DNA from: an uncultured Gemmatimonadales bacterium
Lineage (GTDB): Bacteria; Gemmatimonadota; Gemmatimonadetes; Longimicrobiales; RSA9
Direction of reading: 5' to 3'
Assembly: GCA_963708135.1 (NCBI GenBank)
Contig: OY970192.1
Span: 800,001 to 864,000, forward strand
Length of the DNA stretch: 64,000 nt
This document shows, piece by piece, positions 1 to 64,000 of this stretch. Both the position numbers and the translations under genes were made by a program. A model generated the notes under the pieces. It was not told the DNA's origin. It made no database searches and saw only the letters and a list, made by a program, of their open reading frames with translations. How positions within the stretch are numbered: position 1 is the first letter of the stretch; the number at the start of each line of letters is the position of its first letter.

Positions 1-588
1 CAGCACGATCGTGGCGCCGAGCTCCAGCGGCCGCTGGTTGAACGGCGTCGCGAAGGTGTTGTCCACGGAGAGCGGCACCCCGGCCTCGCGCGCGACGGCG
101 GCCACGGCGCCGAGGTCCGTGAGCCGCATCATCGGGTTGGTCGGCGTCTCGACGTGGATCAGCCGGGTCTCCGGGCGGAGCGCTTCGCGCACGCGCTCGG
201 CCTCGCGCGTGTCCACGGGCGTGAACTCGATGCCCAGCTTCGCGAACACGGTCTGGAACATCCGGTGCGTGCCGCCGTAGACGTTCTCCTCGTAGATCAC
301 GTGGTCGCCGGCGGACAGCCGCTTCACCACGGCCTCGATGGCGGCCAGCCCGCTGGCGAACGCCATCCCGTGGCGTCCACCCTCGAGCGAGGCGACGTTC
401 TTCTCCAGCGCGCTCCGCGTGGGATTCGTGACCCGCGCGTACTCGTACCCCTCGCGCGGGTGTCCCAGCGACTCCTGGACGTAGGTCGATGTCTGGAAGA
501 TCGGCGGCATGATCGCGCCGGTCGTCGGGTCCGGCGTCTGGCCTGCGTGGACCGCGCGCGTGGCGAAGCGGTCCTCTCTCTCGCTCAT
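1..588 (-). CDS. Cystathionine gamma-synthase/lyase family PLP enzyme (5' part; runs off window)
   Basis: Manual translation MSEREDRFATRAVHAGQTPDPTTGAIMPPIFQTSTY..YARVTNPT..FASGLAA..YGGT..ETPTNP..DNTFATP, typical Cys/Met metabolism motifs. Confidence 0.9.
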   Translation of the reverse strand, partial: MSEREDRFATRAVHAGQTPDPTTGAIMPPIFQTSTYVQESLGHPREGYEYARVTNPTRSALEKNVASLEGGRHGMAFASGLAAIEAVVKRLSAGDHVIYEENVYGGTHRMFQTVFAKLGIEFTPVDTREAERVREALRPETRLIHVETPTNPMMRLTDLGAVAAVAREAGVPLSVDNTFATPFNQRPLELGATIVL

Positions 589-709
589 GATGGGTCGGGG
601 TTCGAGCCTCCGCCCGCGCCCCCCGGCGCGGGATCCGGTCGAAGAATAGGGGCCGGGTGGGGCTTGCCGCCACTCCGGCGGCGCTGGCCGGCCGGGGCGA
701 TGAGCCGCG

Positions 710-910
710 GTGCGAGACGCGAGATGCCGGATGCCGGATGCGGGACGCGGGGTGTGGGGCGCGGGATGCGGGGTGCGCGGCATGCGGGGTGCGGGCGCGG
801 GACGGGGATGCGTTTGCGGGATGCGGCATGCGCGACGCGGGGCGCGCGACGCGGGGCGCGAGATGCGGGATGCGGCATGCGCGACGCGGGACGCGGGAGG
901 CGGGGTGCGG
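710..910. repeat. Degenerate short tandem repeats (GCGGGA/GCGGGT-like)
   Basis: Reiterated gcgggatgcgg/gacgcgggg units in intergenic DNA. Confidence 0.6.
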
Positions 911-1139
911 GGCTCGGAACGGGAGACCCGAGCGAGATCGCGCACTCGGGGCCATCCGAACCGTCGGGATCCCGATTCTTCCCGGATATCGAGCAAAAGA
1001 GGGATCTCGATGTCGCGGGGACGCGAGCGTTGCGCCATCCTTCTCGAAATCCGATCAACATCGGGGCGGCGAGGCCGCGGCGCTGCTCGACTTGCCGATC
1101 TTGATCGGCCAGGCACGGCCCGCCGGCCGCGCCGGCAGG

Positions 1140-1830
1140 GCACCGCCACCCCCCCCGGCCGCTACCGCCGCCGCCTCCGCCCCCCCCCGCCGCCGCCTCC
1201 GCCCCCCCGCCGCCGCCCCGGCCCCGCGCCCCCGCCGCCGCCCCCGCCCCCGCGCCCCCGCCCCCGCGCCCCCGCGCCCGCCGCCCGCCGCCCGCGCCTG
1301 CAGGGCACCGCCCGCGCCGCGCCCCCCGCCCCGCGCCCCGCCGCCCCGGCCTCGCCGCCGCCGCCCCCGCCCCCGCGCCCCCGCCCCCGCCGCCGCCGCC
1401 CCCGCCGCCCCCGCCGCCCCCGCCGCCCCCGCCCCCGCCCCCGCCCCCCGCCGCCGCCCCGGCCGCCCCCGCCCCCGCCGCCCCCGCCCCCGCCGCCCCC
1501 GCCGCCCCCGCCGCCCCCGCCCCCGCCCCCGCCCCCCGCCGCCGCCCCGGCCGCCCCCGCCCCCGCCGCCCCCGCCCCCGCCCCGCCCCCGCCCCGCCGC
1601 CCCCGCCCCCGCCCCCGCCCCGCCCCCGCCCCGCCGCCCCCGCCCCCGCCCCCGCCCCGCCGCCCCCGCCCCCGCCCCCGCCCCGCCCCGCCGCCCCGGC
1701 CGCGCCGCCCCCGCCGCCCGCCGGCCGCGCCTGCAGGGCACCGCCCGCGCCGCGGCCCCCGCCCCGCGCCCCGCCGCCCCGGCCTCGCCGCCGCGCCCCC
1801 GCCCCCGCGCCCCCGCCCCCCCGCGCGGCG
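1140..1830. repeat. ~700 bp C-rich low-complexity tract (CCCCG/CCGCCG)n
   Basis: Almost only C/G; internal duplication cgcgcctgcagggcaccgcccgcgccgc near 1293 and 1726. Confidence 0.85.
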
Positions 1831-2053
1831 GCTCGTCGTCGGGTCGGCCGCTCCGCACGCCGGCCGAGGCCCGCTCTCCCGGGCGGCGGCCTGGACCGGC
1901 CGCCCCCGCCGCCGGTTCGCCCTTGCCCGGCACGGCTCGCCCGGCGATCCTGCGGGGTTCGCCGCCGCGGCCGTGAGCTCCTGCCGTGACGGTGGTTCAC
2001 GCGCCGCTGCCTCGATCCAGATCTCGAGCCCCGACCCCCGAACCGCGAGTCCC

Positions 2054-2887
2054 GTGCAACTTCTCTCCCACACGACGCTCTCGGCCGAGGACGCCTCGCC
2101 GCGGCGGGCCATCCTCTTCCTCCACGGCATCTACGGCGCGGGCCGCAACTGGGCCTCGGTGGCGCGGCGGCTGGTGCGGGCGCGGCCGGAGTGGAGCGCG
2201 GTGCTGGTCGATCTGCGCGAGCACGGCGGCTCGAGCGGCTTCACGCCGCCGCACACGCTGGAGGCCGCGGCTGCGGACCTGGCGCGGCTGGCGACATCGC
2301 TTTCGGTGCCGGTGGACGCCGTGCTGGGCCACTCGTTCGGCGGCAAGGTCGCGCTCGTGTACGCGCGCGCCCACGCGCGAGGGCTCGGGCAGGTCTGGGT
2401 CGTGGACTCGACGCCCGAGGCGGGCGAGCCGCGCGGAAGCGCCTGGGGGATGCTCGGCGTGCTGCGTCGCGTTCCGGGGCCGTTCGAGGAGCGGAGCGAG
2501 GCGATCGCGGCGCTGGAGGTGCAGGGCGTGGCGGGCCCGGTGGCCCAGTGGCTGTCCACGAACCTCGAGTCGCGGGACGGCAAGCTGGTATGGCGCCTGG
2601 ACCTGGAGGCCATGGAGGCGCTGCTCCGCGACTTCTTCCGCACGGACCTCTGGCCCGTGGTCGAGGATCCGCCGGGCGAGCTGCGGCTCCATTTCGTGAA
2701 GGCGGAGGAATCGTCGGTGCTCTCGGAGGTGGCGTGCGCGCGGATCGAGGCGGCCGGGCGGACGAACGGGCGGGTGTTCCTGCACCGCGTCGAGGGCGGC
2801 CACTGGCTGAATGCGGACAACCCCGACGCGCTGCAGGAGCTGCTGGTGAGGCAGCTTCGCGGCGGCCGCGGGTCCCAACCGCCCTGA
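2054..2887 (+). CDS. Alpha/beta hydrolase (YbfF-like esterase)
   Basis: LHGIYG, DLREHG, GHSFGG nucleophile elbow, GHWLNADNP; GTG start chosen downstream of the low-complexity tract. Confidence 0.85.
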   Translation: MQLLSHTTLSAEDASPRRAILFLHGIYGAGRNWASVARRLVRARPEWSAVLVDLREHGGSSGFTPPHTLEAAAADLARLATSLSVPVDAVLGHSFGGKVALVYARAHARGLGQVWVVDSTPEAGEPRGSAWGMLGVLRRVPGPFEERSEAIAALEVQGVAGPVAQWLSTNLESRDGKLVWRLDLEAMEALLRDFFRTDLWPVVEDPPGELRLHFVKAEESSVLSEVACARIEAAGRTNGRVFLHRVEGGHWLNADNPDALQELLVRQLRGGRGSQPP

Positions 2888-3119
2888 CACGGAGGGCTCG
2901 GAGGAAACGGAGAAGACGGAGCGGGGGTGTCGGGTTCGCGGGCGCCTGCCGACGCACCGCGCAGGTGCTGCGACCGTTGACCGATCACGGACGGCGGGCC
3001 AAGTTGGGCGCGCGAGGCCGCCTCCCCCGGGTGTGGCGGCCCCTTTTTTCGGCCATTTTCGCGGGTTGGTGAACGCGTGCCCGCATGCGCATGCGAACCA
3101 GCCGTCTTCCCGAGGAGCC

Positions 3120-4505
3120 ATGGCGTTCGAGATTCCCAGTGGACTGATGGTCAGCGTCTCCGGCGTGCGCGGCCGGGTGGGCGAGGCGCTGGACCCGGAG
3201 GTGGTGGCGCGCTTCGCCGCGGCGTTCGGCGCCTGGCTTCGGGAGGCCGCGGGCGGGCGCCGGGCCCGCGTCGTCCTGGGCCGGGACACCCGCACCTCGG
3301 GGCCGATGTTCGCCCGGGCGGTCGCGGCCGCGCTGCAGTCCGTGGGATGCGACGTCATCGACCTCGGGCTCGCCCCCACGCCGACCACCCTCTTCGCCAT
3401 CCGCCACCACGGCGCCGACGGCGCGATCGTCGTGACGGCCAGCCACAACCCCGTCGAGTGGAACGCGCTCAAGTTCGCCTCCTCGGCGGGGATGTTCCTG
3501 GACGGGGAGCAGGCGGAGCGGATGCGCGCCTATGTTGACGCCCTGCCGATTCCGCGCGCCGGCTGGGACGCCCTGGGCGAGGTCTCGACCGACAGCGGCG
3601 CCATCGAGCGGCACCTCGAGGCGGTCCTCGCGCTGCCCTACCTCGACATCGACGGACTGCGACGTCGCCGATTCCGCGTGGCGCTCGACGCCTGCCACGG
3701 CACCGGCGCCGTGCTGATCCCGCCGCTCCTGGACGCGCTCGGCTGCGAGCTGGTCGGCATCAACCTGGAGCCGGACGGCCGCTTCCACCGCTCCCCCGAG
3801 CCCGTGGCGGAGAACCTGGGCGAGCTCGAGCGGGTCGTCCGCGAGAGCGACGCCGACATCGGCCTGGCCACCGACCCGGACGCCGACCGCCTTTCGCTCG
3901 TCGGCGACCACGGCCGCGCCATCGGCGAGGACTTCACCCTCGCCCTGGCCGCGCAGCTCGTGCTGCGCCACCGCTCCGGCCCCGTCGTCACGAACCTGTC
4001 CACGTCCAGGGTGGTCGAAGACATTGCGGCCGAGGCCGGGGTGGCGCTGGTGCGCACGCCGGTCGGCGAGATCAACGTCGCCCGCCGGATGGAGTCGCTG
4101 CACGCGGTCGTGGGCGGGGAGGGGAACGGCGGGGTGATCCTGCCCGACATCCACCTCACGCGCGACTCCGCCGTGGCGACGGCGCTCGTGCTCCAGCTGC
4201 TGCACGAGACCGCGCAGCCGCTCGACGCGCTGGTGGGCGCGCGCCCCGCGTACACCATCGTGAAGGCCAGGCTGCCGCGCGACGCCGGCTCGCTCGAGGA
4301 CGCCTACGCCCGCCTCGAGGCCGGCCTCGCCGCCCCCGAGACCGACCGGCAGGACGGGCTCCGGCTGGCGTGGCCCGCCGAGGCCCGGTGGCTCCACCTG
4401 CGCGCCTCCGGCACCGAGCCGATCCTACGCATCATCGCCGAGGCGAGGACGCGGGAGCAGGCCGAGGCGTTGGTGGAGCAGGCCCGACAGGCGCTGGAGG
4501 GCTGA
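3120..4505 (+). CDS. glmM: Phosphoglucosamine mutase / phosphomannomutase family
   Basis: SGVRG, TASHNP phosphoserine motif, DPDADR, RASGTEP; adjacent to glmS; GAGGAG RBS. Confidence 0.85.
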   Translation: MAFEIPSGLMVSVSGVRGRVGEALDPEVVARFAAAFGAWLREAAGGRRARVVLGRDTRTSGPMFARAVAAALQSVGCDVIDLGLAPTPTTLFAIRHHGADGAIVVTASHNPVEWNALKFASSAGMFLDGEQAERMRAYVDALPIPRAGWDALGEVSTDSGAIERHLEAVLALPYLDIDGLRRRRFRVALDACHGTGAVLIPPLLDALGCELVGINLEPDGRFHRSPEPVAENLGELERVVRESDADIGLATDPDADRLSLVGDHGRAIGEDFTLALAAQLVLRHRSGPVVTNLSTSRVVEDIAAEAGVALVRTPVGEINVARRMESLHAVVGGEGNGGVILPDIHLTRDSAVATALVLQLLHETAQPLDALVGARPAYTIVKARLPRDAGSLEDAYARLEAGLAAPETDRQDGLRLAWPAEARWLHLRASGTEPILRIIAEARTREQAEALVEQARQALEG

Positions 4506-4882
4506 TCTCTCCGGCCGGAGCCTGGCCCTTCCCGGCGCCATCCCCCCGGCCCCCGGCGGCTGATCTCTCCGGCCGCGGGCTGGCCCTTCCCGGCGCCATC
4601 CCCCCGGCGCCGGACGCGAGGACGCGGGGCGAAGCCGAGCATCGTGACCGCGGGCCGAAGCCTCCCGGCGGAGCAGCGTCCGTTCCCGGGTGTAAACATT
4701 GCGGTTGGGGACGATGCGCCGGGAGCCGACGCCGCCCGGGACCCGGGTGACGCGATCGCGCGGATCGACGTTTCCCCGCGTCCTGGCGGAGCGGGGGTGG
4801 AGGGGCATCCTCCCTCCGGCACCCGGACGTCCGGGAAAAAAGGTTTCACCTTCCAGCACCAAAGAACGAGGTCACGCCACGC

Positions 4883-6715
<1,833 letters not shown>

Positions 6716-6913
6716 AGAGCTGGGCTCCGTTCGTCCGCCCGCGTGTCCGGAGGCCGTTTCCCCCGGGGACGCGGAGGAGCGAAGTCATAGCGCTTCACCC
6801 CGCGTTCTCCGCCACCCTGCGTCTCCGCGTGGAACGCTGCCGAGCCATTCGAGGTGCAGGATCTCAGCCCGAGCGCCGCATCGAGACATCCGATCACCAG
6901 CCGAGGCAAGCGC

Positions 6914-7354
6914 ATGCGTGTCGTGCTCCAGCGTGTCGCCCGCGCCGAGGTCCGCATCGGCGGCCGCGTCGCCGGCCGCATCGGCCGCGGCTTCCTGCTC
7001 CTCGTCGGCTTCCGCGAGGGCGACGACGAGGCCACGCTCGCCTGGATGGCCGACAAGGTCGTGGGCCTGCGGCTCTTCGGCGACGCGGAGGGCAAGATGA
7101 ACGTGGCGCTGGACGACGTCGCCGGAGGCCTCCTCGTCGTCAGCCAGTTCACCCTCTACGGCGACACCCGCAAGGGCCGCCGGCCGAGCTTCGTCGAGGC
7201 GGCCCGCCCCGAGACCGCGATCCCGCTCTACGAGCGATTCCTGCAGCTGCTCCGCGCGCGCGCGCCCGGCCACGTCGAGAGCGGCGAGTTCGGCGCCATG
7301 ATGGACGTGGAGCTCGTCAACGACGGCCCCGTCACCCTCATCCTGGAGCGGTGA
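6914..7354 (+). CDS. dtd: D-aminoacyl-tRNA deacylase
   Basis: MRVVLQRV, SQFTL, KGRRPSF, NDGPVT. Confidence 0.96.
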   Translation: MRVVLQRVARAEVRIGGRVAGRIGRGFLLLVGFREGDDEATLAWMADKVVGLRLFGDAEGKMNVALDDVAGGLLVVSQFTLYGDTRKGRRPSFVEAARPETAIPLYERFLQLLRARAPGHVESGEFGAMMDVELVNDGPVTLILER

Positions 7355-8097
7355 TGGCGGCGGGCTTCGATTCCTCTCCAGGCGACGCTTCCCCGTCAGG
7401 CGACGTGTCCCCCCGCCTGATCCTCGCCTCCGCGTCCCCACGGCGGGCGCAGCTCCTCGCCATGCTCGGCCTCCGCTTCGAGATCGTGCCCTCCGGCATC
7501 CCGGAGGAGGGCCTGCATGGCGAGACGCCCGCCGAGCACGCGCGCGGGCTCGCCGAGAAGAAGGCGCTGGCCGTCGCGGCGTCCCATCCCAATGCGCTCG
7601 TCATCGGAAGTGACACGATCGTCGTGATCGACGGCGAGATCGTGAACAAGCCCGAGGATGAGGAGGACGCCGTCGGCATGCTGATGCGGTTGCAGGGCAG
7701 GGAGCACGAGGTGCACACGGGCGTGGCGGTGGTCGAGACGGGCGGGCGCCGCGGGACCCGGCGCGAGGAGCCGGCGGTGAGCGCAGGGATGGACTGGTCC
7801 GTGGCGCAGAGCGGCGCCTTCCCGACGATCGGCTTGCCGCTTCGTCGCGCCAGCGGCACCGAGTCCGTGCGCGTCCGCTTTCGCCCCTTCGACGAGGCCA
7901 CCGCCCGCGCCTACGTGGCCACCGGCGAGCCCATGGACAAGGCCGGCGCCTACGGCATCCAGGGCTACGGCGCCACGCTGGTCGAGAAGATCGACGGCGA
8001 CTTCTTCGCCGTCATGGGGCTGCCGGTCGTGCGGCTGCTCCGGCTGCTGGAGGAGCTCGGGTACCGGTATGATTTCCGGGGGCTCGAGCGGGGGTAG
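7354..8097 (+). CDS. maf: Maf family nucleoside triphosphate pyrophosphatase
   Basis: LILASASPRR, GSDTIV, KP, DKAGAYGIQG, VMGLP. Confidence 0.92.
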   Translation: MAAGFDSSPGDASPSGDVSPRLILASASPRRAQLLAMLGLRFEIVPSGIPEEGLHGETPAEHARGLAEKKALAVAASHPNALVIGSDTIVVIDGEIVNKPEDEEDAVGMLMRLQGREHEVHTGVAVVETGGRRGTRREEPAVSAGMDWSVAQSGAFPTIGLPLRRASGTESVRVRFRPFDEATARAYVATGEPMDKAGAYGIQGYGATLVEKIDGDFFAVMGLPVVRLLRLLEELGYRYDFRGLERG

Positions 8098-8249
8098 ACT
8101 CGCTGGCGCCCCACGCGCGCTCCCTTCGCGGCGGCCGGCGGTTCCAACGGCCTTGACACGGAGGACTCGAAGAGATCGGAGGCAGCGGAGCCGGGCTCTG
8201 GCGGAGCCCTGGACGGTCGCCGCGGAAGCGGGCACCTCCGGACCCCGTG

Positions 8250-8501
8250 ATTCTTTTCGTTCGCCCTGCCGAGGCCCGACGCCCCGCCTACCTCCTGGTC
8301 CGAGTACGAGGCCCGCATGCTGCCGGCGCGGATCAATCGCAATAGCGCCACCAGCACCTTTTCTTTCGTAAAGGACCGTCCGCATTCGGCGACCCAGCCC
8401 ACTTCAGTGCCGCTGTTCAGCATTCAGAGGATGGATTCGAGATCCTCCACGTCATTCGCCAGCGCGCCCAAGACATACATATCAGGAATCGACTCTATCA
8501 T
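8250..8501 (-). pseudogene. Low-GC gene remnant with internal stop, possibly a decayed immunity gene at the distal end of the cassette stack
   Basis: MIESIPDMYVLGALANDVEDLESIL*MLNSGTEVGW...; lower GC, same strand as the immunity genes; distal boundary approximate. Confidence 0.3.
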
Positions 8502-8521
8502 TGGTCTCTTCCAGGAGCTTT

Positions 8522-9107
8522 CGGACGGCAGCTGCGTGTCCGTCCGGCAGACGCCCGAACTCGCCCCAGTCCACCTGCGCGTGATACCCGGCGCCGTTTC
8601 TTAGCGCACCGTCAGCTCTTCCAGCCGGTGCCGCTCCGTGCGCAGCGGCCGCACGAACGCCTTGAGCTGGGTGATCTGCCCCGAGTAGCCCTCGGCGCGG
8701 ATCTCCCTCAGCAGCACCGTGACGGGCAGCTCCGGGAGCTTCTTCAGCCGCGCCTCCACATACGCCTTGTACGGATCGAGTAGCGTCCGTCGCGGCGGGC
8801 GCGGACCCTAGGCCGGCGGCTCCTCACCCCTCAGGTACCGCCGCACCGTATTCCGGCTGAGCCCCGTCTCGCGGCCGATCGCGCGGATCGAGCGCTCGCC
8901 ACGCACCATGCATTGAATGTCCAACCAGGCCTCCGTCGAGATCATCCCGGCCTCCGGCTGCGTCACCATCACGAGGGTCCGGGATCGGAAGGTAAGCGTT
9001 TCGAGTCGTGGTCTCCGCGGCTGCGCCGCTACGACCCGACTCACCCGCCGCAGGGTGGGTCAGTTTTCAACCGACGCGAGTGGGTCAACTTTCAACCGGC
9101 GATGACA
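8522..9107 (-). mobile_element. istA: Truncated IS21-family element (left end plus istA pseudogene)
   Basis: End TGTCATCGCCGGTTGAAAGTTGACCCAC..GGTTGAAAACTGACCCAC (TG start, tandem internal repeats); SIRAIGRETGLSRNTVRRYL HTH, LDPYKAY, GYSG, with stop codons. Confidence 0.85.
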
Positions 9108-9212
9108 ACGCCGAAGAAGAAGGTGCTGGTCGGCATCGCCCGCAAGGCGACGCGCATGATGTTCCGGGTCGCGGTCGAGCGGCGGCTGTACACGGCCGAG
9201 CCGCCGCGGTAG
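9108..9212 (+). pseudogene. IS110-family recombinase C-terminal remnant (unit 0), cut by IS21
   Basis: TPKKKVLVGIARKATRMMFRVAVERRLYTAEPPR matches C-termini of the intact copies. Confidence 0.9.
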
Positions 9213-9710
9213 GATGACGTAGCAGACAGGCTGGGGCGGGGCGCCGCTGCGCGCTCCCGCTTCCGGCCCGTGCACCGGGTCCAGGCCGGGGCAGAGCGCG
9301 CGAAGATGGATCGAAGGGACCCGCGTGGTCCGCTTCCGAGTGTGGCATTCGCGTACCCCGGCCCTGAGCACGCTCAAGTCTCCCATGTGGGGGTGTTGAG
9401 GGCCCTGCGGGGCGCCTCCGAATACCGACGCGATCGAGCTACGCGTGCTCATGTGGCCGGGGTGCGATTTGACAACAGGAGTCATCCTTTCAGGCGAGAG
9501 GAGCACCGCGTGCTCGCCGGGATGGTGGCCGGGCGTGGATCCGAGGCAGCACGTGAGGGGAGCGATGTCTCCGCCTCCGTCGAGTCGGCTGATCGCGCCC
9601 GGTCCACTCCCGTTGCTGTGACGCGCGGCTGAGGGGCCGGTGCGGATCCGATAATCTGGTCGAGGCGCACCCCGTGCGGCCTCCAAGGTGGCACTCGATC
9701 GCACCGGCCC
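9213..9710 (+). ncRNA. Putative multi-loop bridge/seek RNA region, unit 0 (4 internal loops)
   Basis: Non-coding region downstream of IS110 gene; stem-c-N12-GAGG..GCCTCC-N12-stem hairpins; conserved GGTGCGATTTGACAAC at 9461-9476; transcribed strand inferred. Confidence 0.7.
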
Positions 9711-9717
9711 ATCTGGG

Positions 9718-10008
9718 TCACTCTGCCAGCAGTTGGACTTCGAGTATCTCGCCGACCCCCGCCGCGGCGGCCGCTGTTCGATCGACGGAGTCGGGGTCCA
9801 CTGAGCCCCAGTTCAGAACTTCAAGGACATCGTACACAACCTCGCGCCCCGGGGAGTGTGGGTCTACAGACAGAATCTTGGCGACGACCACCTGACCATC
9901 GGCAAACCGCATCCGGACCCTCTGGTTTGCCAGCGGGATGAGTTCGGTAGCCTTCATCCTTTGCTCCTGTAGAAGTCGCGAGTACCCGGAGATCACTTCC
10001 ACATCCAT
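9718..10008 (-). CDS. Putative immunity protein (unit 0 cargo); true start may be MKATELI
   Basis: Small ORF immediately downstream of the orphan CT. Confidence 0.6.
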   Translation of the reverse strand: MDVEVISGYSRLLQEQRMKATELIPLANQRVRMRFADGQVVVAKILSVDPHSPGREVVYDVLEVLNWGSVDPDSVDRTAAAAAGVGEILEVQLLAE

Positions 10009-10505
10009 CGTTGGATGAGGAGGTGGACATTCCCACCAGTCAGTCTATTCTCCAAATTTCCGACCAATTCGCCCGCGTTGAAATGGCCCGCCGGCTTGAT
10101 CTGCGGCGCACGATAGACTCGATCTCCCGCGACTCGACCGATCTCGGCGCCCGCTCCACGAGCGGCTCGAATTGCGCGCCCTCCAGCGGTCCATATGCGG
10201 CCTGCGATGGTAGCCTCTAATTCACTACCGAGCCGAACGGTGACGTTTTTGACCGCGCCTGCCGCCGTTTCCAGAGCGCGTCCAACGCGTCCAGCTGCTC
10301 TCGCGACAGGAGGCATAGGGAGCATCGCCGTCATGCAGGAAATCGACTCAGCACACGTTGCGAGCACGCCACCTGCGTAGTTCAGCGCAGCGTTGCCTTC
10401 TCCCGTGGCGAGACGGTGCGCGTACCACTCTGACGTGCCCGCTTCACAGTTGTTGAAGTCATCATCGGCAGGCGGACACGAACCGAAGGGATCCGTGTAA
10501 GACGC
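9993..10505 (-). pseudogene. Orphan Rhs C-terminal toxin (unit 0 cargo, no start codon)
   Basis: Begins ASYTDPFGSCPP..; open to HLLIQRWMWK*. Confidence 0.85.
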
Positions 10506-10815
10506 ACCCCTCTACCGCGATTGCCCCGCCTTCCGGCCGACCCAGCAATTCAGCGATCTTATTCGTCTCAAACAGCGTCCCGTACCGTGACCCTGCAGGT
10601 GCAACCCTGAACCGTATCGCTGGGCTGCCGATCGGCTGAAGCCGGGTGGTCGATTCATCGACGTGCTCGGGATTCGCCTCCAGCCTGGCCGGCGTTACGG
10701 TCAACGGTTCGGCTCCGAGCTCCCCACGGCAGGCCTCGGCCGCCGTCTGACCGCGTTTTCTGTCATCGTCCGGTTCACGGTACGTCCCCGGCTCACCTCA
10801 ACCGGGAGACGCACC

Positions 10816-12048
10816 ATGAGCCACTACAAGAAGCGCCAGAGGGCCCAGCGAGCCGCCGCCGTGGTCGGGATCGACGCCGCAAAGCGCAGGCACGCGATGG
10901 TCGTGCGGCCGCGCGGCGGCGAGGACTCGACGCCGATGTTCTTCGAGGCGACGCGCGCCGGCTTCGGCAAGGCCCTGGAGGAGATCGAGGCCTGCGCCCC
11001 TGACGCCGAGCGGCACGAGATCCTGGTCGGCATCGAGTTCGCCGGGAACTACGGCTTCACGCTGGCGCACCACTTCGCGGCCGAGGGCCTCCAGGTCGTG
11101 AGCGTGCTCGGCTCGCACTCGAAGAAGTGGAAGGAGGTCGTCCACAACCAGAGCCTGAAGAGCGACCCGGCCGACGCCGTCACGATCACCGACCTGGCCA
11201 GCCAGGGGCACTTCGTGATCTTCCCCTTCCTCGAGCAGGTATTTGCAGACCTGCGCTACCTCGTGAGCCTGCGCGAGCGCCTGACGAAGCTCCGCACGGG
11301 CGCCATCACGCGCCTCAAGGACGTGCTCCAGGTCGTGTGGCCGGAGTTCGACCGCCGCTTCGGCAACTTCAACCACAAGACGCCGATCGCGCCCCTGGAC
11401 GCCTTCCCGGGGCCCGACGCGCTCCTGAAGGCGTCCAAGCGCCGCATCATGACCGTGCTCCGGAAGGCGAGCCGCGGCCACCTCGGCGAGAAGGCCTATC
11501 AGGAGCTCCGGCACATGGCGGAGCACACCGTCGCCCTTCCGGGGGCCCAGGGCGTGCTCAAGGACGAGATCGCCCTCCAGCTCGAGCTCCTCGCCACCTA
11601 CGAGCGGCAGATGGCCGAGGTCGAGCGGCTCATGGCGGAGTCTGTGTCGAGCGTGCCTGAGGGCGAGGCACTCCTTACGATCCCGAAGCTCGGGGCCGTC
11701 ACCGCGGCGACGTTCCTCGGCTCGATCGGCGATCCGCAGGTCTACGAGTCCAGCCGTCAGGCACTCCGCGTCGGCGGACTGTCGCTCGTCGTCCACGAGA
11801 GCGGCAACCGGCACGGGCGTCCGCGGCTCTCCAAGCGGGGCCGCCCCGAGCTCCGGCGCCAGATGTACATGTTCGCGCTCCGGAGCGTCTCCAACCGGTC
11901 CCTCTACCACGACTACTACCGCCGCATGCTGGAGCGGAACGGTGGCGAGAAGATCCCCGCGCTGGTCGCCGTGATGCGCAAGGCGGCGCGCCTCATGTTC
12001 AGCGTCGCGAAGGACCGGCGCGCCTTCACCATGGAACCACCGCGGTAG
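10816..12048 (+). CDS. IS110-family (DEDD) recombinase, apparently intact
   Basis: GIDAAK, GIEFAGNY, KSDPADA (D-E-D-D); IPKLGAVTAA, HESG serine, SKRGRPELR. Confidence 0.95.
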   Translation: MSHYKKRQRAQRAAAVVGIDAAKRRHAMVVRPRGGEDSTPMFFEATRAGFGKALEEIEACAPDAERHEILVGIEFAGNYGFTLAHHFAAEGLQVVSVLGSHSKKWKEVVHNQSLKSDPADAVTITDLASQGHFVIFPFLEQVFADLRYLVSLRERLTKLRTGAITRLKDVLQVVWPEFDRRFGNFNHKTPIAPLDAFPGPDALLKASKRRIMTVLRKASRGHLGEKAYQELRHMAEHTVALPGAQGVLKDEIALQLELLATYERQMAEVERLMAESVSSVPEGEALLTIPKLGAVTAATFLGSIGDPQVYESSRQALRVGGLSLVVHESGNRHGRPRLSKRGRPELRRQMYMFALRSVSNRSLYHDYYRRMLERNGGEKIPALVAVMRKAARLMFSVAKDRRAFTMEPPR

Positions 12049-12604
12049 CTCGGGGGAATAAACGGTGTGAGAGGGTCGGCTGGCGCGGACGCGCGCCGGC
12101 CCTCTCCGACCCAAGTGCACCCGACGCACGCCGGGGAGTTGCGCCCGAGAATGGATCGAGGAGGCCGCCCTTCGAGCGGCGGCCGGCCTCCGAATGCGGC
12201 ACACGCGCACCCCGGCCGGGAAGGCGCCCCAGTCTCCGAGATAGGGGTGTCGAGGGCTCCCAGGAACGCTGGCAGAACCGCGTTCCCGAGCGCCTCCTAC
12301 TTTGACCGCGATCGAGCTACGCGTCTTCATGCGGCCGGGGTGCGATCTGACAACACGGTTGCGGTTTCGCCCGGCGGGAGCGGCTCGCCGGGCGCGGACA
12401 CTCGCCTGGACGCGGATCCCGAGCGGCACTCGAGGGGAGCACAGCCTCTGCCTCCGAACAGGCCCCAGATCGCGTCCCGGCACCCTCTCCCCCGCCCCTG
12501 TGCGAGCAGACGGGGAAGAGGTGCACGAGGGGCCGGTGCGGATCCGATAATCCGGTCGAGGCGTCATCCGACGGCCTCCGAAGAGGCACTCGATCGCACC
12601 GGGC
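12049..12604 (+). ncRNA. Putative multi-loop bridge RNA region, unit 1 (4 loops)
   Basis: Same hairpin/internal-loop architecture; guide GATAATCCGG at 12546-12555. Confidence 0.75.
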
Positions 12605-12892
12605 CTACTCCGAAATCCCAAAGCGTGCTCTCGCATCCTCGGGAGCCACATTGATGAGCAACGGCGGTCCTCCACCGGGTAATTCGCTGTGGGGATAAGT
12701 CAGTACCCAAAAGCGTCCGTCCTTGGCGCGATACATGACGCTCCACCCATCATCTGAGCGCGCCACTTCCGTGATTTCGTGCGTAGTGATGATACGCTCA
12801 ATTCGACGGCATTCGTCGTCAGGGACAAGGCGGCCGTCCTGATCAACCCAAGTTCCGGTGATGACCGTTTCGTCTGGCTGAATGAGAGTCAT
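12605..12892 (-). CDS. Immunity protein, Imm27-like
   Basis: GW..Y....DGRFW.L.YP.SE..GGGPP.L motif recalled for Imm27; overlaps CT stop. Confidence 0.75.
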   Translation of the reverse strand: MTLIQPDETVITGTWVDQDGRLVPDDECRRIERIITTHEITEVARSDDGWSVMYRAKDGRFWVLTYPHSELPGGGPPLLINVAPEDARARFGISE

Positions 12893-13404
12893 GGGATCTT
12901 CCTTATCAGGGCCTCAAACGGAATCGTGCCGTTGGGGATTACGAATTCACGAGCACCACCTGAAGTAAGTCCACGCCCGACGAAGCCCGGTGTCTTTCGG
13001 CCGACGGGAGAAGCAATCGCCTCGATGGCCGAACTCGGGAATTCAATGATGTTGAAGCCGAAGGGGCTTTCTGGGATCCCCAACCGAGTGGCAATCTCCT
13101 TCGACCCCATCCCCGCTATATCCTCGGCGGCCGTGACAAACACATCTTCGGCGCCAGCTCGCCCCAACGTTGCTGGAACAATATTCCCGGGAACGACGCG
13201 AGCAAGGACACTTGGGACAGCATTGGCTACTTCCCGACCGAGCAAGCGCCTTCCGAAGTCCGCAATGCCGCCTGCAATTCCGCCCGCGAGAACAGCGATG
13301 GGATCGAAAAATCCGGCGCTTTCAAGGCCTGGTTCGCCGCCGGGACACCCCGTATGCCACTCAGTCTCTGGGGGACACAATCCGAAGGGATCTGTATATA
13401 CCGG
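12889..13404 (-). pseudogene. Orphan Rhs CT, Ntox10-like (unit 1 cargo)
   Basis: PVYTDPFGLCPPETEWH..; C-terminal GLTSGGAREFVIPN; family call from memory. Confidence 0.75.
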
Positions 13405-13574
13405 ACGCCTCTAACCCAATGCGCCCCGTTTCGGCCTCAGACACCTCCCGCCGGACTCTACCTCCAGCCGTCTCAATCAGCCGTCCTGACACCCCCCCGA
13501 ACACCGAAGCCCTTCAGCATACCACCTAAAGTTCCATCGCCTCAGGCGCCCTCAGCCGCCGTCGATCCGCCCGG

Positions 13575-15011
13575 GGAGGTATTTTCAGAAGTTGTGGATC
13601 GCGTGACTTGATGGGGTGAAAAAAGGCGGCGTATCCTTCCGCGTTGGTTCGTTCACCGAAACGCGAAGCCCCGCTGGCCGGCGGGGGGAAGGAGACGCCA
13701 CCCATGCTGAAGCTATTCATGGACGCCCCTGCGGAGCAAGCGGGGGGGCTGGAGTTCACGCTGGACGAGCTCGCGCGTGAGGGCGCGCGGCGGATGCTGG
13801 CGGTGGCGCTGGAGGCGGAGGTGGCCGCCTACGTGGAGCGCTACCGGGGCGAGCGGGACGAGGCGGGACACGCGCTCGTGGTGCGCAACGGGAAGGCGCG
13901 GCCGCGACGCGTGACGCTCGGGGCCGGGACGGTGGAGGTCGCCGCGCCGCGGGTGAATGACCGACGGGTGGTGGAGGGGACGCGCCAGCGCTTCACGAGC
14001 GAGATCCTGCCGCCGTACATGCGGCGCAGTCCCAAGGTGGCGGAGGTGCTGCCGGTGCTCTATTTGCGCGGGCTCTCGACCGGGGACTTTCAGGAGGCGC
14101 TGCGGGCGCTGCTCGGAGCGGAGGCCACAGCGGGGCTGTCGCCGAGCGTCATCAGCCGCCTGACTGGAGCTTGGGAGGAGGAGTACCGGGCCTGGCGGCG
14201 GCGCGATCTCTCGGACCGAGACTACGTCTACGTCTGGGTGGACGGGGTGCATTTCCGGATCCGGCTGGAAGAGGACCGCCTGTGTGCGCTCGTCGTGATC
14301 GGAGTGCGCCCGGACGGGACCAAGGAGCTCGTGGCCATCGAGGACGGCTACCGCGAATCGACGGAGAGCTGGGCGGCGCTCCTGCGCGATCTGACGAGGC
14401 GCGGCATGCGCCCTCCCGTCCTGGCCGTAGGGGATGGCGCGCTCGGCTTCTGGGCGGCCGCGCGCGACGTCTGGCCCGACACGCGGGAGCAGCGCTGCTG
14501 GGTGCACCGGCTGGCCAACGTGCTGGACAAGCTGCCCAAGCGGCTCCAGCCGAAAGCGAAAGCGCATCTGCGCGAGATCATGAACGCGGAGAGCCGCGCG
14601 GCGGCCCAGGAGGAGATTGAGCGCTTCCGCGAAGAGTACGGCGCCAAGTACCCCAAGGCGGTGGCGTCCCTCGTGCGCGACCAGGACCAGCTCCTGGCCT
14701 TCTTCGACTTCCCGGCCGAACACTGGAAGCATCTGCGCACCACCAATCCGGTGGAGAGCACCTTCGCGACCGTGCGGCTCCGGCAGCGGGTGACGAAGGG
14801 AGCGGGCTCGAGAACGCGCGGGCTGGTGTTCGCCTACAAGCTCCTGGACATGGCCAGCCAGCGGTGGCGGCGCCTCGACGGCGCCCACCTCCTCCCCCTC
14901 GTTCGGGCGGAGGTCCAGTTCACCGACGGCATCATGCAAGAGAGGGAGGATCAAGAAGGGCGGAGGAGCGCCGCCTGATCACCCCAATCCACAACATTTG
15001 ACAATAGCTCT
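13575..15011 (+). mobile_element. IS256-family insertion sequence with 8-bp TSD CCGCCCGG
   Basis: Imperfect TIRs GAGGTATTTTCAGAAGTTGTGGAT / GAGCTATTGTCAAATGTTGTGGAT; TSD at 13567-13574 and 15012-15019. Confidence 0.9.
13704..14978 (+). CDS. IS256-family transposase
   Basis: RNG, LYLRGLSTGD, YVWVDG, GDGALG, QRCWVH, RTTNPVES. Confidence 0.95.
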   Translation: MLKLFMDAPAEQAGGLEFTLDELAREGARRMLAVALEAEVAAYVERYRGERDEAGHALVVRNGKARPRRVTLGAGTVEVAAPRVNDRRVVEGTRQRFTSEILPPYMRRSPKVAEVLPVLYLRGLSTGDFQEALRALLGAEATAGLSPSVISRLTGAWEEEYRAWRRRDLSDRDYVYVWVDGVHFRIRLEEDRLCALVVIGVRPDGTKELVAIEDGYRESTESWAALLRDLTRRGMRPPVLAVGDGALGFWAAARDVWPDTREQRCWVHRLANVLDKLPKRLQPKAKAHLREIMNAESRAAAQEEIERFREEYGAKYPKAVASLVRDQDQLLAFFDFPAEHWKHLRTTNPVESTFATVRLRQRVTKGAGSRTRGLVFAYKLLDMASQRWRRLDGAHLLPLVRAEVQFTDGIMQEREDQEGRRSAA

Positions 15012-15162
15012 CCGCCCGGATTCCGTCACCACTCCGGCGGTGATACGCTTCCGGGTTCGGGCTCAAACCCGGCAGGCGCCGCTCACAACGCCATTCAGCC
15101 CGATTCCGCCATCGGTGCGGCCCACGGTACCGCTCTGGTCCACTTCAACCAGGAGCGAGACC

Positions 15163-16398
15163 ATGAGCCGTTTCGAGAAGCGCCGCCGGGCCCAGCGCGC
15201 CGCCGCCGTCGCCGGAGTGGACGCGGGCAAGAGGAAGCACGCGATCGCCGTCCGGCCGCGCGGCGGCGAGGACAGCACGCCGCTCGAGTTCCAGACGACG
15301 CGGGAGGGCTTCGAGATCGCCGTCCACGCGATCCTCGACAACGCGCCCGACGCGCGGCCGGAGGACGTGCTGGTCGGCATCGAGTTCGCCGGCAACTACG
15401 GCTTCACCTTCGCGCACTTCCTGCGCGACCGCGGCTTCCAGGTCGTGAACGTGCTCGGCGCGCACAGCAAGCGCTGGAAGGAGGTCGTCCACAACCAGGG
15501 GCTGAAGAGCGACGCGAAGGACGCGCTCACGATCACCGACATGGTGGCGCAGGGCGCCTTCGTCGGCTTCCCGTTCCTCGAGCAGGTCTACGCCGACCTG
15601 CGCTACCTGGTCAGCATGCGCGAGCGCCTGACGAAGCTCCGGAGCGCGACGATCGCGCGGCTGAAGGACGTGCTCCAGGTCGTCTGGCCGGAGTTCGAGC
15701 GGCGCTTCAGCAACTTTAGCAAGAAGACGCCGATCGCGATCCTGGAGGCGTTCCCCGGGCCGGATGCGTTCCTGCGCGCACCGAAGCGGCGCGTGCTGAA
15801 GGTGATCCGGGAGGCGAGCCGGGGTCATCTGGGCGCGGCCGCCTACGAGCACCTGCGGTGCGCGGCCGAGGACACCGTGGCGCTCCCCGGCGCGCAGGGC
15901 GTGCTTGCGCAGGAGGTCGGCCTCCAGCTCGATCTCTTGGCCTCCTACGAGCGCCAGATCGCCGAGGTCGACCGCCTCATGGCCGAGCGGCTCGTGGACG
16001 CGCCCGAGGCCGAGGCGCTCCTGTCCGTCCCGAAGCTCGGCGCCGTCACGGCCGCCGTGTTCCTGGGCTCGATCGGCGACCCGCGGGCCTACGACTCCAG
16101 CCGGCAGGCGCTCAAGGTCGGCGGCCTCGGGCTCGTCGTGAGCGAGAGCGGCGCCCAGCGCGGCCGGCCGCGGCTCCCCAAGCGCGGCCGGCCCGAGCTC
16201 CGGCGCCAGATGTACATGTTCGCGGTGCGGAGCGTGAGCCGGGGCGGCCTGTTCCGGGCGGAATACGAGCGGGCGCTCGAGCGCAATCCGAACACGCCGA
16301 AGAAGAAGGTGCTGGTCGCGCTCGCGCGGAAGGCGACGCGGCTCATGTTCGCGCTCGCGAAGGAGCGGCGGCTGTACACGATGGAACCGCCGCGGTAG
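15163..16398 (+). CDS. IS110-family recombinase (unit 2)
   Basis: GVDAGK, GIEFAGNY, KSDAKDA, SESG; PKRG instead of SKRG. Confidence 0.95.
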   Translation: MSRFEKRRRAQRAAAVAGVDAGKRKHAIAVRPRGGEDSTPLEFQTTREGFEIAVHAILDNAPDARPEDVLVGIEFAGNYGFTFAHFLRDRGFQVVNVLGAHSKRWKEVVHNQGLKSDAKDALTITDMVAQGAFVGFPFLEQVYADLRYLVSMRERLTKLRSATIARLKDVLQVVWPEFERRFSNFSKKTPIAILEAFPGPDAFLRAPKRRVLKVIREASRGHLGAAAYEHLRCAAEDTVALPGAQGVLAQEVGLQLDLLASYERQIAEVDRLMAERLVDAPEAEALLSVPKLGAVTAAVFLGSIGDPRAYDSSRQALKVGGLGLVVSESGAQRGRPRLPKRGRPELRRQMYMFAVRSVSRGGLFRAEYERALERNPNTPKKKVLVALARKATRLMFALAKERRLYTMEPPR

Positions 16399-17045
16399 GT
16401 TGGGGGAATCAACACCATGGGAGGGCCGGCTGGCGCGGTGCGCGCCGGCCCTCCTACAGTGCACCAGACGCAGGCCGGGGGATGGAGCAGAAGAATCCAT
16501 CGAAGGGGCCGTCTCGCACGAACGTGAGGCCTGCTTCCCAAGGTCGGACCCGCTCCCCCTGACCCAGAGTTCGCCACAGTCTCCGAGGAAGGCGTGTCGA
16601 GGGCCACGCGCGGCAGACGCCGCCACGGTGCCTCCGAGGACTTGAGGGTATCGAGCTACGCGATCTCGAGTGGTCTGGGTGCGATTTGACAACTCAGCGC
16701 TTGCCTTCGCCGTCGCGGCGTCGAGCCGGCCGCGACGGAACGGGTGGCGTGTGCCCGGCGCGGATCCGACATCCAGCCTGAGGCGGCCCAGCCGGCCTCC
16801 CATGATGGACCTGATCGCGTCGGGCACCGTCCTCCTCATGGGCATCGGCCCGGCATGGACCCGATAATCCGGATGAAGGGCGCTCTGCGGCCTCCCATGT
16901 GGGACTCGGTCGTGCCGGGCCCCGCCTCCCCGCCGGGCTGGCCGACGGGGAGGTGAGCCGAACCGGGGCCTGTGTGGATCGGGGGATCCGACAGAGGCGC
17001 GAACATCGCGGCCTCGGAAAGTGACACTTGATCGCATCGGCCTCT
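16399..17045 (+). ncRNA. Putative multi-loop bridge RNA region, unit 2 (5 loops)
   Basis: Two-loop core closed by GCACCAGAC/GTCTGGGTGC stem plus three stand-alone hairpins. Confidence 0.75.
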
Positions 17046-17055
17046 TCGCTGGTCG

Positions 17056-17457
17056 TCATCGGTACTCCTCCTCCAAGCGTTGCAGTAGGGCAGTAAACTC
17101 AGCTACAGCCTCCGGAATCCCCTCGCCCAAGTCCTCGTGGAAGTAGTCGCGGAAGAGTAGATCTGGCCAGATCCGCGTCTGCCCAGGCGCGGTGGTGTCG
17201 ACGCGCCAATATCGGGAAGCCCGGCCATCTACTATCTCGAACAGTGAGATCGGTGCCCAGGAGAGCTTCCCATGCTCATTGACGAGGTGCAGCCATGTCC
17301 CGGTGCCCAAGACGTTGGAGTCAACCGAGAATTGGACTCCAACTACCATGTAGGTCTTCCCCAATTCCAATGCGAACTCATGGGCATCAGCAGCTACTCG
17401 GCCCATCCGCATCCGCTGCTCGGCGGTCGGCGAAATGGAGACACACTTGGCTCGCAT
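17056..17457 (-). CDS. Putative immunity protein (unit 2 cargo)
   Basis: Start overlaps CT stop (TAATG); low GC. Confidence 0.75.
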   Translation of the reverse strand: MRAKCVSISPTAEQRMRMGRVAADAHEFALELGKTYMVVGVQFSVDSNVLGTGTWLHLVNEHGKLSWAPISLFEIVDGRASRYWRVDTTAPGQTRIWPDLLFRDYFHEDLGEGIPEAVAEFTALLQRLEEEYR

Positions 17458-18011
17458 TATCTGAATACCGTTTTGAATTCCACCCGCACACCGGTTACGA
17501 GGTTTTCGACCCAGTGTGTCTCGAACCGGACTCCGTCGTCTGCCCTAAATATGCTACTACTCTTCTTGACCCAGTCTCCTGCCTCGCCTCCGTACTGCTC
17601 AGCTATCCTGCCAGCATCCCGAAACACGGTTCCGGATCGACCACCGGCAAAGATGGTCCCTCGCTCCGCCATCTGCGCTTTGCTGGCGATCTGTTTCGCC
17701 AGGTTGAGGGCTTCGCCACTTCTGCCGACGCCGCCGATGAAGGCCCCGGGCGAGCCGCACAAAACACCTTCACCACAACCGCCCCCCATAAGGTCGTTGA
17801 AGGTCTGTTCTCCGGCTTCAAGAGCTGCGCCCACGTTCAGCGCCCAAGAACGGCCGGTTCGAGACCCCCAGTTGGCCAGTAATTGGTAACAGGATTCATC
17901 GGAACCGGTGAAGGGACACAGCCCGAACGGATCGGTATAGGAGGCCGGATTATCCCCGTTGTAGCTGTAGAGGTTGAGCCCGCCCGCAAGTCCAATGGGG
18001 TCTTCCTGCGT
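17457..18011 (-). pseudogene. Orphan Rhs CT with retained core tail TQEDPIGLAGGLNLYSYNGDNPASYTDPFG
   Basis: Translation; C-terminal RDAGRIAEQYGG..DWVKKSS..ETHWVEN..G..VEFK (predicted nuclease-like, unassigned). Confidence 0.85.
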
Positions 18012-18139
18012 TAATATCCGCTCAGACGCCTCCGGCCGACTCCCGAGCCGCTATCCCTCTGTCGTTTCTTTCTTTAGCCGCTTCCTTCCCGCCTTCTTCG
18101 TCGTAGTTTTCCGCTTCAGACCTGGATGCGTGTTTTCCC

Positions 18140-18361
18140 CTACGCAAAGAGGAGGCGTCCCTTCGGCGGTGGTACCTCACGACCGATGTCGCGCGCCGTC
18201 TCGATCCACTCCTCGATCACCGTCTGCACGTTGCCCAGCGCCTCGCGATACGTGGCACCGTCGGCGGCACAGCCCGGCAGCTCGGGCACCTCGGCGATGT
18301 AGGCATCGTCCTCCTCGCTCCAGTAGAGGATGATCTCGTAGCGTGGGTCAGTCTTCGCCAT
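18140..18361 (-). CDS. hicB: HicB-family antitoxin
   Basis: YEIILYWSEED.AYIAEVPELPGC.ADG.T..EAL..PPPKG. Confidence 0.9.
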   Translation of the reverse strand: MAKTDPRYEIILYWSEEDDAYIAEVPELPGCAADGATYREALGNVQTVIEEWIETARDIGREVPPPKGRLLFA

Positions 18362-18614
18362 CGGCCGTGCCTCCAAGCTTGTACGTCACGATTACACGCC
18401 GGACCTGCTTCACCTGATACGGCTTCGCCAGCTTGCCCCTGGGCTGCAGGTTCAGGATCTCCGCGATGCCATCACGCAAGTAAATGTGATGGCTGCCGCG
18501 GATCCGCTCCTCGAAGCCGAGCGCATGGAGCAGACGCCGCAGATCCTGGAAATCGATGGCGCTGTCGGAGGTTCCCCGCAGCAGCCGCGCCAGGATCTTG
18601 TCGATCTGCGTCAT
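18348..18614 (-). CDS. hicA: HicA-family toxin
   Basis: LGFEERIRGSHHIY..ILNLQP..AKPYQVKQVR. Confidence 0.9.
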   Translation of the reverse strand: MTQIDKILARLLRGTSDSAIDFQDLRRLLHALGFEERIRGSHHIYLRDGIAEILNLQPRGKLAKPYQVKQVRRVIVTYKLGGTADGED

Positions 18615-18668
18615 GCCGAAAGATAGCGTGCCGGCTCCTCGCGCGGGACCACCAAGGTGCGGGGCAGG

Positions 18669-18756
18669 TTTACGTAACCCGGTTACGTAAAGGGCCAGAG
18701 GCCCCCAGCGCAGGCGCGGCGAGGCCGAGTGCGCATAATCCCGGGATTATGCGCAC
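18669..18756. promoter_or_regulatory. Two palindromes, probable recombinase-binding or hairpin sites
   Basis: TTTACGTAACCCGGTTACGTAAA (18669-18691); perfect GTGCGCATAATCCCGGGATTATGCGCAC (18729-18756). Confidence 0.6.
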
Positions 18757-18884
18757 CGAGCGAAAGCGAGGGGACCCGGCCGGTCCCGAGCGAGAGCGAG
18801 GGCGGCGCGCCGGAGCGCAGCCTGCGCCGCACGCGCCACGCTGCCGGCCCTGCCACCACCACCCTAAATAGACAAGCAAAGCAG

Positions 18885-19847
18885 CTAAAGAGAGGAGGGG
18901 TGGGTGGGCCGTGTGAGATGGGCCGGGTGAGTGCGGGCGTGCACCTGCTTGAGGCGGGCGATGGAGACGCGGGTGTAGAGCTGGGTGGTGGAGAGCTGGG
19001 CATGACCGAGCATCTCCTGGATGTCGCGGATGTCGGCGCCGCCCTCGAGCATGAGGGTGGCCATGGTGTGGCGAAAGAGGTGGCAGGAGCCGCTCTTGCC
19101 GAGGTCAGCCGCGGCCACGTAGCGGCGCACCAGCTCAGAGAGACGATTGGCCCGGAGCCGCCGTCCGCGGCGGGAGAGAAAGAGGAGTCCGTGATCGGGC
19201 GGCACGAGCAGGTGCGGCCGCACATCCGAGAGGTAGCGCTGGGCCCAGGCGAGCGCCCGCTCCCCGACGGGCACCAGCCGGTCGCGTCGTCCCTTGCCCT
19301 CGCGCACGAAGAGACTGCCGCGGGCAGGATCAATGTCCACCAGGCGGAGCCGGATGAGTTCGGTGCGACGGATCCCGGTCGAGTAGAGCACCTCGAGGAG
19401 CGTGCGGTCCCGCACCCCGAGCAGGGTGAACAGATCCGGCTGCGCAAGCACCCGCTCCGCTTCGTCGCTGGTGAGCACGGCGCCGGGCAGGTGATGGGCT
19501 CGCCTGGGCAGCTCGAGGTCGGCCGCGGGGTTGTAGGGCAGGCGGTGGGTCCGCACGAGCCACTTCAACAGGCCCTTGATGGCGATGAGCTTCTGCGCCT
19601 GTGCGCCCCAGCCCAGCGGCTGTCCGTTCTTCTGCCGCTGCTGGAAGAGCGCCGTGCGATAGCGCTCGAGGAGCGGCAGCGAGAGATCCTGCACGGTCTC
19701 GACGCCGCGCTCCTCGCACCAGGTGCGGAAGTGGTTCAGGTAGCTTTTGCGGCTGCGCACCGTGTGCGGCGAGTAGGCCGCGGCCGCAAGCGCGGCCAGG
19801 TGCAGCGCGATGAGCGTGGCGAGTTCGCTCTCCGCGGCCGCACTCAT
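18885..19847 (-). CDS. XerC/D-like tyrosine recombinase
   Basis: TGIRRTE, GKG, HLFRH, LGH, TQLYT catalytic set. Confidence 0.95.
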   Translation of the reverse strand: MSAAAESELATLIALHLAALAAAAYSPHTVRSRKSYLNHFRTWCEERGVETVQDLSLPLLERYRTALFQQRQKNGQPLGWGAQAQKLIAIKGLLKWLVRTHRLPYNPAADLELPRRAHHLPGAVLTSDEAERVLAQPDLFTLLGVRDRTLLEVLYSTGIRRTELIRLRLVDIDPARGSLFVREGKGRRDRLVPVGERALAWAQRYLSDVRPHLLVPPDHGLLFLSRRGRRLRANRLSELVRRYVAAADLGKSGSCHLFRHTMATLMLEGGADIRDIQEMLGHAQLSTTQLYTRVSIARLKQVHARTHPAHLTRPTHPSSL

Positions 19848-22800
19848 GCGTCCGCCGGGCCGTGATGGCCATTGCCCGAGGGAGCGGTTGCGACTACGTA
19901 CGATTCCAGCCGCTCGTCGCCCTGAGATGGCTTTTCCAGTCTTTCTTTAGCAGCTAAAGAAGGGATCCGACTGACAGGAGCGGAGTTAGTACCGCTCGAA
20001 GCACCCCGGCCCCGGCCCGACCTCCCGCCGGCCGGGGGCCGACCGGACCCCGACCGCTCCACTCGGAGCCCCGACCGCTTCGCGTCATAGCCACCCTCGT
20101 GCAACGCCTCCACCTCGATCAGCCCCGGCAGAAACGCCTCACCTCCCATCCCCTGGCCCCGGTAGAGCAGCTCATAGGTGTAGCGCGGCCCCACCCGGTG
20201 CATGAGCACGTACTCGAGATCCACCAGTCGGCCCAGATGGATCTTTGTCTGCGTCGCACCCGTCGCGAGCGCCTCGCGCACCGACCGGGCTGTGAAGCGG
20301 AAGGTCTCCGGCTCGACCGTCTCACGACTGCACTCCTCGATGGCCCACTCGTTGAGCGCCTCCAGGAAACGGCGCGTCTGCGGCGGCAGCTCATCCAGCG
20401 ATCTCCCCAGCACCGCGGCCGCCAGCCGGTTCGCGACCTCGATATCCTCTCGAGTGACTTCGATGTAGTCGATCCGCTCACCACCCCGCTCCGCCTGCTT
20501 CACCTCGCGCTGGTACTGGTGCAGCAACGCGATCGCATCCATCAGCGTCAGGTACTTCTCGTGATCGCGCCGCGTGCGGGTGCACGTGTCCAGAAACGTG
20601 AGCTGCGGCGCGTACGGGTTCACCACCGCCAGCGGTCGGAGCAGTCGCTGCGCGTTCTGATGCAGTCGCACCAGGGCATTCCCCTCCCGCCGTGCCAGCA
20701 GGCCCTCCAGTGTGCGCCGCGCCCGTTGCCGCTCGTGCACGCGCCGCGTCTGCGCGCGCGCCTCATCCACACTCAGCACCAGCGCCCGATTGAGCAGTTC
20801 CTCGTCCAGGTCCGTGGCCGTCGTGGTCAGCATGATCGCCACCGGCCCCTCCACCCGGTACTCCTCCGTCACCAGCCGGCCCGTGTGCGGATCCTTGCCC
20901 GTACTCGCGATGCTCAGCGTCCCCTCGCTCTGCAGCAGCTTGAGCGCGTAGCTCGCCCGCTCCGCACCTTCTTCTTCCACCACCGCCAGCACCTTGTGGC
21001 GCAGGTCCCGCCCGCCCATGTAGAAGAGGCTCTGCCCCGTCATGGCGGAGTACTCAATGCGCTCCTCTTCAGGCACGAAGCCCAGCACCGCATCGAGCAG
21101 GCTCGTCTTGCCCGCCGCACTGCTGCTCTGCACGATCACCGCGAGCGGCCGCTCCAGCTTCCGGCTCACGCTCGCCAGATAGCCCACCAGCTTGTTCGTC
21201 TCCTCGCCTACCACCCCCACCGCCTCGAAAGCACCGAGTACCTGCTCCAGCAGGTCGGGGGCGCGCAGCAGATCGAGCGCCGCGGCCTCCTCCCCCTCCG
21301 AGAGCTCGGGCGGCTTCTGTTCCCGGGGCGTGAGCGCATCGCGGAGTCGCTCCTCCTGCAGCGTCTCCAGCGCCAGCAGCACCTGGCCCAGCTCCGTCTT
21401 GAGCGCCGGCTCCGGGGCGCCGAGCTCGCTGGCGGCTTGCTTGAGGTAGGCCGTGCGCTGCTTGGCCGCGTACAGGTCCAGCGTGTCCACGTGCAGCGCC
21501 GCGCCCTGACGTACCAGCAGGTTGATCCGCAGCGCGTCCGCACTCGTGTTCTTCTCCAGCCCCCGCACCCGGTAACTCCGCTCGCCCGCGCGCAGCACGA
21601 CCTCATGCTCACCCACCTCCACCGGCAGCGGCGGGGTGGGCGCGGCGGGAAGCGGAGAGGCAGACGGCACAGAGGGAGAGGAGGCGGCTAAAGGAGAGGA
21701 GGTCGAGGCCTTCGCAGTGGAGTGCGACGTGCCGGACACCCCCACTGATAGCTCATCCGCACCTGGCTCGTCCGGAGGACGTGCGGACTTCGCCGCGGGC
21801 GTTGCACGGCCACCGCCCAACCACACCGCGTGCCGGATCCGCTCCCCCAGGCTCTCCGCTGCCGGTGTCGAGGCCAGGGCATAGGCGTTGGCGTCCATCC
21901 CCTGCGGAAACTGGATGCGATAACACCCGATTCCGTCCGCCGCGAGTTGCTCGGCCAGTGCGGCCGCCGCGCTCTCGCCCGCCGCGTCCCGGTCGTAGGC
22001 GATCAGCACGCGCTCGGTGCCGTATCTGCGAAACGCCTCGTGATGCGCCGCCGTGAAGCCGCTCACCCCGTAGCTCGCCGTCACGTTCCGGTAGCCCGCG
22101 CACCAGAAGCTCAGCGCATCGAGCAGCGCCTCGCACAGGATGACCTCCTTCGACTCCGCCAGCGCCGCTTCGTTCCACACCCCCGCGTGCGCCCCCGGCA
22201 GGTAGAGGTGCAGCGGCGTGCCTGCCCGCAGTCCCTCCGTGATCTTGCGACCGTACATCTCCCGCACCGCTTCATCGGCATCGATCACCGGCACCACCAG
22301 CGAGCCGGTGAAATGCTCGTGTCCGCTCGGTCGCAGGATCCCCAGCCGCTGCAGCCGACTCCGGATCTCCGCTCCCGCCTTGAGCGCCTTCTTCGGCAGG
22401 TGGTAGCCCAGCGTCCGGTTGGCGAAGCCCAGTTGGAAGCGGTCAATATCCGCCACCTGGGCGAGGCCCCGCTTCTCCAGGTAGGCGATGGCTTCCGGAC
22501 TCTCCTTCAGCGTCTCGTGGTAGTAGCCCACCACCTGCTGCAGCAGCGCCTGGTCATCGACGTCCGGCTCCAGCAGCGGCGGCAGTGCTCTGGCCTTTGC
22601 ACTCGCGGCGGGCGCACCCCGCAGGATCTCCACCGCGTGCCGGAAGCTCACCCCCTCGCGCCGCATCACCCAGTCGATCACGCTCCCGCCCGCCTGGCAC
22701 GCGCCCAGGCAGTGCCACAGCCCTTTCGCCGGGCTCACCACCAGACTCGGCTCGTGGTCCTCGTGGAACGGACACAGCCCCAGCAGGTCCGCGCCGTGCC

Positions 22801-22891
22801 GCCGCAGCTTCACTCCGCTCCCCTCCACCAGCCCCACCAGGTCCGCCTCGCGCTTGAGCCGCTCCAACTCCTCCCTCTGGATCCGGGCCAT
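19844..22891 (-). CDS. CHC2 zinc-finger/TOPRIM primase fused to P-loop ATPase
   Basis: CPFH..WHCLGAC; CEALLD..YDRD; SSAAGKT Walker A. Confidence 0.9.
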   Translation of the reverse strand: MARIQREELERLKREADLVGLVEGSGVKLRRHGADLLGLCPFHEDHEPSLVVSPAKGLWHCLGACQAGGSVIDWVMRREGVSFRHAVEILRGAPAASAKARALPPLLEPDVDDQALLQQVVGYYHETLKESPEAIAYLEKRGLAQVADIDRFQLGFANRTLGYHLPKKALKAGAEIRSRLQRLGILRPSGHEHFTGSLVVPVIDADEAVREMYGRKITEGLRAGTPLHLYLPGAHAGVWNEAALAESKEVILCEALLDALSFWCAGYRNVTASYGVSGFTAAHHEAFRRYGTERVLIAYDRDAAGESAAAALAEQLAADGIGCYRIQFPQGMDANAYALASTPAAESLGERIRHAVWLGGGRATPAAKSARPPDEPGADELSVGVSGTSHSTAKASTSSPLAASSPSVPSASPLPAAPTPPLPVEVGEHEVVLRAGERSYRVRGLEKNTSADALRINLLVRQGAALHVDTLDLYAAKQRTAYLKQAASELGAPEPALKTELGQVLLALETLQEERLRDALTPREQKPPELSEGEEAAALDLLRAPDLLEQVLGAFEAVGVVGEETNKLVGYLASVSRKLERPLAVIVQSSSAAGKTSLLDAVLGFVPEEERIEYSAMTGQSLFYMGGRDLRHKVLAVVEEEGAERASYALKLLQSEGTLSIASTGKDPHTGRLVTEEYRVEGPVAIMLTTTATDLDEELLNRALVLSVDEARAQTRRVHERQRARRTLEGLLARREGNALVRLHQNAQRLLRPLAVVNPYAPQLTFLDTCTRTRRDHEKYLTLMDAIALLHQYQREVKQAERGGERIDYIEVTREDIEVANRLAAAVLGRSLDELPPQTRRFLEALNEWAIEECSRETVEPETFRFTARSVREALATGATQTKIHLGRLVDLEYVLMHRVGPRYTYELLYRGQGMGGEAFLPGLIEVEALHEGGYDAKRSGLRVERSGSGRPPAGGRSGRGRGASSGTNSAPVSRIPSLAAKERLEKPSQGDERLESYVVATAPSGNGHHGPADA

Positions 22892-22994
22892 GGCTCCTGC
22901 CTCCTCCGGAAATCCCGTCAATGGACCCTTGCGTCTCTTGTGGTATGGACTAATATGTCATCATCGCACCGGACGCAAGAGAGGAGGCCTTATC

Positions 22995-23381
22995 ATGATC
23001 GACCACGTGAAGCTCTATCCCGAGGTCGATATGGAGCAGTTCCCGGAGACCCTCAAGCTGCTGAGGGAAAGCAGGGGTCTGACGCAGGCCCGGCTTGCCG
23101 AGTTGATCGAGGCCAGTCCGCGCGTCTACAATCGGTGGGAAACGGGCGCGGCGGCCCCGCGGCTAGACACTCTCGTGAAGATCGCTGACATCCTCAACGT
23201 CAGCCTGGACGAGCTCGTCGGGCGCACCGAGCCCAGTTCCGAGGTCGAGATCCAGAATCCCAGGCTCCACGCCCTCTACCGCCACATCGATCGGCTCTCC
23301 GACGAGGACCAGCAGGCCGTCATCATCCTTCTCGACTCTCTCGTCAAGCGGTCCCAGATGGACCAGATCCTCGCTTCCTGA
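22995..23381 (+). CDS. XRE-family HTH regulator, divergent from primase
   Basis: LKLLRESRGLTQARLAELI..YNRWETG..P..L.KIADIL.VSLDELVG. Confidence 0.9.
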   Translation: MIDHVKLYPEVDMEQFPETLKLLRESRGLTQARLAELIEASPRVYNRWETGAAAPRLDTLVKIADILNVSLDELVGRTEPSSEVEIQNPRLHALYRHIDRLSDEDQQAVIILLDSLVKRSQMDQILAS

Positions 23382-23624
23382 CCAGCCACCGCCGCCCACG
23401 GGAACGAGCAGCTAAAGGAAGAAGCCCGGCCATCGCTGGTCGGGCTCTCCGGCTTCATGCCTGTGTCTCGGCACCGTTGCGGGCTCCGCTCCGGCGTGCC
23501 GGCCTCGCATTATGCGCCCTCGCCCTCGGCGCGCCTCCGCTCCGGGCGCTTCGCGCCTCTACATAACCGGGTTATGCAAACCCGCTGCGGCAGATCTCGT
23601 TGACAAAACGCCATATTCATTTGC

Positions 23625-24074
23625 TCATTCAGAGTTCAGCGGAGACTGACTGGCAACTTGCGTCGATTCCGAGAATTCCCATGCCTTAAAAGTAATCTCG
23701 ATCCACGAGTAGCCCTCGCGGCGAAATGACGCTTTGTAGCTGGGCCCGGTCAGCCGTGAACGAACCAAGGCTCCAGCATCTTCGACTCGAAGGCAAGCGA
23801 TTTCGCCGAAGCCCCAACCAAGTGATGCCTCCTTCTGCATCACTGAGTCAGAGAGTTCGTTGATAACGTGCAGTTCACTCACGCCGCAGAAGCGGATTGA
23901 CACAATACGCCGGTCAGCGTATTGGGTCCGAATCGTTCCATCCTCCTGCCACACGAAGTCAATGTCGATGCTGAGGGACGCGCCCCAGTTCAGCCACTGG
24001 ACGCCGACAACAACACACTCCTCGAAATCGCGGTACGCGTGAAGCTCTGCTCTCAATACAGGCAATCCGCTCAT
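23625..24074 (-). CDS. Putative immunity protein (integrative-element cargo)
   Basis: Overlaps CT stop (ATGA); low GC. Confidence 0.75.
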   Translation of the reverse strand: MSGLPVLRAELHAYRDFEECVVVGVQWLNWGASLSIDIDFVWQEDGTIRTQYADRRIVSIRFCGVSELHVINELSDSVMQKEASLGWGFGEIACLRVEDAGALVRSRLTGPSYKASFRREGYSWIEITFKAWEFSESTQVASQSPLNSE

Positions 24075-27044
24075 CGATTCCAGATGTTAAGATGCGTGGT
24101 CGCGTTGGGACCAGGGTTACCCAGCGCGTCGAGATAGTTGCGAGCTGCATTCATGATGCGCAGTTGCCAACCATTTTCCCGCCGCATTAAGCGAACTTCT
24201 TCGCCCGTTCCATTCGTGAAAAGGTAGCCACTCTTATTCTCCGTCAGTCCCATCACAAACCCGTTCTCTTTCAGAATTGCGCGAATTCCAATGATCGACT
24301 CATCCGCAAGTCCGCCTCCCTCCGAGAACAGCGCGCGTAGCCCGGCGCTCGCTCCCCGTAGCCCCCGCCCGACGGCACCACCACCCACCGTGAATGCCGC
24401 CATTGCGAAGCCGCGTCCGGCGTGACCACTCCCGATATCGAAGCCAGCATCAAACGCTGCGGTGATCGGATTGACATCGTTGATCGCATTCAACCCAGCT
24501 GCGGCATTGAGCACCACGCCGCCCAGGCCACCGCCACGCTGCGCTCCCCAATTTGCCGCTTTCTGCAAGCAATCTTCAATCGGCGGGCACAATCCGAACG
24601 GGTCGGTATAAGACGCGGGGTTGTTGCCCGCATACGCATAGAGGTTAAGCCCGCCGGCAAATCCGATGGGGTCTTCCTGCGTGAACCTCCCCAATCTGGC
24701 GTCGTAGTAGCGGTTGCGGAAGAAGGCTCCGGTCTCCTGGTTCGAGTCGCCGTTGCGGGCGGGGGCGAAGCTGTAGCTTTCGCGGATGGCACCCGACTGC
24801 GAGCCCCAGGTACTCCACGCCGGGAGCTCGTTTCCGTTCGTGTCCGTGATGCAGTTCTCGCCCTGCGGGCCCTGGAAGCTGAACAGTCGTTCGCGATGCG
24901 TGATGAAATATGCGCGCTTGTCGTTCAGGCTGCCGAGGGGACACGCAGCGTTGCCGTACATCATCAGCGGGTCGTCGAGCCCCGGCCCGTCCACGAACTC
25001 GACCGTCGAGTGCTCGATCACGTTCTGACCATCGTAGAAGGTCTCCGCGCCGGAGTGGGCATAAGCGCCGCGGATCCGCCGGCCCAGGCCGTCGTAGCGG
25101 AAGAAGGCGGTATCGGGGTGAGTGCCGGAGAGCTGGCCGGCGGCGCTGTAGTAGCGGTGCCAGGTGTAGGCGGTCCCGGCGTAGGTGCCCTGCTCGAGCG
25201 TCTCGTTGCCGTTCGCGTCGTAGCTGAAGTCGACGCTCTCCGGACCGGAGACGCCGCTGTAGTAGCGGGTCCGGCGGGTCACCTCGTTCGAGAGGCCGTC
25301 GAGCTGGAAGAGCACGCTGTCGGCGCACAGGCTGCCGCGCACGCACAGGTACTCCTTCACGCGGTTGCCGGCCGCGTCGTGGACCAGGCTGTCCATGGAG
25401 GCGTAGGTGCCGTTCTTCATCTGGTCCGTGTAGCGGATCTTCCCCCGGTGGTCGTAGGCCCAGTGGCTGACCCACGTCCCTCCGTTCGTCTCCCGGCCCC
25501 GGTTCACGACCGAGTCCGGCCGGCCCGCGGCGTCGTAGGCGAAGGTAAGGTCCACGGGCGTGTAGCCCGTCGTCGCATTGACCGAGACGACGCGCGCGAG
25601 CTGCCCGTCCTTCGTGTAGCCGTAGCTCGTCTTCGTGCCGTTGGGCAGCGAGACCGTGTCGCGCCGGCCGAGCGCGTCGTAATGGAAGGAGATCACCTCG
25701 CCCGCCGGCGTCTGGATCTGGCTGACGAGCCCGCCCGGGCCGAAGGTCGAGGTGTAGGTGCCCTTCGGCGTGGTCCGCGTGTGCCGGCCCGCCCACTGGT
25801 AGGCCGACGTGTACGTCCGCGTCGTTCCCGACCACTTGTGGAGCTGGACGCTCGAGGCGAGGGTGCCCTCGCGGTTGAAGGTGCGCGTGACCTTCGAGCT
25901 GTCCTCGTCGAGCACGGTCGGGTTGCCGGCGGCGTCGTACTGGAGGTCGATCGTGGTGCCGCGCACGCCGAGGACACCGCCCTGGTAGGTGCTCGAGAGA
26001 ATCCGCTGCTTCGGGCGGTCGTCGCCGTCGTAGTGGATCGTGACGGTGCTGCCGTCGCGGTTCGTGCCCAGGGTGAGGTTCCCGGCGAGGTCGTAGGCGT
26101 CGAGCTGGGTGGCCCCCTTGGCGTCGACCATTGCCGTGTCCTCGCCCAGGGCGTTGTACTGCCAGATGCGGGCGAGCAGGCGGGGGTCTGACGCGCCAAT
26201 GCGGTTACCATCCGCATCGAACGTGAAGCGGCTGGGGCGTATGAGGCCGTGGTCGTACTGGTCGACCTCGGTCCGGTTGCCGAGAAGGTCGTGCACGAAG
26301 GTCGTGCTGTCACCGGCGGGGTCGCTCACGCGGCGCAACAGCCCGTAGGCGTCGTAGCCGTAGCTGGTGGTGTCGCCGCCGGGCGTGGTGCTCGAGAGCA
26401 GGTTGCCGGTGCCGGAATCGTCGTTGCCGAGCATCGTGGTGAGATCCTGCACGCCGGCGCCGTAGACCGGCACGGAGTGCTCGGTCGCGCTCGCCACCTG
26501 GCCGCGGCTGTTGTACGTGAAGCTGGTCTCGTGCCCGCGCGGGTCCACGACGTTGTCCAGCGTGCCGTCCGTGGCGTTGTAGGTGAAGGTGGTGGTGTCC
26601 CGGTGCGTCCCGTCGCGCGGCTCGATCAGCTTCCACGGCTTGTCAGGCGCCGCCGTCGAATACCGATAGGTCACCGAATCCGCGCCGGCGCTCGACGTGA
26701 GGTCCGCGGCGTAGGCGACCCGGCCGGAGCCGTCGTAGGCGGTCGTGGTGGTGCGGCCGTTCGGCCAGTCGACCTCCTTCGTGAGCAGGGGGAAGCTGGC
26801 GTCGTGCTTCAGGACGGTTGTATTGCCCACGGCGTCGACAACCGTGTCCGGCGCGCCGAAGCGGTCCAGGTAGAACTTCGTGATCTGCAGGGTGTCCGTG
26901 CGCGGCCCGTGCACCTCGAAGTCGGCGCTCGCGGCCGCGTAGCTGGCGTTGAGGCCGGTGGCGGCGGTGGCAAGGCCGCGGCTCGCGAGAGGAGTAAACG
27001 TCGTGACCGGCGTTCCGGCCGTGACCTGCGGCAGGGTGTCGGCC
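24071..27044 (-). pseudogene. 5'-truncated Rhs paralog fused in frame to the integrative-element CT
   Basis: YD repeats, RYYD..GRFTQEDPIG..NNPASYTDPFG, CT ending YLDALGNPGPNATTHLNIWNR; Rhs homology stops at 27044. Confidence 0.9.
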
Positions 27045-27293
27045 TCCCACGATGGACCTGATCGCGTCGGGCACGCCCCTCCTTCGCACTCATGGCCATC
27101 GACCCGGCATGGACCCGATAATCCGGGCGAGGCGCGCTCTGCGGCCTCCCATGTGGGACTCGGTCGTGCCGGGGCCCCACCTCCCCGCCGGGATGACCGA
27201 CGGGGAGGTGAGCGGAACGGGGCCGGTGTGGATCCGATAATCCGGTCGAGGGGTCTATGACCGCCTCCAATCTCGGACTCGATCGCACCGGCT
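27040..27293 (+). ncRNA. Remnant bridge-RNA-like region (2.5 loops) of a unit whose recombinase was deleted
   Basis: Homologous to 16793-17045 and 40047-40292. Confidence 0.75.
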
Positions 27294-27596
27294 CTACTCG
27301 CTTGGTTGGTTCCGCAGCAAGTCCCAGAGGCGTTCGCGAAGATGATCGAGGGTGGCATTCGCAACCGCTTCATCATCAACTGAATGGCCGTTTGCGCGGC
27401 TAATCCAAAGATCGGTGAAGCTGCCCATGCCTCCGAACAGTGCGCGGGCGTCATCGCAAATGTCCGGGCAATTTAGTTTTGATCTATGCTGGTTCAATAT
27501 TGAATCAACCATCGAAGCCCACCCGGTTTCGTTGTGTCTACGTAAAAACTGCTCAATATCCTTGAGCACAGCTTCAACGTCCGCGTGTGCCGCCAT
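27294..27596 (-). CDS. Putative immunity protein (GGMGSF.D motif)
   Basis: GGAGG RBS; directly downstream of CT. Confidence 0.75.
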   Translation of the reverse strand: MAAHADVEAVLKDIEQFLRRHNETGWASMVDSILNQHRSKLNCPDICDDARALFGGMGSFTDLWISRANGHSVDDEAVANATLDHLRERLWDLLRNQPSE

Positions 27597-27605
27597 CGGT
27601 CCTCC

Positions 27606-28193
27606 TCACGGGTGCGGGATCAGTACGCTTGGATCCCGAAGCCAGATCTGCGTCGCCCACGGAGCACCGCCAGCAACGCGACCAGTAAAGATTTCCGTTC
27701 CTTTCGGAATCACAAAACTGTTAAGTGTTTCAGCCGTTGCGCTTTCGGGCAAGTTCAGCGCGGCTCGCGCGATTTCGCCCGAAGCGATTCGGGAAACCGT
27801 TTGACGCGTGGTCAGGAAACGGCCGATCGGTCGGGAAACACCGCCGGAATATCGGTAACCGCTGACGTCACTTTGGAGAACTCTACTGCGTACGGTTCCG
27901 GCGAACGATTCAGCTACATCAGAAGCGAGGTCGCTCTTCGCAGCAGAAGCCGCGACCCGCCCGACCAACGCCTCCACCCCATGGCTCAGGAGTCCAGAAA
28001 TTCCTCCCGCGAGCAGCGCCACCGGATCGAGAAGGCCCCCGCTCTTTAGCCCTGGCTCACCACCGGGGCACCCCGCGTGCCATTCGGTTTCCGGCGGGCA
28101 CAGACCAAAGGGGTCCGTATAGGAGGCCGGATTATTCCCCGCATACGCATAGAGGTTGAGCCCGCCCGCAAGTCCGATGGGGTCTTCCTGCGT
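27606..28193 (-). pseudogene. Orphan Rhs CT with retained core tail; possible ART/TNT-like NAD-using toxin
   Basis: TQEDPIGL..NNPASYTDPFGLCPPETEWH..; YR..G..GRFLT..LNLP..IPKGT..G.VAGG...QI; fold call tentative. Confidence 0.75.
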
Positions 28194-28321
28194 TAATATC
28201 CGCTCAGACGCCTCCGGCCGACTCCCGAGCCGCTATCCCTCTGTCGTTTCTTTCTTTAGCCGCTTCCTTCCCGCCTTCTTCGTCGTAGTTTTCCGCTTCA
28301 GACCTGGATGCGTGTTTTCCC

Positions 28322-28543
28322 CTACGCAAAGAGGAGGCGTCCCTTCGGCGGTGGTACCTCACGACCGATGTCGCGCGCCGTCTCGATCCACTCCTCGATC
28401 ACCGTCTGCACGTTGCCCAGCGCCTCGCGATACGTGGCACCGTCGGCGGCACAGCCCGGCAGCTCGGGCACCTCGGCGATGTAGGCATCGTCCTCCTCGC
28501 TCCAGTAGAGGATGATCTCGTAGCGTGGGTCAGTCTTCGCCAT
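28322..28543 (-). CDS. hicB: HicB-family antitoxin (copy 2)
   Basis: Identical protein to copy 1. Confidence 0.9.
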   Translation of the reverse strand: MAKTDPRYEIILYWSEEDDAYIAEVPELPGCAADGATYREALGNVQTVIEEWIETARDIGREVPPPKGRLLFA

Positions 28544-28796
28544 CGGCCGTGCCTCCAAGCTTGTACGTCACGATTACACGCCGGACCTGCTTCACCTGAT
28601 ACGGCTTCGCCAGCTTGCCCCTGGGCTGCAGGTTCAGGATCTCCGCGATGCCATCACGCAAGTAGATGTGATGGCTGCCGCGGATCCGCTCCTCGAAGCC
28701 GAGCGCATGGAGCAGACGCCGCAGATCCTGGAAATCGATGGCGCTGTCGGAGGTTCCCCGCAGCAGCCGCGCCAGGATCTTGTCGATCTGCGTCAT
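28530..28796 (-). CDS. hicA: HicA-family toxin (copy 2)
   Basis: Identical protein to copy 1. Confidence 0.9.
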   Translation of the reverse strand: MTQIDKILARLLRGTSDSAIDFQDLRRLLHALGFEERIRGSHHIYLRDGIAEILNLQPRGKLAKPYQVKQVRRVIVTYKLGGTADGED

Positions 28797-29066
28797 GCCG
28801 AAAGATAGCGTGCCGGCTCCTCGCGCGGGACCACCAAGGTGCGGGGCAGGTTTACGTAACCCGGTTACGTAAAGGGCCAGAGGCCCCCAGCGCAGGCGCG
28901 GCGAGGCCGAGTGCGCATAATCCCGGGATTATGCGCACCGAGCGAAAGCGAGGGGACCCGGCCGGTCCCGAGCGAGAGCGAGGGCGGCGCGCCGGAGCGC
29001 AGCCTGCGCCGCACGCGCCACGCTGCCGGCCCTGCCACCACCACCCTAAATAGACAAGCAAAGCAG

Positions 29067-30029
29067 CTAAAGAGAGGAGGGGTGGGTGGGCCGTGTGAGA
29101 TGGGCCGGGTGAGTGCGGGCGTGCACCTGCTTGAGGCGGGCGATGGAGACGCGGGTGTAGAGCTGGGTGGTGGAGAGCTGGGCATGACCGAGCATCTCCT
29201 GGATGTCGCGGATGTCGGCGCCGCCCTCGAGCATGAGGGTGGCCATGGTGTGGCGAAAGAGGTGGCAGGAGCCGCTCTTGCCGAGGTCAGCCGCGGCCAC
29301 GTAGCGGCGCACCAGCTCAGAGAGACGATTGGCCCGGAGCCGCCGTCCGCGGCGGGAGAGAAAGAGGAGTCCGTGATCGGGCGGCACGAGCAGGTGCGGC
29401 CGCACATCCGAGAGGTAGCGCTGGGCCCAGGCGAGCGCCCGCTCCCCGACGGGCACCAGCCGGTCGCGTCGTCCCTTGCCCTCGCGCACGAAGAGACTGC
29501 CGCGGGCAGGATCGATGTCCACCAGGCGGAGCCGGATGAGTTCGGTGCGACGGATCCCGGTCGAGTAGAGCACCTCGAGGAGCGTGCGGTCCCGCACCCC
29601 GAGCAGGGTTGACAGATCCGGCTGCGCAAGCACCCGCTCCGCTTCGTCGCTGGTGAGCACGGCGCCGGGCAGGTGATGGGCTCGCCTGGGCAGCTCGAGG
29701 TCGGCCGCGGGGTTGTAGGGCAGGCGGTGGGTCCGCACGAGCCACTTCAACAGGCCCTTGATGGCGATGAGCTTCTGCGCCTGTGCGCCCCAGCCCAGCG
29801 GCTGTCCGTTCTTCTGCCGCTGCTGGAAGAGCGCCGTGCGATAGCGCTCGAGGAGCGGCAGCGAGAGATCCTGCACGGTCTCGACGCCGCGCTCCTCGCA
29901 CCAGGTGCGGAAGTGGTTCAGGTAGCTTTTGCGGCTGCGCACCGTGTGCGGCGAGTAGGCCGCGGCCGCAAGCGCGGCCAGGTGCAGCGCGATGAGCGTG
30001 GCGAGTTCGCTCTCCGCGGCCGCACTCAT
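29067..30029 (-). CDS. XerC/D-like tyrosine recombinase (copy 2)
   Basis: One substitution vs copy 1 (DLF to DLS). Confidence 0.95.
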   Translation of the reverse strand: MSAAAESELATLIALHLAALAAAAYSPHTVRSRKSYLNHFRTWCEERGVETVQDLSLPLLERYRTALFQQRQKNGQPLGWGAQAQKLIAIKGLLKWLVRTHRLPYNPAADLELPRRAHHLPGAVLTSDEAERVLAQPDLSTLLGVRDRTLLEVLYSTGIRRTELIRLRLVDIDPARGSLFVREGKGRRDRLVPVGERALAWAQRYLSDVRPHLLVPPDHGLLFLSRRGRRLRANRLSELVRRYVAAADLGKSGSCHLFRHTMATLMLEGGADIRDIQEMLGHAQLSTTQLYTRVSIARLKQVHARTHPAHLTRPTHPSSL

Positions 30030-33000
30030 GCGTCCGCCGGGCCGTGATGGCCATTGCCCGAGGGAGCGGTTGCGACTACGTACGATTCCAGCCGCTCGTC
30101 GCCCTGAGATGGCTTTTCCAGTCTTTCTTTAGCAGCTAAAGAAGGGATCCGACTGACAGGAGCGGAGTTAGTACCGCTCGAAGCACCCCGGCCCCGGCCC
30201 GACCTCCCGCCGGCCGGGGGCCGACCGGACCCCGACCGCTCCACTCGGAGCCCCGACCGCTTCGCGTCATAGCCACCCTCGTGCAACGCCTCCACCTCGA
30301 TCAGCCCCGGCAGAAACGCCTCACCTCCCATCCCCTGGCCCCGGTAGAGCAGCTCATAGGTGTAGCGCGGCCCCACCCGGTGCATGAGCACGTACTCGAG
30401 ATCCACCAGTCGGCCCAGATGGATCTTTGTCTGCGTCGCACCCGTCGCGAGCGCCTCGCGCACCGACCGGGCTGTGAAGCGGAAGGTCTCCGGCTCGACC
30501 GTCTCACGACTGCACTCCTCGATGGCCCACTCGTTGAGCGCCTCCAGGAAACGGCGCGTCTGCGGCGGCAGCTCATCCAGCGATCTCCCCAGCACCGCGG
30601 CCGCCAGCCGGTTCGCGACCTCGATATCCTCTCGAGTGACTTCGATGTAGTCGATCCGCTCACCACCCCGCTCCGCCTGCTTCACCTCGCGCTGGTACTG
30701 GTGCAGCAACGCGATCGCATCCATCAGCGTCAGGTACTTCTCGTGATCGCGCCGCGTGCGGGTGCACGTGTCCAGAAACGTGAGCTGCGGCGCGTACGGG
30801 TTCACCACCGCCAGCGGTCGGAGCAGTCGCTGCGCGTTCTGATGCAGTCGCACCAGGGCATTCCCCTCCCGCCGTGCCAGCAGGCCCTCCAGTGTGCGCC
30901 GCGCCCGTTGCCGCTCGTGCACGCGCCGCGTCTGCGCGCGCGCCTCATCCACACTCAGCACCAGCGCCCGATTGAGCAGTTCCTCGTCCAGGTCCGTGGC
31001 CGTCGTGGTCAGCATGATCGCCACCGGCCCCTCCACCCGGTACTCCTCCGTCACCAGCCGGCCCGTGTGCGGATCCTTGCCCGTACTCGCGATGCTCAGC
31101 GTCCCCTCGCTCTGCAGCAGCTTGAGCGCGTAGCTCGCCCGCTCCGCACCTTCTTCTTCCACCACCGCCAGCACCTTGTGGCGCAGGTCCCGCCCGCCCA
31201 TGTAGAAGAGGCTCTGCCCCGTCATGGCGGAGTACTCGATGCGCTCCTCTTCAGGCACGAAGCCCAGCACCGCATCGAGCAGGCTCGTCTTGCCCGCCGC
31301 ACTGCTGCTCTGCACGATCACCGCGAGCGGCCGCTCCAGCTTCCGGCTCACGCTCGCCAGATAGCCCACCAGCTTGTTCGTCTCCTCGCCTACCACCCCC
31401 ACCGCCTCGAAAGCACCGAGTACCTGCTCCAGCAGGTCGGGGGCGCGCAGCAGATCGAGCGCCGCGGCCTCCTCCCCCTCCGAGAGCTCGGGCGGCTTCT
31501 GTTCCCGGGGCGTGAGCGCATCGCGGAGTCGCTCCTCCTGCAGCGTCTCCAGCGCCAGCAGCACCTGGCCCAGCTCCGTCTTGAGCGCCGGCTCCGGGGC
31601 GCCGAGCTCGCTGGCGGCTTGCTTGAGGTAGGCCGTGCGCTGCTTGGCCGCGTACAGGTCCAGCGTGTCCACGTGCAGCGCCGCGCCCTGACGTACCAGC
31701 AGGTTGATCCGCAGCGCGTCCGCACTCGTGTTCTTCTCCAGCCCCCGCACCCGGTAACTCCGCTCGCCCGCGCGCAGCACGACCTCATGCTCACCCACCT
31801 CCACCGGCAGCGGCGGGGTGGGCGCGGCGGGAAGCGGAGAGGCAGACGGCACAGAGGGAGAGGAGGCGGCTAAAGGAGAGGAGGTCGAGGCCTTCGCAGT
31901 GGAGTGCGACGTGCCGGACACCCCCACTGATAGCTCATCCGCACCTGGCTCGTCCGGAGGACGTGCGGACTTCGCCGCGGGCGTTGCACGGCCACCGCCC
32001 AACCACACCGCGTGCCGGATCCGCTCCCCCAGGCTCTCCGCTGCCGGTGTCGAGGCCAGGGCATAGGCGTTGGCGTCCATCCCCTGCGGAAACTGGATGC
32101 GATAACACCCGATTCCGTCCGCCGCGAGTTGCTCGGCCAGTGCGGCCGCCGCGCTCTCGCCCGCCGCGTCCCGGTCGTAGGCGATCAGCACGCGCTCGGT
32201 GCCGTATCTGCGAAACGCCTCGTGATGCGCCGCCGTGAAGCCGCTCACCCCGTAGCTCGCCGTCACGTTCCGGTAGCCCGCGCACCAGAAGCTCAGCGCA
32301 TCGAGCAGCGCCTCGCACAGGATGACCTCCTTCGACTCCGCCAGCGCCGCTTCGTTCCACACCCCCGCGTGCGCCCCCGGCAGGTAGAGGTGCAGCGGCG
32401 TGCCTGCCCGCAGTCCCTCCGTGATCTTGCGACCGTACATCTCCCGCACCGCTTCATCGGCATCGATCACCGGCACCACCAGCGAGCCGGTGAAATGCTC
32501 GTGTCCGCTCGGTCGCAGGATCCCCAGCCGCTGCAGCCGACTCCGGATCTCCGCTCCCGCCTTGAGCGCCTTCTTCGGCAGGTGGTAGCCCAGCGTCCGG
32601 TTGGCGAAGCCCAGTTGGAAGCGGTCAATATCCGCCACCTGGGCGAGGCCCCGCTTCTCCAGGTAGGCGATGGCTTCCGGACTCTCCTTCAGCGTCTCGT
32701 GGTAGTAGCCCACCACCTGCTGCAGCAGCGCCTGGTCATCGACGTCCGGCTCCAGCAGCGGCGGCAGTGCTCTGGCCTTTGCACTCGCGGCGGGCGCACC
32801 CCGCAGGATCTCCACCGCGTGCCGGAAGCTCACCCCCTCGCGCCGCATCACCCAGTCGATCACGCTCCCGCCCGCCTGGCACGCGCCCAGGCAGTGCCAC
32901 AGCCCTTTCGCCGGGCTCACCACCAGACTCGGCTCGTGGTCCTCGTGGAACGGACACAGCCCCAGCAGGTCCGCGCCGTGCCGCCGCAGCTTCACTCCGC

Positions 33001-33073
33001 TCCCCTCCACCAGCCCCACCAGGTCCGCCTCGCGCTTGAGCCGCTCCAACTCCTCCCTCTGGATCCGGGCCAT
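30026..33073 (-). CDS. CHC2/TOPRIM primase-ATPase (copy 2)
   Basis: Same protein as copy 1. Confidence 0.9.
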   Translation of the reverse strand: MARIQREELERLKREADLVGLVEGSGVKLRRHGADLLGLCPFHEDHEPSLVVSPAKGLWHCLGACQAGGSVIDWVMRREGVSFRHAVEILRGAPAASAKARALPPLLEPDVDDQALLQQVVGYYHETLKESPEAIAYLEKRGLAQVADIDRFQLGFANRTLGYHLPKKALKAGAEIRSRLQRLGILRPSGHEHFTGSLVVPVIDADEAVREMYGRKITEGLRAGTPLHLYLPGAHAGVWNEAALAESKEVILCEALLDALSFWCAGYRNVTASYGVSGFTAAHHEAFRRYGTERVLIAYDRDAAGESAAAALAEQLAADGIGCYRIQFPQGMDANAYALASTPAAESLGERIRHAVWLGGGRATPAAKSARPPDEPGADELSVGVSGTSHSTAKASTSSPLAASSPSVPSASPLPAAPTPPLPVEVGEHEVVLRAGERSYRVRGLEKNTSADALRINLLVRQGAALHVDTLDLYAAKQRTAYLKQAASELGAPEPALKTELGQVLLALETLQEERLRDALTPREQKPPELSEGEEAAALDLLRAPDLLEQVLGAFEAVGVVGEETNKLVGYLASVSRKLERPLAVIVQSSSAAGKTSLLDAVLGFVPEEERIEYSAMTGQSLFYMGGRDLRHKVLAVVEEEGAERASYALKLLQSEGTLSIASTGKDPHTGRLVTEEYRVEGPVAIMLTTTATDLDEELLNRALVLSVDEARAQTRRVHERQRARRTLEGLLARREGNALVRLHQNAQRLLRPLAVVNPYAPQLTFLDTCTRTRRDHEKYLTLMDAIALLHQYQREVKQAERGGERIDYIEVTREDIEVANRLAAAVLGRSLDELPPQTRRFLEALNEWAIEECSRETVEPETFRFTARSVREALATGATQTKIHLGRLVDLEYVLMHRVGPRYTYELLYRGQGMGGEAFLPGLIEVEALHEGGYDAKRSGLRVERSGSGRPPAGGRSGRGRGASSGTNSAPVSRIPSLAAKERLEKPSQGDERLESYVVATAPSGNGHHGPADA

Positions 33074-33176
33074 GGCTCCTGCCTCCTCCGGAAATCCCGT
33101 CAATGGACCCTTGCGTCTCTTGTGGTATGGACTAATATGTCATCATCGCACCGGACGCAAGAGAGGAGGCCTTATC

Positions 33177-33563
33177 ATGATCGACCACGTGAAGCTCTAT
33201 CCCGAGGTCGATATGGAGCAGTTCCCGGAGACCCTCAAGCTGCTGAGGGAAAGCAGGGGTCTGACGCAGGCCCGGCTTGCCGAGTTGATCGAGGCCAGTC
33301 CGCGCGTCTACAATCGGTGGGAAACGGGCGCGGCGGCCCCGCGGCTAGACACTCTCGTGAAGATCGCTGACATCCTCAACGTCAGCCTGGACGAGCTCGT
33401 CGGGCGCACCGAGCCCAGTTCCGAGGTCGAGATCCAGAATCCCAGGCTCCACGCCCTCTACCGCCACATCGATCGGCTCTCCGACGAGGACCAGCAGGCC
33501 GTCATCATCCTTCTCGACTCTCTCGTCAAGCGGTCCCAGATGGACCAGATCCTCGCTTCCTGA
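33177..33563 (+). CDS. XRE-family regulator (copy 2)
   Basis: Same protein as copy 1. Confidence 0.9.
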   Translation: MIDHVKLYPEVDMEQFPETLKLLRESRGLTQARLAELIEASPRVYNRWETGAAAPRLDTLVKIADILNVSLDELVGRTEPSSEVEIQNPRLHALYRHIDRLSDEDQQAVIILLDSLVKRSQMDQILAS

Positions 33564-33806
33564 CCAGCCACCGCCGCCCACGGGAACGAGCAGCTAAAGG
33601 AAGAAGCCCGGCCATCGCTGGTCGGGCTCTCCGGCTTCATGCCTGTGTCTCGGCACCGTTGCGGGCTCCGCTCCGGCGTGCCGGCCTCGCATTATGCGCC
33701 CTCGCCCTCGGCGCGCCTCCGCTCCGGGCGCTTCGCGCCTCTACATAACCGGGTTATGCAAACCCGCTGCGGCAGATCTCGTTGACAAAACGCCATATTC
33801 ATTTGC

Positions 33807-34256
33807 TCATTCAGAGTTCAGCGGAGACTGACTGGCAACTTGCGTCGATTCCGAGAATTCCCATGCCTTAAAAGTAATCTCGATCCACGAGTAGCCCTCG
33901 CGGCGAAATGACGCTTTGTAGCTGGGCCCGGTCAGCCGTGAACGAACCAAGGCTCCAGCATCTTCGACTCGAAGGCAAGCGATTTCGCCGAAGCCCCAAC
34001 CAAGTGATGCCTCCTTCTGCATCACTGAGTCAGAGAGTTCGTTGATAACGTGCAGTTCACTCACGCCGCAGAAGCGGATTGACACAATACGCCGGTCAGC
34101 GTATTGGGTCCGAATCGTTCCATCCTCCTGCCACACGAAGTCAATGTCGATGCTGAGGGACGCGCCCCAGTTCAGCCACTGGACGCCGACAACAACACAC
34201 TCCTCGAAATCGCGGTACGCGTGAAGCTCTGCTCTCAATACAGGCAATCCGCTCAT
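33807..34256 (-). CDS. Putative immunity protein (copy 2)
   Basis: Same protein as 23625-24074. Confidence 0.75.
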   Translation of the reverse strand: MSGLPVLRAELHAYRDFEECVVVGVQWLNWGASLSIDIDFVWQEDGTIRTQYADRRIVSIRFCGVSELHVINELSDSVMQKEASLGWGFGEIACLRVEDAGALVRSRLTGPSYKASFRREGYSWIEITFKAWEFSESTQVASQSPLNSE

Positions 34257-36207
34257 CGATTCCAGATGTTAAGATGCGTGGTCGCGTTGGGACCAGGGTT
34301 ACCCAGCGCGTCGAGATAGTTGCGAGCTGCATTCATGATGCGCAGTTGCCAACCATTTTCCCGCCGCATTAAGCGAACTTCTTCGCCCGTTCCATTCGTG
34401 AAAAGGTAGCCACTCTTATTCTCCGTCAGTCCCATCACAAACCCGTTCTCTTTCAGAATTGCGCGAATTCCAATGATCGACTCATCCGCAAGTCCGCCTC
34501 CCTCCGAGAACAGCGCGCGTAGCCCGGCGCTCGCTCCCCGTAGCCCCCGCCCGACGGCACCACCACCCACCGTGAATGCCGCCATTGCGAAGCCGCGTCC
34601 GGCGTGACCACTCCCGATATCGAAGCCAGCATCAAACGCTGCGGTGATCGGATTGACATCGTTGATCGCATTCAACCCAGCTGCGGCATTGAGCACCACG
34701 CCGCCCAGGCCACCGCCACGCTGCGCTCCCCAATTTGCCGCTTTCTGCAAGCAATCTTCAATCGGCGGGCACAATCCGAACGGGTCGGTATAAGACGCGG
34801 GGTTGTTGCCCGCATACGCATAGAGGTTAAGCCCGCCGGCAAATCCGATGGGGTCTTCCTGCGTGAACCTCCCCAATCTGGCGTCGTAGTAGCGGTTGCG
34901 GAAGAAGGCTCCGGTCTCCTGGTTCGAGTCGCCGTTGCGGGCGGGGGCGAAGCTGTAGCTTTCGCGGATGGCACCCGACTGCGAGCCCCAGGTACTCCAC
35001 GCCGGGAGCTCGTTTCCGTTCGTGTCCGTGATGCAGTTCTCGCCCTGCGGGCCCTGGAAGCTGAACAGTCGTTCGCGATGCGTGATGAAATATGCGCGCT
35101 TGTCGTTCAGGCTGCCGAGGGGACACGCAGCGTTGCCGTACATCATCAGCGGGTCGTCGAGCCCCGGCCCGTCCACGAACTCGACCGTCGAGTGCTCGAT
35201 CACGTTCTGACCATCGTAGAAGGTCTCCGCGCCGGAGTGGGCATAAGCGCCGCGGATCCGCCGGCCCAGGCCGTCGTAGCGGAAGAAGGCGGTATCGGGG
35301 TGAGTGCCGGAGAGCTGGCCGGCGGCGCTGTAGTAGCGGTGCCAGGTGTAGGCGGTCCCGGCGTAGGTGCCCTGCTCGAGCGTCTCGTTGCCGTTCGCGT
35401 CGTAGCTGAAGTCGACGCTCTCCGGACCGGAGACGCCGCTGTAGTAGCGGGTCCGGCGGGTCACCTCGTTCGAGAGGCCGTCGAGCTGGAAGAGCACGCT
35501 GTCGGCGCACAGGCTGCCGCGCACGCACAGGTACTCTTTCACGCGGTTGCCGGCCGCGTCGTAGACCATGCTGTCGGTCGAGGACGTCCCTCCAGGGTGG
35601 CTCTGACTCGTATAGCGGATGCGCCCGCTCCCGTCGTAGGCCCAGCGGTCCACCCAGGTCGCGTTATTGGTCTCGTTGCCGCGGTTGACGACCGAATCAG
35701 GCCGCCCAGCGGCGTCGTAGGCGAAGCTCAGGTCCACGGCGGTGTCACCGCTCGTGGCGTTGACGGAGATGACGCGCGCGATCTGCCCGTCTTTCGTGTA
35801 ACCGTAGCTCGTTTTCGTGGTGTTGGGCAGCCAGACCGTGTCGCGCCGCCCGAGCGCGTCGTAGTGGAACGAGATCATCTCGCCAGCGGGCGTCTGGATC
35901 TGGGAGACGAGCCCGCCCGGCCCGAGGGTGTAGGTGTACGTCCCCTTCGGCGTGCTCAGCGTATGGCGGCCCGCCCACTGATAGGCCGAGCTGTAGGTGC
36001 GCTGCGTGCCGGACCACTTGTGGAGCTGCGTGCTTGAGGCGAGGGTGCCTTCCTTGTTGAAGACCCGCGTGACCTGCGAGCTGTCCTCATCGAGCATGGT
36101 GACGTTACCGGCCGCGTCATACTGGAGGTTGATCGTCGTGCCGACCACGCCGAGGACGCCATTCTGGTAGGTGGATGAGAGGACGCGCTGCTTCGGGCGA
36201 TTCACTC
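34253..36207 (-). pseudogene. 5'-truncated Rhs (near-identical to main Rhs core) fused to the integrative-element CT
   Basis: 34865-36207 matches ~41228-42570. Confidence 0.9.
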
Positions 36208-36697
36208 AGGACGAGGTACGTCTCCTCCTCGAGCTGCTGGCGATGTACGACCGGCAGATCGCGGCCGTGGAGGAAGCGATGGTCTTCGCCCTCCGTCGGG
36301 CCCCGGAGGCGAAGGCGCTGATGTCGATCCCCAAGCTCGGCGCGGTCACCGCGGCTGTCTTCCTGGGTTCGATCGGCGATCCGAGGGCGTACGAGTCGAG
36401 CCGGCAGGCGCTCCGCGTGGGTGGCCTCTCATTGGTCGTGCAGGAGAGCGGGCTGCTCCGCGGCAAGCCGCGCCTCAGCAAGCGGGGCCGGCCCGAGATG
36501 CGACGGCAGGCGTACATGTTCGCGGCCGCAGCGTGATGAAGGGTGGGCTCTACCGGGAGGCGTTCGACCGCGCCCTGGCCGAGAACCCGCAGAAGCCGAA
36601 GAAGAAGATCCTGGTGGCCCTGGCGCGGCGCGCCACGAAGCTCATGTTCAGCGTCGCGCGGGACCGGAGGCTGTACACGCCGGATGGCCCGAAGTAG
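36208..36697 (+). pseudogene. IS110 recombinase 3' fragment (unit 3), frameshifted
   Basis: DEVRLLLELL..IPKLGAVTAA..QESG..SKRGRP; frame break near 36530; then KPKKKILVALARRATKLMF. Confidence 0.9.
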
Positions 36698-37218
36698 GAT
36701 TCCGGCAGGTGAAAGAGCGGAAGGGCTGCGGCATCCTGCCGAGCCCTCCCGCGAGCACCAGACGCAGGCTGGAGAGTGGAGCCGGCAATCCATCGAAGGA
36801 GTTGCAGAAGCGCTCGGCGCCGCAGCTCGCTTCCGAATGCTGGAACGCTCCCTCCGGCCCAGAGCCCGCTCAAGTCTCCGAGGAAGGCGTGTCGAGGACC
36901 CTCCGGGGTGCCTCCAAGGAACTGAGGGTATCGAGCTACGCGAGCCCGAGCGGTCTGGGTGCGATTTGACAACTCCGTATACTACCTGCCGAGACCCCGA
37001 CCGGGCGGTCGCGGCACCAGTGGCGCGTGCCCGGCGTGGACCCGCCATGTCCCTTGAGGCGGCGTTGCCGGCCTCCGATGGTGGACTCGGTCACGTCGGG
37101 CAGCGCGCTCTTTCACGTCAAACACCCACCGACAGCGCTGCCCGGCATGGGTCCGACAATCCGGTTGAGGCGCGTCCTGCGGCCTCCGATACCGGACTCG
37201 ATCATGCCGGGCAGCTTC
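36698..37218 (+). ncRNA. Putative multi-loop bridge RNA region, unit 3 (4 loops)
   Basis: Same architecture; guides GACAATCCGG / GATACCGGAC in the last hairpin. Confidence 0.75.
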
Positions 37219-37220
37219 GG

Positions 37221-37622
37221 CTACCGCCTGACCGGTTCACCGTCGATGCTTACGCCGCGGGCGATGACGACGAGCGACGCAGCATCATCGAAGTATAGGC
37301 GGTAGCGCGTGATTGGAGGGCGCGGCACTGTCTCGTGCCAACCCACTGAAGTGTTCCAACGAGCCTCCAGCTCTTGAATGTCGGCGGCAGCTGTCTCAGC
37401 CACGATGTAGTCCGGTCCGATGACGTCTTCTTCTACGCAGACGGCGCCCGCCGTGTATTCGACCCGAAGCACGTCGGAGAAGGTGACTTCGGTCCATTTC
37501 GTCTCTCCTTCTTCAGTAGTGTCGTACCGAACCGTTGCGAAGCCTTCGGACATGTTCACGACCGGACCAGCCAGCGTGTGACTGGTGCGGCGTGGCAGAT
37601 CAATCAAGGTCGTCATGTTCAC
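37221..37622 (-). CDS. Putative immunity protein (unit 3 cargo)
   Basis: Overlaps CT stop (GTGA). Confidence 0.75.
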   Translation of the reverse strand: MNMTTLIDLPRRTSHTLAGPVVNMSEGFATVRYDTTEEGETKWTEVTFSDVLRVEYTAGAVCVEEDVIGPDYIVAETAAADIQELEARWNTSVGWHETVPRPPITRYRLYFDDAASLVVIARGVSIDGEPVRR

Positions 37623-38125
37623 CTGATTACAGGGGTGAACGTCGGAGATGCAGAGCCCGCCATCTCAGCGAGGCGTTCCGTTAGCTGCCTCTCAAACATT
37701 GCATTGCCCGTAACATTGTTGATTACGGTCGGCCTCATGCCCGCGATCCTCAACGCCATCAGCGAGCGGTTGTTCATCGTGTACGACACGCCATCTCGAA
37801 CAACGACGTTTAGGGGCAGCTGACTTGGTGTGATCGCACCGCTTCTCAGGCCGGCCGCCACATCAGAGATCGACTGACCTGCAAACTCGCCGTGACGGAA
37901 GCTCGACGAAATACCCCTCTGGGCGAACTGTACCGCTCCCTCGTCAGCGGCTGCGGTGGCGACGCTGCGTCCGATCAGTGCTCGGATCCCGCCTGCGATG
38001 CCGCCTGCGAGAAACGCTACCGGATCTAGCAGACCAGGGCCACGGAGACCTGGTTCGTGTCCTGGACACCCCGTATGCCACTCAGTCTCCGGAGGGCACA
38101 ATCCGAAGGGATCGGTATAGGAGGG
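37619..38125 (-). pseudogene. Orphan Rhs CT, ParB/Srx-like toxin domain (unit 3 cargo)
   Basis: PSYTDPFGLCPPETEWH..; VQFAQRGISSSF..G..LPL.VV..G..YTMNNRSLMAL. Confidence 0.75.
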
Positions 38126-38440
38126 ACGCCTCTAACCCAATGCGCCCCGATTCGGCCTCCGATCAGCCTACCTCCGACGCCACCTCCCGCCGTCTCAATC
38201 AGCCCTCCTGACACCCTCCCGAACAGCGAAACCCTTCACCATACCACCCGCAGCTCCACCGCCTCAGGCGGGGTCGACTGCCTTCCATTCACCCGGATTC
38301 CGCGCCCGATCCTGGCGGTGATACGGTTCCGGGTTCCGCCTCCGTCCCGGCGGCCCCGGCTCAGAGCGCCATAGAGCACGATTCCGCCATCGGTGCGGCC
38401 CACGGTACCGCTCTGGTCCACTTCAACCAGGAGCGAGACC

Positions 38441-39652
38441 ATGAGCCGTTTCGAGAAGCGCCGCCGGGCCCAGCGCGCCGCCGCCGTCGCCGGAGTGGAC
38501 GCGGGCAAGCGGAAGCACGCGATCGCGGTCCGGCCGCGCGGCGGCGAGGATAGCACGCCGCTCGAGTTCCAGACGACGCGAGCCGGCTTCGAGACCGCGG
38601 TCCGCGCGATCCTCGAGAACGCTCCGGGCACACGACCCGAGGACGTGCTGGTCGGCATTGAGTTCGCCGGCAACTACGGCTTCACCTTCGCCCACTTCCT
38701 GCGCGACCGCGGCTTCCAGGTCGTGAACGTGCTCGGCGCCCACAGCAAGCGCTGGAAGGAGGTGGTCCACAACCAGGGGCTGAAGAGCGACCCCAAGGAC
38801 GCGCTCACGATCACCGACATGGTGGCGCAGGGCGCCTTCGTCGGCTTCCCGTTCCTCGAGCAGGTCTACGCCGACCTGCGCTACCTGGTCAGCATGCGCG
38901 AGCGGCTGACGAAGCTCCGGAGCGCGACGATCGCGCGGCTGAAGGACGTGCTCCAGGTCGTCTGGCCGGAGTTCGAGCGGCGCTTCAAGAACTTCAGCAA
39001 GAAGACGCCGATCGCGATCCTGGAGGCGTTCCCCGGGCCGGATGCGTTCCTGCGCGCACCGAAGCGGCGCGTGCTGAAGGTGATCCGGGAGGCGAGCCGG
39101 GGTCATCTGGGCGAGGCCGCCTACGAGCACCTGCGGTGCGCGGCCGAGGACACCGTGGCGCTCCCCGGCGCGCAGGGCGTGCTTGCGCAGGAGGTCGGCC
39201 TCCAGCTCGATCTGCTCGCGTCCTACGAGCGCCAGATCGCCGAGGTCGAGCGCCTCATGGCCGAGCGGCTGGTGGACGCGCCGGAGGCGCCCTCGCTCCT
39301 CTCGGTGCCGAAGCTCGGCGCCGTGACGGCCGCCGTGTTCCTCGGCTCGATCGGCGACCCGCGGGCCTACGACTCGAGCCGGCAGGCGCTCAAGGTCGGC
39401 GGCCTCGGGCTCGTCGTGAGCGAGAGCGGCGCCCAGCGCGGCCGGCCCGAGCTCCGGCGCCAGATGTACATGTTCGCGGTGCGGAGCGTGAGCCGGGGCG
39501 GCCTGTTCCGGGCGGAATACGAGCGGGCGCTCGAGCGCAATCCGAACACGCCGAAGAAGAAGGTGCTGGTCGCGCTCGCGCGGAAGGCGACGCGGCTCAT
39601 GTTCGCGCTCGCGAAGGAGCGGCGGCTGTACACGATGGAACCGCCGCGGTAG
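38441..39652 (+). CDS. IS110-family recombinase (unit 4) with 8-aa in-frame deletion
   Basis: Close paralog of 15163-16398; SESGAQRGRPELR lacks RLPKRGRP. Confidence 0.9.
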   Translation: MSRFEKRRRAQRAAAVAGVDAGKRKHAIAVRPRGGEDSTPLEFQTTRAGFETAVRAILENAPGTRPEDVLVGIEFAGNYGFTFAHFLRDRGFQVVNVLGAHSKRWKEVVHNQGLKSDPKDALTITDMVAQGAFVGFPFLEQVYADLRYLVSMRERLTKLRSATIARLKDVLQVVWPEFERRFKNFSKKTPIAILEAFPGPDAFLRAPKRRVLKVIREASRGHLGEAAYEHLRCAAEDTVALPGAQGVLAQEVGLQLDLLASYERQIAEVERLMAERLVDAPEAPSLLSVPKLGAVTAAVFLGSIGDPRAYDSSRQALKVGGLGLVVSESGAQRGRPELRRQMYMFAVRSVSRGGLFRAEYERALERNPNTPKKKVLVALARKATRLMFALAKERRLYTMEPPR

Positions 39653-40292
39653 GTTGGGGGAATCAACACCATGGGAGGGCCGGCTGGCGCGGTGCGCGCC
39701 GGCCCTCCTACAGTGCACCAGACGCAGGCCGGGGGATGGAGCAGAAGAATCCATCGAAGGGGCCGTCTCGCACGAACGTGAGGCCTGCTTCCCAAGGTCG
39801 GACCCGCTCCCCCTGACCCAGAGTTCGCCACAGTCTCCGAGGAAGGCGTGTCGAGGGCCACGCGCGGCAGACGCCGCCACGGTGCCTCCGAGGACTTGAG
39901 GGTATCGAGCTACGCGATCTCGAGTGGTCTGGGTGCGATTTGACAACTCAGCGCTTGCCTTCGCCGTCGCGGCGTCGAGCCGGCCGCGACGGAACGGGTG
40001 GCGTGTGCCCGGCGCGGATCCGACATCCAGCCTGAGGCGGCCCAGCCGGTCTCCCATGATGGACCTGATCGCGTCGGGTACGCTCTTCCTCATGGGCATC
40101 GGCGCCGGCATGGATCCGAGAACCCGGACGAGGCGCGTTCTGCGGCCTCCCATGTGGGACTCGGTCGTGCCGGGCCGCACCTCCCCGCCGGGCTGGCCAA
40201 CGGGGAGGTGAGCGGAACGGGGCCGGTGTGGATCCGATAATCCGGTCGAGGGGTCACGGACCGCCTCCAACATCGGACTCGATCGCACCGGC
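39653..40292 (+). ncRNA. Putative multi-loop bridge RNA region, unit 4 (5 loops)
   Basis: Loops 1-3 carry the same guides as unit 2; loops 4-5 differ; GATAATCCGG at 40236-40245. Confidence 0.75.
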
Positions 40293-40670
40293 CTATTTCT
40301 TTCGCCGCATCGATTCCTCTGTTTGGCTACAGACCGCGGTCATCGCTGGCCCCATGTACGACCGGGCAGTTTTCATCCAGTCCGAATTGTCGGTTAGCCT
40401 CTCGCAAACGCTGAATGCGGCAATCTCCTGCACCTTCGGATCCGGATGGGCGGCCAGTATTTCGAGGGAGTCGAAGACTCTCCGAATCTCGGCCCCGTCA
40501 TTCCGCTCGATCGCGGCGATAAGATGCGGGGTGAGCAGATCACCATAGATGATGTGAGGGCCGGGACGTTCAGTGCCCCACCATTCCAGTTCTTTTTCGT
40601 ACTTTTCCCTCAACTCTGGTATGCTGGTGATCAAGTGATCCACAACAGTCTCGTATTTGATCTCTGTCAT
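40293..40670 (-). CDS. Cognate immunity protein of the full-length Rhs
   Basis: Start overlaps Rhs stop (TGATG). Confidence 0.8.
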   Translation of the reverse strand: MTEIKYETVVDHLITSIPELREKYEKELEWWGTERPGPHIIYGDLLTPHLIAAIERNDGAEIRRVFDSLEILAAHPDPKVQEIAAFSVCERLTDNSDWMKTARSYMGPAMTAVCSQTEESMRRKK

Positions 40671-43600
40671 CAGTGCCCTCGAAGTGCATTCTGGAGGTCC
40701 GTAAGAACTCGCTGGGCGGTTGTTCGGTCGGCAGCGCTGAGCTCCTCCTGCTGAAGAATTCGTTGAAGCTGACGGGCACGCTGTTGGCCCTTGAGAAGAT
40801 GCGACCGGCCTCCCACGAGTTCACCGGTCCGTAGCTCCTCCCTGATTGCTCCAGCGGTCCCGCCAGGTAGCTTGTCGCCCGCACGGAACAGTTGCTCGAT
40901 GGCGCCTTGGAGGCGTGCGTTAGCGGCTGCCGGGATCTCATTCGCGAAGGCCCCGTACTGACGAATACGATTTGCATTTCGCAGTCCCTCAACAAGACCC
41001 CCTCCCACTGCTCCGAGGGCGGCGTCTGTGATTCCCTGGGAGAGTGTATAGTCCCCCCCGAGCGCTTTCGTGATAAGGTAACCCTCGGCGACACCTACAA
41101 CGGCACCTGCGGCGATTTCAAAGCAGATCGGGCAGAGTCCAAACGGGTCGGTATAGGAGGCCGGATTATCCCCGTTGTAGCTGTAGAGGTTGAGCCCGCC
41201 CGCAAGTCCGATGGGGTCTTCCTGCGTGAACCTCCCCAATCTGGCGTCGTAGTAGCGGTTGCGGAAGAAGGCTCCGGTCTCCTGGTTCGAGTCGCCGTTG
41301 CGGGCGGGGGCGAAGCTGTAGCTTTCGCGGATGGCACCCGACTGCGAGCCCCAGGTACTCCACGCCGGGAGCTCGTTTCCGTTCGTGTCCGTGATGCAGT
41401 TCTCGCCCTGCGGGCCCTGGAAGCTGAACAGTCGTTCGCGATGCGTGATGAAATATGCGCGCTTGTCGTTCAGGCTGCCGAGGGGACACGCAGCGTTGCC
41501 GTACATCATCAGCGGGTCGTCGAGCCCCGGCCCGTCCACGAACTCGACCGTCGAGTGCTCGATCACGTTCTGACCATCGTAGAAGGTCTCCGCGCCGGAG
41601 TGGGCATAAGCGCCGCGGATCCGCCGGCCCAGGCCGTCGTAGCGGAAGAAGGCGGTATCGGGGTGAGTGCCGGAGAGCTGGCCGGCGGCGCTGTAGTAGC
41701 GGTGCCAGGTGTAGGCGGTCCCGGCGTAGGTGCCCTGCTCGAGCGTCTCGTTGCCGTTCGCGTCGTAGCTGAAGTCGACGCTCTCCGGACCGGAGACGCC
41801 GCTGTAGTAGCGGGTCCGGCGGGTCACCTCGTTCGAGAGGCCGTCGAGCTGGAAGAGCACGCTGTCGGCGCACAGGCTGCCGCGCACGCACAGGTACTCT
41901 TTCACGCGGTTGCCGGCCTCGTCGTAGACCATGCTGTCGGTCGAGGACGTCCCTCCAGGGTGGCTCTGACTCGTATAGCGGATGCGCCCGCTCCCGTCGT
42001 AGGCCCAGCGGTCCACCCAGGTCGCGTTATTGGTCTCGTTGCCGCGGTTGACGACCGAATCAGGCCGCCCAGCGGCGTCGTAGGCGAAGCTCAGGTCCAC
42101 GGCGGTGTCACCGCTCGTGGCGTTGACGGAGATGACGCGCGCGATCTGCCCGTCTTTCGTGTAACCGTAGCTCGTTTTCGTGGTGTTGGGCAGCCAGACC
42201 GTGTCGCGCCGCCCGAGCGCGTCGTAGTGGAACGAGATCATCTCGCCAGCGGGCGTCTGGATCTGGGAGACGAGCCCGCCCGGCCCGAGGGTGTAGGTGT
42301 ACGTCCCCTTCGGCGTGCTCAGCGTATGGCGGCCCGCCCACTGATAGGCCGAGCTGTAGGTGCGCTGCGTGCCGGACCACTTGTGGAGCTGCGTGCTTGA
42401 GGCGAGGGTGCCTTCCTTGTTGAAGACCCGCGTGACCTGCGAGCTGTCCTCATCGAGCATGGTGACGTTACCGGCCGCGTCATACTGGAGGTTGATCGTC
42501 GTGCCGACCACGCCGAGGACGCCATTCTGGTAGGTGGATGAGAGGACGCGCTGCTTCGGGCGATTCACTCCGTCGTACTGGATCGCGACGGTGCTGCTGT
42601 CGCGGTTCCTGCGGAGCGTCAGGTTGCCGGCGAGGTCGTAGGCATGGAACTCCGTTGCTCCCATCCCATCGATCATCGCGGTATCCTCGCCCAGCGCGTT
42701 GTAGTGCCAGCTGCGGGAAAAGGTCATGCGCGGGTCGACAGCCGTTGTCCGGTCGCCATCCGCGTCGTACGTGAAGTGGCTCGCACGTCTGTAGACGCCG
42801 TCGTAGTGATCCACCTCGGTGAGATTCCCCAAGGCGTCATGCACGTAGGTCAAACTGTCGCCAACGGGATTGGTCACCCGCCGAACCTGGCCGTTGGCGT
42901 CGTACGCGTAGCTCGTGGTGTGACCCTCGGGCGTGGTGCTCGAGAGCAGGTTGCCAGCATTGGAATCGTCGTTGGCGAGGATGGTGCTGAGATCCTGCAC
43001 GGTATCGCCGTAGACAGGTACCGACTGCTCGGTCACGCTCGCGACCTGGCCGCGCGAGTTGTAGGTGAAGCTGGTCTCGTGACCACGCGGGTCGATGACA
43101 TTGTCGAGCGTCCCGTCCGTGGAGCTGTAGTTGAAGGTGGTCGTGTCTCGGGTCGCGCCCGAGCGCGGTGCGATGACCTTCCACGGTTTGTCGGGTGCGG
43201 CGGTCGAGTAGAGGTAGACTGTGGAATCCGCGCCCGCGCTGGATGTGAGGTCCGCGGCGTTCCGAACGCGGCCGACGACGTCGTACGCAGTGGTGGTCTG
43301 GCGGCCGTTCGGCCAATCGACCTCCTTCGGCAGCAGCGGGAAGTTGGAGTCGTACGTCAGCACGGTGGTGTTGCCCACGGCGTCGATGATCCTCGTCGGT
43401 GCCCCGAAGCGGTCGAGGTAGAACTTCGTGATCTGAATGGTGTGGGTGCGCGGTCCCCGCACCTCGAAGTCCGCGCTTGCCGCGGCGTAGGTGTCGTTCA
43501 GCCCGGTCGCGGTCGTTGCGAGGCCGAGAGTCTGGAGAGGAGTGAACGTTGTCACGGGTGTGCCGGCGCTGACCGTCGGCAGCGTGTCGGCCGCGAGCAG

Positions 43601-45796
43601 CGCGGTCTCGCCCGTATACGAGTACTTCGTCGCATGGCCAAGGCGTGAGGTCCAGCGCGTCAGCAGGTGAGCGGCGTAGGCAAGCACGATCGCGGAGTCG
43701 GGGCGGTCCGGAAGGTAGAAGTCGGTCAGATCGCCCGAGCCGTTGACGGTGATGTTCATGGCGCGCGAAGCAGGGTCGGTGACCGCGCTCAGCTTCGCGT
43801 TCGGGCTGCCGTAGGCGAAGGTGTAGACCCTGCTCTGGTCCCAGGGTGCGATGCGGATCTGGGAGACCCCACTGCCCGCCCCGCCCGTGTAGCTGTACTG
43901 CACCTTGTTCGAAACGCGATCCTGGACCCAGGTCTCCTGGCCGGCCGTGTTGAAGTAGAGCTGGGTGCCGTCGAGCAGCCGCCGGCGGTAATGGGTCGTC
44001 GAGCTCCCGCTCGGATCGACCGCTGTCTCGTAGAAGATGGTGTCGCGGTGCGCACCGACGGGGGCGAGGTAGGCGCTGCCGCCGATGGCGTCGTAGACGG
44101 CCGTGCTGCCGTCCCCGTCGACGAGCAGGACCGCGGTTCCGGATCGCTGGTTCGGGTAGAGCTCTTCGACACCCGCGATGCCCCAGCCGGCCCCGTAAGG
44201 ACCCGCGGAGCGATTCACGACGATCAGGTCGCCGCTCGCCGCCGTCTCGCAGGTGGCACAGATCGTGTCGCTGTAGACATCGGCCACCGTCAACGTGAAG
44301 GTGTGCAGGCCCGTCGTGACGCCGGCGGCCGCCGCGTCGAACCCGACCGCGATCCGACGGGCGTTGCCGCCAGGGGCAATGCGAAGGTCGTTGAACCAAC
44401 GCACGGCCCGCGTGACGCCATCGACGACGAGGGTGGCCTTAAGGCTGTCGGGCACGCGGATGCCCAGGTCGAGCGCGACATTCGCGAGCACGATCGGATA
44501 CGGCTTTGCCGTTCCGCTCGTGTAGAGCAGCGTGAGGGCGCGGTCGCGGTTCATGGTCCGGTAGGCCGGCATCCCCTGTGCGACGAGCAGCTCACCGCAT
44601 TGCGAGGCGCCGGCCGGTCCCGCGCCGACCGTGACGCACGAGGAGCGGGGCATGAGCGAACCGGGGTTGATCGCGGCGTTGACCTCGATCGGGCCCTCGG
44701 GGGCCGTGGGGTTCCCCACCGTGACGTTGTAGGAGCCGCTGTCGCTGCCGCCGGTCCCGGTGGCGGTGAGCGTGATGGTCCCGTAGCCGGCCGAGGCGGC
44801 CGAGAACCTGACGGTCACGGAGCTCGCGCCGTTCGCTCCCACCGTTACGGATGGATCGACCGAACAGTAGGTCACCTGACCGGTGAACCCGCACGCGAGC
44901 GTGTAGGTCAGAGGGGAGCCGTTCGGATTCGAGACGGTGAAGAACGCGCCATTGCCAGACGTGTTGGCGTTTACCGTCAGGCTGCCACTGTCTGGCGTCA
45001 CGGATGGAGGCAGGGTGCCCGATGGATTCACCGTGAACGTCACGGCCACGCTCTGCGGCGAGTTGTCGGCGTTCGCATCGGAGACGCTCACGCTGCCGGT
45101 GTAGGTTCCGGTGGCGAGCGTGCCGGTATGGGCCGTGACGCTGACGCTGCCGTTGCCGGTTCCAGATCCCGGGCTCACGCTCAACCAGGATGCTCCCGGT
45201 GAAGCCGTCCAGTCGAGCGTGCCGCCGCCCGAGTTGGTGACGCTCACGCTCTGTGGTGCCGGATCCGCTCCGCCCTGCGACGCGCTGAACGAGAGGCTCG
45301 TCGGACTCAGGACGATGTGCGGCGTCGTCGTCTGGAGATTGACATAGCAGTTCGTGTATTCGGCAGGTGGCGGGCTGTTCGGCAGGCTCGGCGCTGGCGA
45401 CGCGCCCTGGTTGGCGACGCTGAGCGTGACGTAGCCGTTGCTCGGGCTGGACCCGACGGCGTAGGTGATCGTCACGTCGGCGGCGCTGCCCGCCGCGATC
45501 GTGATCGAGCTCTGTACGGAGCAGGACGTAACGGGCGCCACGAACGAGCATCCGAGGTCGTACGTCGTCGTGGGGTTGTTCTTGTTGTCGAGGTGGAAGA
45601 TGGCGCCGTTTCCGCTGCTGTTGGGCGCGACCGTCATGGGCGAGTTCGTCGCCGAGACGGTCGGGAGTCCCGTCCCCGTCTCGGGGCCACCAACCGCGTG
45701 CGCTGGCTGGCCGACGAGCGCCGCGATGGCGCCGAGGGTGAGGATGCGAGCTGCGGAACGAGCGGCAGCTCGAATGGAAGGCCGCGTTCTGGGCAT
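40670..45796 (-). CDS. Full-length Rhs/YD-repeat polymorphic toxin with N-terminal signal peptide and Ig/BACON-like repeats
   Basis: Basic N-region, hydrophobic core, AHA site; SPTSLSF..V.N.GGGTL.WTAS..WLSVSP.SG; YD repeats; RYYD..EDPIG..DPFG; helical CT. Confidence 0.93.
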   Translation of the reverse strand: MPRTRPSIRAAARSAARILTLGAIAALVGQPAHAVGGPETGTGLPTVSATNSPMTVAPNSSGNGAIFHLDNKNNPTTTYDLGCSFVAPVTSCSVQSSITIAAGSAADVTITYAVGSSPSNGYVTLSVANQGASPAPSLPNSPPPAEYTNCYVNLQTTTPHIVLSPTSLSFSASQGGADPAPQSVSVTNSGGGTLDWTASPGASWLSVSPGSGTGNGSVSVTAHTGTLATGTYTGSVSVSDANADNSPQSVAVTFTVNPSGTLPPSVTPDSGSLTVNANTSGNGAFFTVSNPNGSPLTYTLACGFTGQVTYCSVDPSVTVGANGASSVTVRFSAASAGYGTITLTATGTGGSDSGSYNVTVGNPTAPEGPIEVNAAINPGSLMPRSSCVTVGAGPAGASQCGELLVAQGMPAYRTMNRDRALTLLYTSGTAKPYPIVLANVALDLGIRVPDSLKATLVVDGVTRAVRWFNDLRIAPGGNARRIAVGFDAAAAGVTTGLHTFTLTVADVYSDTICATCETAASGDLIVVNRSAGPYGAGWGIAGVEELYPNQRSGTAVLLVDGDGSTAVYDAIGGSAYLAPVGAHRDTIFYETAVDPSGSSTTHYRRRLLDGTQLYFNTAGQETWVQDRVSNKVQYSYTGGAGSGVSQIRIAPWDQSRVYTFAYGSPNAKLSAVTDPASRAMNITVNGSGDLTDFYLPDRPDSAIVLAYAAHLLTRWTSRLGHATKYSYTGETALLAADTLPTVSAGTPVTTFTPLQTLGLATTATGLNDTYAAASADFEVRGPRTHTIQITKFYLDRFGAPTRIIDAVGNTTVLTYDSNFPLLPKEVDWPNGRQTTTAYDVVGRVRNAADLTSSAGADSTVYLYSTAAPDKPWKVIAPRSGATRDTTTFNYSSTDGTLDNVIDPRGHETSFTYNSRGQVASVTEQSVPVYGDTVQDLSTILANDDSNAGNLLSSTTPEGHTTSYAYDANGQVRRVTNPVGDSLTYVHDALGNLTEVDHYDGVYRRASHFTYDADGDRTTAVDPRMTFSRSWHYNALGEDTAMIDGMGATEFHAYDLAGNLTLRRNRDSSTVAIQYDGVNRPKQRVLSSTYQNGVLGVVGTTINLQYDAAGNVTMLDEDSSQVTRVFNKEGTLASSTQLHKWSGTQRTYSSAYQWAGRHTLSTPKGTYTYTLGPGGLVSQIQTPAGEMISFHYDALGRRDTVWLPNTTKTSYGYTKDGQIARVISVNATSGDTAVDLSFAYDAAGRPDSVVNRGNETNNATWVDRWAYDGSGRIRYTSQSHPGGTSSTDSMVYDEAGNRVKEYLCVRGSLCADSVLFQLDGLSNEVTRRTRYYSGVSGPESVDFSYDANGNETLEQGTYAGTAYTWHRYYSAAGQLSGTHPDTAFFRYDGLGRRIRGAYAHSGAETFYDGQNVIEHSTVEFVDGPGLDDPLMMYGNAACPLGSLNDKRAYFITHRERLFSFQGPQGENCITDTNGNELPAWSTWGSQSGAIRESYSFAPARNGDSNQETGAFFRNRYYDARLGRFTQEDPIGLAGGLNLYSYNGDNPASYTDPFGLCPICFEIAAGAVVGVAEGYLITKALGGDYTLSQGITDAALGAVGGGLVEGLRNANRIRQYGAFANEIPAAANARLQGAIEQLFRAGDKLPGGTAGAIREELRTGELVGGRSHLLKGQQRARQLQRILQQEELSAADRTTAQRVLTDLQNALRGH

Positions 45797-45864
45797 GATG
45801 GCGCTCCCTGCTCGAGGGAATCCCGGAGCCCCGATGCCGGTGCTCCGTGGAGTGGGGCACCATC

Positions 45865-46758
45865 CTATCTATCGCGTTCGGAGAGGCCGTCGAGGTTCCA
45901 ACGTCCCGATCGGAGGTTCCAACGTACCCGTTCACGGGCAGGATCGCCGGTGGTGGCCGGCCGGGGCGCGGCGGGACGGGCATGGAGCTCCAGCCAGCGG
46001 TCAGCCAGCGCCCGCGGGTCCAGGCCGGCCCGGATCTCGGACACGGACAGCTGCAGCCGGCGGCGCAGCGATTTGCCGAGCGCCGCCGCGTCCGAGAAGC
46101 CGGCCAGGAAGGCCGCGTCCCCGGTTCTCGCGCCACGAGCGATCGAGTTGGCCGCCGGAAGCAGCCGAAACAGGAACTGGCACTGCTCCACGGTCGGGAG
46201 ACCGGCGTCGCGAACCTGGCGGAAGAGGGCGTTCCGACTGACGTGGAGCCGCGCGGCCAGCTCGGCCGGGCTCCACCGTGCGGCGTCGCTTTCCGCCAGC
46301 AGCCGGAGGAACTGGAGAACCACCACGTCCCGGATGGCCAGGGCACGGATGACGCGGCTCGCGACGATTTCCGGCGCGCCGCGGAGGAGGTCACGAATGT
46401 CGCCGCCCAGCTCGGGTCCCGGGAAGAGGAGGCGGACGCCGAACCGGGCGAGCGGGTAGACGCGCCGGACCATCTCCGGCGTCAGGTCGCCGAGGTAGGC
46501 CGCCGTCGGCACGAGCAGGCCCCGTCGGTGGAGGACGGCGATCGTGCGGCGGCCCGGGTCATCGAGCAGCACGGCCGCAAAGACGAACGCGGCCGGCGGA
46601 GCGCGGGACGTGAGGGTCCCGACCACCGCGCCCCAGCTGCCGGCGGATGCGATCGTGGCCGCCCGTCCCGCCGCTTCGTCCACGTCGCGGAACGCAGTCC
46701 CGCCGCTGATGGCCAGGACGAGGATCTCGAGAGGGTGGCGCCGCGCGTTTCCGCCCAT
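45865..46758 (-). CDS. AraC-family transcriptional regulator (start uncertain)
   Basis: AELAARLHVSRNALFR..RL..A..A.LAGFSD.AAL.KSLRR dual-HTH pattern. Confidence 0.7.
   Translation of the reverse strand: MGGNARRHPLEILVLAISGGTAFRDVDEAAGRAATIASAGSWGAVVGTLTSRAPPAAFVFAAVLLDDPGRRTIAVLHRRGLLVPTAAYLGDLTPEMVRRVYPLARFGVRLLFPGPELGGDIRDLLRGAPEIVASRVIRALAIRDVVVLQFLRLLAESDAARWSPAELAARLHVSRNALFRQVRDAGLPTVEQCQFLFRLLPAANSIARGARTGDAAFLAGFSDAAALGKSLRRRLQLSVSEIRAGLDPRALADRWLELHARPAAPRPATTGDPARERVRWNLRSGRWNLDGLSERDR
45892..45925. promoter_or_regulatory. 13-bp direct repeat with 21-bp period upstream of rhs
   Basis: GAGGTTCCAACGT at 45892-45904 and 45913-45925. Confidence 0.5.
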
Positions 46759-47072
46759 GTCATTCCGGCGGTGTGGCGGGAGAGTGTTCGATGCCGACCG
46801 GCGCCCATCGGGCTCGTGGGGAGAGTCGCCGTTGTCTGGCTGGAAGGAGTGGCGAGGGAGTGCGAGCCGGATCGTCGCTGAGCTGCCGGAGGAGCGACAA
46901 GCCAATGGTATGTTGCGTCCAGCCGCCGTCTGACGCAGCCCCGGTTCCGTGACAGAGTTGTCAGAATCGAGTCAAGCTCTGGTTGGCACACGGCTCTGTG
47001 CACAGAACTGCACGGACATTTTCCGCGGGGCCGCCCCTGGCCCGTCCGGCGCCGGCGCCTTACCGTTTGTCC

Positions 47073-48122
47073 ATGAACCCCCCTAGCGCCGTCCGTTGGG
47101 CCGCGGATTCTCGCGCGGTCGAGGTGCTGGACCAGACCCGCCTGCCGGAGGCCGAGGTCTGGCTGCGGCTGGGGTCAGCGGCCGAGGTGGCGGAGGCGAT
47201 CCGGCGGCTGCGCGTCCGCGGCGCCCCCGCCATCGGCATCGCGGCGGCGCGCGGCCTCGCCCTGGAGCTGGCGCTCGCGACGTCGCTCGAGCCGGCGGCG
47301 TTCGATGCCCGGCTCGCCGAGACCGCCGCCACGCTGAAAGGCGCCCGCCCGACCGCGGTGAACCTGGCGTGGGCGGTGGACCGGCTGTGCGCGGTGGCGG
47401 CGGAGCACCGGGGGAAGGGACCGGGGGGCGTCGCCTGCAAGGTGTGGGGCGAGGCGGACCGGATCGCGGCGGAGGACGCGGCAATGTGCCGCGCCATCGG
47501 CGAGCACGCGCTCGGGCTGTTCCCGGAGCCCGACGGGCGGCCGCTCGAGGTGCTCACGCACTGCAACGCGGGGGCGCTGGCGACGGGCGGGATCGGCACG
47601 GCGCTGGCCGGCGTCTACCTGGCGGCGGAGCGGGGGCGCTCTGTGCACGTGTGGGTGGACGAGACGCGGCCGCTGCTCCAGGGGAGCCGGCTCACCGCGT
47701 GGGAGCTGGGCCGGGCGGGCATCCCGGCCACGGTCATCGTGGACTCGGTGGCGGCGTCGCTCATGGCGGCGGGGAAGGTGGACCTCGTGATCACGGGCGC
47801 GGACCGCATCGCGGCCAACGGCGACGCGGCGAACAAGATCGGGACCTACGCGCTGGCGGTGCTCGCGCGCCACCACGCGGTCCCGTTCTACGTGGCGGCG
47901 CCGAGCAGCACCGTGGATCCGGCCACGCCGACGGGGGCGGCGATCCCGATCGAGGAGCGCGGGGCGGACGAGGTGCGGCGCGGGTTCGGGCGGCTCACCG
48001 CGCCGGCGACGGTGCCCGTCTTCGCGCCGGCGTTCGACGTCACGCCGGCGGCGCTGATCGCCGCGATCGTGACGGACCGCGGCGTGCTGCGGCCGCCGTA
48101 CCGGTTCGGGGGAGGCGGTTGA
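47073..48122 (+). CDS. mtnA: S-methyl-5-thioribose-1-phosphate isomerase
   Basis: LDQTRLP, VRGAPAIG, RPTAVNL, THCNAG.LAT, ETRP.LQG.RLT, NKIGTY. Confidence 0.96.
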   Translation: MNPPSAVRWAADSRAVEVLDQTRLPEAEVWLRLGSAAEVAEAIRRLRVRGAPAIGIAAARGLALELALATSLEPAAFDARLAETAATLKGARPTAVNLAWAVDRLCAVAAEHRGKGPGGVACKVWGEADRIAAEDAAMCRAIGEHALGLFPEPDGRPLEVLTHCNAGALATGGIGTALAGVYLAAERGRSVHVWVDETRPLLQGSRLTAWELGRAGIPATVIVDSVAASLMAAGKVDLVITGADRIAANGDAANKIGTYALAVLARHHAVPFYVAAPSSTVDPATPTGAAIPIEERGADEVRRGFGRLTAPATVPVFAPAFDVTPAALIAAIVTDRGVLRPPYRFGGGG

Positions 48123-48123
48123 G

Positions 48124-49621
<1,498 letters not shown>

Positions 49622-49629
<8 letters not shown>

Positions 49630-50146
49630 GGCTCCGCGGGATCCGCAGGCCGGGCGCCCGCGGGCAACCCGGCGCCCGCTCCGCGTGGCGGTCTGCGGCG
49701 CCGGCGACGCGGATGCCGCGCCCGAGCTCCTCGACGCCGCGGCGACCGTCGGCCGGATGCTGGCAGAAGCCGGCGCGGTGCTCGTCTGCGGCGGCCTGGG
49801 CGGCGTCATGGAGGCCGCCGCCCGGGGCGCGGCGGACGCGGGCGGGCTGACCGTCGGCCTGCTCCCCGGCGCCGACGCGCGCGCGGCGAACCCGTTCATC
49901 TCGGTCCCGCTGCCGACGGGCCTGGGCGAGGCGCGCAACGCGCTCGTCGCGCGCACCGGCGATGCGGTGATCGCCATCGGCGGCGGCTGGGGCACGCTCT
50001 CCGAGGTGGCGTTCGCGCGGAAGGTCGGCATCCCGGTCGTGCTGCTGCGCCCCGGCCTCGCCGGCGGGCTCGGCCTGGACGAGGCCGCCAGCCCCGAGGC
50101 CGCCGTGCGCCACGCCCTGGAGCGAGCCCGGGAGCACGCGCCGTGA
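49622..50146 (+). CDS. TIGR00725/LOG-like Rossmann protein
   Basis: GGLGGVMEAAARGA..GG.TVGLLPG, ARN, GGGWGTLSE. Confidence 0.85.
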
Positions 50147-50535
50147 ATCCCCTCCTGCGCCTCGCCTTCGTGCTGCACCTCGGCGGCGCGCCGGCGCGGC
50201 CGCCCGTGCGCGCGGCGATGCAGCCGCGCCCCCCGGGGCACCCGGCGGCCGAGGGCGCCGCCGCTCCCGCCGGCCGCGACCCCTGGCTCGGCGAGGACAA
50301 GCTGAAGCACTTCTTCATGTCCATGGCGATCGTGAACCTCGGCTACGGCGTGGCGCGCGCAGCGGGGGTGGACCATCGGCTCGCCGTCGGGGCCGCGGCC
50401 GGCGTGGGCGCCGTTGCCGGGCTGGGGAAGGAGCTCTACGACCGGCGCACCGGCGGGGACGCGAGCGTCCGCGACCTGGCCTGGGACGCGCTCGGGGTCG
50501 TGGCCGGCGCGGTGCTGGCGGCGCACAGCAGGTGA
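50143..50535 (+). CDS. Small membrane protein, YfiM-like
   Basis: D.WLG.DK.KHF, GKELYD, S.RDL.WD. Confidence 0.65.
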   Translation: MNPLLRLAFVLHLGGAPARPPVRAAMQPRPPGHPAAEGAAAPAGRDPWLGEDKLKHFFMSMAIVNLGYGVARAAGVDHRLAVGAAAGVGAVAGLGKELYDRRTGGDASVRDLAWDALGVVAGAVLAAHSR

Positions 50536-50546
50536 CCGGTTCCGCC

Positions 50547-52580
50547 ATGGCGCTGCCCCCTCCGATCGTGATCCCGCCGGAGCGGCTGCACGACCTGGCC
50601 GATGCCGCATCGCTCGAGTGGCTCGAGACGGACGGGCGCGGCGGCTATGCGGCGTCCACCGCCGCGGGGGTGAACACGCGCCGGTATCACGGCCTGCTCG
50701 TCGTCGCCAGACAACCGCCTGCGGATCGGGTCGTGCTCCTGTCCCGGCTCGAGGAGACGGTGGTGGACGGGCGGGGCACGCGCTGGGAGCTCGGCGTGAA
50801 CTACTATCCCGGCGCCGTGCACCCGCAGGGACACCGGTGGCTGGCGGAGTTCCGGCTCGATCCGTGGCCGGTCTGGCGCTGGCGGCTGGGGGCGCTGACG
50901 CTCACGAAGGCAGTGCTCTTCTCGCGCGAGGCCGGCGCGCTCCTCGTGCTCTATCGGCTGCGCGGCGGGTCCGCCCGGCTCGAGCTGCGCCCCTTCATCG
51001 CCGGCCGCGGCTTTCACGCGCTGGTCCACGAGAACCCCGCCGTGTGGCCGCGGGCCGAGGCGGTGCCGGGGCGCGTCCACTACGCGCCGTACGAGGGGAT
51101 CCCGGCGCTCGTGCTCTCCCACGACGCCGCGGAATGGAGGCACGCGGGCGAGTGGTACCGCCAGACGCTCTACCCGCGCGAGACGGAGCGCGGCATGGAC
51201 GACCGCGAGGACCTCTACCTGCCCGGATTCCTCGCCGCGGAGTTGGCGGATGGGGGCGTGTGGCGGGTCGCCTGTGCGACGGAGCCGGTCGAGACCCAGA
51301 GCGTCCCCGCGCTCGCCGCGGCGGAGCGGGACCGGCGCGAGAGGCTGGCGCGGCGGGGCAGGGAGGCGGCCCACGCCGCCGCCGACACCGACCTGGGCGC
51401 CCGGCTGGCCGTGGCCGCGGACGATTTCGTGGTGCGCCGGGGCGCGGGGCTGTCGATCCTGGCCGGCTATCCGTGGTTCGCCGACTGGGGACGCGACGCC
51501 ATGATCGCGCTGCCCGGGCTGCTCCTCGCCACGGGGCGCACCGCCGACGCCGCGAGCGTGCTGCACACCTTCGCCGCGCACCTGCGCGACGGGCTGATCC
51601 CGAACCGCTTCCCGGAGGGTGGCGGCCCGATCCCGGACGACCACTACAACGCCGCCGACGCGCCGCTCTGGTTCGTCGAGGCCGTGGCGGCGCTGGCCGA
51701 CGCGGGCGGCGACGCCGGGCCGCTCTGGCCCGCCGTCCGTGCCATCCTCGACGCGTATCGCGCGGGCACCCGCTTCGGCATCGGCATGGACACGGACGGG
51801 CTGGTGCGGCAGGGCGCGCCGGGCGTGCAGCTCACCTGGATGGACGCGCGCGTGGACGGCTGGGTGGTCACGCCTCGCGCGGGCAGGCCGGTCGAGGTCA
51901 ACGGCCTGTGGCACAACGCGCTGCGCCGCGCCGGGGCGCTGGCGGCGGGGCTGGGCGAGGAGGGCGCCGACTACCTCCGGCTGGCGGAGCGCGTCCGCGC
52001 CGCGTTCGAGGTCTTCTGGTATCCGGGCGGCGGTTACCTGTACGACGGCCTCGACGAGGCCGGCCGCCCCGACCCCGCGCTGCGGCCGAACCAGCTCATC
52101 GCGCTCGCCCTGCCGGCTTCTCCCGTAGGCGACGTCGCCCGGGCCCGCTCCGTCGTCGACGCCTGCGCCCGCGCGCTCCTCGTCCCGCTCGGTGTGCGCA
52201 CGCTGGACCCCGCCGCGCCCGGCTATCTCGGCCGCTACGCCGGCGACCGCCGGGCGCGCGACGCCGCCTACCACAACGGCACCGCCTGGCCGTGGCTGCT
52301 CGGCCCGCTGCTCGAGGCCGCGCGCCGCGCCTACGGCGGCACGGGCCCGTGGCCCGGCCTCGTCGCCGACGCCCTGGCCCGTGCGCGGGACCACCTCGGC
52401 GCGTACGGCCTCGGCCACATCGCCGAGGTGCTCGACGGCGACGCCCCCCACGCGCCCGGCGGCTGCTTCGCCCAGGCGTGGAGCTGCGCCGCGCTGCTGC
52501 GGGCGTGCACGCTGCGCTCGCCCGCCGGGCACGATCCGGATCGCCCGCGCCCGGTGGATTTATCCGCGCCGCCGGGATAG
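50547..52580 (+). CDS. Amylo-alpha-1,6-glucosidase (glycogen debranching enzyme)
   Basis: EWLETDG.GGYA, TRRYHGLL, AGYPWF.DWGRD, LTWMDA, RPNQL, YHNGT.WPW, QAWS. Confidence 0.93.
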   Translation: MALPPPIVIPPERLHDLADAASLEWLETDGRGGYAASTAAGVNTRRYHGLLVVARQPPADRVVLLSRLEETVVDGRGTRWELGVNYYPGAVHPQGHRWLAEFRLDPWPVWRWRLGALTLTKAVLFSREAGALLVLYRLRGGSARLELRPFIAGRGFHALVHENPAVWPRAEAVPGRVHYAPYEGIPALVLSHDAAEWRHAGEWYRQTLYPRETERGMDDREDLYLPGFLAAELADGGVWRVACATEPVETQSVPALAAAERDRRERLARRGREAAHAAADTDLGARLAVAADDFVVRRGAGLSILAGYPWFADWGRDAMIALPGLLLATGRTADAASVLHTFAAHLRDGLIPNRFPEGGGPIPDDHYNAADAPLWFVEAVAALADAGGDAGPLWPAVRAILDAYRAGTRFGIGMDTDGLVRQGAPGVQLTWMDARVDGWVVTPRAGRPVEVNGLWHNALRRAGALAAGLGEEGADYLRLAERVRAAFEVFWYPGGGYLYDGLDEAGRPDPALRPNQLIALALPASPVGDVARARSVVDACARALLVPLGVRTLDPAAPGYLGRYAGDRRARDAAYHNGTAWPWLLGPLLEAARRAYGGTGPWPGLVADALARARDHLGAYGLGHIAEVLDGDAPHAPGGCFAQAWSCAALLRACTLRSPAGHDPDRPRPVDLSAPPG

Positions 52581-52590
52581 ATTCGACCGC

Positions 52591-53085
52591 GTGCAGATCC
52601 TCATCATCGTCCTGATCGCCGCCGCCGGCGTCGCCGCGGTCCTCGTCCCCGTGCTGCGCGGAGGCGCGCACTACGACGTCTCCGGCGACCTCGACCGCCC
52701 GGAGGCGCCGGACGCCGAGGCGGCGGAGCCCCGGCCGGCCACGCCCGAAGCTCCCGCCGCCGAGCACCCCGCCGCCGCGGAGGCGGCCCCGGCCAGCCCC
52801 GCCGCGGCTCCGTCCCGGAATCCGGCCGCCGCCGAGCCCGCCCCGAGCACCACGCCGCCCGGGGCCGAAGCTGGGGCTCGGACGGGCGCAGCCGGCCCGA
52901 TCGAGGATGAGCCCGCCGCGAGCGACCTCGACTTCGGGCTGCCCGCCGGCCTCGACGGCCTCATTGCCCGCTACCGCGCGGCCGTGCGCGCCGACACCGT
53001 CTGCCCCCGCTGCCGCCAGGCGAATCCTCCGGGGAGTCGGTACTGCTTCGAGTGCGGGCAGGGGCTCGGGCCGGGCGGGGAGTAG
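52591..53085 (+). CDS. Membrane-anchored protein with C-terminal zinc ribbon
   Basis: N-terminal hydrophobic helix, Pro/Ala linker, CPRC..YCFECG. Confidence 0.7.
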   Translation: MQILIIVLIAAAGVAAVLVPVLRGGAHYDVSGDLDRPEAPDAEAAEPRPATPEAPAAEHPAAAEAAPASPAAAPSRNPAAAEPAPSTTPPGAEAGARTGAAGPIEDEPAASDLDFGLPAGLDGLIARYRAAVRADTVCPRCRQANPPGSRYCFECGQGLGPGGE

Positions 53086-53301
53086 GGGCGGACGGACGGC
53101 GGGCACGGGTCAGGGGGACGGGAACGCGGACGGGCAGATACGGCGAGGCAGAAGGGGAAGGCAGGGGCAGGTTCAGGGGCAGGTTCAGGGGCAGGGGAAC
53201 GGCGACGGGGAGGGGCGCTTGGCGCCCCTCCCCGTCGTTTTCCTGGCGGTGCCGATCGCCCGTCGGCTGACATGTCGCCGCCGCGGTGCGGGGTCGAGCG
53301 G

Positions 53302-53919
53302 CTACGCTGCCGCCTCGAAGGACTTCGCGACCTCGTCCCAGTTGACCACGTTCCACCACGCCTGGATGTAGTCCGGGCGCTTGTTCTGGTACTTGAGGTA
53401 GTAGGCGTGCTCCCAGACGTCGAGGCCGAGGATCGGGGAGCGGCCGTCCAGGTGGGGGCTGTCCTGGTTGGCGGTCGAGGTGATCTCGAGCTTGCCGCCG
53501 CCGGCCGGCAGCAGCCAAGCCCAGCCGGAGCCGAAGCGGCCCGCGGCCGCGCTGGCGAACTGCTCCTTGAAGGCGTCGAACGAGCCGAAGGACGAGCCGA
53601 TCGCGTCGGCCAGCGCGCCGCTCGGGCTGTTCGCGCCGCCGGGCTTCATCCAGACCCAGAACGACGAGTGGTTGACGTAGCCGCCGCCGTTGTTGCGCAC
53701 GGCGGTCCGGATGTCCTCCGGGACCTCGTTGATCCCCCGCAGCAGCGCCTCGGCGGAGCGGTCCTGCAGCTCGGGGTGCTTCTCGAGGGCGGCGTTCAGC
53801 TTCTTGGTGTAGCCGCCGTGGTGCTTGTCGTGGTGGATCTCCATCGTGCGGGCATCGATGTAGGGCTCGAGTGCGTTGTACCCGTAGCCCAGCTCGGGGA
53901 GCTTGAATGGGTATCCCAT
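53302..53919 (-). CDS. sodA: Superoxide dismutase (Mn/Fe; Mn-type signature)
   Basis: [33 protein letters not shown]. Confidence 0.93.
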
Positions 53920-54069
53920 CGCCGATCCTCCTTTCAGGCCCCGGCCCTCCGGGGCTGTCCTCGTGATGACTCCTCTCCCGTTCCCGGCTGAAGCTGCGTC
54001 ACTCGCGGCCAGAGGGGGAGAGTGGCAGAATCGAAGGGCGGCCGCAACCCTCCCCGTCCCTCCCCGCGC

Positions 54070-54545
54070 CCCGGCCCCCAGAGTGGGGGACACTCCACTC
54101 CGCCCCGCCAGCCGAGTGGGAGACACACCCCGTCCCGCCCCGGCCCCCAGAGTGGGGGACACCCCACCCCGCCCCGCCACCAGAGTGGGAGACCGGGCGA
54201 CGCGCGCGGCGGCCGAGCGATCGGGGGCCACGCCGGCCCCGCGGCCCCGCGGGCTTGTCCTGCGTCCTCCGCCGCGTGCACCCGCGCGGCCGAGCGTCGT
54301 CCAGCGCCCGCGCATGCCGCGCGCGTCGCCAGGCCCGCGCACGTTCAGCGCCCGGACCGTCGCCCGGTCTCCCACTCCGGGGTGGCACGGCAGGGAAGGG
54401 CGCCCCCACTCTGGGTGCGTGGGTCCAGCGCCCGCGCACGCCGCGCGCTTCGCCAGGCGCGCGCACGTTCAGCGCCCGGACCGTCGCCCGGTCTCCCACT
54501 CCGGGGTGGCCGGGCGGGAAGAGCGCTCCCACTCCGGGGCGGTGC
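54070..54545. repeat. Cluster of REP-like GAGTGGG(A/G)GAC / GTCTCCCACTC repeats
   Basis: Four direct copies then several inverted copies; same motif at 56700-56930 and 58355-58680. Confidence 0.7.
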
Positions 54546-54602
54546 GAGCCGGAAGGGAAACAGCCCTTGCCGGTCCCCCGCTCCCGCGCCATTCTCCAGA
54601 CC

Positions 54603-55625
54603 ATGATCGACCTCCGGAGCGACACCGTCACGCGTCCCACGCCGGCCATGCGCGAGGCCATCGCGCGCGCGGAGGTCGGCGACGACTCCCTCGACGGCGA
54701 TCCGACCATGCGCCGGCTCGAGGCGGCCGTGGCCGAGCTGCTGGGGAAGCCGGCGGCGGTCTTCTTCCCGAGCGGCGTCATGGCCAACGAGGCCGCGCTC
54801 ATGGTGCTGGCGCGGCCCGGCACCGAGGTGATCGTCGAGGCCATGGCGCACTACGTCGATTGGGAGGACGGCGCGCCCGCGCAGTGGGCGGGAGTGCAGC
54901 TGCGCGGCGTGCCCACCGCCGACGGGCTCCTCAGCGGCCCGCTGATCGAGGCGGCGATCCGGCCGGCCAGCCGCTACCAGGTCCAGACGTCCATGGTCTC
55001 GGTCGAGAACACCCACAACGCCGCGGGCGGGCGCATCCTGCCGCTGCACACGATGCGCGAGATCCGCAAGGTCGCGCACGGCCGTGGCGTGCCCGTCCAT
55101 CTCGACGGGGCCCGCCTGTGGAACGCCACCGCGGCGACGGGCGTCCCGGAGCGCGACTTCGCCGCGGAGGCGGACACGGTGATGGTCACGCTCTCGAAAG
55201 GCCTCGGCTGCCCCGTGGGCTCGCTCCTGGCCGGGACGGAGGAGGCCATGGGACGGGCGTGGCGCGTGCGACGTCGCCTGGGAGGCAACATGCGGCAGTC
55301 CGGTCTCCTGGCGGCGGCCGGCCTCTACGCGCTGGAGCACCACCGCGGCCGGCTGACGGAGGACCACGCCCGCGCCGCGCGGCTGGGCGAGCTGCTCTCC
55401 GACCTGGACGAGATCCGCGTCATCCGCCCCGAGACCAACATCATCATGCTCGAGATCCTGCGCGACGACCTGGACGCCGCCGCCGTCGTCGAGCGCCTCG
55501 AGGCCGAGGGCGTCCTCGTCACCGTGTTCACGCGCACGCGCGTCCGGGCCGTGACGCATCTCGACATCGACAATGCCGCCATCGAGGAGGCGGCCGCAGC
55601 GGTGCGGGCGGTGGTCAGCGCGTGA
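54603..55625 (+). CDS. ltaE: Low-specificity L-threonine aldolase
   Basis: IDLRSDTVT.PT, GDD, SG.MAN, ENTHN, HLDGARL, SKGLG.PVGS. Confidence 0.92.
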   Translation: MIDLRSDTVTRPTPAMREAIARAEVGDDSLDGDPTMRRLEAAVAELLGKPAAVFFPSGVMANEAALMVLARPGTEVIVEAMAHYVDWEDGAPAQWAGVQLRGVPTADGLLSGPLIEAAIRPASRYQVQTSMVSVENTHNAAGGRILPLHTMREIRKVAHGRGVPVHLDGARLWNATAATGVPERDFAAEADTVMVTLSKGLGCPVGSLLAGTEEAMGRAWRVRRRLGGNMRQSGLLAAAGLYALEHHRGRLTEDHARAARLGELLSDLDEIRVIRPETNIIMLEILRDDLDAAAVVERLEAEGVLVTVFTRTRVRAVTHLDIDNAAIEEAAAAVRAVVSA

Positions 55626-56635
55626 GCCGCGGGCCGCGCGAGTGGGCGCGCGCCTTCACCGGCTTCTATCCGCCGACCGCCGAGGACATGGGCCGGCTGG
55701 ACCCCGTCGCGCGCTTCCTCTACTCGGCGCGCAGCGTGATCCTCGTCATCTCGTTCCAGGCCGCGCTGCTGGCCGGCCTGCTCGCGCTCGCCGCCCGCCG
55801 CTTCACGCTCGTGCCGTTCCTGCTCGTGCTCGTCGGCTTCGTGGTGCTGCACGCGATCAGCAACCTCTCCAACGACTACTTCGGCGCCCGCCGCGGCCAC
55901 GACACCGACGACTCGCCCCGCCGCCGCTATACCGTGCACCCCGTGCTGAGCGGGGCCGTGAGCACGCGACTGCTCGTCACCGGCCTCCTTGCGCTCGCCG
56001 CGATTGCCGTGGCGATCGGCGTCTACTTCATCGTGCTGAGGGGCCTCGCCGCCGCGCTGCTCGTGGCCGCCGGCACGCTGCTGCTCCTGGCCTACGACGC
56101 CTCGCCGCGCGCGCTCAAGGAGCTCGGCCTCGGCGAGATCGCCGCCTTCATCGTCTGGGGCCCGCTCATGGTGGCCGGCGGCTTCTGGATGATCGCGGGC
56201 CGGCCGTCGGCGGCGGCGCTCGTCGCCTCGATCCCGTACGGCCTCGGCGTCATGTCGATCCTGGTCGGCAAGCACATCGACCAGCGCCTATTCGACGCCC
56301 GCCACCACCAGCGCACCCTGCCCGTCGTCCTCGGCGAGGCGTCGGCACGACGCCTGAACCGCGCCTCGGTCGTGGCCATGTACGTCGTTGTCGCGGCCGG
56401 CATCGTGGCCGGCGCCCTGACGCCGTTCGCGCTGCTCGTCGCGCTCGCCCTGCCCCGCGCCGTGCGGGCCGTGCGCGTCATGTCCGAGGCCGCGCCCGCC
56501 GGTCCGCCGCCCGGCTACATCGGCTGGCCCCTCTGGTACCACCGCGTCTGCCTCGTCCACAATCGCGCCTTGGGCTGGCTCTACGTCCTCGGCCTGGCGC
56601 TGGGCGCGCTGTTCCCCGCCATCCGGCTGCGCTAG
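55622..56635 (+). CDS. UbiA/MenA-family prenyltransferase
   Basis: N..NDYF..G.D, LK.LGLGE, D..FD..RTLPV.LG; multiple TM helices. Confidence 0.85.
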   Translation: MSRGPREWARAFTGFYPPTAEDMGRLDPVARFLYSARSVILVISFQAALLAGLLALAARRFTLVPFLLVLVGFVVLHAISNLSNDYFGARRGHDTDDSPRRRYTVHPVLSGAVSTRLLVTGLLALAAIAVAIGVYFIVLRGLAAALLVAAGTLLLLAYDASPRALKELGLGEIAAFIVWGPLMVAGGFWMIAGRPSAAALVASIPYGLGVMSILVGKHIDQRLFDARHHQRTLPVVLGEASARRLNRASVVAMYVVVAAGIVAGALTPFALLVALALPRAVRAVRVMSEAAPAGPPPGYIGWPLWYHRVCLVHNRALGWLYVLGLALGALFPAIRLR

Positions 56636-56699
56636 GCGACGCCGGGGCCGCCCACCCCCGGCGGGCCACGCTTGCCGTCCTCCGGCCAGCCTCGCTCCT

Positions 56700-56930
56700 G
56701 CCCCGGAGTGGGCGACGCCCCCCGCCCCCTGCCCCAGAGTGGGAGACCGGGCGCCGTGCGCGGCGGCCGCGGAGAATGTGGGCCTGGCCGGCTGCCCGAC
56801 GGTCCGGATCCGACCCGAGGCGGGGCGGCTCGCCGCGACCCGTCCAGGCCCGGGGCGCAAGGCCCGCCCGGTCCGTCGCCCACTCTCCCACTCTGGGGTG
56901 GTGGATCGGGGAGGTGTCTCCCACTCGGGA
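56700..56930. repeat. REP-like inverted repeat cluster between convergent genes
   Basis: GAGTGGGCGAC / GAGTGGGAGAC followed by GTCGCCCACTC / GTCTCCCACTC. Confidence 0.65.
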
Positions 56931-56973
56931 ATGGGTGGGTGGAGCGGTGTGGAGGCGTCGCGGCCAGGTGGGT

Positions 56974-58275
56974 CTACAGAAGTCGCACGAAGATGATGAA
57001 GAACAGCTCCTTGAGCTTCTGCCATGCGCCGCGCCGGCGGAAGGCATCCAGGTCCACCTCTTCCGCGTAGTCGAGGTCGGCCAGGAACGCCGTGCGCAGG
57101 CGCTCCGCGACGGCACCGTCGCGGACCATCAGGGCGACCTCGTCGTTCAGCGCCATGGACCGGTTGTCGAAGTTGACGGAGCCGACCTCGGACCAGATGT
57201 CGTCGGCGACGAGCGTCTTGGCGTGCACCATGGTCGGCGAGTACTCCCAGATGCGCACGCCCGCGGCGAGGATCTGCTCGTAGTGCACCCGGGACGCGTA
57301 CCAGGTCGAGAGCCGGTCGGAGTTCGCGCCCGGAGTGAGGACGCGCACGTCCACCCCGCGGGCCACGGCGTCGCACAGGAAGCCGCGGAAATCGTCGTCC
57401 GGGATGAAGTACGCGTTCGTGATGTAGAGGTAGCGGCGCGCGCCCACGATGGAGAGGGCGAAGAAGCGCTCGGCGTCGGTGCTGCCCAGGGTCGGCGCGG
57501 AGTACATGAGCCCGGCGACGGCGCCATCGGGCGCGTGCGTCGCCTGCGGGAAGATCCGCTGGCCGATGAGGAGCTCGCCCGTGGCCTCGGCCCAGTCGGC
57601 GGCGAAGGCCGACTGGAGCTGCTCGACGGCGGCGCCCTCCAGGCGGACGGAGGTGTCGCGCCAGCCGGGGCCACGGCCGTCGCCCTGCCAGTGGTCGTCG
57701 ATGGCGAAGCCGCCCGTGTAGCCGATGCGGCCGTCGATCACGACCGAGCGGATGTGCGAGCGCTGCTGCGCCTTGTGCAGCGTGTTCCAGCGCACGGGCC
57801 GGAACTCCGCCACCTCGACGCCCGCCTGCCGCAGCGCGTCGAAGTAGTCGGAGGGGATCCCCCAGGCGCCGAACATGTCGTACATGAAGAGGACCCGCAC
57901 CCCTGCGCGTGCCCGCTCCGCGAGCGCGTCGCGCAGCCGCTCCGCCAACGCTCCGGGCTTGAACCAGAACACCGTCCAGGTGACGAGCTCCCGCGCCGCC
58001 GCCAGGTCCTCGAACAGACGGGGATAGACCTCCTCCCCGTTCAGCAGCACCTCGACGCGATTCCCCTCGACCAGCCGCGTGTTCACGTGGATCTGCAGCG
58101 TGCGCTCGAAGTCCTCGTCCTCCAGCGCCGGCGGGTCCCCCGGCCCGTCCAGGTCCCGCACCGTGGAGACCGGCGTCCCGCGCGTGAGGTGGAGCAGCCC
58201 CACGAACGCCGCCAGCCCGAGCAGCACCACCAGCACCGCCAGCACGACGATCACGACAATGTAGACGGCGCTCAT
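56974..58275 (-). CDS. cls: Cardiolipin synthase / phospholipase D family
   Basis: GN.VE.L.NG, RSHIRSVVIDG..GYTGG, WRDT, NAYFIPD, HAKTLVAD..VGSVNFD.RS..LNDE. Confidence 0.9.
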   Translation of the reverse strand: MSAVYIVVIVVLAVLVVLLGLAAFVGLLHLTRGTPVSTVRDLDGPGDPPALEDEDFERTLQIHVNTRLVEGNRVEVLLNGEEVYPRLFEDLAAARELVTWTVFWFKPGALAERLRDALAERARAGVRVLFMYDMFGAWGIPSDYFDALRQAGVEVAEFRPVRWNTLHKAQQRSHIRSVVIDGRIGYTGGFAIDDHWQGDGRGPGWRDTSVRLEGAAVEQLQSAFAADWAEATGELLIGQRIFPQATHAPDGAVAGLMYSAPTLGSTDAERFFALSIVGARRYLYITNAYFIPDDDFRGFLCDAVARGVDVRVLTPGANSDRLSTWYASRVHYEQILAAGVRIWEYSPTMVHAKTLVADDIWSEVGSVNFDNRSMALNDEVALMVRDGAVAERLRTAFLADLDYAEEVDLDAFRRRGAWQKLKELFFIIFVRLL

Positions 58276-58883
58276 CCCCTCCCCCTCCCGGCGGTCGCTG
58301 CGCGAGGGGCGGTGGGAGGTGCAAGAGGGATGCCCTTTACCCTTCATCTCCCTACCCCGGAGTGGGGGAGTGGGGGAGTGGGGGACGGGGAGGCTCCATC
58401 GCGCGCGAGAGCTCCGTGCCCGAGAGCGGTGACCGGCGCGCGCCGGCCCGCAACCTCGCGGCCGCGCACGCGCGACGGCGCCGCTCGCGCTTCGCCGCGC
58501 CGCGTTCACCGGCGCGTCGGCCACAGTCGTGAGGGTGAGGCAGGCGCCAGCCGGCCCGTCGGCGTGGCGCGGGAAGGGGGGCAGGCCCCGCCGGCGAGTC
58601 GGCGTGGCCCGGCGACGCGCGTCCCCGCGAGCGGCGCCCGGTCTCCCACTCTCCCACTCTCCCACTCTTCCACTCTTCCCTCCGGCGGGCCGAACGGCGG
58701 CCGCCCTCCCGCCCCGGCGCGGCGCAATACGGCCGATCCAACCATGCCCCCGTCCCCTCCCGCCCTTCTCGCCCGCGGCCGACCGCGCGATCTTTCCCGG
58801 CGTCCCCAGGAACGGTATCTTGAACGGAGGGTACCGCGTTGCTCAGACCCGCCCGCATTCCCGAAACTGCCACAGGCGAGACG

Positions 58884-59933
<1,050 letters not shown>

Positions 59934-60089
59934 GGGCGGACGAAGAAGAGAAACAGATTGGCACGGAGAGCTCGGAGCGGACCGAAGTATTCTGAGGCCG
60001 GTCGCCTGCGGGCGCCGCTACTCCGCTAGCTTCGTCGCTTCCGAGCTCTCCCTGTCAATTTCTTCTTTTCTTCTTCCATCTCCCCTGTC

Positions 60090-60225
60090 CTACGGCACCC
60101 CCACTCCTCCCGTCACCGGCAGCACCTCCCCCGTGATGTAGCTCGAGTCCACGTTCGACGCGAAGAAGACGAACGCCGGCGCGATCTCCTCGGGTTGCGC
60201 CGGCCGCTTCATCTGCGCCTCTCCT
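60090..60225 (-). pseudogene. C-terminal fragment of an SDR oxidoreductase
   Basis: MKRPAQPEEIAPAFVFFAS..SSYITGEVLPVTGG; no N-terminal domain. Confidence 0.7.
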
Positions 60226-60477
60226 TCTTCTCCGGCATGCGTCAATCTCCGGTCCGAGTCGTTGCCATGCCCCCGGATCGGGCGTGCAACGGAGGTGCCG
60301 CGGGCCGGAGGCACCTCCGGTTGGATCGGCATTCGTTCGGGCCCGCCAAGGCCCGGCCCCGCGAAGAAAGTGTCCCCGCCCCTGACGCCGCTGCCTGCCC
60401 GTGCCCGTGCCCCGCCGTTCCGCTATATTATTCGGTTTGCCAGACCGGCCCGACGAAACCGCGGAAGACCACGACGC

Positions 60478-63156
60478 ATGACGGCCTCCGAGATCCGCCA
60501 GCGATTCCTGGACTATTTCGAGCGCCAGGGGCACGCCATCCGGCCGAGCTCCAGCCTGGTGCCGCAGGACGATCCGACGCTGCTGTTCACGAACGCCGGG
60601 ATGGTCCAGTTCAAGCGCGTCTTCCTCGGCGAGGAGAAGCTCGGCTTCTCGCGCGCGACGACCTCGCAGAAGTGCCTGCGCGTGTCCGGCAAGCACAACG
60701 ACCTCGAGGAGGTCGGCGTCACGGCCCGGCACCACACGTTCTTCGAGATGCTCGGCAACTTCTCCTTCGGCGACTACTTCAAGCGCGACGCGGTCCGCTT
60801 CGCCTGGGAGCTGCTGACGGAGGAGTACGGGCTGCCGAAGGAGCGGCTGTGGGCCACCGTCCACTACTCGGACGACGAGGCCGCCGCGCTGTGGGAGGAG
60901 ATCGCCGGGTTGCCGCCCGAGCGGATCTTCCGCCTGGGCGACAAGGACAACTTCTGGCAGATGGGCGAGACGGGCCCCTGCGGCCCCTGCTCCGAGATCC
61001 ACTACGACCTGCGCCCGGAGCCGGAGCGCGGCACGGACCTGCCCGTCGAGGAGTTCGAGGAGCGCGGCGCGCGCGGCGAGTTCCTGGAGCTGTGGAACCT
61101 CGTCTTCATGCAGTTCGATCGCTCCGCGGACGGCGAGCTGATGCCGCTGCCCGCGCCATCGATCGACACCGGCGCCGGCCTCGAGCGCCTGGCCAGCGTG
61201 CTCCAGGGCGTGGACTCGAACTATCGGACCGACCTCTTCACGCCGCTGATCGAGCGGGCGGCCGAGGTCACCGGCGTCGCCTACGACCACGGGCCGAAGG
61301 GCGTCAGTCATCGGGTGCTGGCCGACCACGCGCGCGCCGTCGCCTTCCTGCTGGCCGATGGTGTCTTGCCGAGCAACGAGGGGCGCGGCTACGTGCTCCG
61401 CCGCGTGCTGCGCCGCGCCGTGCGTCACGCCTGGCTGCTCGGCCGGCGCGAGCCCACGCTGGTGCACGTGGTGGATGCGGTGATCGACGGGATGAGCGCC
61501 GCGTTCCCGGAGCTCGGACAGCGTCGCGAGCACCTGCTGCGCGCCACGCGCACCGAGGAGGAGCGCTTCCTCGCCACGATCGTGGGCGGCATGGAGCGCT
61601 TCGATGCCGTGGCGCCGGAGCTGGAGGACGCCACGCGCGGCGCGGTGGATGCCGGCACGCTGCCTCGCCCCGTCGTCGCCGGGGAGGACGTGTTCCGGCT
61701 CTACGACACGTTCGGCTTCCCGCTCGACCTGACGGAGCTGATCGCGCGCGAGCGCGGCTACGCCATCGACCAGGAGGGCTTCGAGGCCGCGCTCGAGGAG
61801 CAGCGCGAGCGCTCCCGCCGGGACCGCGCCGCGGCCGGCATCGAGGTCGGCGCGGACGAGCTGGCGCAGGGTTGGGAGGAGCTCGACCCGGAGGCGGAGC
61901 AGGAGTTCGTGGCCTATCAGGCGACGGAGCTGGACACGGACGTCGTCGCCTACCGCAGGGAGGACGGCCGCCTCGCCCTGCAGCTGCGGGAGAACCCGTT
62001 CTACGCGGAGTCCGGCGGCCAGATCAGCGACCGTGGGCGCGTCGAGGGCGAGGGCTGGACGCTCGAGGTCGACGGCGTGCGCAAGGTGCTCGGCCGCATC
62101 GCCGTGCTCGGCAACGTCGAAGGCGGCTTCCCCGAGCCGGACGCGCCGCTGCGTGTGCACGCCGTCGTGGAGGGTCCCCCTCGGCACGACACGGAGCGCA
62201 ATCACACGGCCACGCACCTGCTGCACGCGGCGCTCCGGAAGGTGCTCGGCACGCACGTGCTGCAGCGCGGCTCGCTGGTGGCGCCCGACCGGCTGCGCTT
62301 CGACTTCTCGCACTCGCGGCCCATGACGCCCGAGCAGGTCCGCCGCGTCGAGGACGAGGTGAACCGCGCCATCCTGGCCGACGAGGACGTGCGCCAGGAC
62401 TGGCTCGGCTACCAGGAGGCCGTCGGGAAGGGCGCCATGGCGCTCTTCGGCGAGAAATACGGCGACGTGGTGCGCATGATCTCGATCCCCGGCGTGAGCA
62501 TGGAGCTGTGCGGCGGGACGCACGTGCGCCACACCGGCGAGATCGGGCTGTTCCGCATCGTGCAGGAGACGGGCGTGGCGTCGGGCGTGCGCCGCATCGA
62601 GGCGGTCACGGGCACCGTCGCCTACGAGCGGGCGGTCGCGCAGGAGGACGCGCTGGCCGCCGCGGCCGCCACGCTGAAGACGACGCCGGAGCAGCTGCAG
62701 CACCGGCTCGAGCAGCTCCTCGAGCAGAACCGCGAGCTCCAGCGCCAGCTCGAGCGGGCGCGCACGCAGGGCAGCGCCGACGTCGTGGGCGAGCTGCTGG
62801 AGAGCGCCGCGCAGGTGGATGGCGCCCGGCTCGTGGCCCGCGAGGTCGAGGTGGCATCGCCGGACGAGCTCCGCCTGATCGGCGACCGCCTGCGCGAGCG
62901 GCTGGGCAGCGGCGCCGCCGTGCTGGCCGCGCGCGGCGAGGAGAAGGCGTCGCTGATCGCCGTGGTCACCGACGACCTCATCTCGCGCGGCGTCCGCGCC
63001 GACCGGCTGGTCCGCGAGGTCGCCGCCCGTACCGGCGGCTCGGGCGGCGGCCGGCCGCACATGGCGCAGGCCGGCGTGGGCGACCCGGACCGCATCCCCG
63101 ATGCGCTGAGCGCCGCGGGCGAGATCGTGCGCGCCCTGCTCGGGGGCCGCGCGTGA
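60478..63156 (+). CDS. alaS: Alanine-tRNA ligase
   Basis: DPTLLFTNAGMVQFK, HHTFFEMLGNFSFGDYFK, NHTATHLLH, ELCGGTHV, GGG...AQAG. Confidence 0.99.
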   Translation: MTASEIRQRFLDYFERQGHAIRPSSSLVPQDDPTLLFTNAGMVQFKRVFLGEEKLGFSRATTSQKCLRVSGKHNDLEEVGVTARHHTFFEMLGNFSFGDYFKRDAVRFAWELLTEEYGLPKERLWATVHYSDDEAAALWEEIAGLPPERIFRLGDKDNFWQMGETGPCGPCSEIHYDLRPEPERGTDLPVEEFEERGARGEFLELWNLVFMQFDRSADGELMPLPAPSIDTGAGLERLASVLQGVDSNYRTDLFTPLIERAAEVTGVAYDHGPKGVSHRVLADHARAVAFLLADGVLPSNEGRGYVLRRVLRRAVRHAWLLGRREPTLVHVVDAVIDGMSAAFPELGQRREHLLRATRTEEERFLATIVGGMERFDAVAPELEDATRGAVDAGTLPRPVVAGEDVFRLYDTFGFPLDLTELIARERGYAIDQEGFEAALEEQRERSRRDRAAAGIEVGADELAQGWEELDPEAEQEFVAYQATELDTDVVAYRREDGRLALQLRENPFYAESGGQISDRGRVEGEGWTLEVDGVRKVLGRIAVLGNVEGGFPEPDAPLRVHAVVEGPPRHDTERNHTATHLLHAALRKVLGTHVLQRGSLVAPDRLRFDFSHSRPMTPEQVRRVEDEVNRAILADEDVRQDWLGYQEAVGKGAMALFGEKYGDVVRMISIPGVSMELCGGTHVRHTGEIGLFRIVQETGVASGVRRIEAVTGTVAYERAVAQEDALAAAAATLKTTPEQLQHRLEQLLEQNRELQRQLERARTQGSADVVGELLESAAQVDGARLVAREVEVASPDELRLIGDRLRERLGSGAAVLAARGEEKASLIAVVTDDLISRGVRADRLVREVAARTGGSGGGRPHMAQAGVGDPDRIPDALSAAGEIVRALLGGRA

Positions 63157-63494
63157 GCGACACGGCGGCCGCGCTGGCCTGGCTGGAGCGCCGCCTCCCC
63201 GAGGCGCCGGAGGCGCTGCGCCTGCGCATGGCCGAGGCCGTCGGCTCCCTCGAAGGCGACGCTGCCACGGGCGCCATCCCCGTGCTCCTCGCCCGCGCTG
63301 CCGAGGAGTGTCTCCGGGCCACGCTCGCCGATCCCTCGGAGCGCCCCGCCGCGCTCCACCTGCTCGCCGCCGACGCGCTCCTCACCCACGCCTGCCAGGC
63401 CGCCGCCGAGCAGGGCCTCGGCGCCCTCGAGGCGCTGACGGAAGCCTACGCCCCCGCCCACTTCGCGGCCCTCGCCGAGGAGCGGCTCGGATGA
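63153..63494 (+). CDS. Hypothetical protein
   Basis: Overlaps alaS stop; A.HLLAADALLTHA motif; typical codon usage. Confidence 0.6.
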   Translation: MSDTAAALAWLERRLPEAPEALRLRMAEAVGSLEGDAATGAIPVLLARAAEECLRATLADPSERPAALHLLAADALLTHACQAAAEQGLGALEALTEAYAPAHFAALAEERLG

Positions 63495-63642
63495 TCCGCC
63501 ACGCCCGTACGAGGGTCAACAGCGCAGGCGGGGGGCACTCCCGGAGCGACCCTGCCTTTGCGCAGCGAGCGCAGCGAGCGGAGGCGGTCGCGATGGGAGA
63601 GCCCCTCGCCGGAGCGCGGCGCGCGAACACGCTGGAGGTCGC

Positions 63643-64000
63643 GTGAAGAGCGAGCTCGTCGACGAGGTCGTCCACCACCTGGCGGGCCTGCGCGATCTGG
63701 CCGACCGCGTCGCCCGCGACATGGCCGGCGAGATCGCCGAGGTCGTCGAGCTCACGCTCCACGCGCTCACGTCCGGCCGCACCCTGTTCTTCTGCGGCAA
63801 CGGCGGCTCCGCGGCCGATGCGCAGCACCTCGCCACCGAGTACATCGTGCGGTTCCGCCGCAGCAGGCGGCCGCTGCCGGCCATCGCGCTCACCACCGAC
63901 AGCTCGCTGCTGACCGCGTGCGCCAACGACTACGGCTTCGAGCACGTGTTCTCGCGCCAGATCGAGGCCCTGGGGACGGAAGGCGACGTCCTCTTCCTGC
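63643..64000 (+). CDS. gmhA: Phosphoheptose isomerase (partial)
   Basis: CGNGGSAADAQH.A.E..RF...R..LPAIALTTD.S.LTA.ANDYGF..VFSRQ.EALG..GDVL. Confidence 0.93.
   Translation, partial: MKSELVDEVVHHLAGLRDLADRVARDMAGEIAEVVELTLHALTSGRTLFFCGNGGSAADAQHLATEYIVRFRRSRRPLPAIALTTDSSLLTACANDYGFEHVFSRQIEALGTEGDVLFL

Follow-up and report, generated by a model that had tools for sequence, protein, structure and literature searches.

How does a toxin tip come to be fused to an Rhs gene in a genome that did not have it? New tips of Rhs, CdiA and other polymorphic toxins have so far been explained by homologous recombination, an account that leaves out how a tip enters a genome lacking it. The 64,000-nt stretch of DNA analysed here (the window) harbors six IS110-family elements beside an Rhs gene, three of them intact and three truncated. 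A sequence-only reading had suggested that the far end of each element would be the coding start of its toxin and that the element would be joined to its target seamlessly under RNA guidance. This suggestion is largely supported by three independent lines of evidence: donor-loop covariation with both element ends, the verbatim Rhs core end in the target loops, and cargo-bearing copies at sites other than Rhs.

Organization of the array

Every IS110 element of the window shows the same order, in which a tnp-proximal end is followed by a DEDD transposase, a non-coding region of 500–640 nt and a convergent immunity gene plus Rhs C-terminal toxin; each unit borders either on the core end of Rhs or on the element that follows, always at one codon position (Table 1). 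The shared layout of six units, three of them complete, was thus seen again, except that unit 3 (13404–17944) is not uninterrupted since it contains an IS256/Mutator insertion. The main Rhs gene encodes a polymorphic toxin by its RHS_repeat, YD_repeat_2x and TIGR03696 (residues 1489–1554) matches, and its core ends in DPxGL..(x18)..DPxG, a pair which we take to be the autoproteolysis motif, followed by the variable C-terminal toxin and its immunity gene.

Table 1. Coordinates of the Rhs gene, IS110-family units and islands in the window (the caret marks the junction).
Feature	Position	Strand	Details
Main Rhs gene (1708 aa)	40670–45796	-	core 45796–41161; current tip CT-A 41160–40670; RHS_repeat, Rhs_assc_core (residues 1489–1554), YD repeat
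Main Rhs core/tip junction	41161/41160	-	GATAATCCGG^CCTCC
Unit 4, intact	38125–41160	+	tnp-proximal end 38125–38440; transposase 38441–39652; guide region 39653–40292
Unit 4 predicted loops	donor 39832–39916; target 40016–40071, 40112–40167, 40230–40285	+
Unit 4 cargo	immunity A 40293–40670; toxin CT-A 40670–41160	-	immA = DUF7674
Unit 2r, truncated	36208–38124	+	transposase 3' part 36208–36697; guide region 36698–37220
Unit 2r predicted loops	donor 36873–36942; target 37038–37093, 37149–37204	+
Unit 2r cargo	immunity B 37221–37622; CT-B 37619–38124	-
Island copy 2 + Rhs core fragment	28095–36207	-	core fragment 36207–34766, 98.6% identical to 42570–41129
Island copy 2 genes	CT-C 34765–34253; immC 34256–33807; HTH 33036–33563 (+); primase 33103–30026	-
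Island copy 2, rest	Xer-like integrase 30029–29067; core-end repeat 28193–28095	-
Remnant unit, truncated	27040–28126	+	last two predicted target loops 27111–27166, 27230–27285
Remnant unit cargo	immunity D 27294–27596; CT-D 27606–28126	-	immD = DUF6966
Island copy 1 + second Rhs core fragment	17913–27044	-	core fragment 27044–24585, 85% identical to main Rhs, 91% to second Rhs locus
Island copy 1 genes	CT-C' 24584–24071; immC' 24074–23625; HTH 22854–23381 (+); primase 22921–19844	-
Island copy 1, rest	integrase 19847–18885; HicA-like 18348–18614; core-end repeat 18011–17913	-
Unit 3	13404–17944	+	tnp-proximal end split by IS256-family element 13567–15010; transposase 15163–16398; guide region 16399–17055
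Unit 3 predicted loops	donor 16578–16662; target 16762–16817, 16857–16912, 16976–17034	+
Unit 3 cargo	immunity E 17056–17457; CT-E 17457–17944	-
Unit 1, intact	10505–13403	+	tnp-proximal end 10505–10815; transposase 10816–12048; guide region 12049–12604
Unit 1 predicted loops	donor 12231–12323; target 12414–12472, 12540–12596	+
Unit 1 cargo	Imm27 immunity 12605–12892; Ntox10 toxin CT-F 12889–13403	-
Unit 0, truncated	9108–10504	+	transposase 3' remnant 9108–9212; guide region 9213–9708
Unit 0 predicted loops	donor 9377–9445; target 9644–9701	+
Unit 0 cargo	immunity G 9718–10008; CT-G 9993–10504	-

On the minus strand, the junctions at IS ends read ..AGAGGGGTG^CGTCT (10505), ..AGAGGCGTC^CGGTA (13404) and ..AGAGGCGTC^CCTCC (38125), and those at Rhs core ends read GATAATCCGG^CCTCC (17945, 41161) and AATAATCCGG^CCTCC (28127), so that all six junction strings quoted in the sequence-only reading are present. 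TAY ACN GAY CCN TTY GG (YTDPFG) lies downstream of every junction. As had also been claimed, the boundary always falls at the same codon, each junction having one position relative to the tyrosine codon and a single orientation, and target duplication is absent; such site-specific, uniformly oriented and duplication-free insertion characterizes the IS110 family.

Each unit had been credited with a different toxin/immunity pair; the cargoes are indeed distinct, but CT-B, CT-D and CT-F have about 60 N-terminal residues in common. CT-F is an Ntox10 toxin with an Imm27 partner, and the other tips gave no Pfam hit. The stretches 17913–26017 and 28096–36199 are a 98% tandem duplicate and were rejected as IS110 units, their content being an integrase/primase island and Rhs core fragments. 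The Xer-like island copies themselves (17913–24682 and 28095–34864) each carry their own Rhs tip and immunity gene and are flanked by core-end repeats of about 100 bp. The earlier account of the array stands for the IS110 units but had missed both the IS256 insertion and the island that delivers tips by an integrase.

Family assignment

The three intact transposase genes (ORFs 10816–12048, 15163–16398 and 38441–39652) gave full-length Pfam matches to DEDD_Tnp_IS110 (PF01548) and Transposase_20 (PF02371), and scored 185, 158 and 179 bits with NCBIfam NF033542 ('IS110 family RNA-guided transposase'; cut-off 140). By these domains, an N-terminal DEDD/RuvC-like and a C-terminal Transposase_20, the elements of the window belong to the IS110 family. 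Their 500–640 nt of non-coding DNA lie downstream of the transposase stop codon, and a long non-coding region in this place is an IS1111 trait (PMC11187229). In a comparison of the sub-terminal ends for inverted repeats, the best 9-nt window reached at least 8 matches in one of 17 elements (CTCCTATA, L010), with a mean of 6.1 vs 5.4 in shuffled ends. The structured RNA of the family, with loops matching target and donor, is predicted here in silico from the stems and from the covariation of guides with sites. No Rfam family matches the non-coding region, and the assembled contigs of public runs revealed neither a joint of excision nor a circle, the intermediate in which the two ends of an IS110 element are joined.

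The donor loop

The non-coding region is predicted to be a multi-loop guide RNA with the layout of IS621, where internal loops between stems hold a 5' guide in the sense of the left half-site and a 3' guide antisense to the right half-site (PMC11208158). The loop structure has 20 consensus pairs, six of them with compensatory changes. The 5' guide of the donor loop matches the element's own tnp-proximal end in 18 of 18 distinct pairs, which none of 20,000 shuffles equalled, and the 3' guide agrees with the opening 4 nt of the toxin that the element carries, located about 1–1.5 kb away, in 36 of 46 instances overall. In the main set this holds for 31/41 instances, 19/26 distinct pairs and 10/17 distinct types (0/100,000 shuffles as good), seven other registers give 0/26, and the variant-motif instances add 5/5. 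The register was set on the genome set, being picked after looking at the first dozen elements, which counts against the model; in the later metagenome set, with the register already fixed, 10 of 14 distinct donor-guide/cargo-start pairs match. Also to be set against it are the short length of the match to the toxin start, 4–5 nt, and the mismatches, 10 of the 46 instances, which represent seven distinct guide/start pairs (four of them right at 3 of 4 nt).

In unit 1 of the window, the donor-loop guides are ..AGGGGTG.. on the 5' side and, on the 3' side, a segment that reads ..CGGT.. as its reverse complement; they equal the ends at 10505 and 13403, and the circle junction predicted earlier for this unit is spelled exactly by these putative guides (..GGGGTG + CGGT..). 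The 3' guide of unit 4 includes CCTC, as in its cargo start CCTCC, and that of unit 0 includes CGTC, as in CGTCT.

The target loops

One to three further loops per element match the Rhs core end and, in relatives, some match a REP-like intergenic site instead. GATAATCCGG occurs eight times in the 5.4-Mb genome: five times in target loops, twice at Rhs core ends and once elsewhere. Across other genomes the core-end segment of the target loop covaries with the Rhs core end, the 5' guide being identical to the sequence on the left side of the far junction, namely GATAATCCGG for the window, GGCGACCCGGT for L009 and L010, GGGGATCCG for L006, ACAACCCGGC for L013 and a GCTGTGAG-type sequence for L017, L046 and L048. 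Matches of at least 9 nt are found in only 10 of 33 elements and the cross-element controls overlap, which weakens the model. The 3' guides fit the junction between element end and displaced tip with a mean best match of 5.95 nt compared to 4.58 in shuffled sequences, a value attained by 0/5000 shuffles. In unit 2r the reverse complement of the target-loop 3' guide, AGTCCGGTATC, agrees with the GTC^CGGTAT junction at 13404/13403; apart from units 1 and 2r, the 3' guides of the window fit the present displaced tips poorly, again a point against the model.

Relatives and copies at sites other than Rhs

The layout recurs in 92 other loci, mostly of Gemmatimonadota, and the family is found in soil bacteria. 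The expectation that homologous recombinases would be followed by a convergent cassette was borne out, with a toxin-start junction downstream of 46 of 59 donor loops; in the remaining 13 the contig ends within 1055 nt. Most relatives have the IS units without the Xer-like island. Three cargo-bearing elements (L017, L046 and L048) sit at non-Rhs, REP-like sites and are bounded at the same toxin-start nucleotide, which places the toxin/immunity cassette inside the mobile element. Cargo-less relatives of 2 kb still end in the toxin-start tip TAGCCTATACCGATCC, with three different flanks. In the window's own genome this IS110 clade is present at two Rhs loci only, and each relative genome searched has one close copy rather than the identical multiple copies that would prove transposition, which counts against the model.

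Backbone and cargo are decoupled: units 3 and 4 are 94.5% identical with different cargo, L025 is 92.7% identical to unit 1 over 10563–12612 only, and the interval between positions 40290 and 41136 holds 804 other letters in a related strain. Homologous recombination thus probably moves cassettes and reshuffles backbone and cargo too.

Proposed mechanism and its alternatives

We consider it likely that these are IS110-family elements of IS1111-like arrangement, whose distal end is the first nucleotides of a start-less Rhs toxin and whose multi-loop bridge/seek RNA serves a swap of tips; an end of this kind puts both the toxin and its immunity gene within the element. The single donor loop would hold a 5' guide in the sense of the tnp-proximal end and a 3' guide antisense to the first 4–5 nt of the toxin, and a circle would join these two ends. 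The one to three target loops would carry a 5' guide in the sense of the Rhs core end, e.g., GATAATCCGG, and a 3' guide that is antisense to the resident tip at its start and to a few nucleotides of the element's own end, comparable to the handshake guide of IS621. RNA-guided recombination about 5 nt upstream of the tyrosine codon in ..NP(A/V)x^YTDPFG would then make the new tip an in-frame continuation of the Rhs core, without duplication, and the previous tip would end up, with its immunity gene, behind the inserted element; over repeated rounds this would build up the array of displaced tip/immunity pairs. In some relatives an extra loop for the REP-like intergenic site may offer a parking place for an element with silent cargo. 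The anatomy, the covariation of guides with sites, the conservation of the layout and the parked copies are seen in the sequences; the circle, the RNA, the catalysis and present activity are what we infer from these patterns.

If the mobile unit were instead a plain 2.1-kb IS that begins at the tnp-proximal end, stops where the non-coding region stops and repeatedly hits the conserved core-end/tip motif of an existing orphan-tip array, the cassettes would be host DNA. Conserved repeats, and even conserved motifs in coding sequence, are common targets of IS110/IS1111 elements (PMC11187229), DNA conservation between the units stops at the immunity stop codon and cargo-less relatives exist, all of which suits such an IS. 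Yet it predicts junctions of the core end with the non-coding end, none of which occurs in the set of 46 far junctions that were identified, it does not account for a donor guide that covaries with a distant toxin start, it leaves the REP-site copies bounded at the toxin start unexplained, and even the cargo-less relatives retain the toxin-start tip; we regard it as very unlikely.

Exchange of tips by homologous recombination, through the conserved tip start of about 35 nt plus the Rhs core or the IS backbones, would make the IS110 elements hitchhikers whose guides just keep them beside Rhs. The decoupling of backbone and cargo favors this, as do the rearrangement joints 36207/36208 and 27040/27044, which fall outside the motif, and the second Rhs locus and island copies, where orphan tips have long core fragments, the classical substrate of homologous recombination. 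It is nonetheless improbable as the whole explanation: tips behind IS ends lack upstream core homology and their junction is exactly at the codon, guides specify both junction partners, and parked copies at sites without Rhs homology speak against a purely homology-driven process. Homologous recombination probably acts alongside the IS, not in its place. That the array was made mainly by the Xer-like integrase/primase island, with the Rhs core end as attachment site, is extremely unlikely. Two island copies do bring a tip and immunity gene between core-end repeats, and the same island type stands in tandem between Rhs core ends in another family (G099), but the island covers 17913–36207 only, and the IS units have neither core-end repeats nor integrase and are mostly island-free in relatives.

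Comparison with known systems

Integrons take up promoter-less cassettes by site-specific entry at one position, the newest being expressed and older ones pushed downstream. The array resembles this in its single insertion position, with the newest tip in use and older ones displaced downstream, and differs in that the recombinase would be RNA-guided and travels with each cassette, and in that expression would come from translational fusion, not from a promoter. Orphan Rhs/CdiA tip arrays with C-terminal displacement, reportedly described by Jackson in 2009, Poole in 2011 and Koskiniemi in 2014, are said to have been put down to homologous recombination via retained core sequence. As in the array, displaced tips lie with their immunity genes downstream of the main gene and the tip is replaced at a conserved core-end motif; here, though, the displaced tips follow an IS end and begin precisely at the junction.

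IS621 and the bridge recombinases (Durrant et al., 2024; Hiraizumi et al., 2024; PMC11208158) likewise have a recombinase with DEDD/RuvC-like and Tnp domains, stem-bounded loops with sense 5' and antisense 3' guides, a few partner-matching (handshake) nucleotides and seamless insertion without duplication, the last known here from the sequence. Compared with the available description of IS621, the guide region lies downstream of the gene, there are 3–4 predicted loops (one donor, up to three target) instead of two, one end would lie inside a coding sequence, and natural cargo of 0.8–1.5 kb would be fused in frame to a gene on insertion. IS1111 elements with seekRNA (Siddiquee et al., 2024; PMC11187229) share the non-coding region downstream of tnp, the lack of duplication, short guides matching both target strands, and REP-like and conserved-motif targets; artificial cargo between their ends can be moved, and the accessible text of that paper has no mention of natural toxin/immunity cargo ('passenger' occurs 0 times). 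Points of difference are the sub-terminal inverted repeats, which could not be demonstrated in the present elements, and a non-coding region about three times longer. The transposase of ISPpu9, an IS110-family element at REP sites of Pseudomonas putida, mobilizes the adjacent ssr9 sRNA gene module in alternative circles (PMC12288879); this module is a small RNA gene moved without host-gene fusion, as opposed to the protein cassette found here.

Implications

Full-text literature searches found no earlier description of such tip-swapping IS110 elements. Taken jointly, the data give about an even chance that this is a natural multi-loop bridge RNA system for programmable in-frame domain swapping, with tip capture, REP-like parking, arming, and the Rhs core end as a hotspot. 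The conserved core-end/tip motif would then be a universal right end, so that any Rhs tip and immunity gene could be captured; a tip may stay silent at a REP-like site via one loop and be armed via another by RNA-guided fusion to an Rhs core. An IS110 clade that is more distantly related (37% identity) uses the same codon, as does the unrelated Xer/primase island; the Rhs core end would thus be a hotspot for competing mobile elements.

If true, a self-mobile, RNA-guided element brings toxin and immunity together and installs the toxin by precise translational fusion, while an archive of earlier immunity genes stays behind. It would be, as far as full-text literature searches found, the first IS110-family element to carry protein-coding cargo in nature, and would provide the bridge-recombinase field with an RNA that naturally has several alternative target loops and a natural example of a recombination site within an open reading frame.

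Organization of the Rhs locus

The genome that harbors the window measures 5.45 Mb with about 70% G+C. Its IS110-family units (coordinates in the table) share a common layout: a transposase-proximal end, an IS110-family transposase gene on the plus strand, a non-coding region of 500–640 nt and, on the minus strand, an immunity gene and an Rhs C-terminal tip. The sequence-only reading had described this arrangement, and its observation was confirmed, since all of the junction strings that it quoted are correct in the window sequence. In every unit the tip starts 5 nt upstream of the Tyr codon in YTDPFG and is directly preceded either by the end of the Rhs core (..GATAATCCGG) or by the end of an element (..AGAGGCGTC or ..AGAGGGGTG). 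The two partners of a junction usually have only position -5 (T or C) in common, so that the exact crossover is not placeable. Ordinary rearrangements, not motif junctions, account for the joints at 36207/36208 and near 27040.

Features of the Rhs locus in the window, in minus-strand order
Feature	Position	Strand	Remark
Rhs gene	45796 to 40670	minus	1708 aa; upstream-most
Unit 4	38125–41160		first after the Rhs gene
Unit 2r	36208–38124		truncated; second
Rhs core fragment + integrase/primase island	28095–36207		third
Remnant unit	27040–28126		fourth
Second core fragment + second island copy	17913–27044		fifth
Unit 3	13404–17944		sixth; IS256-family insertion at 13567–15010
Unit 1	10505–13403		seventh
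Unit 0	9108–10504		truncated; last
Island, two copies	17913–24682 and 28095–34864	minus	~6.7 kb; 98% tandem duplicate

The tips are mutually different, with about 60 N-terminal residues common to CT-B, CT-D and CT-F. Pfam assigned CT-F to Ntox10 and its partner to Imm27, as well as immA to DUF7674 and immD to DUF6966; the remaining tips gave no Pfam match. An ORF at 16694–17059, considered as a second immunity gene of unit 3, was rejected because it overlaps predicted target loops (16762–17034) and is Arg/Pro-rich. In this genome, transposases of the clade were confined to the window and to a remnant with an internal deletion at a second Rhs locus (L001, G000:C1:2779001-2798000). Besides the IS110 copy (L001 16105–16634), which is also end-truncated, this second locus comprises a second, divergent Rhs-like gene and one orphan tip with some 850 bp of core still attached. 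Additionally, it harbors at L001 8494–9938 a 99.9% identical copy of the IS256/Mutator-family element that sits in the transposase-proximal end of unit 3.

Conservation of the layout in relatives

A scan of 185,579 species genomes yielded 20 loci, and one metagenome scan yielded 72. Most genome-set loci with at least 49% identity exhibit an element end joined to a Y[TS]DP[FY]G orphan tip 100–320 nt upstream of the transposase gene and a second junction about 1.5 kb downstream, whereas L019, L021 and L022 (41–49% identity) showed neither. The donor loop of the predicted guide RNA (see below) occurs in 59 copies, of which the window contributes 5. A tip-start junction follows it in 46 cases (41 by the strict motif, 5 by variants); for the remaining 13, the contig continues for no more than 1055 nt. 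To the left of this far junction, 19 of the 41 strict cases have an Rhs core end and 17 have another element's end; three have a REP-like ..TGTGAG sequence, and two are of other kinds. Five relatives' genomes were searched for multiple copies: four have one close copy each, and the fifth (G342) has three moderately related copies, 51–56% identical to the query, on a single contig.

A more distant IS110 clade, with 37% identity to unit 1, forms a tandem array in another genome (L124 6176 and 14452, L125 927; G340:C3:360000-392000), where every copy faces a convergent YADPFGL tip that begins behind ..ACGACGCGC/TCATG. Therefore, the association of IS110 elements with tip starts may extend past the studied clade.

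A predicted guide RNA matches both proposed element ends

The non-coding region, whose six window copies align as repeated modules, reads as a multi-loop guide RNA. An Rfam scan of 8500–42000 at E ≤ 1 gave no family match. With the coding strand of Rhs defined as the top strand, the donor loop consists of AGTCTCCG-[13 nt]-GAGGG-hairpin-CCTCC-[13 nt]-ATCGAGCTACGCG, and the target loops, of which each element has one to three, of GGATCCG-[10–12 nt]-TYGAGGCG-hairpin-GCCTCC-[11 nt]-CGATCG. RNAalifold folded 23 diverse donor loops into two stems bounding an internal loop, with compensatory double changes in 6 of the 20 pairs. The predicted loops show the geometry described for IS621: a 5' guide in the sense orientation of the left half-site that base-pairs with the bottom strand, and a 3' guide that base-pairs with the top strand at the right half-site and includes handshake bases for the partner DNA (PMC11208158).

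The central 5-mer of the donor 5' guide (GGGGT, GGCGT, GGAGT or GAGGT) recurs in the transposase-proximal end of the same element in all 18 distinct pairs, a result reached by none of 20,000 shuffles. On the other side, positions 3–6 of the reverse complement of the donor 3' guide are identical to the four bases with which the cargo tip of the same element begins: CGTC in unit 0, CGGT in unit 1 and CCTC in units 2r, 3 and 4, with TGTC, TATC, TCTC, TAGC, TAAC, TTGC and TGGC found as further matches. With the register fixed after inspection of the genome set, the match holds in 31/41 instances, 19/26 distinct pairs and 10/17 distinct types, which 0/100,000 shuffles reach; in each of seven other registers 0/26 match. 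The variant-motif cases match in 5/5, and the metagenome set, found later, in 10 of 14 distinct pairs by tally. The mismatches comprise seven distinct guide/start pairs, in which three of four bases still agree in four (L005, L013, L025b, L059/60/75), two in L009a and L030, and one in L025a/L038. This second correspondence is the pivotal one: that the guide tracks four variable bases on the far side of both the immunity gene and the toxin is expected only if these bases are the element's other end.

The cargo probably lies within the mobile unit

Copies outside any Rhs gene bear on the same boundary. The complete unit, including the immunity gene and tip, lies in L017, L046 and L048 between ..GCTGTGAG/TAGCC TAT ACC GAT... 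on one flank and ..AATAGGGGTGT/TTCTCACGAC... on the other, and the first target loop matches the flank ..GCTGTGAG through its 5' guide. A cargo-less 2.05 kb subfamily (L061–L066, L072) ends in TAGCCTATACCGATCC with no toxin after it and adjoins three different ..TGTGAG flanks; an uninterrupted REP-like empty site was found neither among all the loci nor in the genome. From these flanks and ends, the mobile unit appears to end at the tip start and to move with its cargo. If the elements were instead plain insertion sequences beside cassettes that are not their cargo, junctions between a core end and the end of the non-coding region would be expected; none was seen among the 46 far junctions identified, and this explanation is very improbable. 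Guide covariation and the boundaries at the non-Rhs sites thus support the central proposal of the sequence-only reading, namely that the toxin and immunity genes lie within an element whose two sites would be guide-specified.

No circle or excision joint was found in the assembled contigs X1–X3 compared over 36000–42500. Two candidates were rejected: a joint going back 6363 nt corresponds to the Rhs core repeat, and a skip from 38519 to 39509 to the L001 copy of the element with its internal deletion.

Target loops, core ends and displaced tips

The target-loop 5' guide repeats the flank to the left of the far junction. In the window it is GATAATCCGG, a word that occurs eight times in the genome (five in loops, two in Rhs core ends and one elsewhere). 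The corresponding guides are GGCGACCCGGT in L009 and L010, GGGGATCCG in L006, GGGGATCCGG in L011, ACAACCCGGC in L013 and ATAATCCGG in L005, and L017, L046 and L048 carry 8–11 nt of ..GYTGTGAG. Matches of at least 9 nt occur in only 10/33 elements, and cross-element controls overlap because core ends resemble one another. The reverse complement of the target 3' guide matches the junction between the element end and the displaced tip, as in GGTGTCACGT (L064), GTGTCACGT (L012, L044, L054), GGTGTTTC (L013) and GTGTCAC (L006); the mean best match was 5.95 nt against 4.58 nt in shuffles, 0/5000 of which reached the observed mean. The window 3' guides fit displaced-tip junctions weakly, except in unit 1 (GTGCcTCTT against GTGCGTCTT) and unit 2r (GTC/CGGTAT at 13404).

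The first target loop of four window units (40016–40071, 16762–16817, 12414–12472 and 37038–37093) has the 5' guide GACATCCAGC, CGAGCGGCAC or GCCATGTCCC, which matches neither Rhs core end; genome counts of these GC-rich words were uninformative as to a target. The equivalent loop in the L012–L067 clade matches a REP-like ..GTTGTGAG site. In unit 4, the guide of the second target loop (40112–40167), GAGAACCCGG, differs at a single position from the core end GACAACCCGG found at the second Rhs locus (L001 5772), and a single RNA may therefore be directed at both Rhs genes. In L012, L044, L054, L064 and relatives, the Rhs-directed loop expects a resident tip that begins with TCACGT and the delivered tip starts with TAGCC; therefore the junction stops matching the guide after insertion, which could be a form of target immunity.

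Comparison with known systems

By transposase family and in silico guide logic, the window units are assigned to the IS110 family, with the downstream position of the non-coding region described for IS1111 (PMC11187229). A test for sub-terminal inverted repeats, another feature of that subgroup, gave 8 or more matches in the best 9-nt window for 1 of 17 elements, with a mean of 6.1 against 5.4 for shuffled ends, and so did not demonstrate such repeats. Unlike every system found, they carry natural protein-coding cargo and several target loops, and one element end lies inside a reading frame, so that the predicted insertion would make a translational fusion. Among natural systems, ISPpu9 comes closest: its transposase circularises a neighbouring module as well, in that case an sRNA (PMC12288879). 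Full-text searches combining IS110, bridge RNA or bridge recombinase with Rhs, polymorphic toxins or cargo, and searches on Rhs orphan tips and site-specific recombination, returned no description of such a system; one preprint merely noted IS110 transposases among mobile elements near WXG toxins.

Other contributions to tip exchange

Units 3 and 4 are 94.5% identical over 15015–16980 and have different cassettes, and L025 matches unit 1 (92.7%) only over 10563–12612. In a related strain, 804 different nucleotides occupy the stretch from 40290 to the core end, and the match to the core end stops exactly at 41161. Backbones and cargoes do not co-diverge; therefore cassettes also pass from one backbone to another, for which homologous recombination between IS copies and the approximately 35 nt of conserved tip start is the simplest route.

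The island carries on the minus strand, in order, CT-C, an immunity gene, a Cro/CI-type HTH gene, a DnaG-like primase (1025 aa), a Xer-like tyrosine recombinase (PRK01287 subfamily; 401 bits, with the cut-off at 371) and a HicA-like gene, and each copy is bounded by repeats of about 100 bp of the Rhs core end. Homologous primase/integrase pairs (57–59% identity) occur in a genome of a different family of the same class (G099; L109, L110), in tandem islands that are placed between Rhs core ends and carry different tips. Homologous recombination and the integrase island contribute to the same locus as the IS units. Thus, as judged from sequence, two unrelated kinds of mobile element appear to bring tips to the same place, the end of the Rhs core.

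Follow-up and report, generated by a model that had tools for sequence, protein, structure and literature searches.

Among the closest described systems are the bridge-RNA and seekRNA elements of the IS110 and IS1111 groups (IS621; ISEc11, ISPa11 and ISKpn4), which pair a recombinase of DEDD/RuvC-like and Tnp domains with a structured non-coding RNA whose loop strands read both DNA strands flanking the crossover. In IS1111-type seekRNAs, as far as the available part of the account extends, the 5' segment is complementary to the top strand and the recombinase is 330-350 aa long (Siddiquee et al. 2024, PMC11187229). Expanded IS110 loci bearing cargo, with passenger genes and tandem expansion of the locus, are described in the accessible portion of a preprint by Hu et al. 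(bioRxiv 10.64898/2026.08.14.744561), and ISPpu9, of the IS110 family, is portrayed in the corresponding part of its report as having a small-RNA module downstream and as forming several alternative circles (PMC12288879).

The gain of new C-terminal toxins by Rhs proteins, and the building of arrays of orphan toxins, is a long-standing question to which the usual answer is homologous recombination. Orphan toxin-immunity arrays of Rhs and CDI loci, in which a main rhs gene is followed by promoter-less C-terminal pairs starting near DPxGL, are classically explained by such recombination through the conserved end of the core. Promoter-less cassettes are similarly added at one site beside a fixed expression context in the cassette arrays of integrons, to whose attC sites the IS1111-attC elements home. 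A full-text literature search returned no paper linking bridge RNA, seekRNA or IS110 with Rhs or polymorphic toxins, and the words "Toxin" and "Rhs" have 0 occurrences in the available text of Hu et al. (bioRxiv 10.64898/2026.08.14.744561), whose supplements might list toxin cargo. The locus described here offers a testable alternative, in which a programmable RNA-guided recombinase would carry the cassette and write it in frame onto the Rhs core. If true, this would be a naturally occurring bridge RNA with multiple guides and would give polymorphic toxins an RNA-guided means of diversification; it would also explain how bacteria swap and stockpile Rhs toxins.

An Rhs locus interleaved with IS110-family units

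The window, by which we mean the whole stretch of 64,000 nucleotides that was analysed, has a G+C content of 69.5% and contains an Rhs locus on its minus strand, with five IS110-family units interleaved on the plus strand. The recombinase gene is full-length in three of these (10663..12048; 14998..16398, also given as 15163..16398; and 38393..39652) and truncated in two, and all copies of the unit in the genome lie in this one locus. RHS repeats, a DPxGL motif preceding a variable C-terminal toxin, and a downstream immunity gene are all present, as is characteristic of Rhs polymorphic toxin loci, and Pfam identifies among the toxin and immunity components Ntox10 with Imm27, DUF7674 and DUF6966. 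The family of the recombinase is clear from several comparisons: PF01548 and PF02371 are present in three copies, the NCBIfam model NF033542 ("IS110 family RNA-guided transposase") gives 178.6 and 185.1 bits (unit 1 having 185) against a cutoff of 140, and the C-terminal domain matches that of the solved IS621 recombinase (chain 8wt6) with an E-value of 1.5e-9. Counted from a conserved start, the protein is 405-411 aa long and consists of an N-terminal DEDD (RuvC-like) and a C-terminal Tnp domain. The features of the locus are as follows.

9377..9445, plus strand: predicted donor loop of unit 0, whose recombinase gene is truncated
9528-9608 and 9635-9714, plus strand: R loops of unit 0
9718..10504, minus strand: cargo of unit 0
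10505..10511, plus strand: left end of unit 1, 7/7 bases complementary to the loop 2 5' strand
10663..12048, plus strand: IS110-family RNA-guided recombinase of unit 1 (DEDD_Tnp_IS110 and Transposase_20), likely start 10831
12145..12204, plus strand: loop 1 of unit 1, in the canonical target-loop position; the inner stem covaries
12231..12323, plus strand: predicted donor-binding loop (loop 2) of unit 1, with compensatory pairs in the outer stem and guides matching the left end and the cargo end
12238-12249 and 12298-12310, plus strand: 5' and 3' guide strands, respectively, of loop 2 of unit 1
12404-12486 and 12531-12609, plus strand: R loops (predicted extra guide loops) of unit 1, matched by the covariance model and with structure covariation
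12605..13403, minus strand: cargo of unit 1, comprising an Imm27 immunity gene (12605..12892) and an Ntox10 toxin with DPxG leader (12889..13403; Pfam, frame checked)
13400..13403, plus strand: right end of unit 1, the final four bases of the Ntox10 cassette leader, equal to the loop 2 4-mer at 12305-12308
13403/13404: junction at which the right end of unit 1 meets the left end of unit 2
16578..16662, plus strand: predicted donor loop of unit 2, whose left end is at 13404
16753-17047, plus strand: R loops of unit 2, whose cargo extends to 17944 and is there fused to an Rhs core fragment
24071..27454 and 34253..36205, minus strand: Rhs fragments
27000..27298, plus strand: three R loops without a recombinase unit, between a DUF6966 immunity gene and an Rhs fragment
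36873..36942, plus strand: predicted donor loop of unit 3, whose recombinase gene (36171..36694) is truncated
37029-37217, plus strand: R loops of unit 3, whose cargo extends to 38124
39832..39916, plus strand: predicted donor loop of unit 4, with left end at 38125 and recombinase gene at 38393..39652
40007-40298, plus strand: R loops of unit 4
40293..41160, minus strand: cargo of unit 4, comprising the toxin portion at the C-terminus of the 1708-aa Rhs protein and, at 40293..40670, a DUF7674 immunity gene
40670..45796, minus strand: main rhs gene, encoding the 1708-aa Rhs protein
41161..45796, minus strand: Rhs core of the main rhs gene (target side; RHS_repeat), whose first 10 plus-strand bases complement R-loop 5' strands

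Every junction has an in-frame ...YTDPFGLCP motif. At 17944 and 41160, the latter being the right end of unit 4 and falling within the open rhs frame, the Rhs core reads straight into the cassette (...NPA/SYTDPFGLCP...); the cassettes behind units 0, 1 and 3 have no core attached. RHS repeats also lie past the junction in the related loci L001, L007 and L010. The left ends of units 1, 2 and 4 contain a minus-strand, in-frame TAG (at 10512-10514, 13411-13413 and 38132-38134), three codons before the orphan cassette, closing a frame that would otherwise enter it; the L007-type left end has no such stop.

Several further rearrangements mark this region. An IS256-like (Mutator family, PF00872) transposase gene at 13644..14978, within the left non-coding part of unit 2, parts the left end of that unit (13404 to ~13600) from its recombinase gene. 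A direct duplication (17914-28096 and 28096 to ~38280, with a spacing of 10,182 bases) carries genes for a phage-type integrase, a 1025-aa primase/Toprim-helicase-like protein, an HTH protein and a HicA-like protein, bounded on both sides by truncated Rhs core sequence; it looks like an integrative element that was inserted into an Rhs core and then duplicated. Elsewhere in the chromosome, at C1:2795105-2795519, lies a remnant of the same element, in which two recombinase fragments survive along with 60 bases from the start of the 3' non-coding region, these bases being 98% identical to unit 2.

Loop 2 and the ends of the element

The ~300 non-coding bases 3' of each recombinase gene contain a strong hairpin and two internal loops. 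Related loci were sought in a scan of one genome per species, yielding 18 loci, and in a metagenome scan yielding 17 more. A DNA profile of the RNA region gave 43 matches, 37 of which were kept as reaching the model end on the plus strand while 6 partial ones were dropped; the resulting set of 37 RNA units (27 sources, 32 unique) includes many relatives, so that all counts overstate the number of independent events. The named sources are mostly Gemmatimonadota MAGs, one being labelled Deltaproteobacteria and one Gammaproteobacteria. The architecture of hairpin, loop 1 and loop 2 is kept in the 37 units from all 27 sources. RNAalifold, applied to 26 of 28 unique RNA sequences (two near-duplicates being omitted), recovered the loop 1 inner stem and the loop 2 outer stem, and compensatory changes maintain pairing in 7 of the 19 predicted pairs. 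Single-sequence folding z-scores (unit 1, -3.5; unit 2, -0.7; R region, -2.1) are not decisive alone, and no Rfam family matched the RNA region at gathering score. The end of the RNA region (12343-12354, 16682-16693 and 39936-39947, as well as in related loci) contains TTGACA, a perfect -35-like hexamer, followed in the L007 group by a CAT(T/C)(G/C)T hexamer 17 bases past it; the site might serve as a promoter directed into the R loops.

The 5' strand of loop 2 is the reverse complement of a short site located ~160-330 bases upstream of each recombinase start (CACCCCT at 10505 in unit 1; ACGCCT at 13405 and 38126 in units 2 and 4), directly left of which the Rhs ...YTDPFG(L) motif, the opening of a toxin cassette, is encoded on the minus strand. 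The correspondence extends over 6 or more contiguous bases in 20 of 21 units, distributed over five hexamer classes, with five of the left ends (those of units 1 and 2, L011, L012 and L013) placed by sequence alignment instead of by pattern. The match in L013 is shifted by one, and 0/20,000 re-pairings equalled the observed agreement.

The 3' strand of the same loop has a different partner. A 4-mer within it equals the final four plus-strand bases of the cassette downstream of the same RNA, at a distance of 1-2.5 kb from loop 2 (the window junctions used being 10504, 13403, 17944, 38124 and 41160). We took as the far end the first reverse-strand ...LG.PD pattern site at least 600 bases past the RNA, plus 11 bases, a rule that was set on the first loci and afterwards applied to all units; the far end of unit 0 was placed by sequence alignment, and in L003 the 11-base rule was retained despite three extra bases before the next left end. 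Among unique units with a findable far end, 22/27 conform, and eight 4-mers are matched (GAGG, ACCG, GACG, GCTA, GAGA, GACA, GAAA and GTTA), against a mean of 3.8 and a maximum of 13 for shuffled pairings, 0/100,000 of which reached 22. The misses comprise L001, L010 and L019b, each by one base, L019a entirely, and L005, whose guide has a 2-base deletion. The left-end class ACGCCT alone is combined with three end 4-mers (GAGG, GAGA and GTTA), each of them matched, and the GTTA and GAAA classes derive solely from loci obtained after the rule was fixed. The same correspondence was found in 5/5 units, all GCTA, of a hold-out genome (G126) identified through the covariance model, in which none of the five is identical to an earlier locus. 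The compensatory changes in both partners support loop 2 as the predicted donor-binding loop.

These results bear directly on a preliminary description of this DNA, which had proposed loop 2 as the donor-binding loop from strings quoted in five units. The strings are present: AGGGGTG at 12243 and AGGCGT at 16590 and 39844 (additionally at 36885) on the left strand, and, read on the plus strand, GACGC at 9427, ACCGC at 12305, and GAGGG at 16644, 36924 and 39898 on the right. The "ends" with which they were compared are minus-strand readings of the left ends CACCCCT (10505) and ACGCCT (13405 and 38126), and the "cargo starts" are likewise minus-strand readings of the last plus-strand bases before each next junction. 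Positions 2-5 agree in 5/5 window units over three 4-mers, as had been claimed, and the covariation of guide with end persists in the enlarged set of homologous units at both the left end (20/21) and the far end (22/27, with 0/100,000 shuffles). Less of the remaining proposal stands. Position 1 was said to match the last base of the unit's own left end; the base there equals the first left-end base of the unit in 15/21 units and differs from it in L002, L007, L008, L009, L011 and L012, so that the base following the 4-mer is not a reliable part of the guide. A crossover "just after position 1" is consequently not supported, and the exact exchange point is not fixed by the sequence because flank and cargo end are homologous.

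A conventional right end would imply a quite different element: a short one, running from the left end to the conserved ...TTGACAAC that closes the RNA region or to the R loops, and homing to the boundaries of Rhs cassettes that are its neighbours, not its cargo. We consider this unlikely. In the loop of which one strand binds the left end, the other strand follows the far side of the cassette in 22/27 units, and in the 14 units where the left flank differs from the far end the guide equals the far end in 11/14 and the flank in 0/14. Nor does this 3' strand follow the ...TTGACAAC end; a right end placed there was rejected, since the sequence is invariant while the 3' strand varies. As the 3' strand tracks the far end of the cassette and never the near flank, the Rhs C-terminal toxin and immunity genes would lie inside the element, in keeping with what the preliminary description had proposed.

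The short-element reading has support as well. Unit 1 and L019b share 91% identity over a stretch that begins a little to the left of the left end and stops where the R loops do, beyond which the cargo is unrelated; units 2 and 4 have identical RNA and different cargo; and every copy in the genome lies in one locus. At the cassette end, conservation between cassettes is limited to ~35-40 bases around the DPxGL codons, and the end of L019b is one base off its guide. The sharing of one backbone by unrelated cargoes implies that cargo is also exchanged by another route, and that a guide can outlive its match. Against this must be set L012, whose right flank is not Rhs. Its flanks (...GAGAAA / CTCACAGCAC...) enclose the cassette and match its own first R loop at the expected register (4/6 on the left and 9/10 on the right), with 7/8 bases of the right flank also matching the 5' strand of loop 1. 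The enclosure of a cassette by non-Rhs flanks that match the unit's own guide loop is the most telling indication that cassette and unit move together.

A joint linking a cargo end to its own left end was found in none of the four sets of assembled contigs. One X2 contig spans 12604 to 13382 with undetermined letters in the interval, a hint that a relative may carry other cargo. In L003 (2805-2845) the three extra bases between cassette end and next left end are CCC, as at the Rhs core start, as if an insertion had occurred three bases further right. At L013 2665, L019 6196 and L045 ~7805 the cassette ends and a third left-end class (GACATCTAT...) follows, which probably belongs to an unsampled relative of the element.

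R loops and the core-cassette junction

Each unit is followed by 1-3 copies of an ~80-base repeat, here termed R loops, and all 72 nhmmer hits have the strand of the recombinase; L020, a unique unit, lacks them since its contig stops at the RNA. Each copy folds into an outer stem and an inner hairpin separated by an internal loop, with the inner-stem motif of loops 1 and 2. Compensatory changes are present in 17/21 predicted pairs, in an alignment of 49/61 unique copies from which 12 copies were removed on visual inspection (one half copy, one poor copy and the rest near-duplicates). From their form and strand, and from the matches that follow, the R loops appear to be additional predicted guide loops.

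Like loop 2, the R loops correspond to DNA through both strands, so that the guide-to-DNA correspondences observed are four. The reverse complement of the R-loop 5' strand matches, in the register of the donor loop, the first ten bases right of the cassette end, which are Rhs core in most loci, and the match follows the core variant present (CCGGATTATC, CCGGGTCGCC, CCGGATCCCC, CCGGGTTGT or TCGGGTTAT). Agreement with the right flank averages 7.7/10 in own pairs, against 6.4 in cross pairs (16 units; permutation p 0.00065). Bases 2-7 of the 3' strand agree with the six bases that end the left flank of the same unit, at a mean of 4.4/6 and a cross mean of 3.2 (19 units); 0/20,000 permutations reached this value, although the p-value is generous, the register having been picked after examples had been viewed. 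This second match is perfect in five units and ends five bases from the outer stem, the same distance as that of the donor-loop 4-mer, and the single base by which L007 (ACGTGA) departs from L008 (ACGCGA) changes in guide and flank alike. In the hold-out genome, the three type-A units, which are members of the L007 class, match at 6/6.

Within the window the agreement is uneven. The second R loop of unit 1 has a 5' strand whose reverse complement is the Rhs core start and a 3' strand that matches its own left flank at 5/6, while the R loops of units 2 and 4 match their own left flanks at just 3-4/6. The second R loop of unit 3 carries ATACCG on its 3' strand, identical to the six bases ending the cassette of unit 1, which suggests later reshuffling. 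In the first R loops of units 0 and 1 (9528-9608 and 12404-12486) the reverse complement of the 5' strand is GTGC.GC..., which matches neither the Rhs core nor any flank seen, and may point at a third kind of target. The set at 27000-27298 is incomplete, its first loop having Rhs-fragment sequence in place of the 5' half, and may be the scar of a deletion or of half-site recombination.

Loop 1, in spite of its canonical position, is not supported as the target loop for the present junctions by permutation, register search or genome scan. Its strands do not match the present flanks (permutation counts of 4721/20,000 on the left and 486/20,000 on the right, the latter driven by L012), an exact-register target search in each locus had L012 as its sole match, and a genome scan for predicted targets returned just 3-mismatch noise. 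A search of four genomes for unoccupied targets of the L012 type gave counts slightly above control. At L036 (G002:C9:~23490), a candidate unoccupied non-Rhs target lies just past a terminator-like hairpin and matches 14/16 guide positions of the first R loop of L011, part of that match having been imposed by the search pattern.

The R repeats might instead be structured DNA sites or terminators, similar to folded single-stranded attC sites or to REP sequences, which owe their likeness to Rhs core and cassette ends to descent from those sequences, with insertion at Rhs proceeding by homologous recombination through the stretch coding for DPxGL. Covariation of pairs is compatible with this, being unable to separate RNA from folded single-stranded DNA; the ~35-40 conserved bases around the DPxGL codons could support homologous exchange; and the R-loop 5' strand opens with GGATC, as does the cassette leader. 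We hold it to be slightly less probable still than the short element. The repeats share not only an inner-stem motif but a strand logic with loops 1 and 2, and their orientation is that of the recombinase in 72/72 hits. The match to the Rhs core is a reverse complement, borne by the loop strand only, at a fixed register and changing with the core variant, and the 3' match keeps the register from the outer stem found in the donor loop. A genome-wide REP family was rejected, since 8/10 matches of a motif scan and 14/14 genome matches of the R-loop covariance model fall in this locus. That model matched 4/151 sampled genomes of the phylum, a patchy distribution as expected for a mobile element. 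Finally, chance, or the hitch-hiking of linked short strings in related copies, is very improbable as a source of all these correspondences, despite the shortness of the matches (4-7 bases) and the close kinship of many units, given that eight 4-mer and five hexamer classes are each matched, that one left-end class occurs with different end 4-mers, all matched, and that shuffled pairings fall far below the observed values.

Proposed exchange of toxins and relation to known systems

To the reading of these units as IS110-family bridge- or seek-RNA elements with cassette cargo, in which loop 2 is the donor loop, the R loops are the target loops and the Rhs toxin is replaced in frame, we give a probability of roughly two in three. 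The mobile unit would be a module of ~2.9-3.1 kb, not the usual insertion sequence of ~1.5-2 kb, and would comprise in order the left end, the recombinase gene, the 3' guide RNA (hairpin, loop 1 and loop 2), 1-3 R loops, the immunity gene and the Rhs C-terminal toxin gene. The last two lie on the strand opposite the recombinase, and the module would end with the codons just before the DPxGL motif of the toxin. The 5' strand of loop 2 would pair with the top strand of the left end and its 3' strand would copy the last four bases of the cassette; because it reads both ends, loop 2 would bind an excised circle across its joined ends. Target binding would fall to the R loops, their 5' strand pairing with the first ~10 plus-strand bases of the Rhs core beside the junction and their 3' strand copying the last ~6 bases of the resident cassette. 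Recombination at the junction of core and cassette would then fuse the incoming toxin in frame to the Rhs core, and would displace the old toxin-immunity pair downstream, where it would remain as an orphan beside the recombinase unit that had delivered its successor. Repeated rounds would generate the observed array, and the locus fits successive insertions at the core/toxin boundary. The sequences show directly the anatomy of the units, the family of the recombinase, the structure covariation of the loops and the four guide-to-DNA correspondences; production of the RNA, formation of the circle, insertion by this route and the base exchanged are matters that we infer from them.

A broader proposition is that these units represent a family of bridge-RNA recombinases specialised in the delivery of Rhs cassettes, with a cargo-spanning donor loop and a separately programmed array of target loops, each naming one junction of cassette end and core, which swap the toxin in frame and archive the old pair; we regard this as only slightly better than an even proposition. 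The field of bridge recombinases would gain an element from nature with a donor end defined across cargo that encodes proteins, together with several target loops naturally arrayed on a single element and a target inside coding sequence, all of which bear on multiplexed or retargetable insertion.

Compared with the IS110 and IS1111 elements, the right end is here located 1-2.5 kb past the RNA, at the first codons of a toxin cassette; 1-3 further guide loops follow the two canonical ones; and the target is a coding junction, with an in-frame fusion as the predicted product. The order of strands that Durrant and colleagues are said to have found in IS621 is the reverse of that in the present loops. 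IS1111-type seekRNAs, to judge from the available part of the account, are alike in lying in a 3' non-coding region and in having a 5' segment complementary to the top strand, and differ in the length of the recombinase, which is 405-411 aa here and not 330-350 aa (PMC11187229). When the first and last 80 bases of units 1 and 4 were compared, using either candidate right end, no subterminal inverted repeat of at least 7 bases was found except one GC-rich 7-mer; neither this lack nor the recombinase length fits IS1111 proper.

The loci of Hu et al. are similar to ours in their passenger genes and tandem expansion; in the accessible portion of that text, however, the cargo is mostly plasmid-derived or related to resistance and there is often one canonical donor match, whereas here both donor guides match, the cargo is one toxin/immunity module and the target loops point at an Rhs junction (bioRxiv 10.64898/2026.08.14.744561). 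ISPpu9 is alike in combining an IS110-family element with a downstream small-RNA module, and unlike in that, within the part of its description available, the small RNA is dispensable and protein-coding cargo is lacking (PMC12288879). Integrons employ a tyrosine integrase and attC sites, and no such integrase is linked to the present units, the only tyrosine recombinases (18885..19847 and 29067..30029) residing in the separate 10-kb repeat with the primase and HicA. With the orphan arrays of Rhs and CDI loci this locus shares its arrangement of a main rhs gene and trailing pairs, with the distinction that its orphans are separated by RNA-guided recombinase units whose guides name the junctions.

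Follow-up and report, generated by a model that had tools for sequence, protein, structure and literature searches.

Organization of the locus

The window, i.e. the whole 64,000-nt stretch of DNA analysed in this work, contains six guide-type non-coding regions, which belong to three full and three truncated copies of an insertion sequence lying among Rhs genes. The segment at 16399-17045 is predicted to be the 3' non-coding guide-type region of one of these, an IS110-family element whose transposase is encoded at 14998-16398. The full copies are referred to as A, B and C and the truncated ones as units 0, 3 and 5; in the same numbering, copies A and C are units 2 and 4. The features are listed below.

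9108..9711, + strand: unit 0, truncated IS copy with the end of the transposase gene, core and 2 hairpins
10506..12611, + strand: IS copy B; transposase 10663-12048, guide region 12049-12606 with 2 hairpins
12605..13403, - strand: displaced module left of copy A; Ntox10 toxin tip (PF15520, E 2.7e-45) and Imm27 immunity gene (PF15590, E 7.9e-18)
13404..13548, + strand: first part of the copy A left end; junction with the displaced Rhs tip between 13403 and 13404; homologous to 38126-38270 of copy C
13549..15014, + strand: IS256/Mutator-family insertion in the copy A left end (PF00872, E 1.2e-64 for 13644-14978), interrupting the A-C homology
14998..16398, + strand: copy A transposase (PF01548, E 2.8e-23; PF02371, E 1.8e-16)
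17045, + strand: copy A right end, the last base of hairpin 3
17056-17457, - strand: putative immunity gene right of copy A
17457-17954, - strand: toxin tip right of copy A, beginning D-N-P-A-S-Y-T-D-P-F-G-L
17945-17954, - strand: intact N-P half-site GATAATCCGG right of copy A, in an Rhs gene
27040..27295, + strand: unit 5, truncated IS copy (right-end fragment) with part of hairpin 1 and hairpins 2 and 3; an Rhs core fragment adjoins on the left
36300..37214, + strand: unit 3, truncated IS copy with a 3' transposase part containing stops, core and 2 hairpins
38126..40295, + strand: IS copy C; transposase 38393-39652, guide region 39653-40295 with 3 hairpins
40293-40670, - strand: DUF7674 immunity gene right of copy C
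40670-45796, - strand: full-length Rhs gene directly right of copy C, with its N-P site at 41161-41170 (whole block 40293..45796)

The IS256/Mutator-family insertion at 13549..15014 does not belong to the guide system. The transposases of all three full copies contain the PF01548 and PF02371 domain pair, with the DEDD RuvC-like N-terminal domain and the C-terminal Tnp domain that characterize IS110-family recombinases. When the copy A transposase was compared, as the sole query, with the PDB, it matched IS621 (8wt6, E 1.5e-9) and ISCro4 (9t56, E 1e-8), the similarity to IS621 being low and confined to the C-terminal domain. The guide regions are 550-650 nt long and lie 3' of the transposase stop codon in all copies, which is the layout of the IS1111 subgroup. 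Sub-terminal inverted repeats of the IS1111 type (7-17 bp) were sought in copy C, and none joining both ends was present among the 25 longest inverted pairs listed for 38150-40330.

Searches with general RNA and signal models gave little at this locus. Rfam returned no match at the gathering score across the window and just two chance-level matches (E 0.3-0.7) in 16350-17100, and a promoter and terminator scan of 14900-17200 yielded one promoter-like and one terminator-like site, both at chance level. Relatives of the IS110-type element, with 51-100% protein identity, occur in at least nine genomes or contigs. A 16-mer scan of genome contigs gave 117 stretches, nearly all of them chance matches, with L030, L084 and L112 (the same as L002) as the only relatives; a stricter metagenome scan for relatives gave three loci. 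A covariance-model search of 150 other genomes of the class found nothing at E 0.001 among the 31 candidates scored per genome.

Fold of the guide region

The guide region of copy A can be divided into a two-loop core and three stand-alone hairpins.

16459..16698, + strand: two-loop core with a GCACC/GGTGC closing stem and the conserved tail GATTTGACAAC at its end
16473..16564, + strand: core loop A, of hairpin-like build; 5' strand 16489-16499, 3' strand 16541-16551
16567..16667, + strand: core loop B; 5' strand 16587-16598, complementary to the first bases of the element left end
16751..16827, + strand: hairpin 1; 5' strand 16768-16779, 3' strand 16801-16812, AC at positions 9-10; 78 bits
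16846..16922, + strand: hairpin 2; 5' strand 16863-16874, opening with GATAATCCGG; 3' strand 16896-16907, CATGTGGG followed by AC; 76 bits
16965..17045, + strand: hairpin 3; shortened 5' strand 16982-16993; 3' strand 17016-17029 with ..GTGAC followed by AC; 54 bits

The initial annotation of this DNA had described bridge-RNA-like regions, each with a two-loop core closed by a GCACC/GGTGC stem and followed by two to three stand-alone hairpins, and covariation supports both the core and the hairpins. The consensus fold of the core comprises 61 pairs in seven sequences, 19 of which show compensatory changes. The 16-nt motif GGTGCGATYTGACAAC is found at all five positions originally named (9461, 12339, 16678, 36958 and 39932), five matches against 0.07 expected from shuffles. 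A covariance model of the hairpins detects 14 of them in the 5.4-Mb genome, each about 78 nt in length, all on the + strand and all within the six non-coding regions (2, 2, 3, 2, 2 and 3 per region); a loose regular expression recovers 13 of the 14.

The fold of the hairpins was evaluated with a set of 25 from the window and six other loci. Its 19 pairs are formed in 97.3% of 474 cells, compared with 83.0% in shuffles, none of 500 of which equalled this value, and 11 of the 19 pairs show changes on both sides. When the hairpin partners were slid by 1-3 columns as a control, only 34-41% of the cells were paired. The 26 G-U pairs among the 474 cells would be A-C mismatches on the opposite strand, and all 14 hairpins share the strand of the transposase. 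The dinucleotide AC, which had been noticed at positions 9-10 of most right strands, is present there in 21 of the 25 hairpins (five spurious rows of the regular expression left out).

The 5' strand of core loop B varies together with the left end of the element. In the type of A, C and L002, GGCGT lies opposite ACGCC, and in the type of B, L126 and L128-131, GGGGTG lies opposite CACCCC of the left end. Because of this match to the element's left end, core loop B is assigned, as predicted from the paired strands, as the donor loop. The 3' strand of loop B resembles the starts of toxin tips weakly, as judged by eye.

Insertion into Rhs genes

The Rhs genes carry the features of YD-repeat proteins, namely RHS repeats (PF05593 in three ORFs), a core ending in N-P-x-x-x-x-D-P-x-G-L, a variable tip and an immunity gene. 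The genome contains six N-P-A-S-Y-T-D-P-F-G-L sites, and the toxin and immunity partners found are Ntox10/Imm27, DUF7674 and DUF6966. Every copy in the window with an intact left end is located in an Rhs gene in antisense orientation. In 11 of the 13 elements for which the left end was available (A, B, C, L002, L126, L128-L131, L133 and L135; the exceptions are L132 and L134), the left flank corresponds to an Rhs tip start in reverse complement, and the break falls directly after the N-P (or D-P) codons. The suggestion that the Rhs N-P motif is the target, made at first from the guide strands, has thus gained evidence of another kind, as the elements are actually inserted at that motif.

The junctions place the tips precisely. 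The left junction of copy B (between 10505 and 10506) adjoins an in-frame tip reading A-S-Y-T-D-P-F-G, and that of copy C (between 38125 and 38126) an in-frame tip reading P-S-Y-T-D-P-F-G-L; from the junction, these displaced tips are open for 170 and 168 codons, respectively. The Ntox10 tip left of copy A has a frameshift at its S-Y-T-D-P-F-G start. The first two bases of the element are AC in 10 of 10 left ends. An alternative junction at the sequence CCCGGATTCC, about 100 nt inside the left end, was dropped, as the real junction lies further left.

Guide strands and target half-sites

The 5' strands of the terminal hairpins carry GAYAAYCCN, which corresponds to the upstream half-site. The sequence GATAATCCGG occurs exactly where it had been reported, on the + strand at 12546, 16863, 27117, 27236 and 40236 and on the - strand in the Rhs gene at 41161-41170, and once more on the - strand at 17945-17954, making seven exact matches in the window against 0.08 expected. 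The left-strand variants GATAAT-, GACAAT- and GAGAAC-CCGG also proved to be no more than one mismatch (0-1) from an N-P codon variant in the genome, and the joined left and right readings (D-N-P-A-S etc.) could be reproduced from the hairpin strands. The 9-mer at 16982-16990, which underlies the G-D-P reading, is very frequent in the genome by chance, and a genome-wide search with GGGGATCCG was swamped by chance matches. The terminal hairpin of a relative carries GGGGATCCGG beside an Rhs gene that reads G-G-D-P at the site, and the 5' strand of L133, GGGGATCCG, sits opposite a G-D-P site.

We compared the guide strands with the half-sites in ten elements from eight assemblies or contigs, and both strands agree with them. 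The 5' strands agree with the closest intact Rhs site to the right at 74 of 90 positions (permutation p 0.03). For the 3' strand, agreement of its first 8 nt with the left flank of the same element reaches 63 of 80 positions, where the mean of cross pairs is 3.5 of 8; this value was reached by none of 100,000 permutations, and the first six positions alone give p 3e-5. These p-values overstate independence, since the elements fall into four related subfamilies; the strings used in the permutations were transcribed by hand. Within the closest subfamily alone, 2 of 24 permutations equal the match of 3' strand and flank. Examples of guide and flank are CACGTGAC/AACGTGAC, CACGCGAC/AACGCGAC and GTGTTGAG/GTGTTGAG. 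The 3' strands of copy C match its own flank at 5 of 8 (hairpin 2) and 3 of 8 (hairpin 3) positions, and the right strands of the A/C-type loops fit the local tips in this genome poorly (4-5 of 8).

The 3' strand of the terminal hairpin therefore corresponds to the displaced tip of the same element over its first 8 nt, followed by AC, the first two bases of the element. With respect to orientation, the 5' strand complements the right half-site as read on the IS-sense strand, and the 3' strand is identical to the IS-sense left half-site; this is the order of the IS1111 subgroup, with the complement of the top strand 5' of the match to the bottom strand, as the rule is given in part of PMC11187229. 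The strands of the loops covary with the target and donor half-sites, as is characteristic of the IS110 family.

Because their strands match both half-sites and the right strand covaries with the element's own insertion flank, the terminal hairpins are predicted to be real target loops for the Rhs N-P site, and hairpin 2 of copy A is the putative native terminal target loop of the A/C type. The original claim that the hairpins bind Rhs targets thus holds for the terminal ones; hairpin 1 and core loop A are built in the same way, and a cognate was found for neither. These two loops match their own flanks at 3-5 of 8 positions, the same as cross pairs, and no cognate stood out genome-wide. A genome search with mismatches allowed for the sites of loop A, hairpin 1 and the terminal loop gave 30-730 loose matches per loop, none of them meaningfully placed. 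Taken with the domains, the folds and the guide matches, the first description as a bridge-RNA-like guide region of an IS110-family element is well founded: the region is very probably an IS110-family guide-RNA region of IS1111-like layout, in an element specialised on the boundary between Rhs N-P and toxin tip.

Right flank and possible cargo

In an IS110-family insertion both target halves would flank the element; here the left flank is the downstream half-site and the right flank has no upstream half. The right flank is an immunity gene in every case, never the expected half-site, and in none of 13 right flanks (L133 left out) did an upstream half-site beside the right end rise above shuffles at the 5% level. 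Apparent remnants of a half-site at the right ends of B, L126, unit 5 and L128 looked convincing by eye but were rejected, as none of them beats shuffles. Since the half-site is missing, simple transposition of the IS by itself into an unbroken site, whether cut-and-paste or copy-and-paste, fails to explain the present copies. The pattern fits an element that would carry a toxin tip and immunity gene as cargo.

According to this possible mechanism, which falls under the guide-loop explanation and does not compete with it, the IS and the adjacent tip-immunity pair would move as a unit: a circle joining the tip start to the left end would recombine with an Rhs N-P site, fuse the carried tip in frame and displace the old tip. 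We give it nearly an even chance. Of 14 elements checked, 10 (C, A, unit 5, L002, L127, L128-L131 and L133) have a single tip and a single immunity gene between their right end and an intact N-P site at a distance of 0.8-1.5 kb, and in three more (B, unit 3 and unit 0) the left end of the next IS occupies that place. The absence of the half-site from the 13 right flanks and the fit of the 5' guide to the distant N-P site (74 of 90) point the same way. However, four IS bodies that were compared are 88% alike and their right-hand regions only 55% alike, implying that the cargo is not inherited with the IS and that frequent replacement would be needed. The fit of the loop B 3' strand to the tip starts is weak and was judged by eye, and no circle junction was observed.

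Origin of the third hairpins

The third hairpin of copy A (16965-17045) looks foreign or chimeric by sequence comparison. It has the lowest model score, 54 bits against 66-89 bits for the others, and its ..GTGAC followed by AC is also found in the relatives L128-L131. We consider it plausible, if somewhat short of an even chance, that third hairpins did not evolve as a multi-guide array but are leftovers: terminal hairpins that belonged to previous or different IS subfamilies at this place and became attached to a younger IS body through recombination in the conserved stem. They would then perhaps be inert or redundant, and the native set would consist of the core, hairpin 1 and a single terminal target loop. 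Up to 16980/40234, copies A and C agree at 94%, and their homology stops within the third hairpin. The terminal hairpin of copy B, which is 76%-diverged, resembles the third hairpins of copy C and unit 5 (86-89%), and hairpin 3 of copy A combines the motif of the distant L128-L131 type with a shortened 5' strand and the low score. Three hairpins occur in only 3 of 13 elements with a complete right-hand guide region (units 2, 4 and 5), where the third belongs by type to a different subfamily. On the other hand, the third hairpins of copy C and unit 5 are fully folded (82-84 bits) and carry exact GATAATCCGG, with the neighbouring Rhs site matched at 9-10 of 10 positions; a leftover origin would also be compatible with function if the whole region is transcribed.

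That the hairpins act as DNA, as folded single-strand recombination sites or alternative right ends giving modular circles as in ISPpu9/ssr9, is very unlikely. In its favour, every hairpin ends in the stem sequence of the true right end, modules are repeated, and ISPpu9 circles vary in module content (part of PMC12288879); against it, this reading leaves the tracking of half-sites and left-end bases by the free strands unexplained, no solo hairpins occur away from IS copies in this genome, and the G-U pairs favour RNA of one strand.

Proposed mechanism

Under the preferred reading as a guide-RNA region, the target site would lie between the conserved N-P codons and the next four codons, those before D-P-x-G-L, where the exchangeable tip begins. 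The guide RNA would be read on the + strand, probably continuing from the transposase gene, and would fold into a core with two internal loops and then into hairpins of the same build, each with an outer stem, an internal loop with two free strands and an inner stem-loop. The 5' strand of the terminal hairpin would pair with the IS-sense strand of the upstream half-site (..GAY AAY CCN), and its 3' strand with the other strand across the first 8 nt of the tip, continuing into the AC that equals the first two bases of the left end, possibly a handshake-like feature. The 5' strand of core loop B would pair with the left end as donor.

We infer that the RNA is produced and that the recombinase binds it. 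Given their shared build, core loop A and hairpin 1 may be further guide loops, and the third hairpins may confer a second specificity. Since the elements lie between a toxin-tip/immunity pair and a displaced tip, recombination presumably sets a new tip and immunity gene behind the Rhs core and pushes the old tip downstream; such displacement would build the IS-tip-immunity arrays at 9.1-18 kb and 36-41 kb.

Several loops may jointly widen the target range. In its fullest form, which we put forward tentatively and think rather more doubtful than probable, the region would represent a natural multi-loop bridge RNA system serving as an RNA-guided toxin-tip exchanger, with the tip and immunity gene as cargo and with stand-alone target loops adapted to the tip starts and N-P codon variants that different Rhs alleles possess. 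Insertion would occur in frame with displacement of the old tip, and several loops would address several alleles or synapse two Rhs sites.

Comparison with known systems

To our knowledge, the bridge RNAs and seekRNAs described so far combine a single target loop with a single donor loop, and in nature they are directed mostly at repeats or other mobile DNA. The present system resembles the IS621/IS110 bridge RNA (Durrant et al. 2024, PMC11208160; Hiraizumi et al. 2024) in its DEDD and Tnp recombinase, its separate donor loop and its internal-loop strands, which pair with opposite strands of the left and right half-sites; the additional dinucleotide also recalls the 'handshake' pairing described in part of PMC13626964. 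Unlike in IS621, the RNA lies after the gene rather than before it, the loops number four to five rather than two, the target loop stands alone as a hairpin at the extreme right end, and the target is an Rhs coding motif.

The IS1111-type seekRNA, as described in part of Siddiquee et al. 2024 (PMC11187229), is a 70-100-nt unit whose 5' segment complements the top strand and whose 3' segment complements the bottom strand. The present regions share with it the position downstream of the transposase gene, the same order of the guide segments and natural reprogramming between relatives. They differ in having several units in one 550-650-nt region plus a two-loop core and a right flank without the half-site, and sub-terminal inverted repeats were not found in copy C. 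Part of the bioRxiv report 10.1101/2025.10.25.684509 on CazIS110-1 describes a stand-alone target-loop RNA that works together with the bridge RNA, which is similar in that the target-binding loop is a separate RNA unit cooperating with a bridge RNA; there, however, the separate loop is a shortened product of the two-loop RNA, whereas here the loops are encoded as extra hairpins. ISPpu9/ssr9 (PMC12288879, in part) likewise belongs to the IS110 family and has an RNA module downstream and a modular end with repeats, but Ssr9 is dispensable for transposition and the targets are REP sequences, according to the same part, whereas the modules here carry target half-sites. The portion of a 2026 preprint on bridge-RNA variants available to us (10.64898/2026.10.21.760802) presents two-loop forms only, with longer guides. 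Some IS1111 members target integron attC sites, as cited in a part of PMC11208160, and are seated, like the present elements, at cassette boundaries.

A search of the literature by titles and keywords found nothing on bridge RNA or IS110 elements aimed at Rhs genes. The displaced tips with their immunity genes form arrays like the known Rhs orphan toxin-immunity arrays. Orphan Rhs tips are usually put down to homologous recombination and retain a core piece. Unlike these, the displaced tips described here start exactly at the codon after N-P and adjoin the IS left end.

Implications

The element family described here is aimed at a conserved Rhs coding junction and encodes its target loop as a separate end hairpin beside loops of the same build. 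Through the covariation of guide and flank, natural guide-target pairs are at hand for testing. Should the extra loops be active, bridge recombination would have a natural precedent for guides that are multiplexed or split. For the Rhs loci themselves, the system offers a site-specific, RNA-guided route to displaced-tip arrays, and it may help to explain how toxin tips are swapped and accumulate.

IS110-family elements and their insertion site in Rhs genes

The source genome is a single contig of 5.4 Mb with 72% G+C. Within the window, three full copies (A, B and C) and three truncated copies (units 0, 3 and 5) of an IS110-family element are found, as follows.

10663-12048, + strand: transposase gene of copy B (PF01548 + PF02371)
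14998-16398, + strand: transposase gene of copy A (PF01548 + PF02371; IS621/ISCro4 match)
38393-39652, + strand: transposase gene of copy C (PF01548 + PF02371)
9108-9711 (unit 0), 27040-27295 (unit 5) and 36300-37214 (unit 3), + strand: truncated copies (n = 3)

The PF01548 and PF02371 domain pair is present in all three full-copy transposases, and that of copy A, the only one of the three queried, weakly but specifically matches the transposases of IS621 and ISCro4. Between copies A and C the similarity is 94%, and copy B is about 76% like either of them. An IS256/Mutator-family element (13549-15014; PF00872, E 1.2e-64) is inserted within the left end of copy A, which should have abolished the mobility of this copy as a unit.

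The true left ends, set by aligning the left sides of the copies, lie further left than the first homology indicated. Directly outside them stands the reverse complement of an Rhs tip start, ..(A/P)-S-Y-T-D-P-F-G.., the tip being the exchangeable toxic end of the protein. The Rhs core in this genome ends in G-D-N-P-A-S-Y-T-D-P-F-G-L-C-P (six such sites), and the junction with the IS falls exactly after the N-P codons. The displaced tips remain in frame from the junction for 168 codons beside copy C and 170 beside copy B; next to copy A, the displaced tip is a frameshifted Ntox10 toxin and is accompanied by an Imm27 gene. This left flank occurs in 11 of the 13 elements with an available left end (the exceptions being the related loci L132 and L134), always antisense to the Rhs gene. 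It extends to L002 (69% protein identity), to L126, a metagenome relative of copy B, and to L128-L131, L133 and L135, which are 51-58% identical and belong to other families of the class. Insertion at the Rhs junction is an addition to the initial annotation, which had dealt with the guide region.

At A/C-type left ends (38125; L002), the adjoining displaced tip starts with Pro (CCC/CCG) in place of the Ala (GCC/GCG) of intact Rhs genes. The base that differs adjoins the junction and agrees with the hairpin guide; it could be a footprint of strand exchange. A further, degenerate trace of this IS, composed of the left end and pieces of the transposase gene (genome 2795105-2795634, - strand), is found beyond the window, some 10 kb away from the sixth Rhs N-P site in the genome (genome 2784760, + strand), which reads GGGGACAACCCGG, one mismatch away from two window hairpin guides. 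In another metagenome relative (L127, 1379-2208), a HigB/HigA-like toxin-antitoxin pair cuts the IS short and stands between it and an orphan Rhs tip.

Structure of the guide region

The non-coding region of copy A (16399-17045) lies 3' of the transposase gene. The sequence features listed by the initial annotation are all present, at counts far over chance: the conserved 16-nt motif has 5 matches against 0.07 expected, and GATAATCCGG has 7 against 0.08, five on the + strand in non-coding regions and two on the - strand in Rhs genes. The core, a closing stem around two internal loops (A and B), folds with 61 consensus pairs, 19 of them with compensatory changes, in seven sequences (from the window and three other loci). 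The stand-alone hairpins, 25 of them from the window and six other loci, share a fold of 19 pairs in which 97.3% of cells are paired, compared with 83.0% after shuffling (0/500 shuffles reach the observed value) and 34-41% with slid partners. Changes on both sides are seen at 11 of these 19 pairs, and the two internal-loop strands of 12-13 nt are unpaired in the consensus. G-U accounts for 26 of 474 paired hairpin cells and all 14 hairpins of the genome are on the transposase strand, which fits an RNA read in the transposase direction.

A single-stranded tail 3' of the core (..TTGACAAY..; 16683-16693) is conserved in all copies and in relatives with as little as 51% identity. Its sequence is similar to the opening six bases of the N-P guide (GAYAAY), and the stem preceding it is nearly a copy of the hairpin 5' stem; the core may derive from the same hairpin unit.

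Guide strands and half-sites

The 5' strand of the terminal hairpins is identical to the Rhs-sense upstream half-site (GAYAAYCCN) and therefore complementary to the IS-sense strand. The 3' strand repeats, in IS sense, the 8 nt of left flank that adjoin the element and then continues with AC, the dinucleotide with which every left end begins. Over ten elements it matches its own flank at 63/80 positions, non-own pairs averaging 3.5/8. No permutation out of 100,000 reaches this match, and the first six positions alone give p = 3e-5, although such p-values overstate independence because the elements fall into four related groups; within the closest group alone, 2 of 24 permutations equal the observed match. 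Variable positions change jointly in strand and flank, e.g. GT, GC and CT in L128, L129 and L130, and L135 matches at 8/8. The 5' strand agrees with the nearest intact Rhs site at 74/90 positions (p = 0.03), and in L133 both the guide and the adjoining Rhs gene read GGGGATCCG (G-D-P). The limit on independence holds for this p-value too, and the strings for both comparisons were hand-copied from outputs.

The 5' strand of core loop B is complementary to the left end and varies with it (GGCGT/ACGCC, GGGGTG/CACCCC). The complement of the IS-sense strand comes first in the guide order, and the same order, top-strand complement first, is reported for IS1111-type seekRNAs (PMC11187229).

There is good in-silico support for the terminal stand-alone hairpins as target loops and for the Rhs N-P site as their true target. 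The assignment of this motif to the stand-alone loops in the initial annotation holds: both strands fit the half-sites, and the elements are inserted there.

The tip-immunity unit on the right side

Within 0-36 nt after the last hairpin comes the 3' end of an immunity gene on the opposite strand, and then a toxin tip. An intact Rhs N-P site is located 0.8-1.5 kb beyond the right end in 10 elements, and the next IS left end is there in three more. The repeated unit is therefore the IS with one tip and one immunity gene, between the Rhs core and the displaced tip. A normal IS110 insertion is expected to leave the upstream half-site at the right end; in the search for this half-site next to the right end, 0 of 13 right flanks beat shuffles.

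The simplest reading, to which this recurring unit points, is that the tip-immunity pair is cargo of a recombination unit that would run from the left end to the N-P site. On insertion, the core would acquire a new tip by fusion, and the old tip would be displaced downstream. However, four IS bodies are 88% alike and their right-hand regions only 55%, so the cargo would need frequent replacement, e.g. by homologous exchange between the conserved core and the IS. Alternatively, insertion might be guided by the left half only, for which the "half-match" recombination reported for IS621 (10.64898/2026.08.31.748434) is a precedent.

At copy B (12607-12611), unit 5 (27296-27301) and the L126 right flank, the opposite-strand immunity ORF extends into the bases just past the last hairpin with the same ..GAG TAG end, and its stop codon is supplied by the element edge. 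Elsewhere in the window, a tandem duplication of about 10.2 kb (17913-28095 and 28096-36199; 98% identity) starts at an Rhs core-end fragment and contains the following features.

18140-18614: small HicAB-like pair
18667-18739 / 23509-23585: 75-nt inverted repeats
18885-19847: tyrosine-integrase-like ORF
19844-22921: primase-like ORF with zinc-ribbon and Toprim domains

The duplicated segment resembles an integrative element trapped between Rhs repeats. Positions 1001-2000 are 91% G+C, with many overlapping direct repeats (1116-1826).

Origin of the extra loops

In build, core loop A and hairpin 1 are like the terminal loops, and AC stands at the corresponding place in all of them but hairpin 1 of unit 0 and of the B-type copies. 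Their strands match their own flank at 3-5/8, as cross pairs do, and no cognate site for them came out of a loose search of the genome. A third hairpin is confined to copies A and C and unit 5, and in each of these the last is of a foreign type. Those of C and unit 5 are 86-89% like the copy B terminal hairpin. That of copy A (16965-17045) combines the ..GTGAC+AC strand, which is characteristic of the distant L128-L131 group, with a shortened 5' strand and the lowest model score; A-C homology stops inside it, and it looks chimeric. These foreign types suggest that the native region comprises the core, hairpin 1 and a single terminal target loop, and that the third loop was acquired, or left over, as a second target loop.

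The third loop may nevertheless be functional, provided that transcription covers the whole region: in C and unit 5 this hairpin is intact and carries the exact local half-site. Left-strand variants found in the window (GATAAT-, GACAAT-, GAGAAC-CCGG) are within 0-1 mismatch of N-P codon variants of this genome, which agrees with, and falls short of proving, the earlier idea that several guides cover a site conserved in protein but degenerate in DNA. In the A/C-type loops, the 3' strands are a poor fit to the local tips. The loops of one region may plausibly act as a functional multi-guide array.

Comparison with known systems

The protein, the structured RNA and the guide complementarity all agree with the family, and the initial reading as a bridge-RNA-like region was right. 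The system departs from the known pattern at two points: none of the 25 longest inverted pairs listed for copy C joins its two ends, as sub-terminal inverted repeats would, and the right flank has no half-site. We infer that the system operates in the manner of bridge RNAs or seekRNAs. Our literature search found no publication on an Rhs-aimed IS110-family element, and none that describes a bridge RNA with three or more guide loops. A preprint reports separate target-loop RNAs that act together with a bridge RNA (10.1101/2025.10.25.684509), and modular right ends are reported for ISPpu9 (PMC12288879).

The observation itself is real and far from chance. In contrast to the described systems, there are four to five guide-type loops here, the target loop forms a hairpin of its own at the extreme end of the element, a coding motif is targeted, and the element is linked with toxin-tip arrays.

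Follow-up and report, generated by a model that had tools for sequence, protein, structure and literature searches.

A probable integrative element with its attachment site in the last conserved Rhs codons of an uncultured Gemmatimonadales bacterium

C-terminal displacement has been described at rhs loci where a full-length rhs gene is followed by orphan tips and immunity genes (Jackson et al., 2009, PMC2935791; Koskiniemi et al., 2014, PMC3967940). The model proposed for this process has no dedicated enzyme (PMC2935791). The element described here resembles C-terminal displacement in that new tips replace old ones at the conserved end of the core. In contrast to it, the unit that brings in the tip also encodes an integrase, a primase, a repressor and an addiction module, and within each lineage the junction falls at a single exact nucleotide. 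Recombinase genes have also been noted near such loci. In Snodgrassella and Gilliamella from the bee gut, integrase-like genes are found repeatedly beside Rhs genes, and toxin capture was suggested (Steele et al., 2017, PMC5727410). The authors left the role of these genes open and gave no boundaries, target site, partner genes or mechanism. Polyimmunity loci adjoin XerC/D (Zhang et al., 2012, PMC3482391), the rAID of Bacteroidales are recombinase-associated immunity arrays (Ross et al., 2019), and poly-immunity arrays are present in Xenorhabdus and Photorhabdus (Martinkus et al., 2026, Curr Biol 36:176). These arrays share with the element the placement of Xer-like tyrosine recombinases beside toxin-related cassettes. 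However, they hold immunity genes and are not known to show in-frame toxin replacement by a primase-carrying element. The element is apparently undescribed; a literature search found no description of it, and overlap with Martinkus et al. (2026), a study known from its citation, is possible.

Likenesses also extend to other recombination systems. Integrons employ a Xer-related tyrosine recombinase and promoterless cassettes, which are expressed at one fixed point while older ones are pushed downstream, as in the element. Unlike in integrons, the recombinase of the element rides on the mobile unit, and insertion would fuse proteins, whereas the fusion in integrons is transcriptional. Some genomic islands and satellites use the 3' ends of tRNA or protein genes as integration sites; they bring along a substitute for this end, and their attP copies the 3' part of the target so that the target stays intact. 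The element is similar in that the integrase gene adjoins the attachment site and attP has a copy of the 3' part of the target, but where the islands restore the same product, the element would equip its target with a new toxin domain and hence with an end of different function. Shufflons and the invertases of phage tail fibres invert resident segments and thereby place alternative C-terminal ends onto a constant N-terminal body. In both cases, site-specific recombination within a coding sequence swaps C-terminal ends, but the element is proposed to be a horizontally mobile circle that is integrated and excised.

Within the window, the whole 64,000-nucleotide stretch of DNA that was analysed, positions 18012-24682 are a discrete 6671-bp unit on the minus strand. 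This unit is probably an integrated copy of a small integrative element that is able to replicate and has its attachment site in the final conserved codons of Rhs genes. The 17-mer ATGGGGTCTTCCTGCGT, which reads TQEDPI on the minus strand, is present in five copies in the window (starts 17995, 24666, 28177, 34848 and 41211), compared with 0.01 expected from shuffles. These exact copies bear out the initial annotation, in which the 6671-bp block was said to be flanked by the TQEDPI codons, and the codons form its boundary on either side. Because the orphan tips match positions 47-76 of the 76-position Rhs_assc_core model, TQEDPI is placed at positions 46/47. Based on the exact 17-mer and an alignment of all five sites, the left repeat (24666-24682, minus strand; attL core 'O') joins an Rhs core fragment to the tip of the element, and the right repeat (17995-18011, minus strand; attR core 'O') forms the head of the displaced tip. 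The exact repeat is 17 nt long in this copy and 21 nt in its sister copy, and beyond it another ~80 nt of 79-86% homology corresponds to the conserved tip leader. On the element side of the right repeat is a non-coding end module of ~150 nt (18012-18160, minus strand; 'P'), the presumed attP arm, which aligns with the homologous ends of the related elements L103, G040, L092 and L069. The distance from the end of the integrase to the junction is 874 bp, and the unit as a whole has the short direct repeats at both ends and the integrase near one end that characterize integrative elements.

The Rhs tip carried by the element (24074-24682, minus strand) was delimited by translation and consists of a 33-aa conserved leader (TQEDPIGFAGG...DPFGLCP), which matches positions 47-76 of TIGR03696, and a 170-aa toxin domain with no match in a Pfam search and no named family. 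A lead from the atlas connects the tip to MafB-like clusters (0.93, with only 148 shared features). The stop codon of the tip is overlapped by the start of a 149-aa gene in the ORF list (23625-24074, minus strand), which from its position is presumed to be the immunity gene and gave no family match in profile searches. The primase (19844-22921, minus strand; 1025 aa) possesses a CHC2 zinc finger, a DnaG core, a Toprim domain (Pfam, NCBIfam) and a C-terminal domain of ~590 aa with a P-loop motif; this C-terminal part had no match in PDB or Pfam and belongs to no named family. Divergent from the primase operon is an XRE/Cro-type HTH repressor (22995-23381, plus strand; Pfam HTH_3, 1.8e-16), and the same divergent HTH gene is annotated in relatives from Lonsdalea, Pseudomonas, Janthinobacterium and Salmonella. 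The integrase (18885-19847, minus strand; Phage_integrase 8.4e-40) passes the curated cutoff of NF002331 (400.7 vs. 371 bits), which makes it a member of the XerC-like tyrosine recombinase subfamily, and it misses the equivalog models for XerC (230.5 vs. 335) and XerD (224.3 vs. 330). The columns of R160/R161, H256, R259, H282 and Y291 are invariant in an alignment of four related sequences, and we read them as the catalytic Arg, His-x-x-Arg, His and Tyr. The context argues against a chromosomal XerC/XerD dimer-resolution gene because the gene is part of a mobile block that occurs twice, and because its two identical copies are accompanied in the genome by more distant paralogues. The unit also encodes a type II addiction module (18140-18614, minus strand) made up of the HicA toxin (18348-18614; HicA_toxin 28.7 bits, cutoff 27) and the HicB antitoxin (18140-18376; HicB_lk_antitox 35.3 bits, cutoff 27; UPF0150 39.2), a position that is occupied by other type II toxin-antitoxin pairs in relatives. 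The gene content reported initially, namely hicAB, the XerC-like integrase, the primase, XRE, immunity and the C-terminal toxin, is therefore retained, with the immunity gene as a presumption and the XRE gene corrected to the plus strand.

The surrounding DNA is an Rhs orphan array comprising a main Rhs gene, two core fragments and two orphan tips. The full-length gene (40670-45796, minus strand; 1708 aa), recognized by profile matches, holds an unoccupied copy of the site at 41211-41227. The tip of the element is fused in frame to the upstream Rhs core fragment B (24683-27454, minus strand; RHS_repeat 2.9e-22), and the continuous 1127-aa ORF (24071-27454) agrees with what had been claimed for this fusion. 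Fragment B is 78% identical to residues 736-1609 of the main Rhs protein; its first ~80 codons come from an unknown 'U' gene family, and 27040-27296 resembles 40047-40295. The displaced orphan tip O1 (17457-18011, minus strand), identified by translation, lacks a start codon at its head and shares 94% identity with the main gene across the leader; its presumed immunity gene (17056-17457, minus strand), assigned by ORF position, matched no family in a Pfam search. A sister copy of the element (28194-34864, minus strand), with 5 differences in 6671 bp, is fused to core fragment A (34865-36205) and displaces the tip O2 (27606-28193). Both displaced tips start exactly at TQEDPI directly after the same non-coding element end, as had been noted at the outset, and have an in-frame stop 15 codons upstream.

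These duplications can also be explained by homologous recombination only. In that case, the block would be passenger DNA, derived from a decayed plasmid or island that came to lie behind an Rhs tip, and the integrase would be idle at the site. The block would spread between Rhs paralogues and between strains by RecA-dependent exchange, with the Rhs core as the left-hand homology and the conserved tip leader of ~100 bp as the right-hand one, as in classical C-terminal displacement. Specifically, the identity of the two copies in the window continues ~600 bp past the left repeat into the Rhs core, as expected of a gene-conversion tract, and the main gene, which has no element, carries this stretch with 100% identity as well. 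The left flanks have these 600 bp in common while the right flanks differ. Both copies are on truncated core fragments and neither is in the full-length Rhs gene, and fragment A, which ends abruptly at an unrelated gene fragment, repeats 1341 bp of the main gene with 100% identity. The two copies have probably multiplied recently, and exchange between Rhs paralogues through homologous recombination, instead of a second integration, may account for this. Similarly, the downstream copy in L052, L060, L078, L086, L100 and Ralstonia L117 retains 0.9-2.4 kb of Rhs core, and such kb-long flanking core repeats are the pattern that Campbell-type homologous recombination gives. As an account of the element itself, however, recombination only is unlikely given what is found in the relatives.

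The clearest case is G040, from the same class but another family, whose primase is 57% identical. It contains two 6684-bp copies with 10 differing positions. Outside a zone that reaches from 4 nt ahead of the left site to 21 nt past the start of the right site, the sequences around the two copies are unrelated (25-34% identity). An Rhs core fragment precedes one copy, and the end module of another cassette precedes the other, so the same unit with the same ends is found in unrelated flanks, and identity begins within 4 nt of the same site even where the left flank is not Rhs core. In addition, the junction nucleotide is identical in five Gemmatimonadota genomes despite the divergence of their end modules. 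The junction position is lineage-specific but remains within the end of the Rhs core, being F|TQEDP in Gemmatimonadota and a Thermoanaerobaculia locus, ..TG|KERD in Acidobacteriota and |YNYFR in a gammaproteobacterial MAG. The element side of the junction resembles a recombinase arm in G040, Acidobacteriota and Lonsdalea: the arms match at 8-9/10 positions around a 6-bp spacer that straddles or abuts the junction, and these dyads, equalled by 2-17/500 shuffles, appear typical of tyrosine-recombinase core sites. On this point the window itself is more in keeping with recombination only. Its end module has a 2-nt gap and substitutions adjoining the junction compared to relatives, and its end arm has no dyad symmetry (6/10, equalled by 360/500 shuffles); by the same shuffle comparison, a significant dyad is absent in L103, L069 and L092 as well.

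Judged by sequence similarity, the primase-integrase pair is widespread and recurs across many phyla. At least 576 relatives were found, the best 76 loci were kept, and 50 of these loci contained 60 pairs. Among these best 76 of at least 576, the Rhs core-end motif was within 5 kb upstream in 24/30 pairs with enough flank and within 3.1 kb downstream in 23/31, the motif being absent from 6 and 8 pairs, respectively, and 92/94 motif hits were on the strand of the primase. The boundaries of homologous islands are thus mostly tied to the Rhs motif, the outcome on which the initial annotation had staked its proposal. Furthermore, the integrase was intact and adjacent in 60/60 of the pairs counted in these best loci, which argues against an idle enzyme, and among the matches listed it is always the last large gene ahead of the end module.

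A circular relative provides further evidence against recombination only. A finished circular plasmid of Lonsdalea populi (11,289 bp) has the order toxin, immunity, HTH, primase, XerC and toxin-antitoxin. Each of its two toxins opens with the DPIG..DPFGL leader, immediately preceded by an end module, and Rhs core is absent from the whole plasmid. As a core-free circle in which the genes follow the same order, this plasmid lends support to the earlier suggestion that the element may be self-replicating. In two whole metagenomic contigs, L042 and L059, the termini overlap exactly over 127 and 122 nt and the tips come after an end module; tandem copies can also be the source of such overlaps. For the source genome, neither a circle junction nor an empty site was seen in the available run, which consists of assembled contigs that break at the repeats.

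Resident integron-like shuffling is an even less probable explanation. The integrase would then serve the host array from a fixed primase-integrase platform, rather than a travelling element, and would switch toxins by excising tip-immunity cassettes, even small ones lacking an integrase, and re-inserting them at the end of the Rhs core. G040 does contain at least three tip-plus-immunity cassettes of 1.2-1.3 kb, each starting at the TQEDPI codons behind an end module (the full ~165-nt module behind 11057 and 27002, only its last ~35 nt behind 9833) and each followed by a full module, and a similar array is present in the gammaproteobacterial locus L054. The window itself, however, has no small end-module cassettes. 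The integrase is a distant relative of integron integrases, but its score with TIGR02249 (116.6 bits) is far under the cutoff of 265, as is that with the other IntI model, NF011946 (78 vs. 435). Assignment to the integrons was rejected on these scores and because the integrase is inside a duplicated, site-bounded unit and not beside a fixed attI. Replication and addiction genes in the block and the existence of a free circular relative also speak against a fixed platform, and horizontal travel is indicated because the primase is 53-68% identical to relatives across many phyla among the matches listed. The initial annotation had also allowed for a satellite, but a P4-like or PICI-like phage satellite gained no support: 0/98 phage records cover at least 80% of the primase, only the DnaG-like third being matched, and a PHROG scan of six element proteins (not HicA, HicB or XRE) returned primase and integrase families only, save one marginal match of the tip to the tail 'pilot protein for DNA ejection' (E 0.0079).

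Overall, the G040 copies, the junction common to five genomes and the Rhs-linked pairs support the original reading, in which an element integrates into the Rhs tip region and replaces the toxin. From these data we infer the following cycle of regulation, excision and replication. In the integrated state, the XRE repressor would silence the divergent primase-integrase operon and HicAB would penalise loss. Upon induction, the XerC-like integrase would recombine the two 17-21-nt repeats and release a circle, in which the non-coding end module abuts the leader of the element's own tip to form attP. The primase/P-loop protein would then replicate the circle. Passage from cell to cell is presumed, no transfer genes having been seen, and the copy in the window may still be active. 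Where a cell has a matching Rhs gene, the integrase would recombine attP with the TQEDPI codons (attB), fusing the incoming toxin tip in frame to the Rhs cage already present and delivering the matching immunity gene, while the old tip and its immunity gene would be moved downstream as a silent orphan. If this is true, an Rhs gene would make a new toxin after an element plugs into its end, with the antidote supplied as well.

The block at 18012-24682 (minus strand, 6671 bp) is bounded by a 17-mer repeat of the TQEDPI codons, which occurs five times in the window against an expectation of 0.01 and lies at positions 46/47 of the 76-position Rhs_assc_core model. Between the repeats are hicA, hicB, a XerC-like integrase gene, a gene for a CHC2/Toprim primase (1025 aa), an HTH_3 repressor gene, a 149-aa gene, and a tip, the C-terminal toxin part of an Rhs protein with its conserved leader. 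The tip is in frame with a truncated upstream Rhs core (fragment B), and the 149-aa gene is coupled to its stop codon. Both displaced tips, O1 and O2, begin at the repeat. Directly before each lies an identical non-coding end, and a stop codon stands 15 codons upstream. The initial annotation had described a recombinase-primase island that integrates at these codons and replaces the toxin on integration, and its account of the repeats, the gene content, the in-frame tip and the displaced tips is borne out. The XRE regulator it listed is also present, but its strand had to be corrected to plus (22995-23381), divergent from the primase. A divergent repressor/primase layout is usual for a lysogeny-type switch. 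Two minus-strand ORFs (23163-23399 and 23276-23458) were rejected as the regulator, being antisense shadows of the plus-strand XRE gene. The long C-terminal domain of the primase has no relative in PDB or Pfam and no named family, so that calling it a helicase is a guess based on a P-loop-like motif. For the toxin of the element, a weak MafB-like match is the sole lead. A phage or satellite origin was considered and rejected; phage records match only the DnaG-like third of the primase.

Based on these features and the comparisons below, the block is probably one integrated representative of a large family of replicative integrative elements that appears to be undescribed. The attachment site of such an element would lie in the conserved end of an Rhs gene or of some other polymorphic-toxin genes, so that integration replaces the toxin domain in frame. 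We infer that such an element is excised, replicated, regulated and transferred.

The host genome is a single 5.45-Mb contig of the Gemmatimonadota, and the G+C content of the window is 69.5%. With the exception of the repressor gene, all genes of interest at the locus are on the minus strand. A full-length Rhs gene (45796-40670, 1708 aa) carries its own tip and is followed by a DUF7674 gene. Between this main gene and Rhs core fragment A lie U1, a 621-aa gene without a family match, and fragments. Fragment A (36205-34865) is fused to a sister copy of the element (34864-28194), downstream of which are O2 and a DUF6966 gene. Fragment B (27454-24683) is fused to the element at 24682-18012, which is followed by O1, a presumed immunity gene and a further U gene. 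In the full-length Rhs protein, residues 163-249 near the N-terminus form a BACON_2-like domain, and an AraC-type HTH gene (45865-46905) lies directly upstream of the Rhs gene. No secretion-system genes, including those of type VI, were recognized among the scanned neighbors of the Rhs locus.

The U proteins (621-630 aa; 10798-12675, 15145-17037 and 38423-40288, minus strand) follow three tip-immunity or toxin modules and have no Pfam or NCBIfam match. U1 and U2 are 84% identical, while either is 49-51% identical to U3. Truncated pieces are also present on the minus strand: one (36206-37048) adjoins fragment A at 36206/36207, and another (27040-27296) forms the first ~80 codons of fragment B. 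The U copies behind three modules and the U pieces at the core fragments therefore indicate that the ancestral locus was probably a tandem array of Rhs-tip-immunity-U units. An Ntox10-domain ORF (2.7e-45) and a 160-aa ORF, at 12889-13380 and 37619-38101 (minus strand), share 70% identity over the first ~50 residues of the latter. Neither has the TQEDPI leader, and both look like orphan remnants of toxins that arose in another way. Elsewhere in the window, a dense short-period repeat (1121-1826; 43 overlapping copies spaced by 8-15 nt) lies inside a long ORF (710-2887) with an alpha/beta hydrolase as its C-terminal part, and a ~121-bp tandem duplication (54299-54541) is 92% identical.

The two copies of the element differ at 5 of 6671 positions, and a search of the organism's own genome found no others. 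To their right, identity fades within the ~100-nt tip leader, and the tips beyond are unrelated. To their left, identity extends ~600 bp into the Rhs core and is equally high in the element-free main gene, which fragment A matches over 1341 bp. Clearly, then, the Rhs core ends at this locus undergo homologous recombination, which may have copied the element between the two Rhs paralogues. That homologous recombination alone accounts for the spread of the block is unlikely, given a replicate from the same phylum in which the flanks are not shared.

A scan of 401 Gemmatimonadota genomes, strict at first look so that its counts are a floor, found full-length primase relatives in at least two genomes, G025 and G040, the others matching via DnaG. 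The G025 contig is too short to show the junction. Downstream of a long Rhs gene, G040 has at least 11 orphan tips, interspersed with three primase-integrase blocks and a primase fragment, and all tips begin at identical codons. Nine of 12 tips are preceded not by an Rhs core but by a non-coding end module, the presumed attP arm, which is conserved over ~165 nt in eight of the nine and over only its last ~35 nt in one. The last bases of this module imitate the '...GRF' of the Rhs core. Two 6684-bp copies in G040 differ at 10 positions, while their flanks have random-level identity until 4 nt before the left site and again beginning 21 nt past the start of the right site. On the left, one copy adjoins a core fragment and the second adjoins the end module of another cassette. 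Because a conversion tract would have arbitrary ends, this pattern is the signature of a discrete unit recombining at one short site. The same genome also contains at least three cassettes, each with a tip and a small gene, 1.2-1.3 kb long and without integrase or primase (loci L037-L039, G040:C2:1238000-1297999). They start at the TQEDPI codons behind an end module, of which two have the full ~165 nt and the third the last ~35 nt, and they are candidates for mobilization in trans.

At the loci examined, the point at which the homology of the displaced copy starts is lineage-specific and always inside the end of the Rhs core. Specifically, the junction is F|TQEDP in the window, in G040 and at loci L103, L092 and L069, which carry relatives of the element. 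It is equivalent at a Thermoanaerobaculia locus with a 21-nt exact repeat, lies ~22 codons earlier in Acidobacteriota (..TG|KERD..), is |YNYFR in a gammaproteobacterial MAG, and lies still further upstream in 'Multivoradales' and Dyella. At the junctions of G040, Acidobacteriota and Lonsdalea, the bases on the element side form an inverted, imperfect copy of those on the target side, around a 6-bp spacer that spans the junction or adjoins it. The two arms of these dyads match at 8-9 of 10 positions, which was equalled by 2-17 of 500 shuffles, and this is the core-site architecture of a tyrosine recombinase. No such dyad is present at the window's own junction (6/10 arm match; 360 of 500 shuffles as good), and the test was also negative for L103, L069, L092 and core-type (attB) sites. 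The end module in the window is homologous to those of its relatives over ~150 nt, with a 2-nt gap and substitutions exactly at the arm. The element at 18012-24682 may recombine poorly at this site, or the site may be read in another way by its integrase.

A pattern search with one genome per species found at least 576 primase relatives, of which the best 76 loci, 53-68% identical, were kept. They come from Acidobacteriota, Dormibacteraeota, Gamma-, Beta- and 'Delta'-proteobacteria, Actinomycetota, Nitrospirales, Spirochaetales, Krumholzibacteriia and Gemmatimonadota, and cultured carriers of relatives include Dyella humi DHG40 and Janthinobacterium lividum HAMBI_1919. Among these best 76 of at least 576, an integrase follows the primase in 60 pairs at 50 loci. 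A profile of the Rhs core-end motif, built from the same 76 loci, matches 54 of them, with 92 of 94 matches on the primase strand. For the pairs in this set with enough flank, the motif lies within 5 kb upstream in 24 of 30 and within 3.1 kb downstream in 23 of 31. The upstream motif is absent within 5 kb at L053, L056, L058, L073, L091 and L113, and the downstream motif within 3.1 kb at L043, L049, L058, L064, L086, L091, L113 and L114; two of these motif-less loci are larger elements with the motif further off. L041, which has only a weak motif, is directly behind a 2058-aa RHS-repeat protein.

Relatives of the primase are also present in 41 plasmid records. On a Ralstonia solanacearum megaplasmid, the primase-integrase pair lies between Rhs tips, and on a Janthinobacterium plasmid its neighbors are a large FG-GAP repeat protein before it and, after it, an array with an Imm26 gene. 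In Pseudomonas aeruginosa pPA1609-475 (L119, 159802-176726), an HTH-primase-XerC-TA core lies behind tpsA2, a two-partner-secretion gene for a CdiA-type toxin. Three sequences there begin at one shared 10-mer encoding GAK: the end of the resident toxin, an orphan tip of the C39-peptidase type and another copy of the element, whose primase is interrupted by an IS66 element. A copy on a Salmonella plasmid has a ShlB/FhaC-family gene nearby. Among the plasmid relatives, the HTH-primase-XerC-TA core is constant, while the TA family and the toxin vary.

One plasmid of Lonsdalea populi N-5-1 (NZ_CP072857.1, L118) is finished, circular and 11,289 bp long. Its annotation reads, in order, endonuclease toxin, NTF2-fold immunity protein, divergent HTH, SymE, DNA primase, XerC and DinJ/RelE, with a second toxin-immunity-HTH-SymE set and a truncated primase. 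Both toxins start with a DPIG..DPFGL leader right behind a ~190-nt end module. The plasmid, on which there is no Rhs core, resembles a free, excised two-cassette circle of the element family. Additionally, two of 43 whole short contigs have exact terminal overlaps (L042, 127 nt; L059, 122 nt), and in both the tips lie behind an end module. Element-bearing whole metagenomic contigs of 6.2-8.1 kb with terminal direct overlaps of 91-127 nt are L042, L059, L075 and L077; such overlaps indicate circular molecules or tandem copies. The sole DNA run of the organism's own genome consists of assembled contigs, which break at 17982-18011 and 24639-24769 and among which neither a circle junction nor an empty site is seen. 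Its depths of 11.6 on the element and 7.7 on the flank are not readable as copy number. A resident integron-like shuffler, which might be read into the tip arrays and small cassettes of G040, is a very improbable account of the block. The element-family, homologous-recombination and integron-like readings are not mutually exclusive.

Beyond the probable element family, we tentatively suggest a broader possibility, a 'toxin-domain integron on wheels', in which the element would belong to a very large class of replicative circles that spans phyla. The integrase of each lineage would recognize a short site within the conserved stretch that precedes the toxin domain of a polymorphic toxin; such sites are found in Rhs of at least six phyla and in TpsA/CdiA-type toxins on the Pseudomonas and possibly the Salmonella plasmid. 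By integrating, a circle would give the delivery scaffold already in place a new toxin, fused in frame. Small cassettes that hold just a tip, its immunity gene and the ~165-nt end module would move by excision and re-insertion, with the same integrase acting in trans, and orphan arrays would be ordered records of past integrations, not products of homologous recombination.

The route by which Rhs and further polymorphic toxins gain new C-terminal toxin domains has been a question since the displacement model of 2009, which invokes a circular intermediate and knows of no integrase that goes with Rhs (PMC2935791). Integrase-like genes associated with Rhs are described by Steele et al. (2017; PMC5727410), where their role was untested, and Zhang et al. 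(2012; PMC3482391) note that XerC/D genes adjoin polyimmunity loci. The words integrase, primase, recombinase and XerC do not occur in a 2025 preprint about Rhs toxins in Ralstonia and further plant pathogens. A full-text literature search turned up no account of an element of this kind; Martinkus et al. (2026, Curr Biol 36:176), cited in a 2026 preprint and concerned with Xer-dependent recombination systems, lay outside its reach, and overlap is possible.

The missing parts of the displacement model are all present in the element family: integrase, replication protein, repressor, addiction module, and a tip together with its antidote, within boundaries formed by a site in the Rhs reading frame. 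Relatives in cultured, harmless bacteria such as Dyella and Janthinobacterium make the idea directly testable, and the integrases would offer a collection of natural recombinases for creating in-frame protein fusions. If the reading is true, toxin swapping is active, site-specific and horizontally transmissible, and orphan arrays record the integration history of a locus. Moreover, the element would gain a selfish advantage, because cells losing it become sensitive to their kin.
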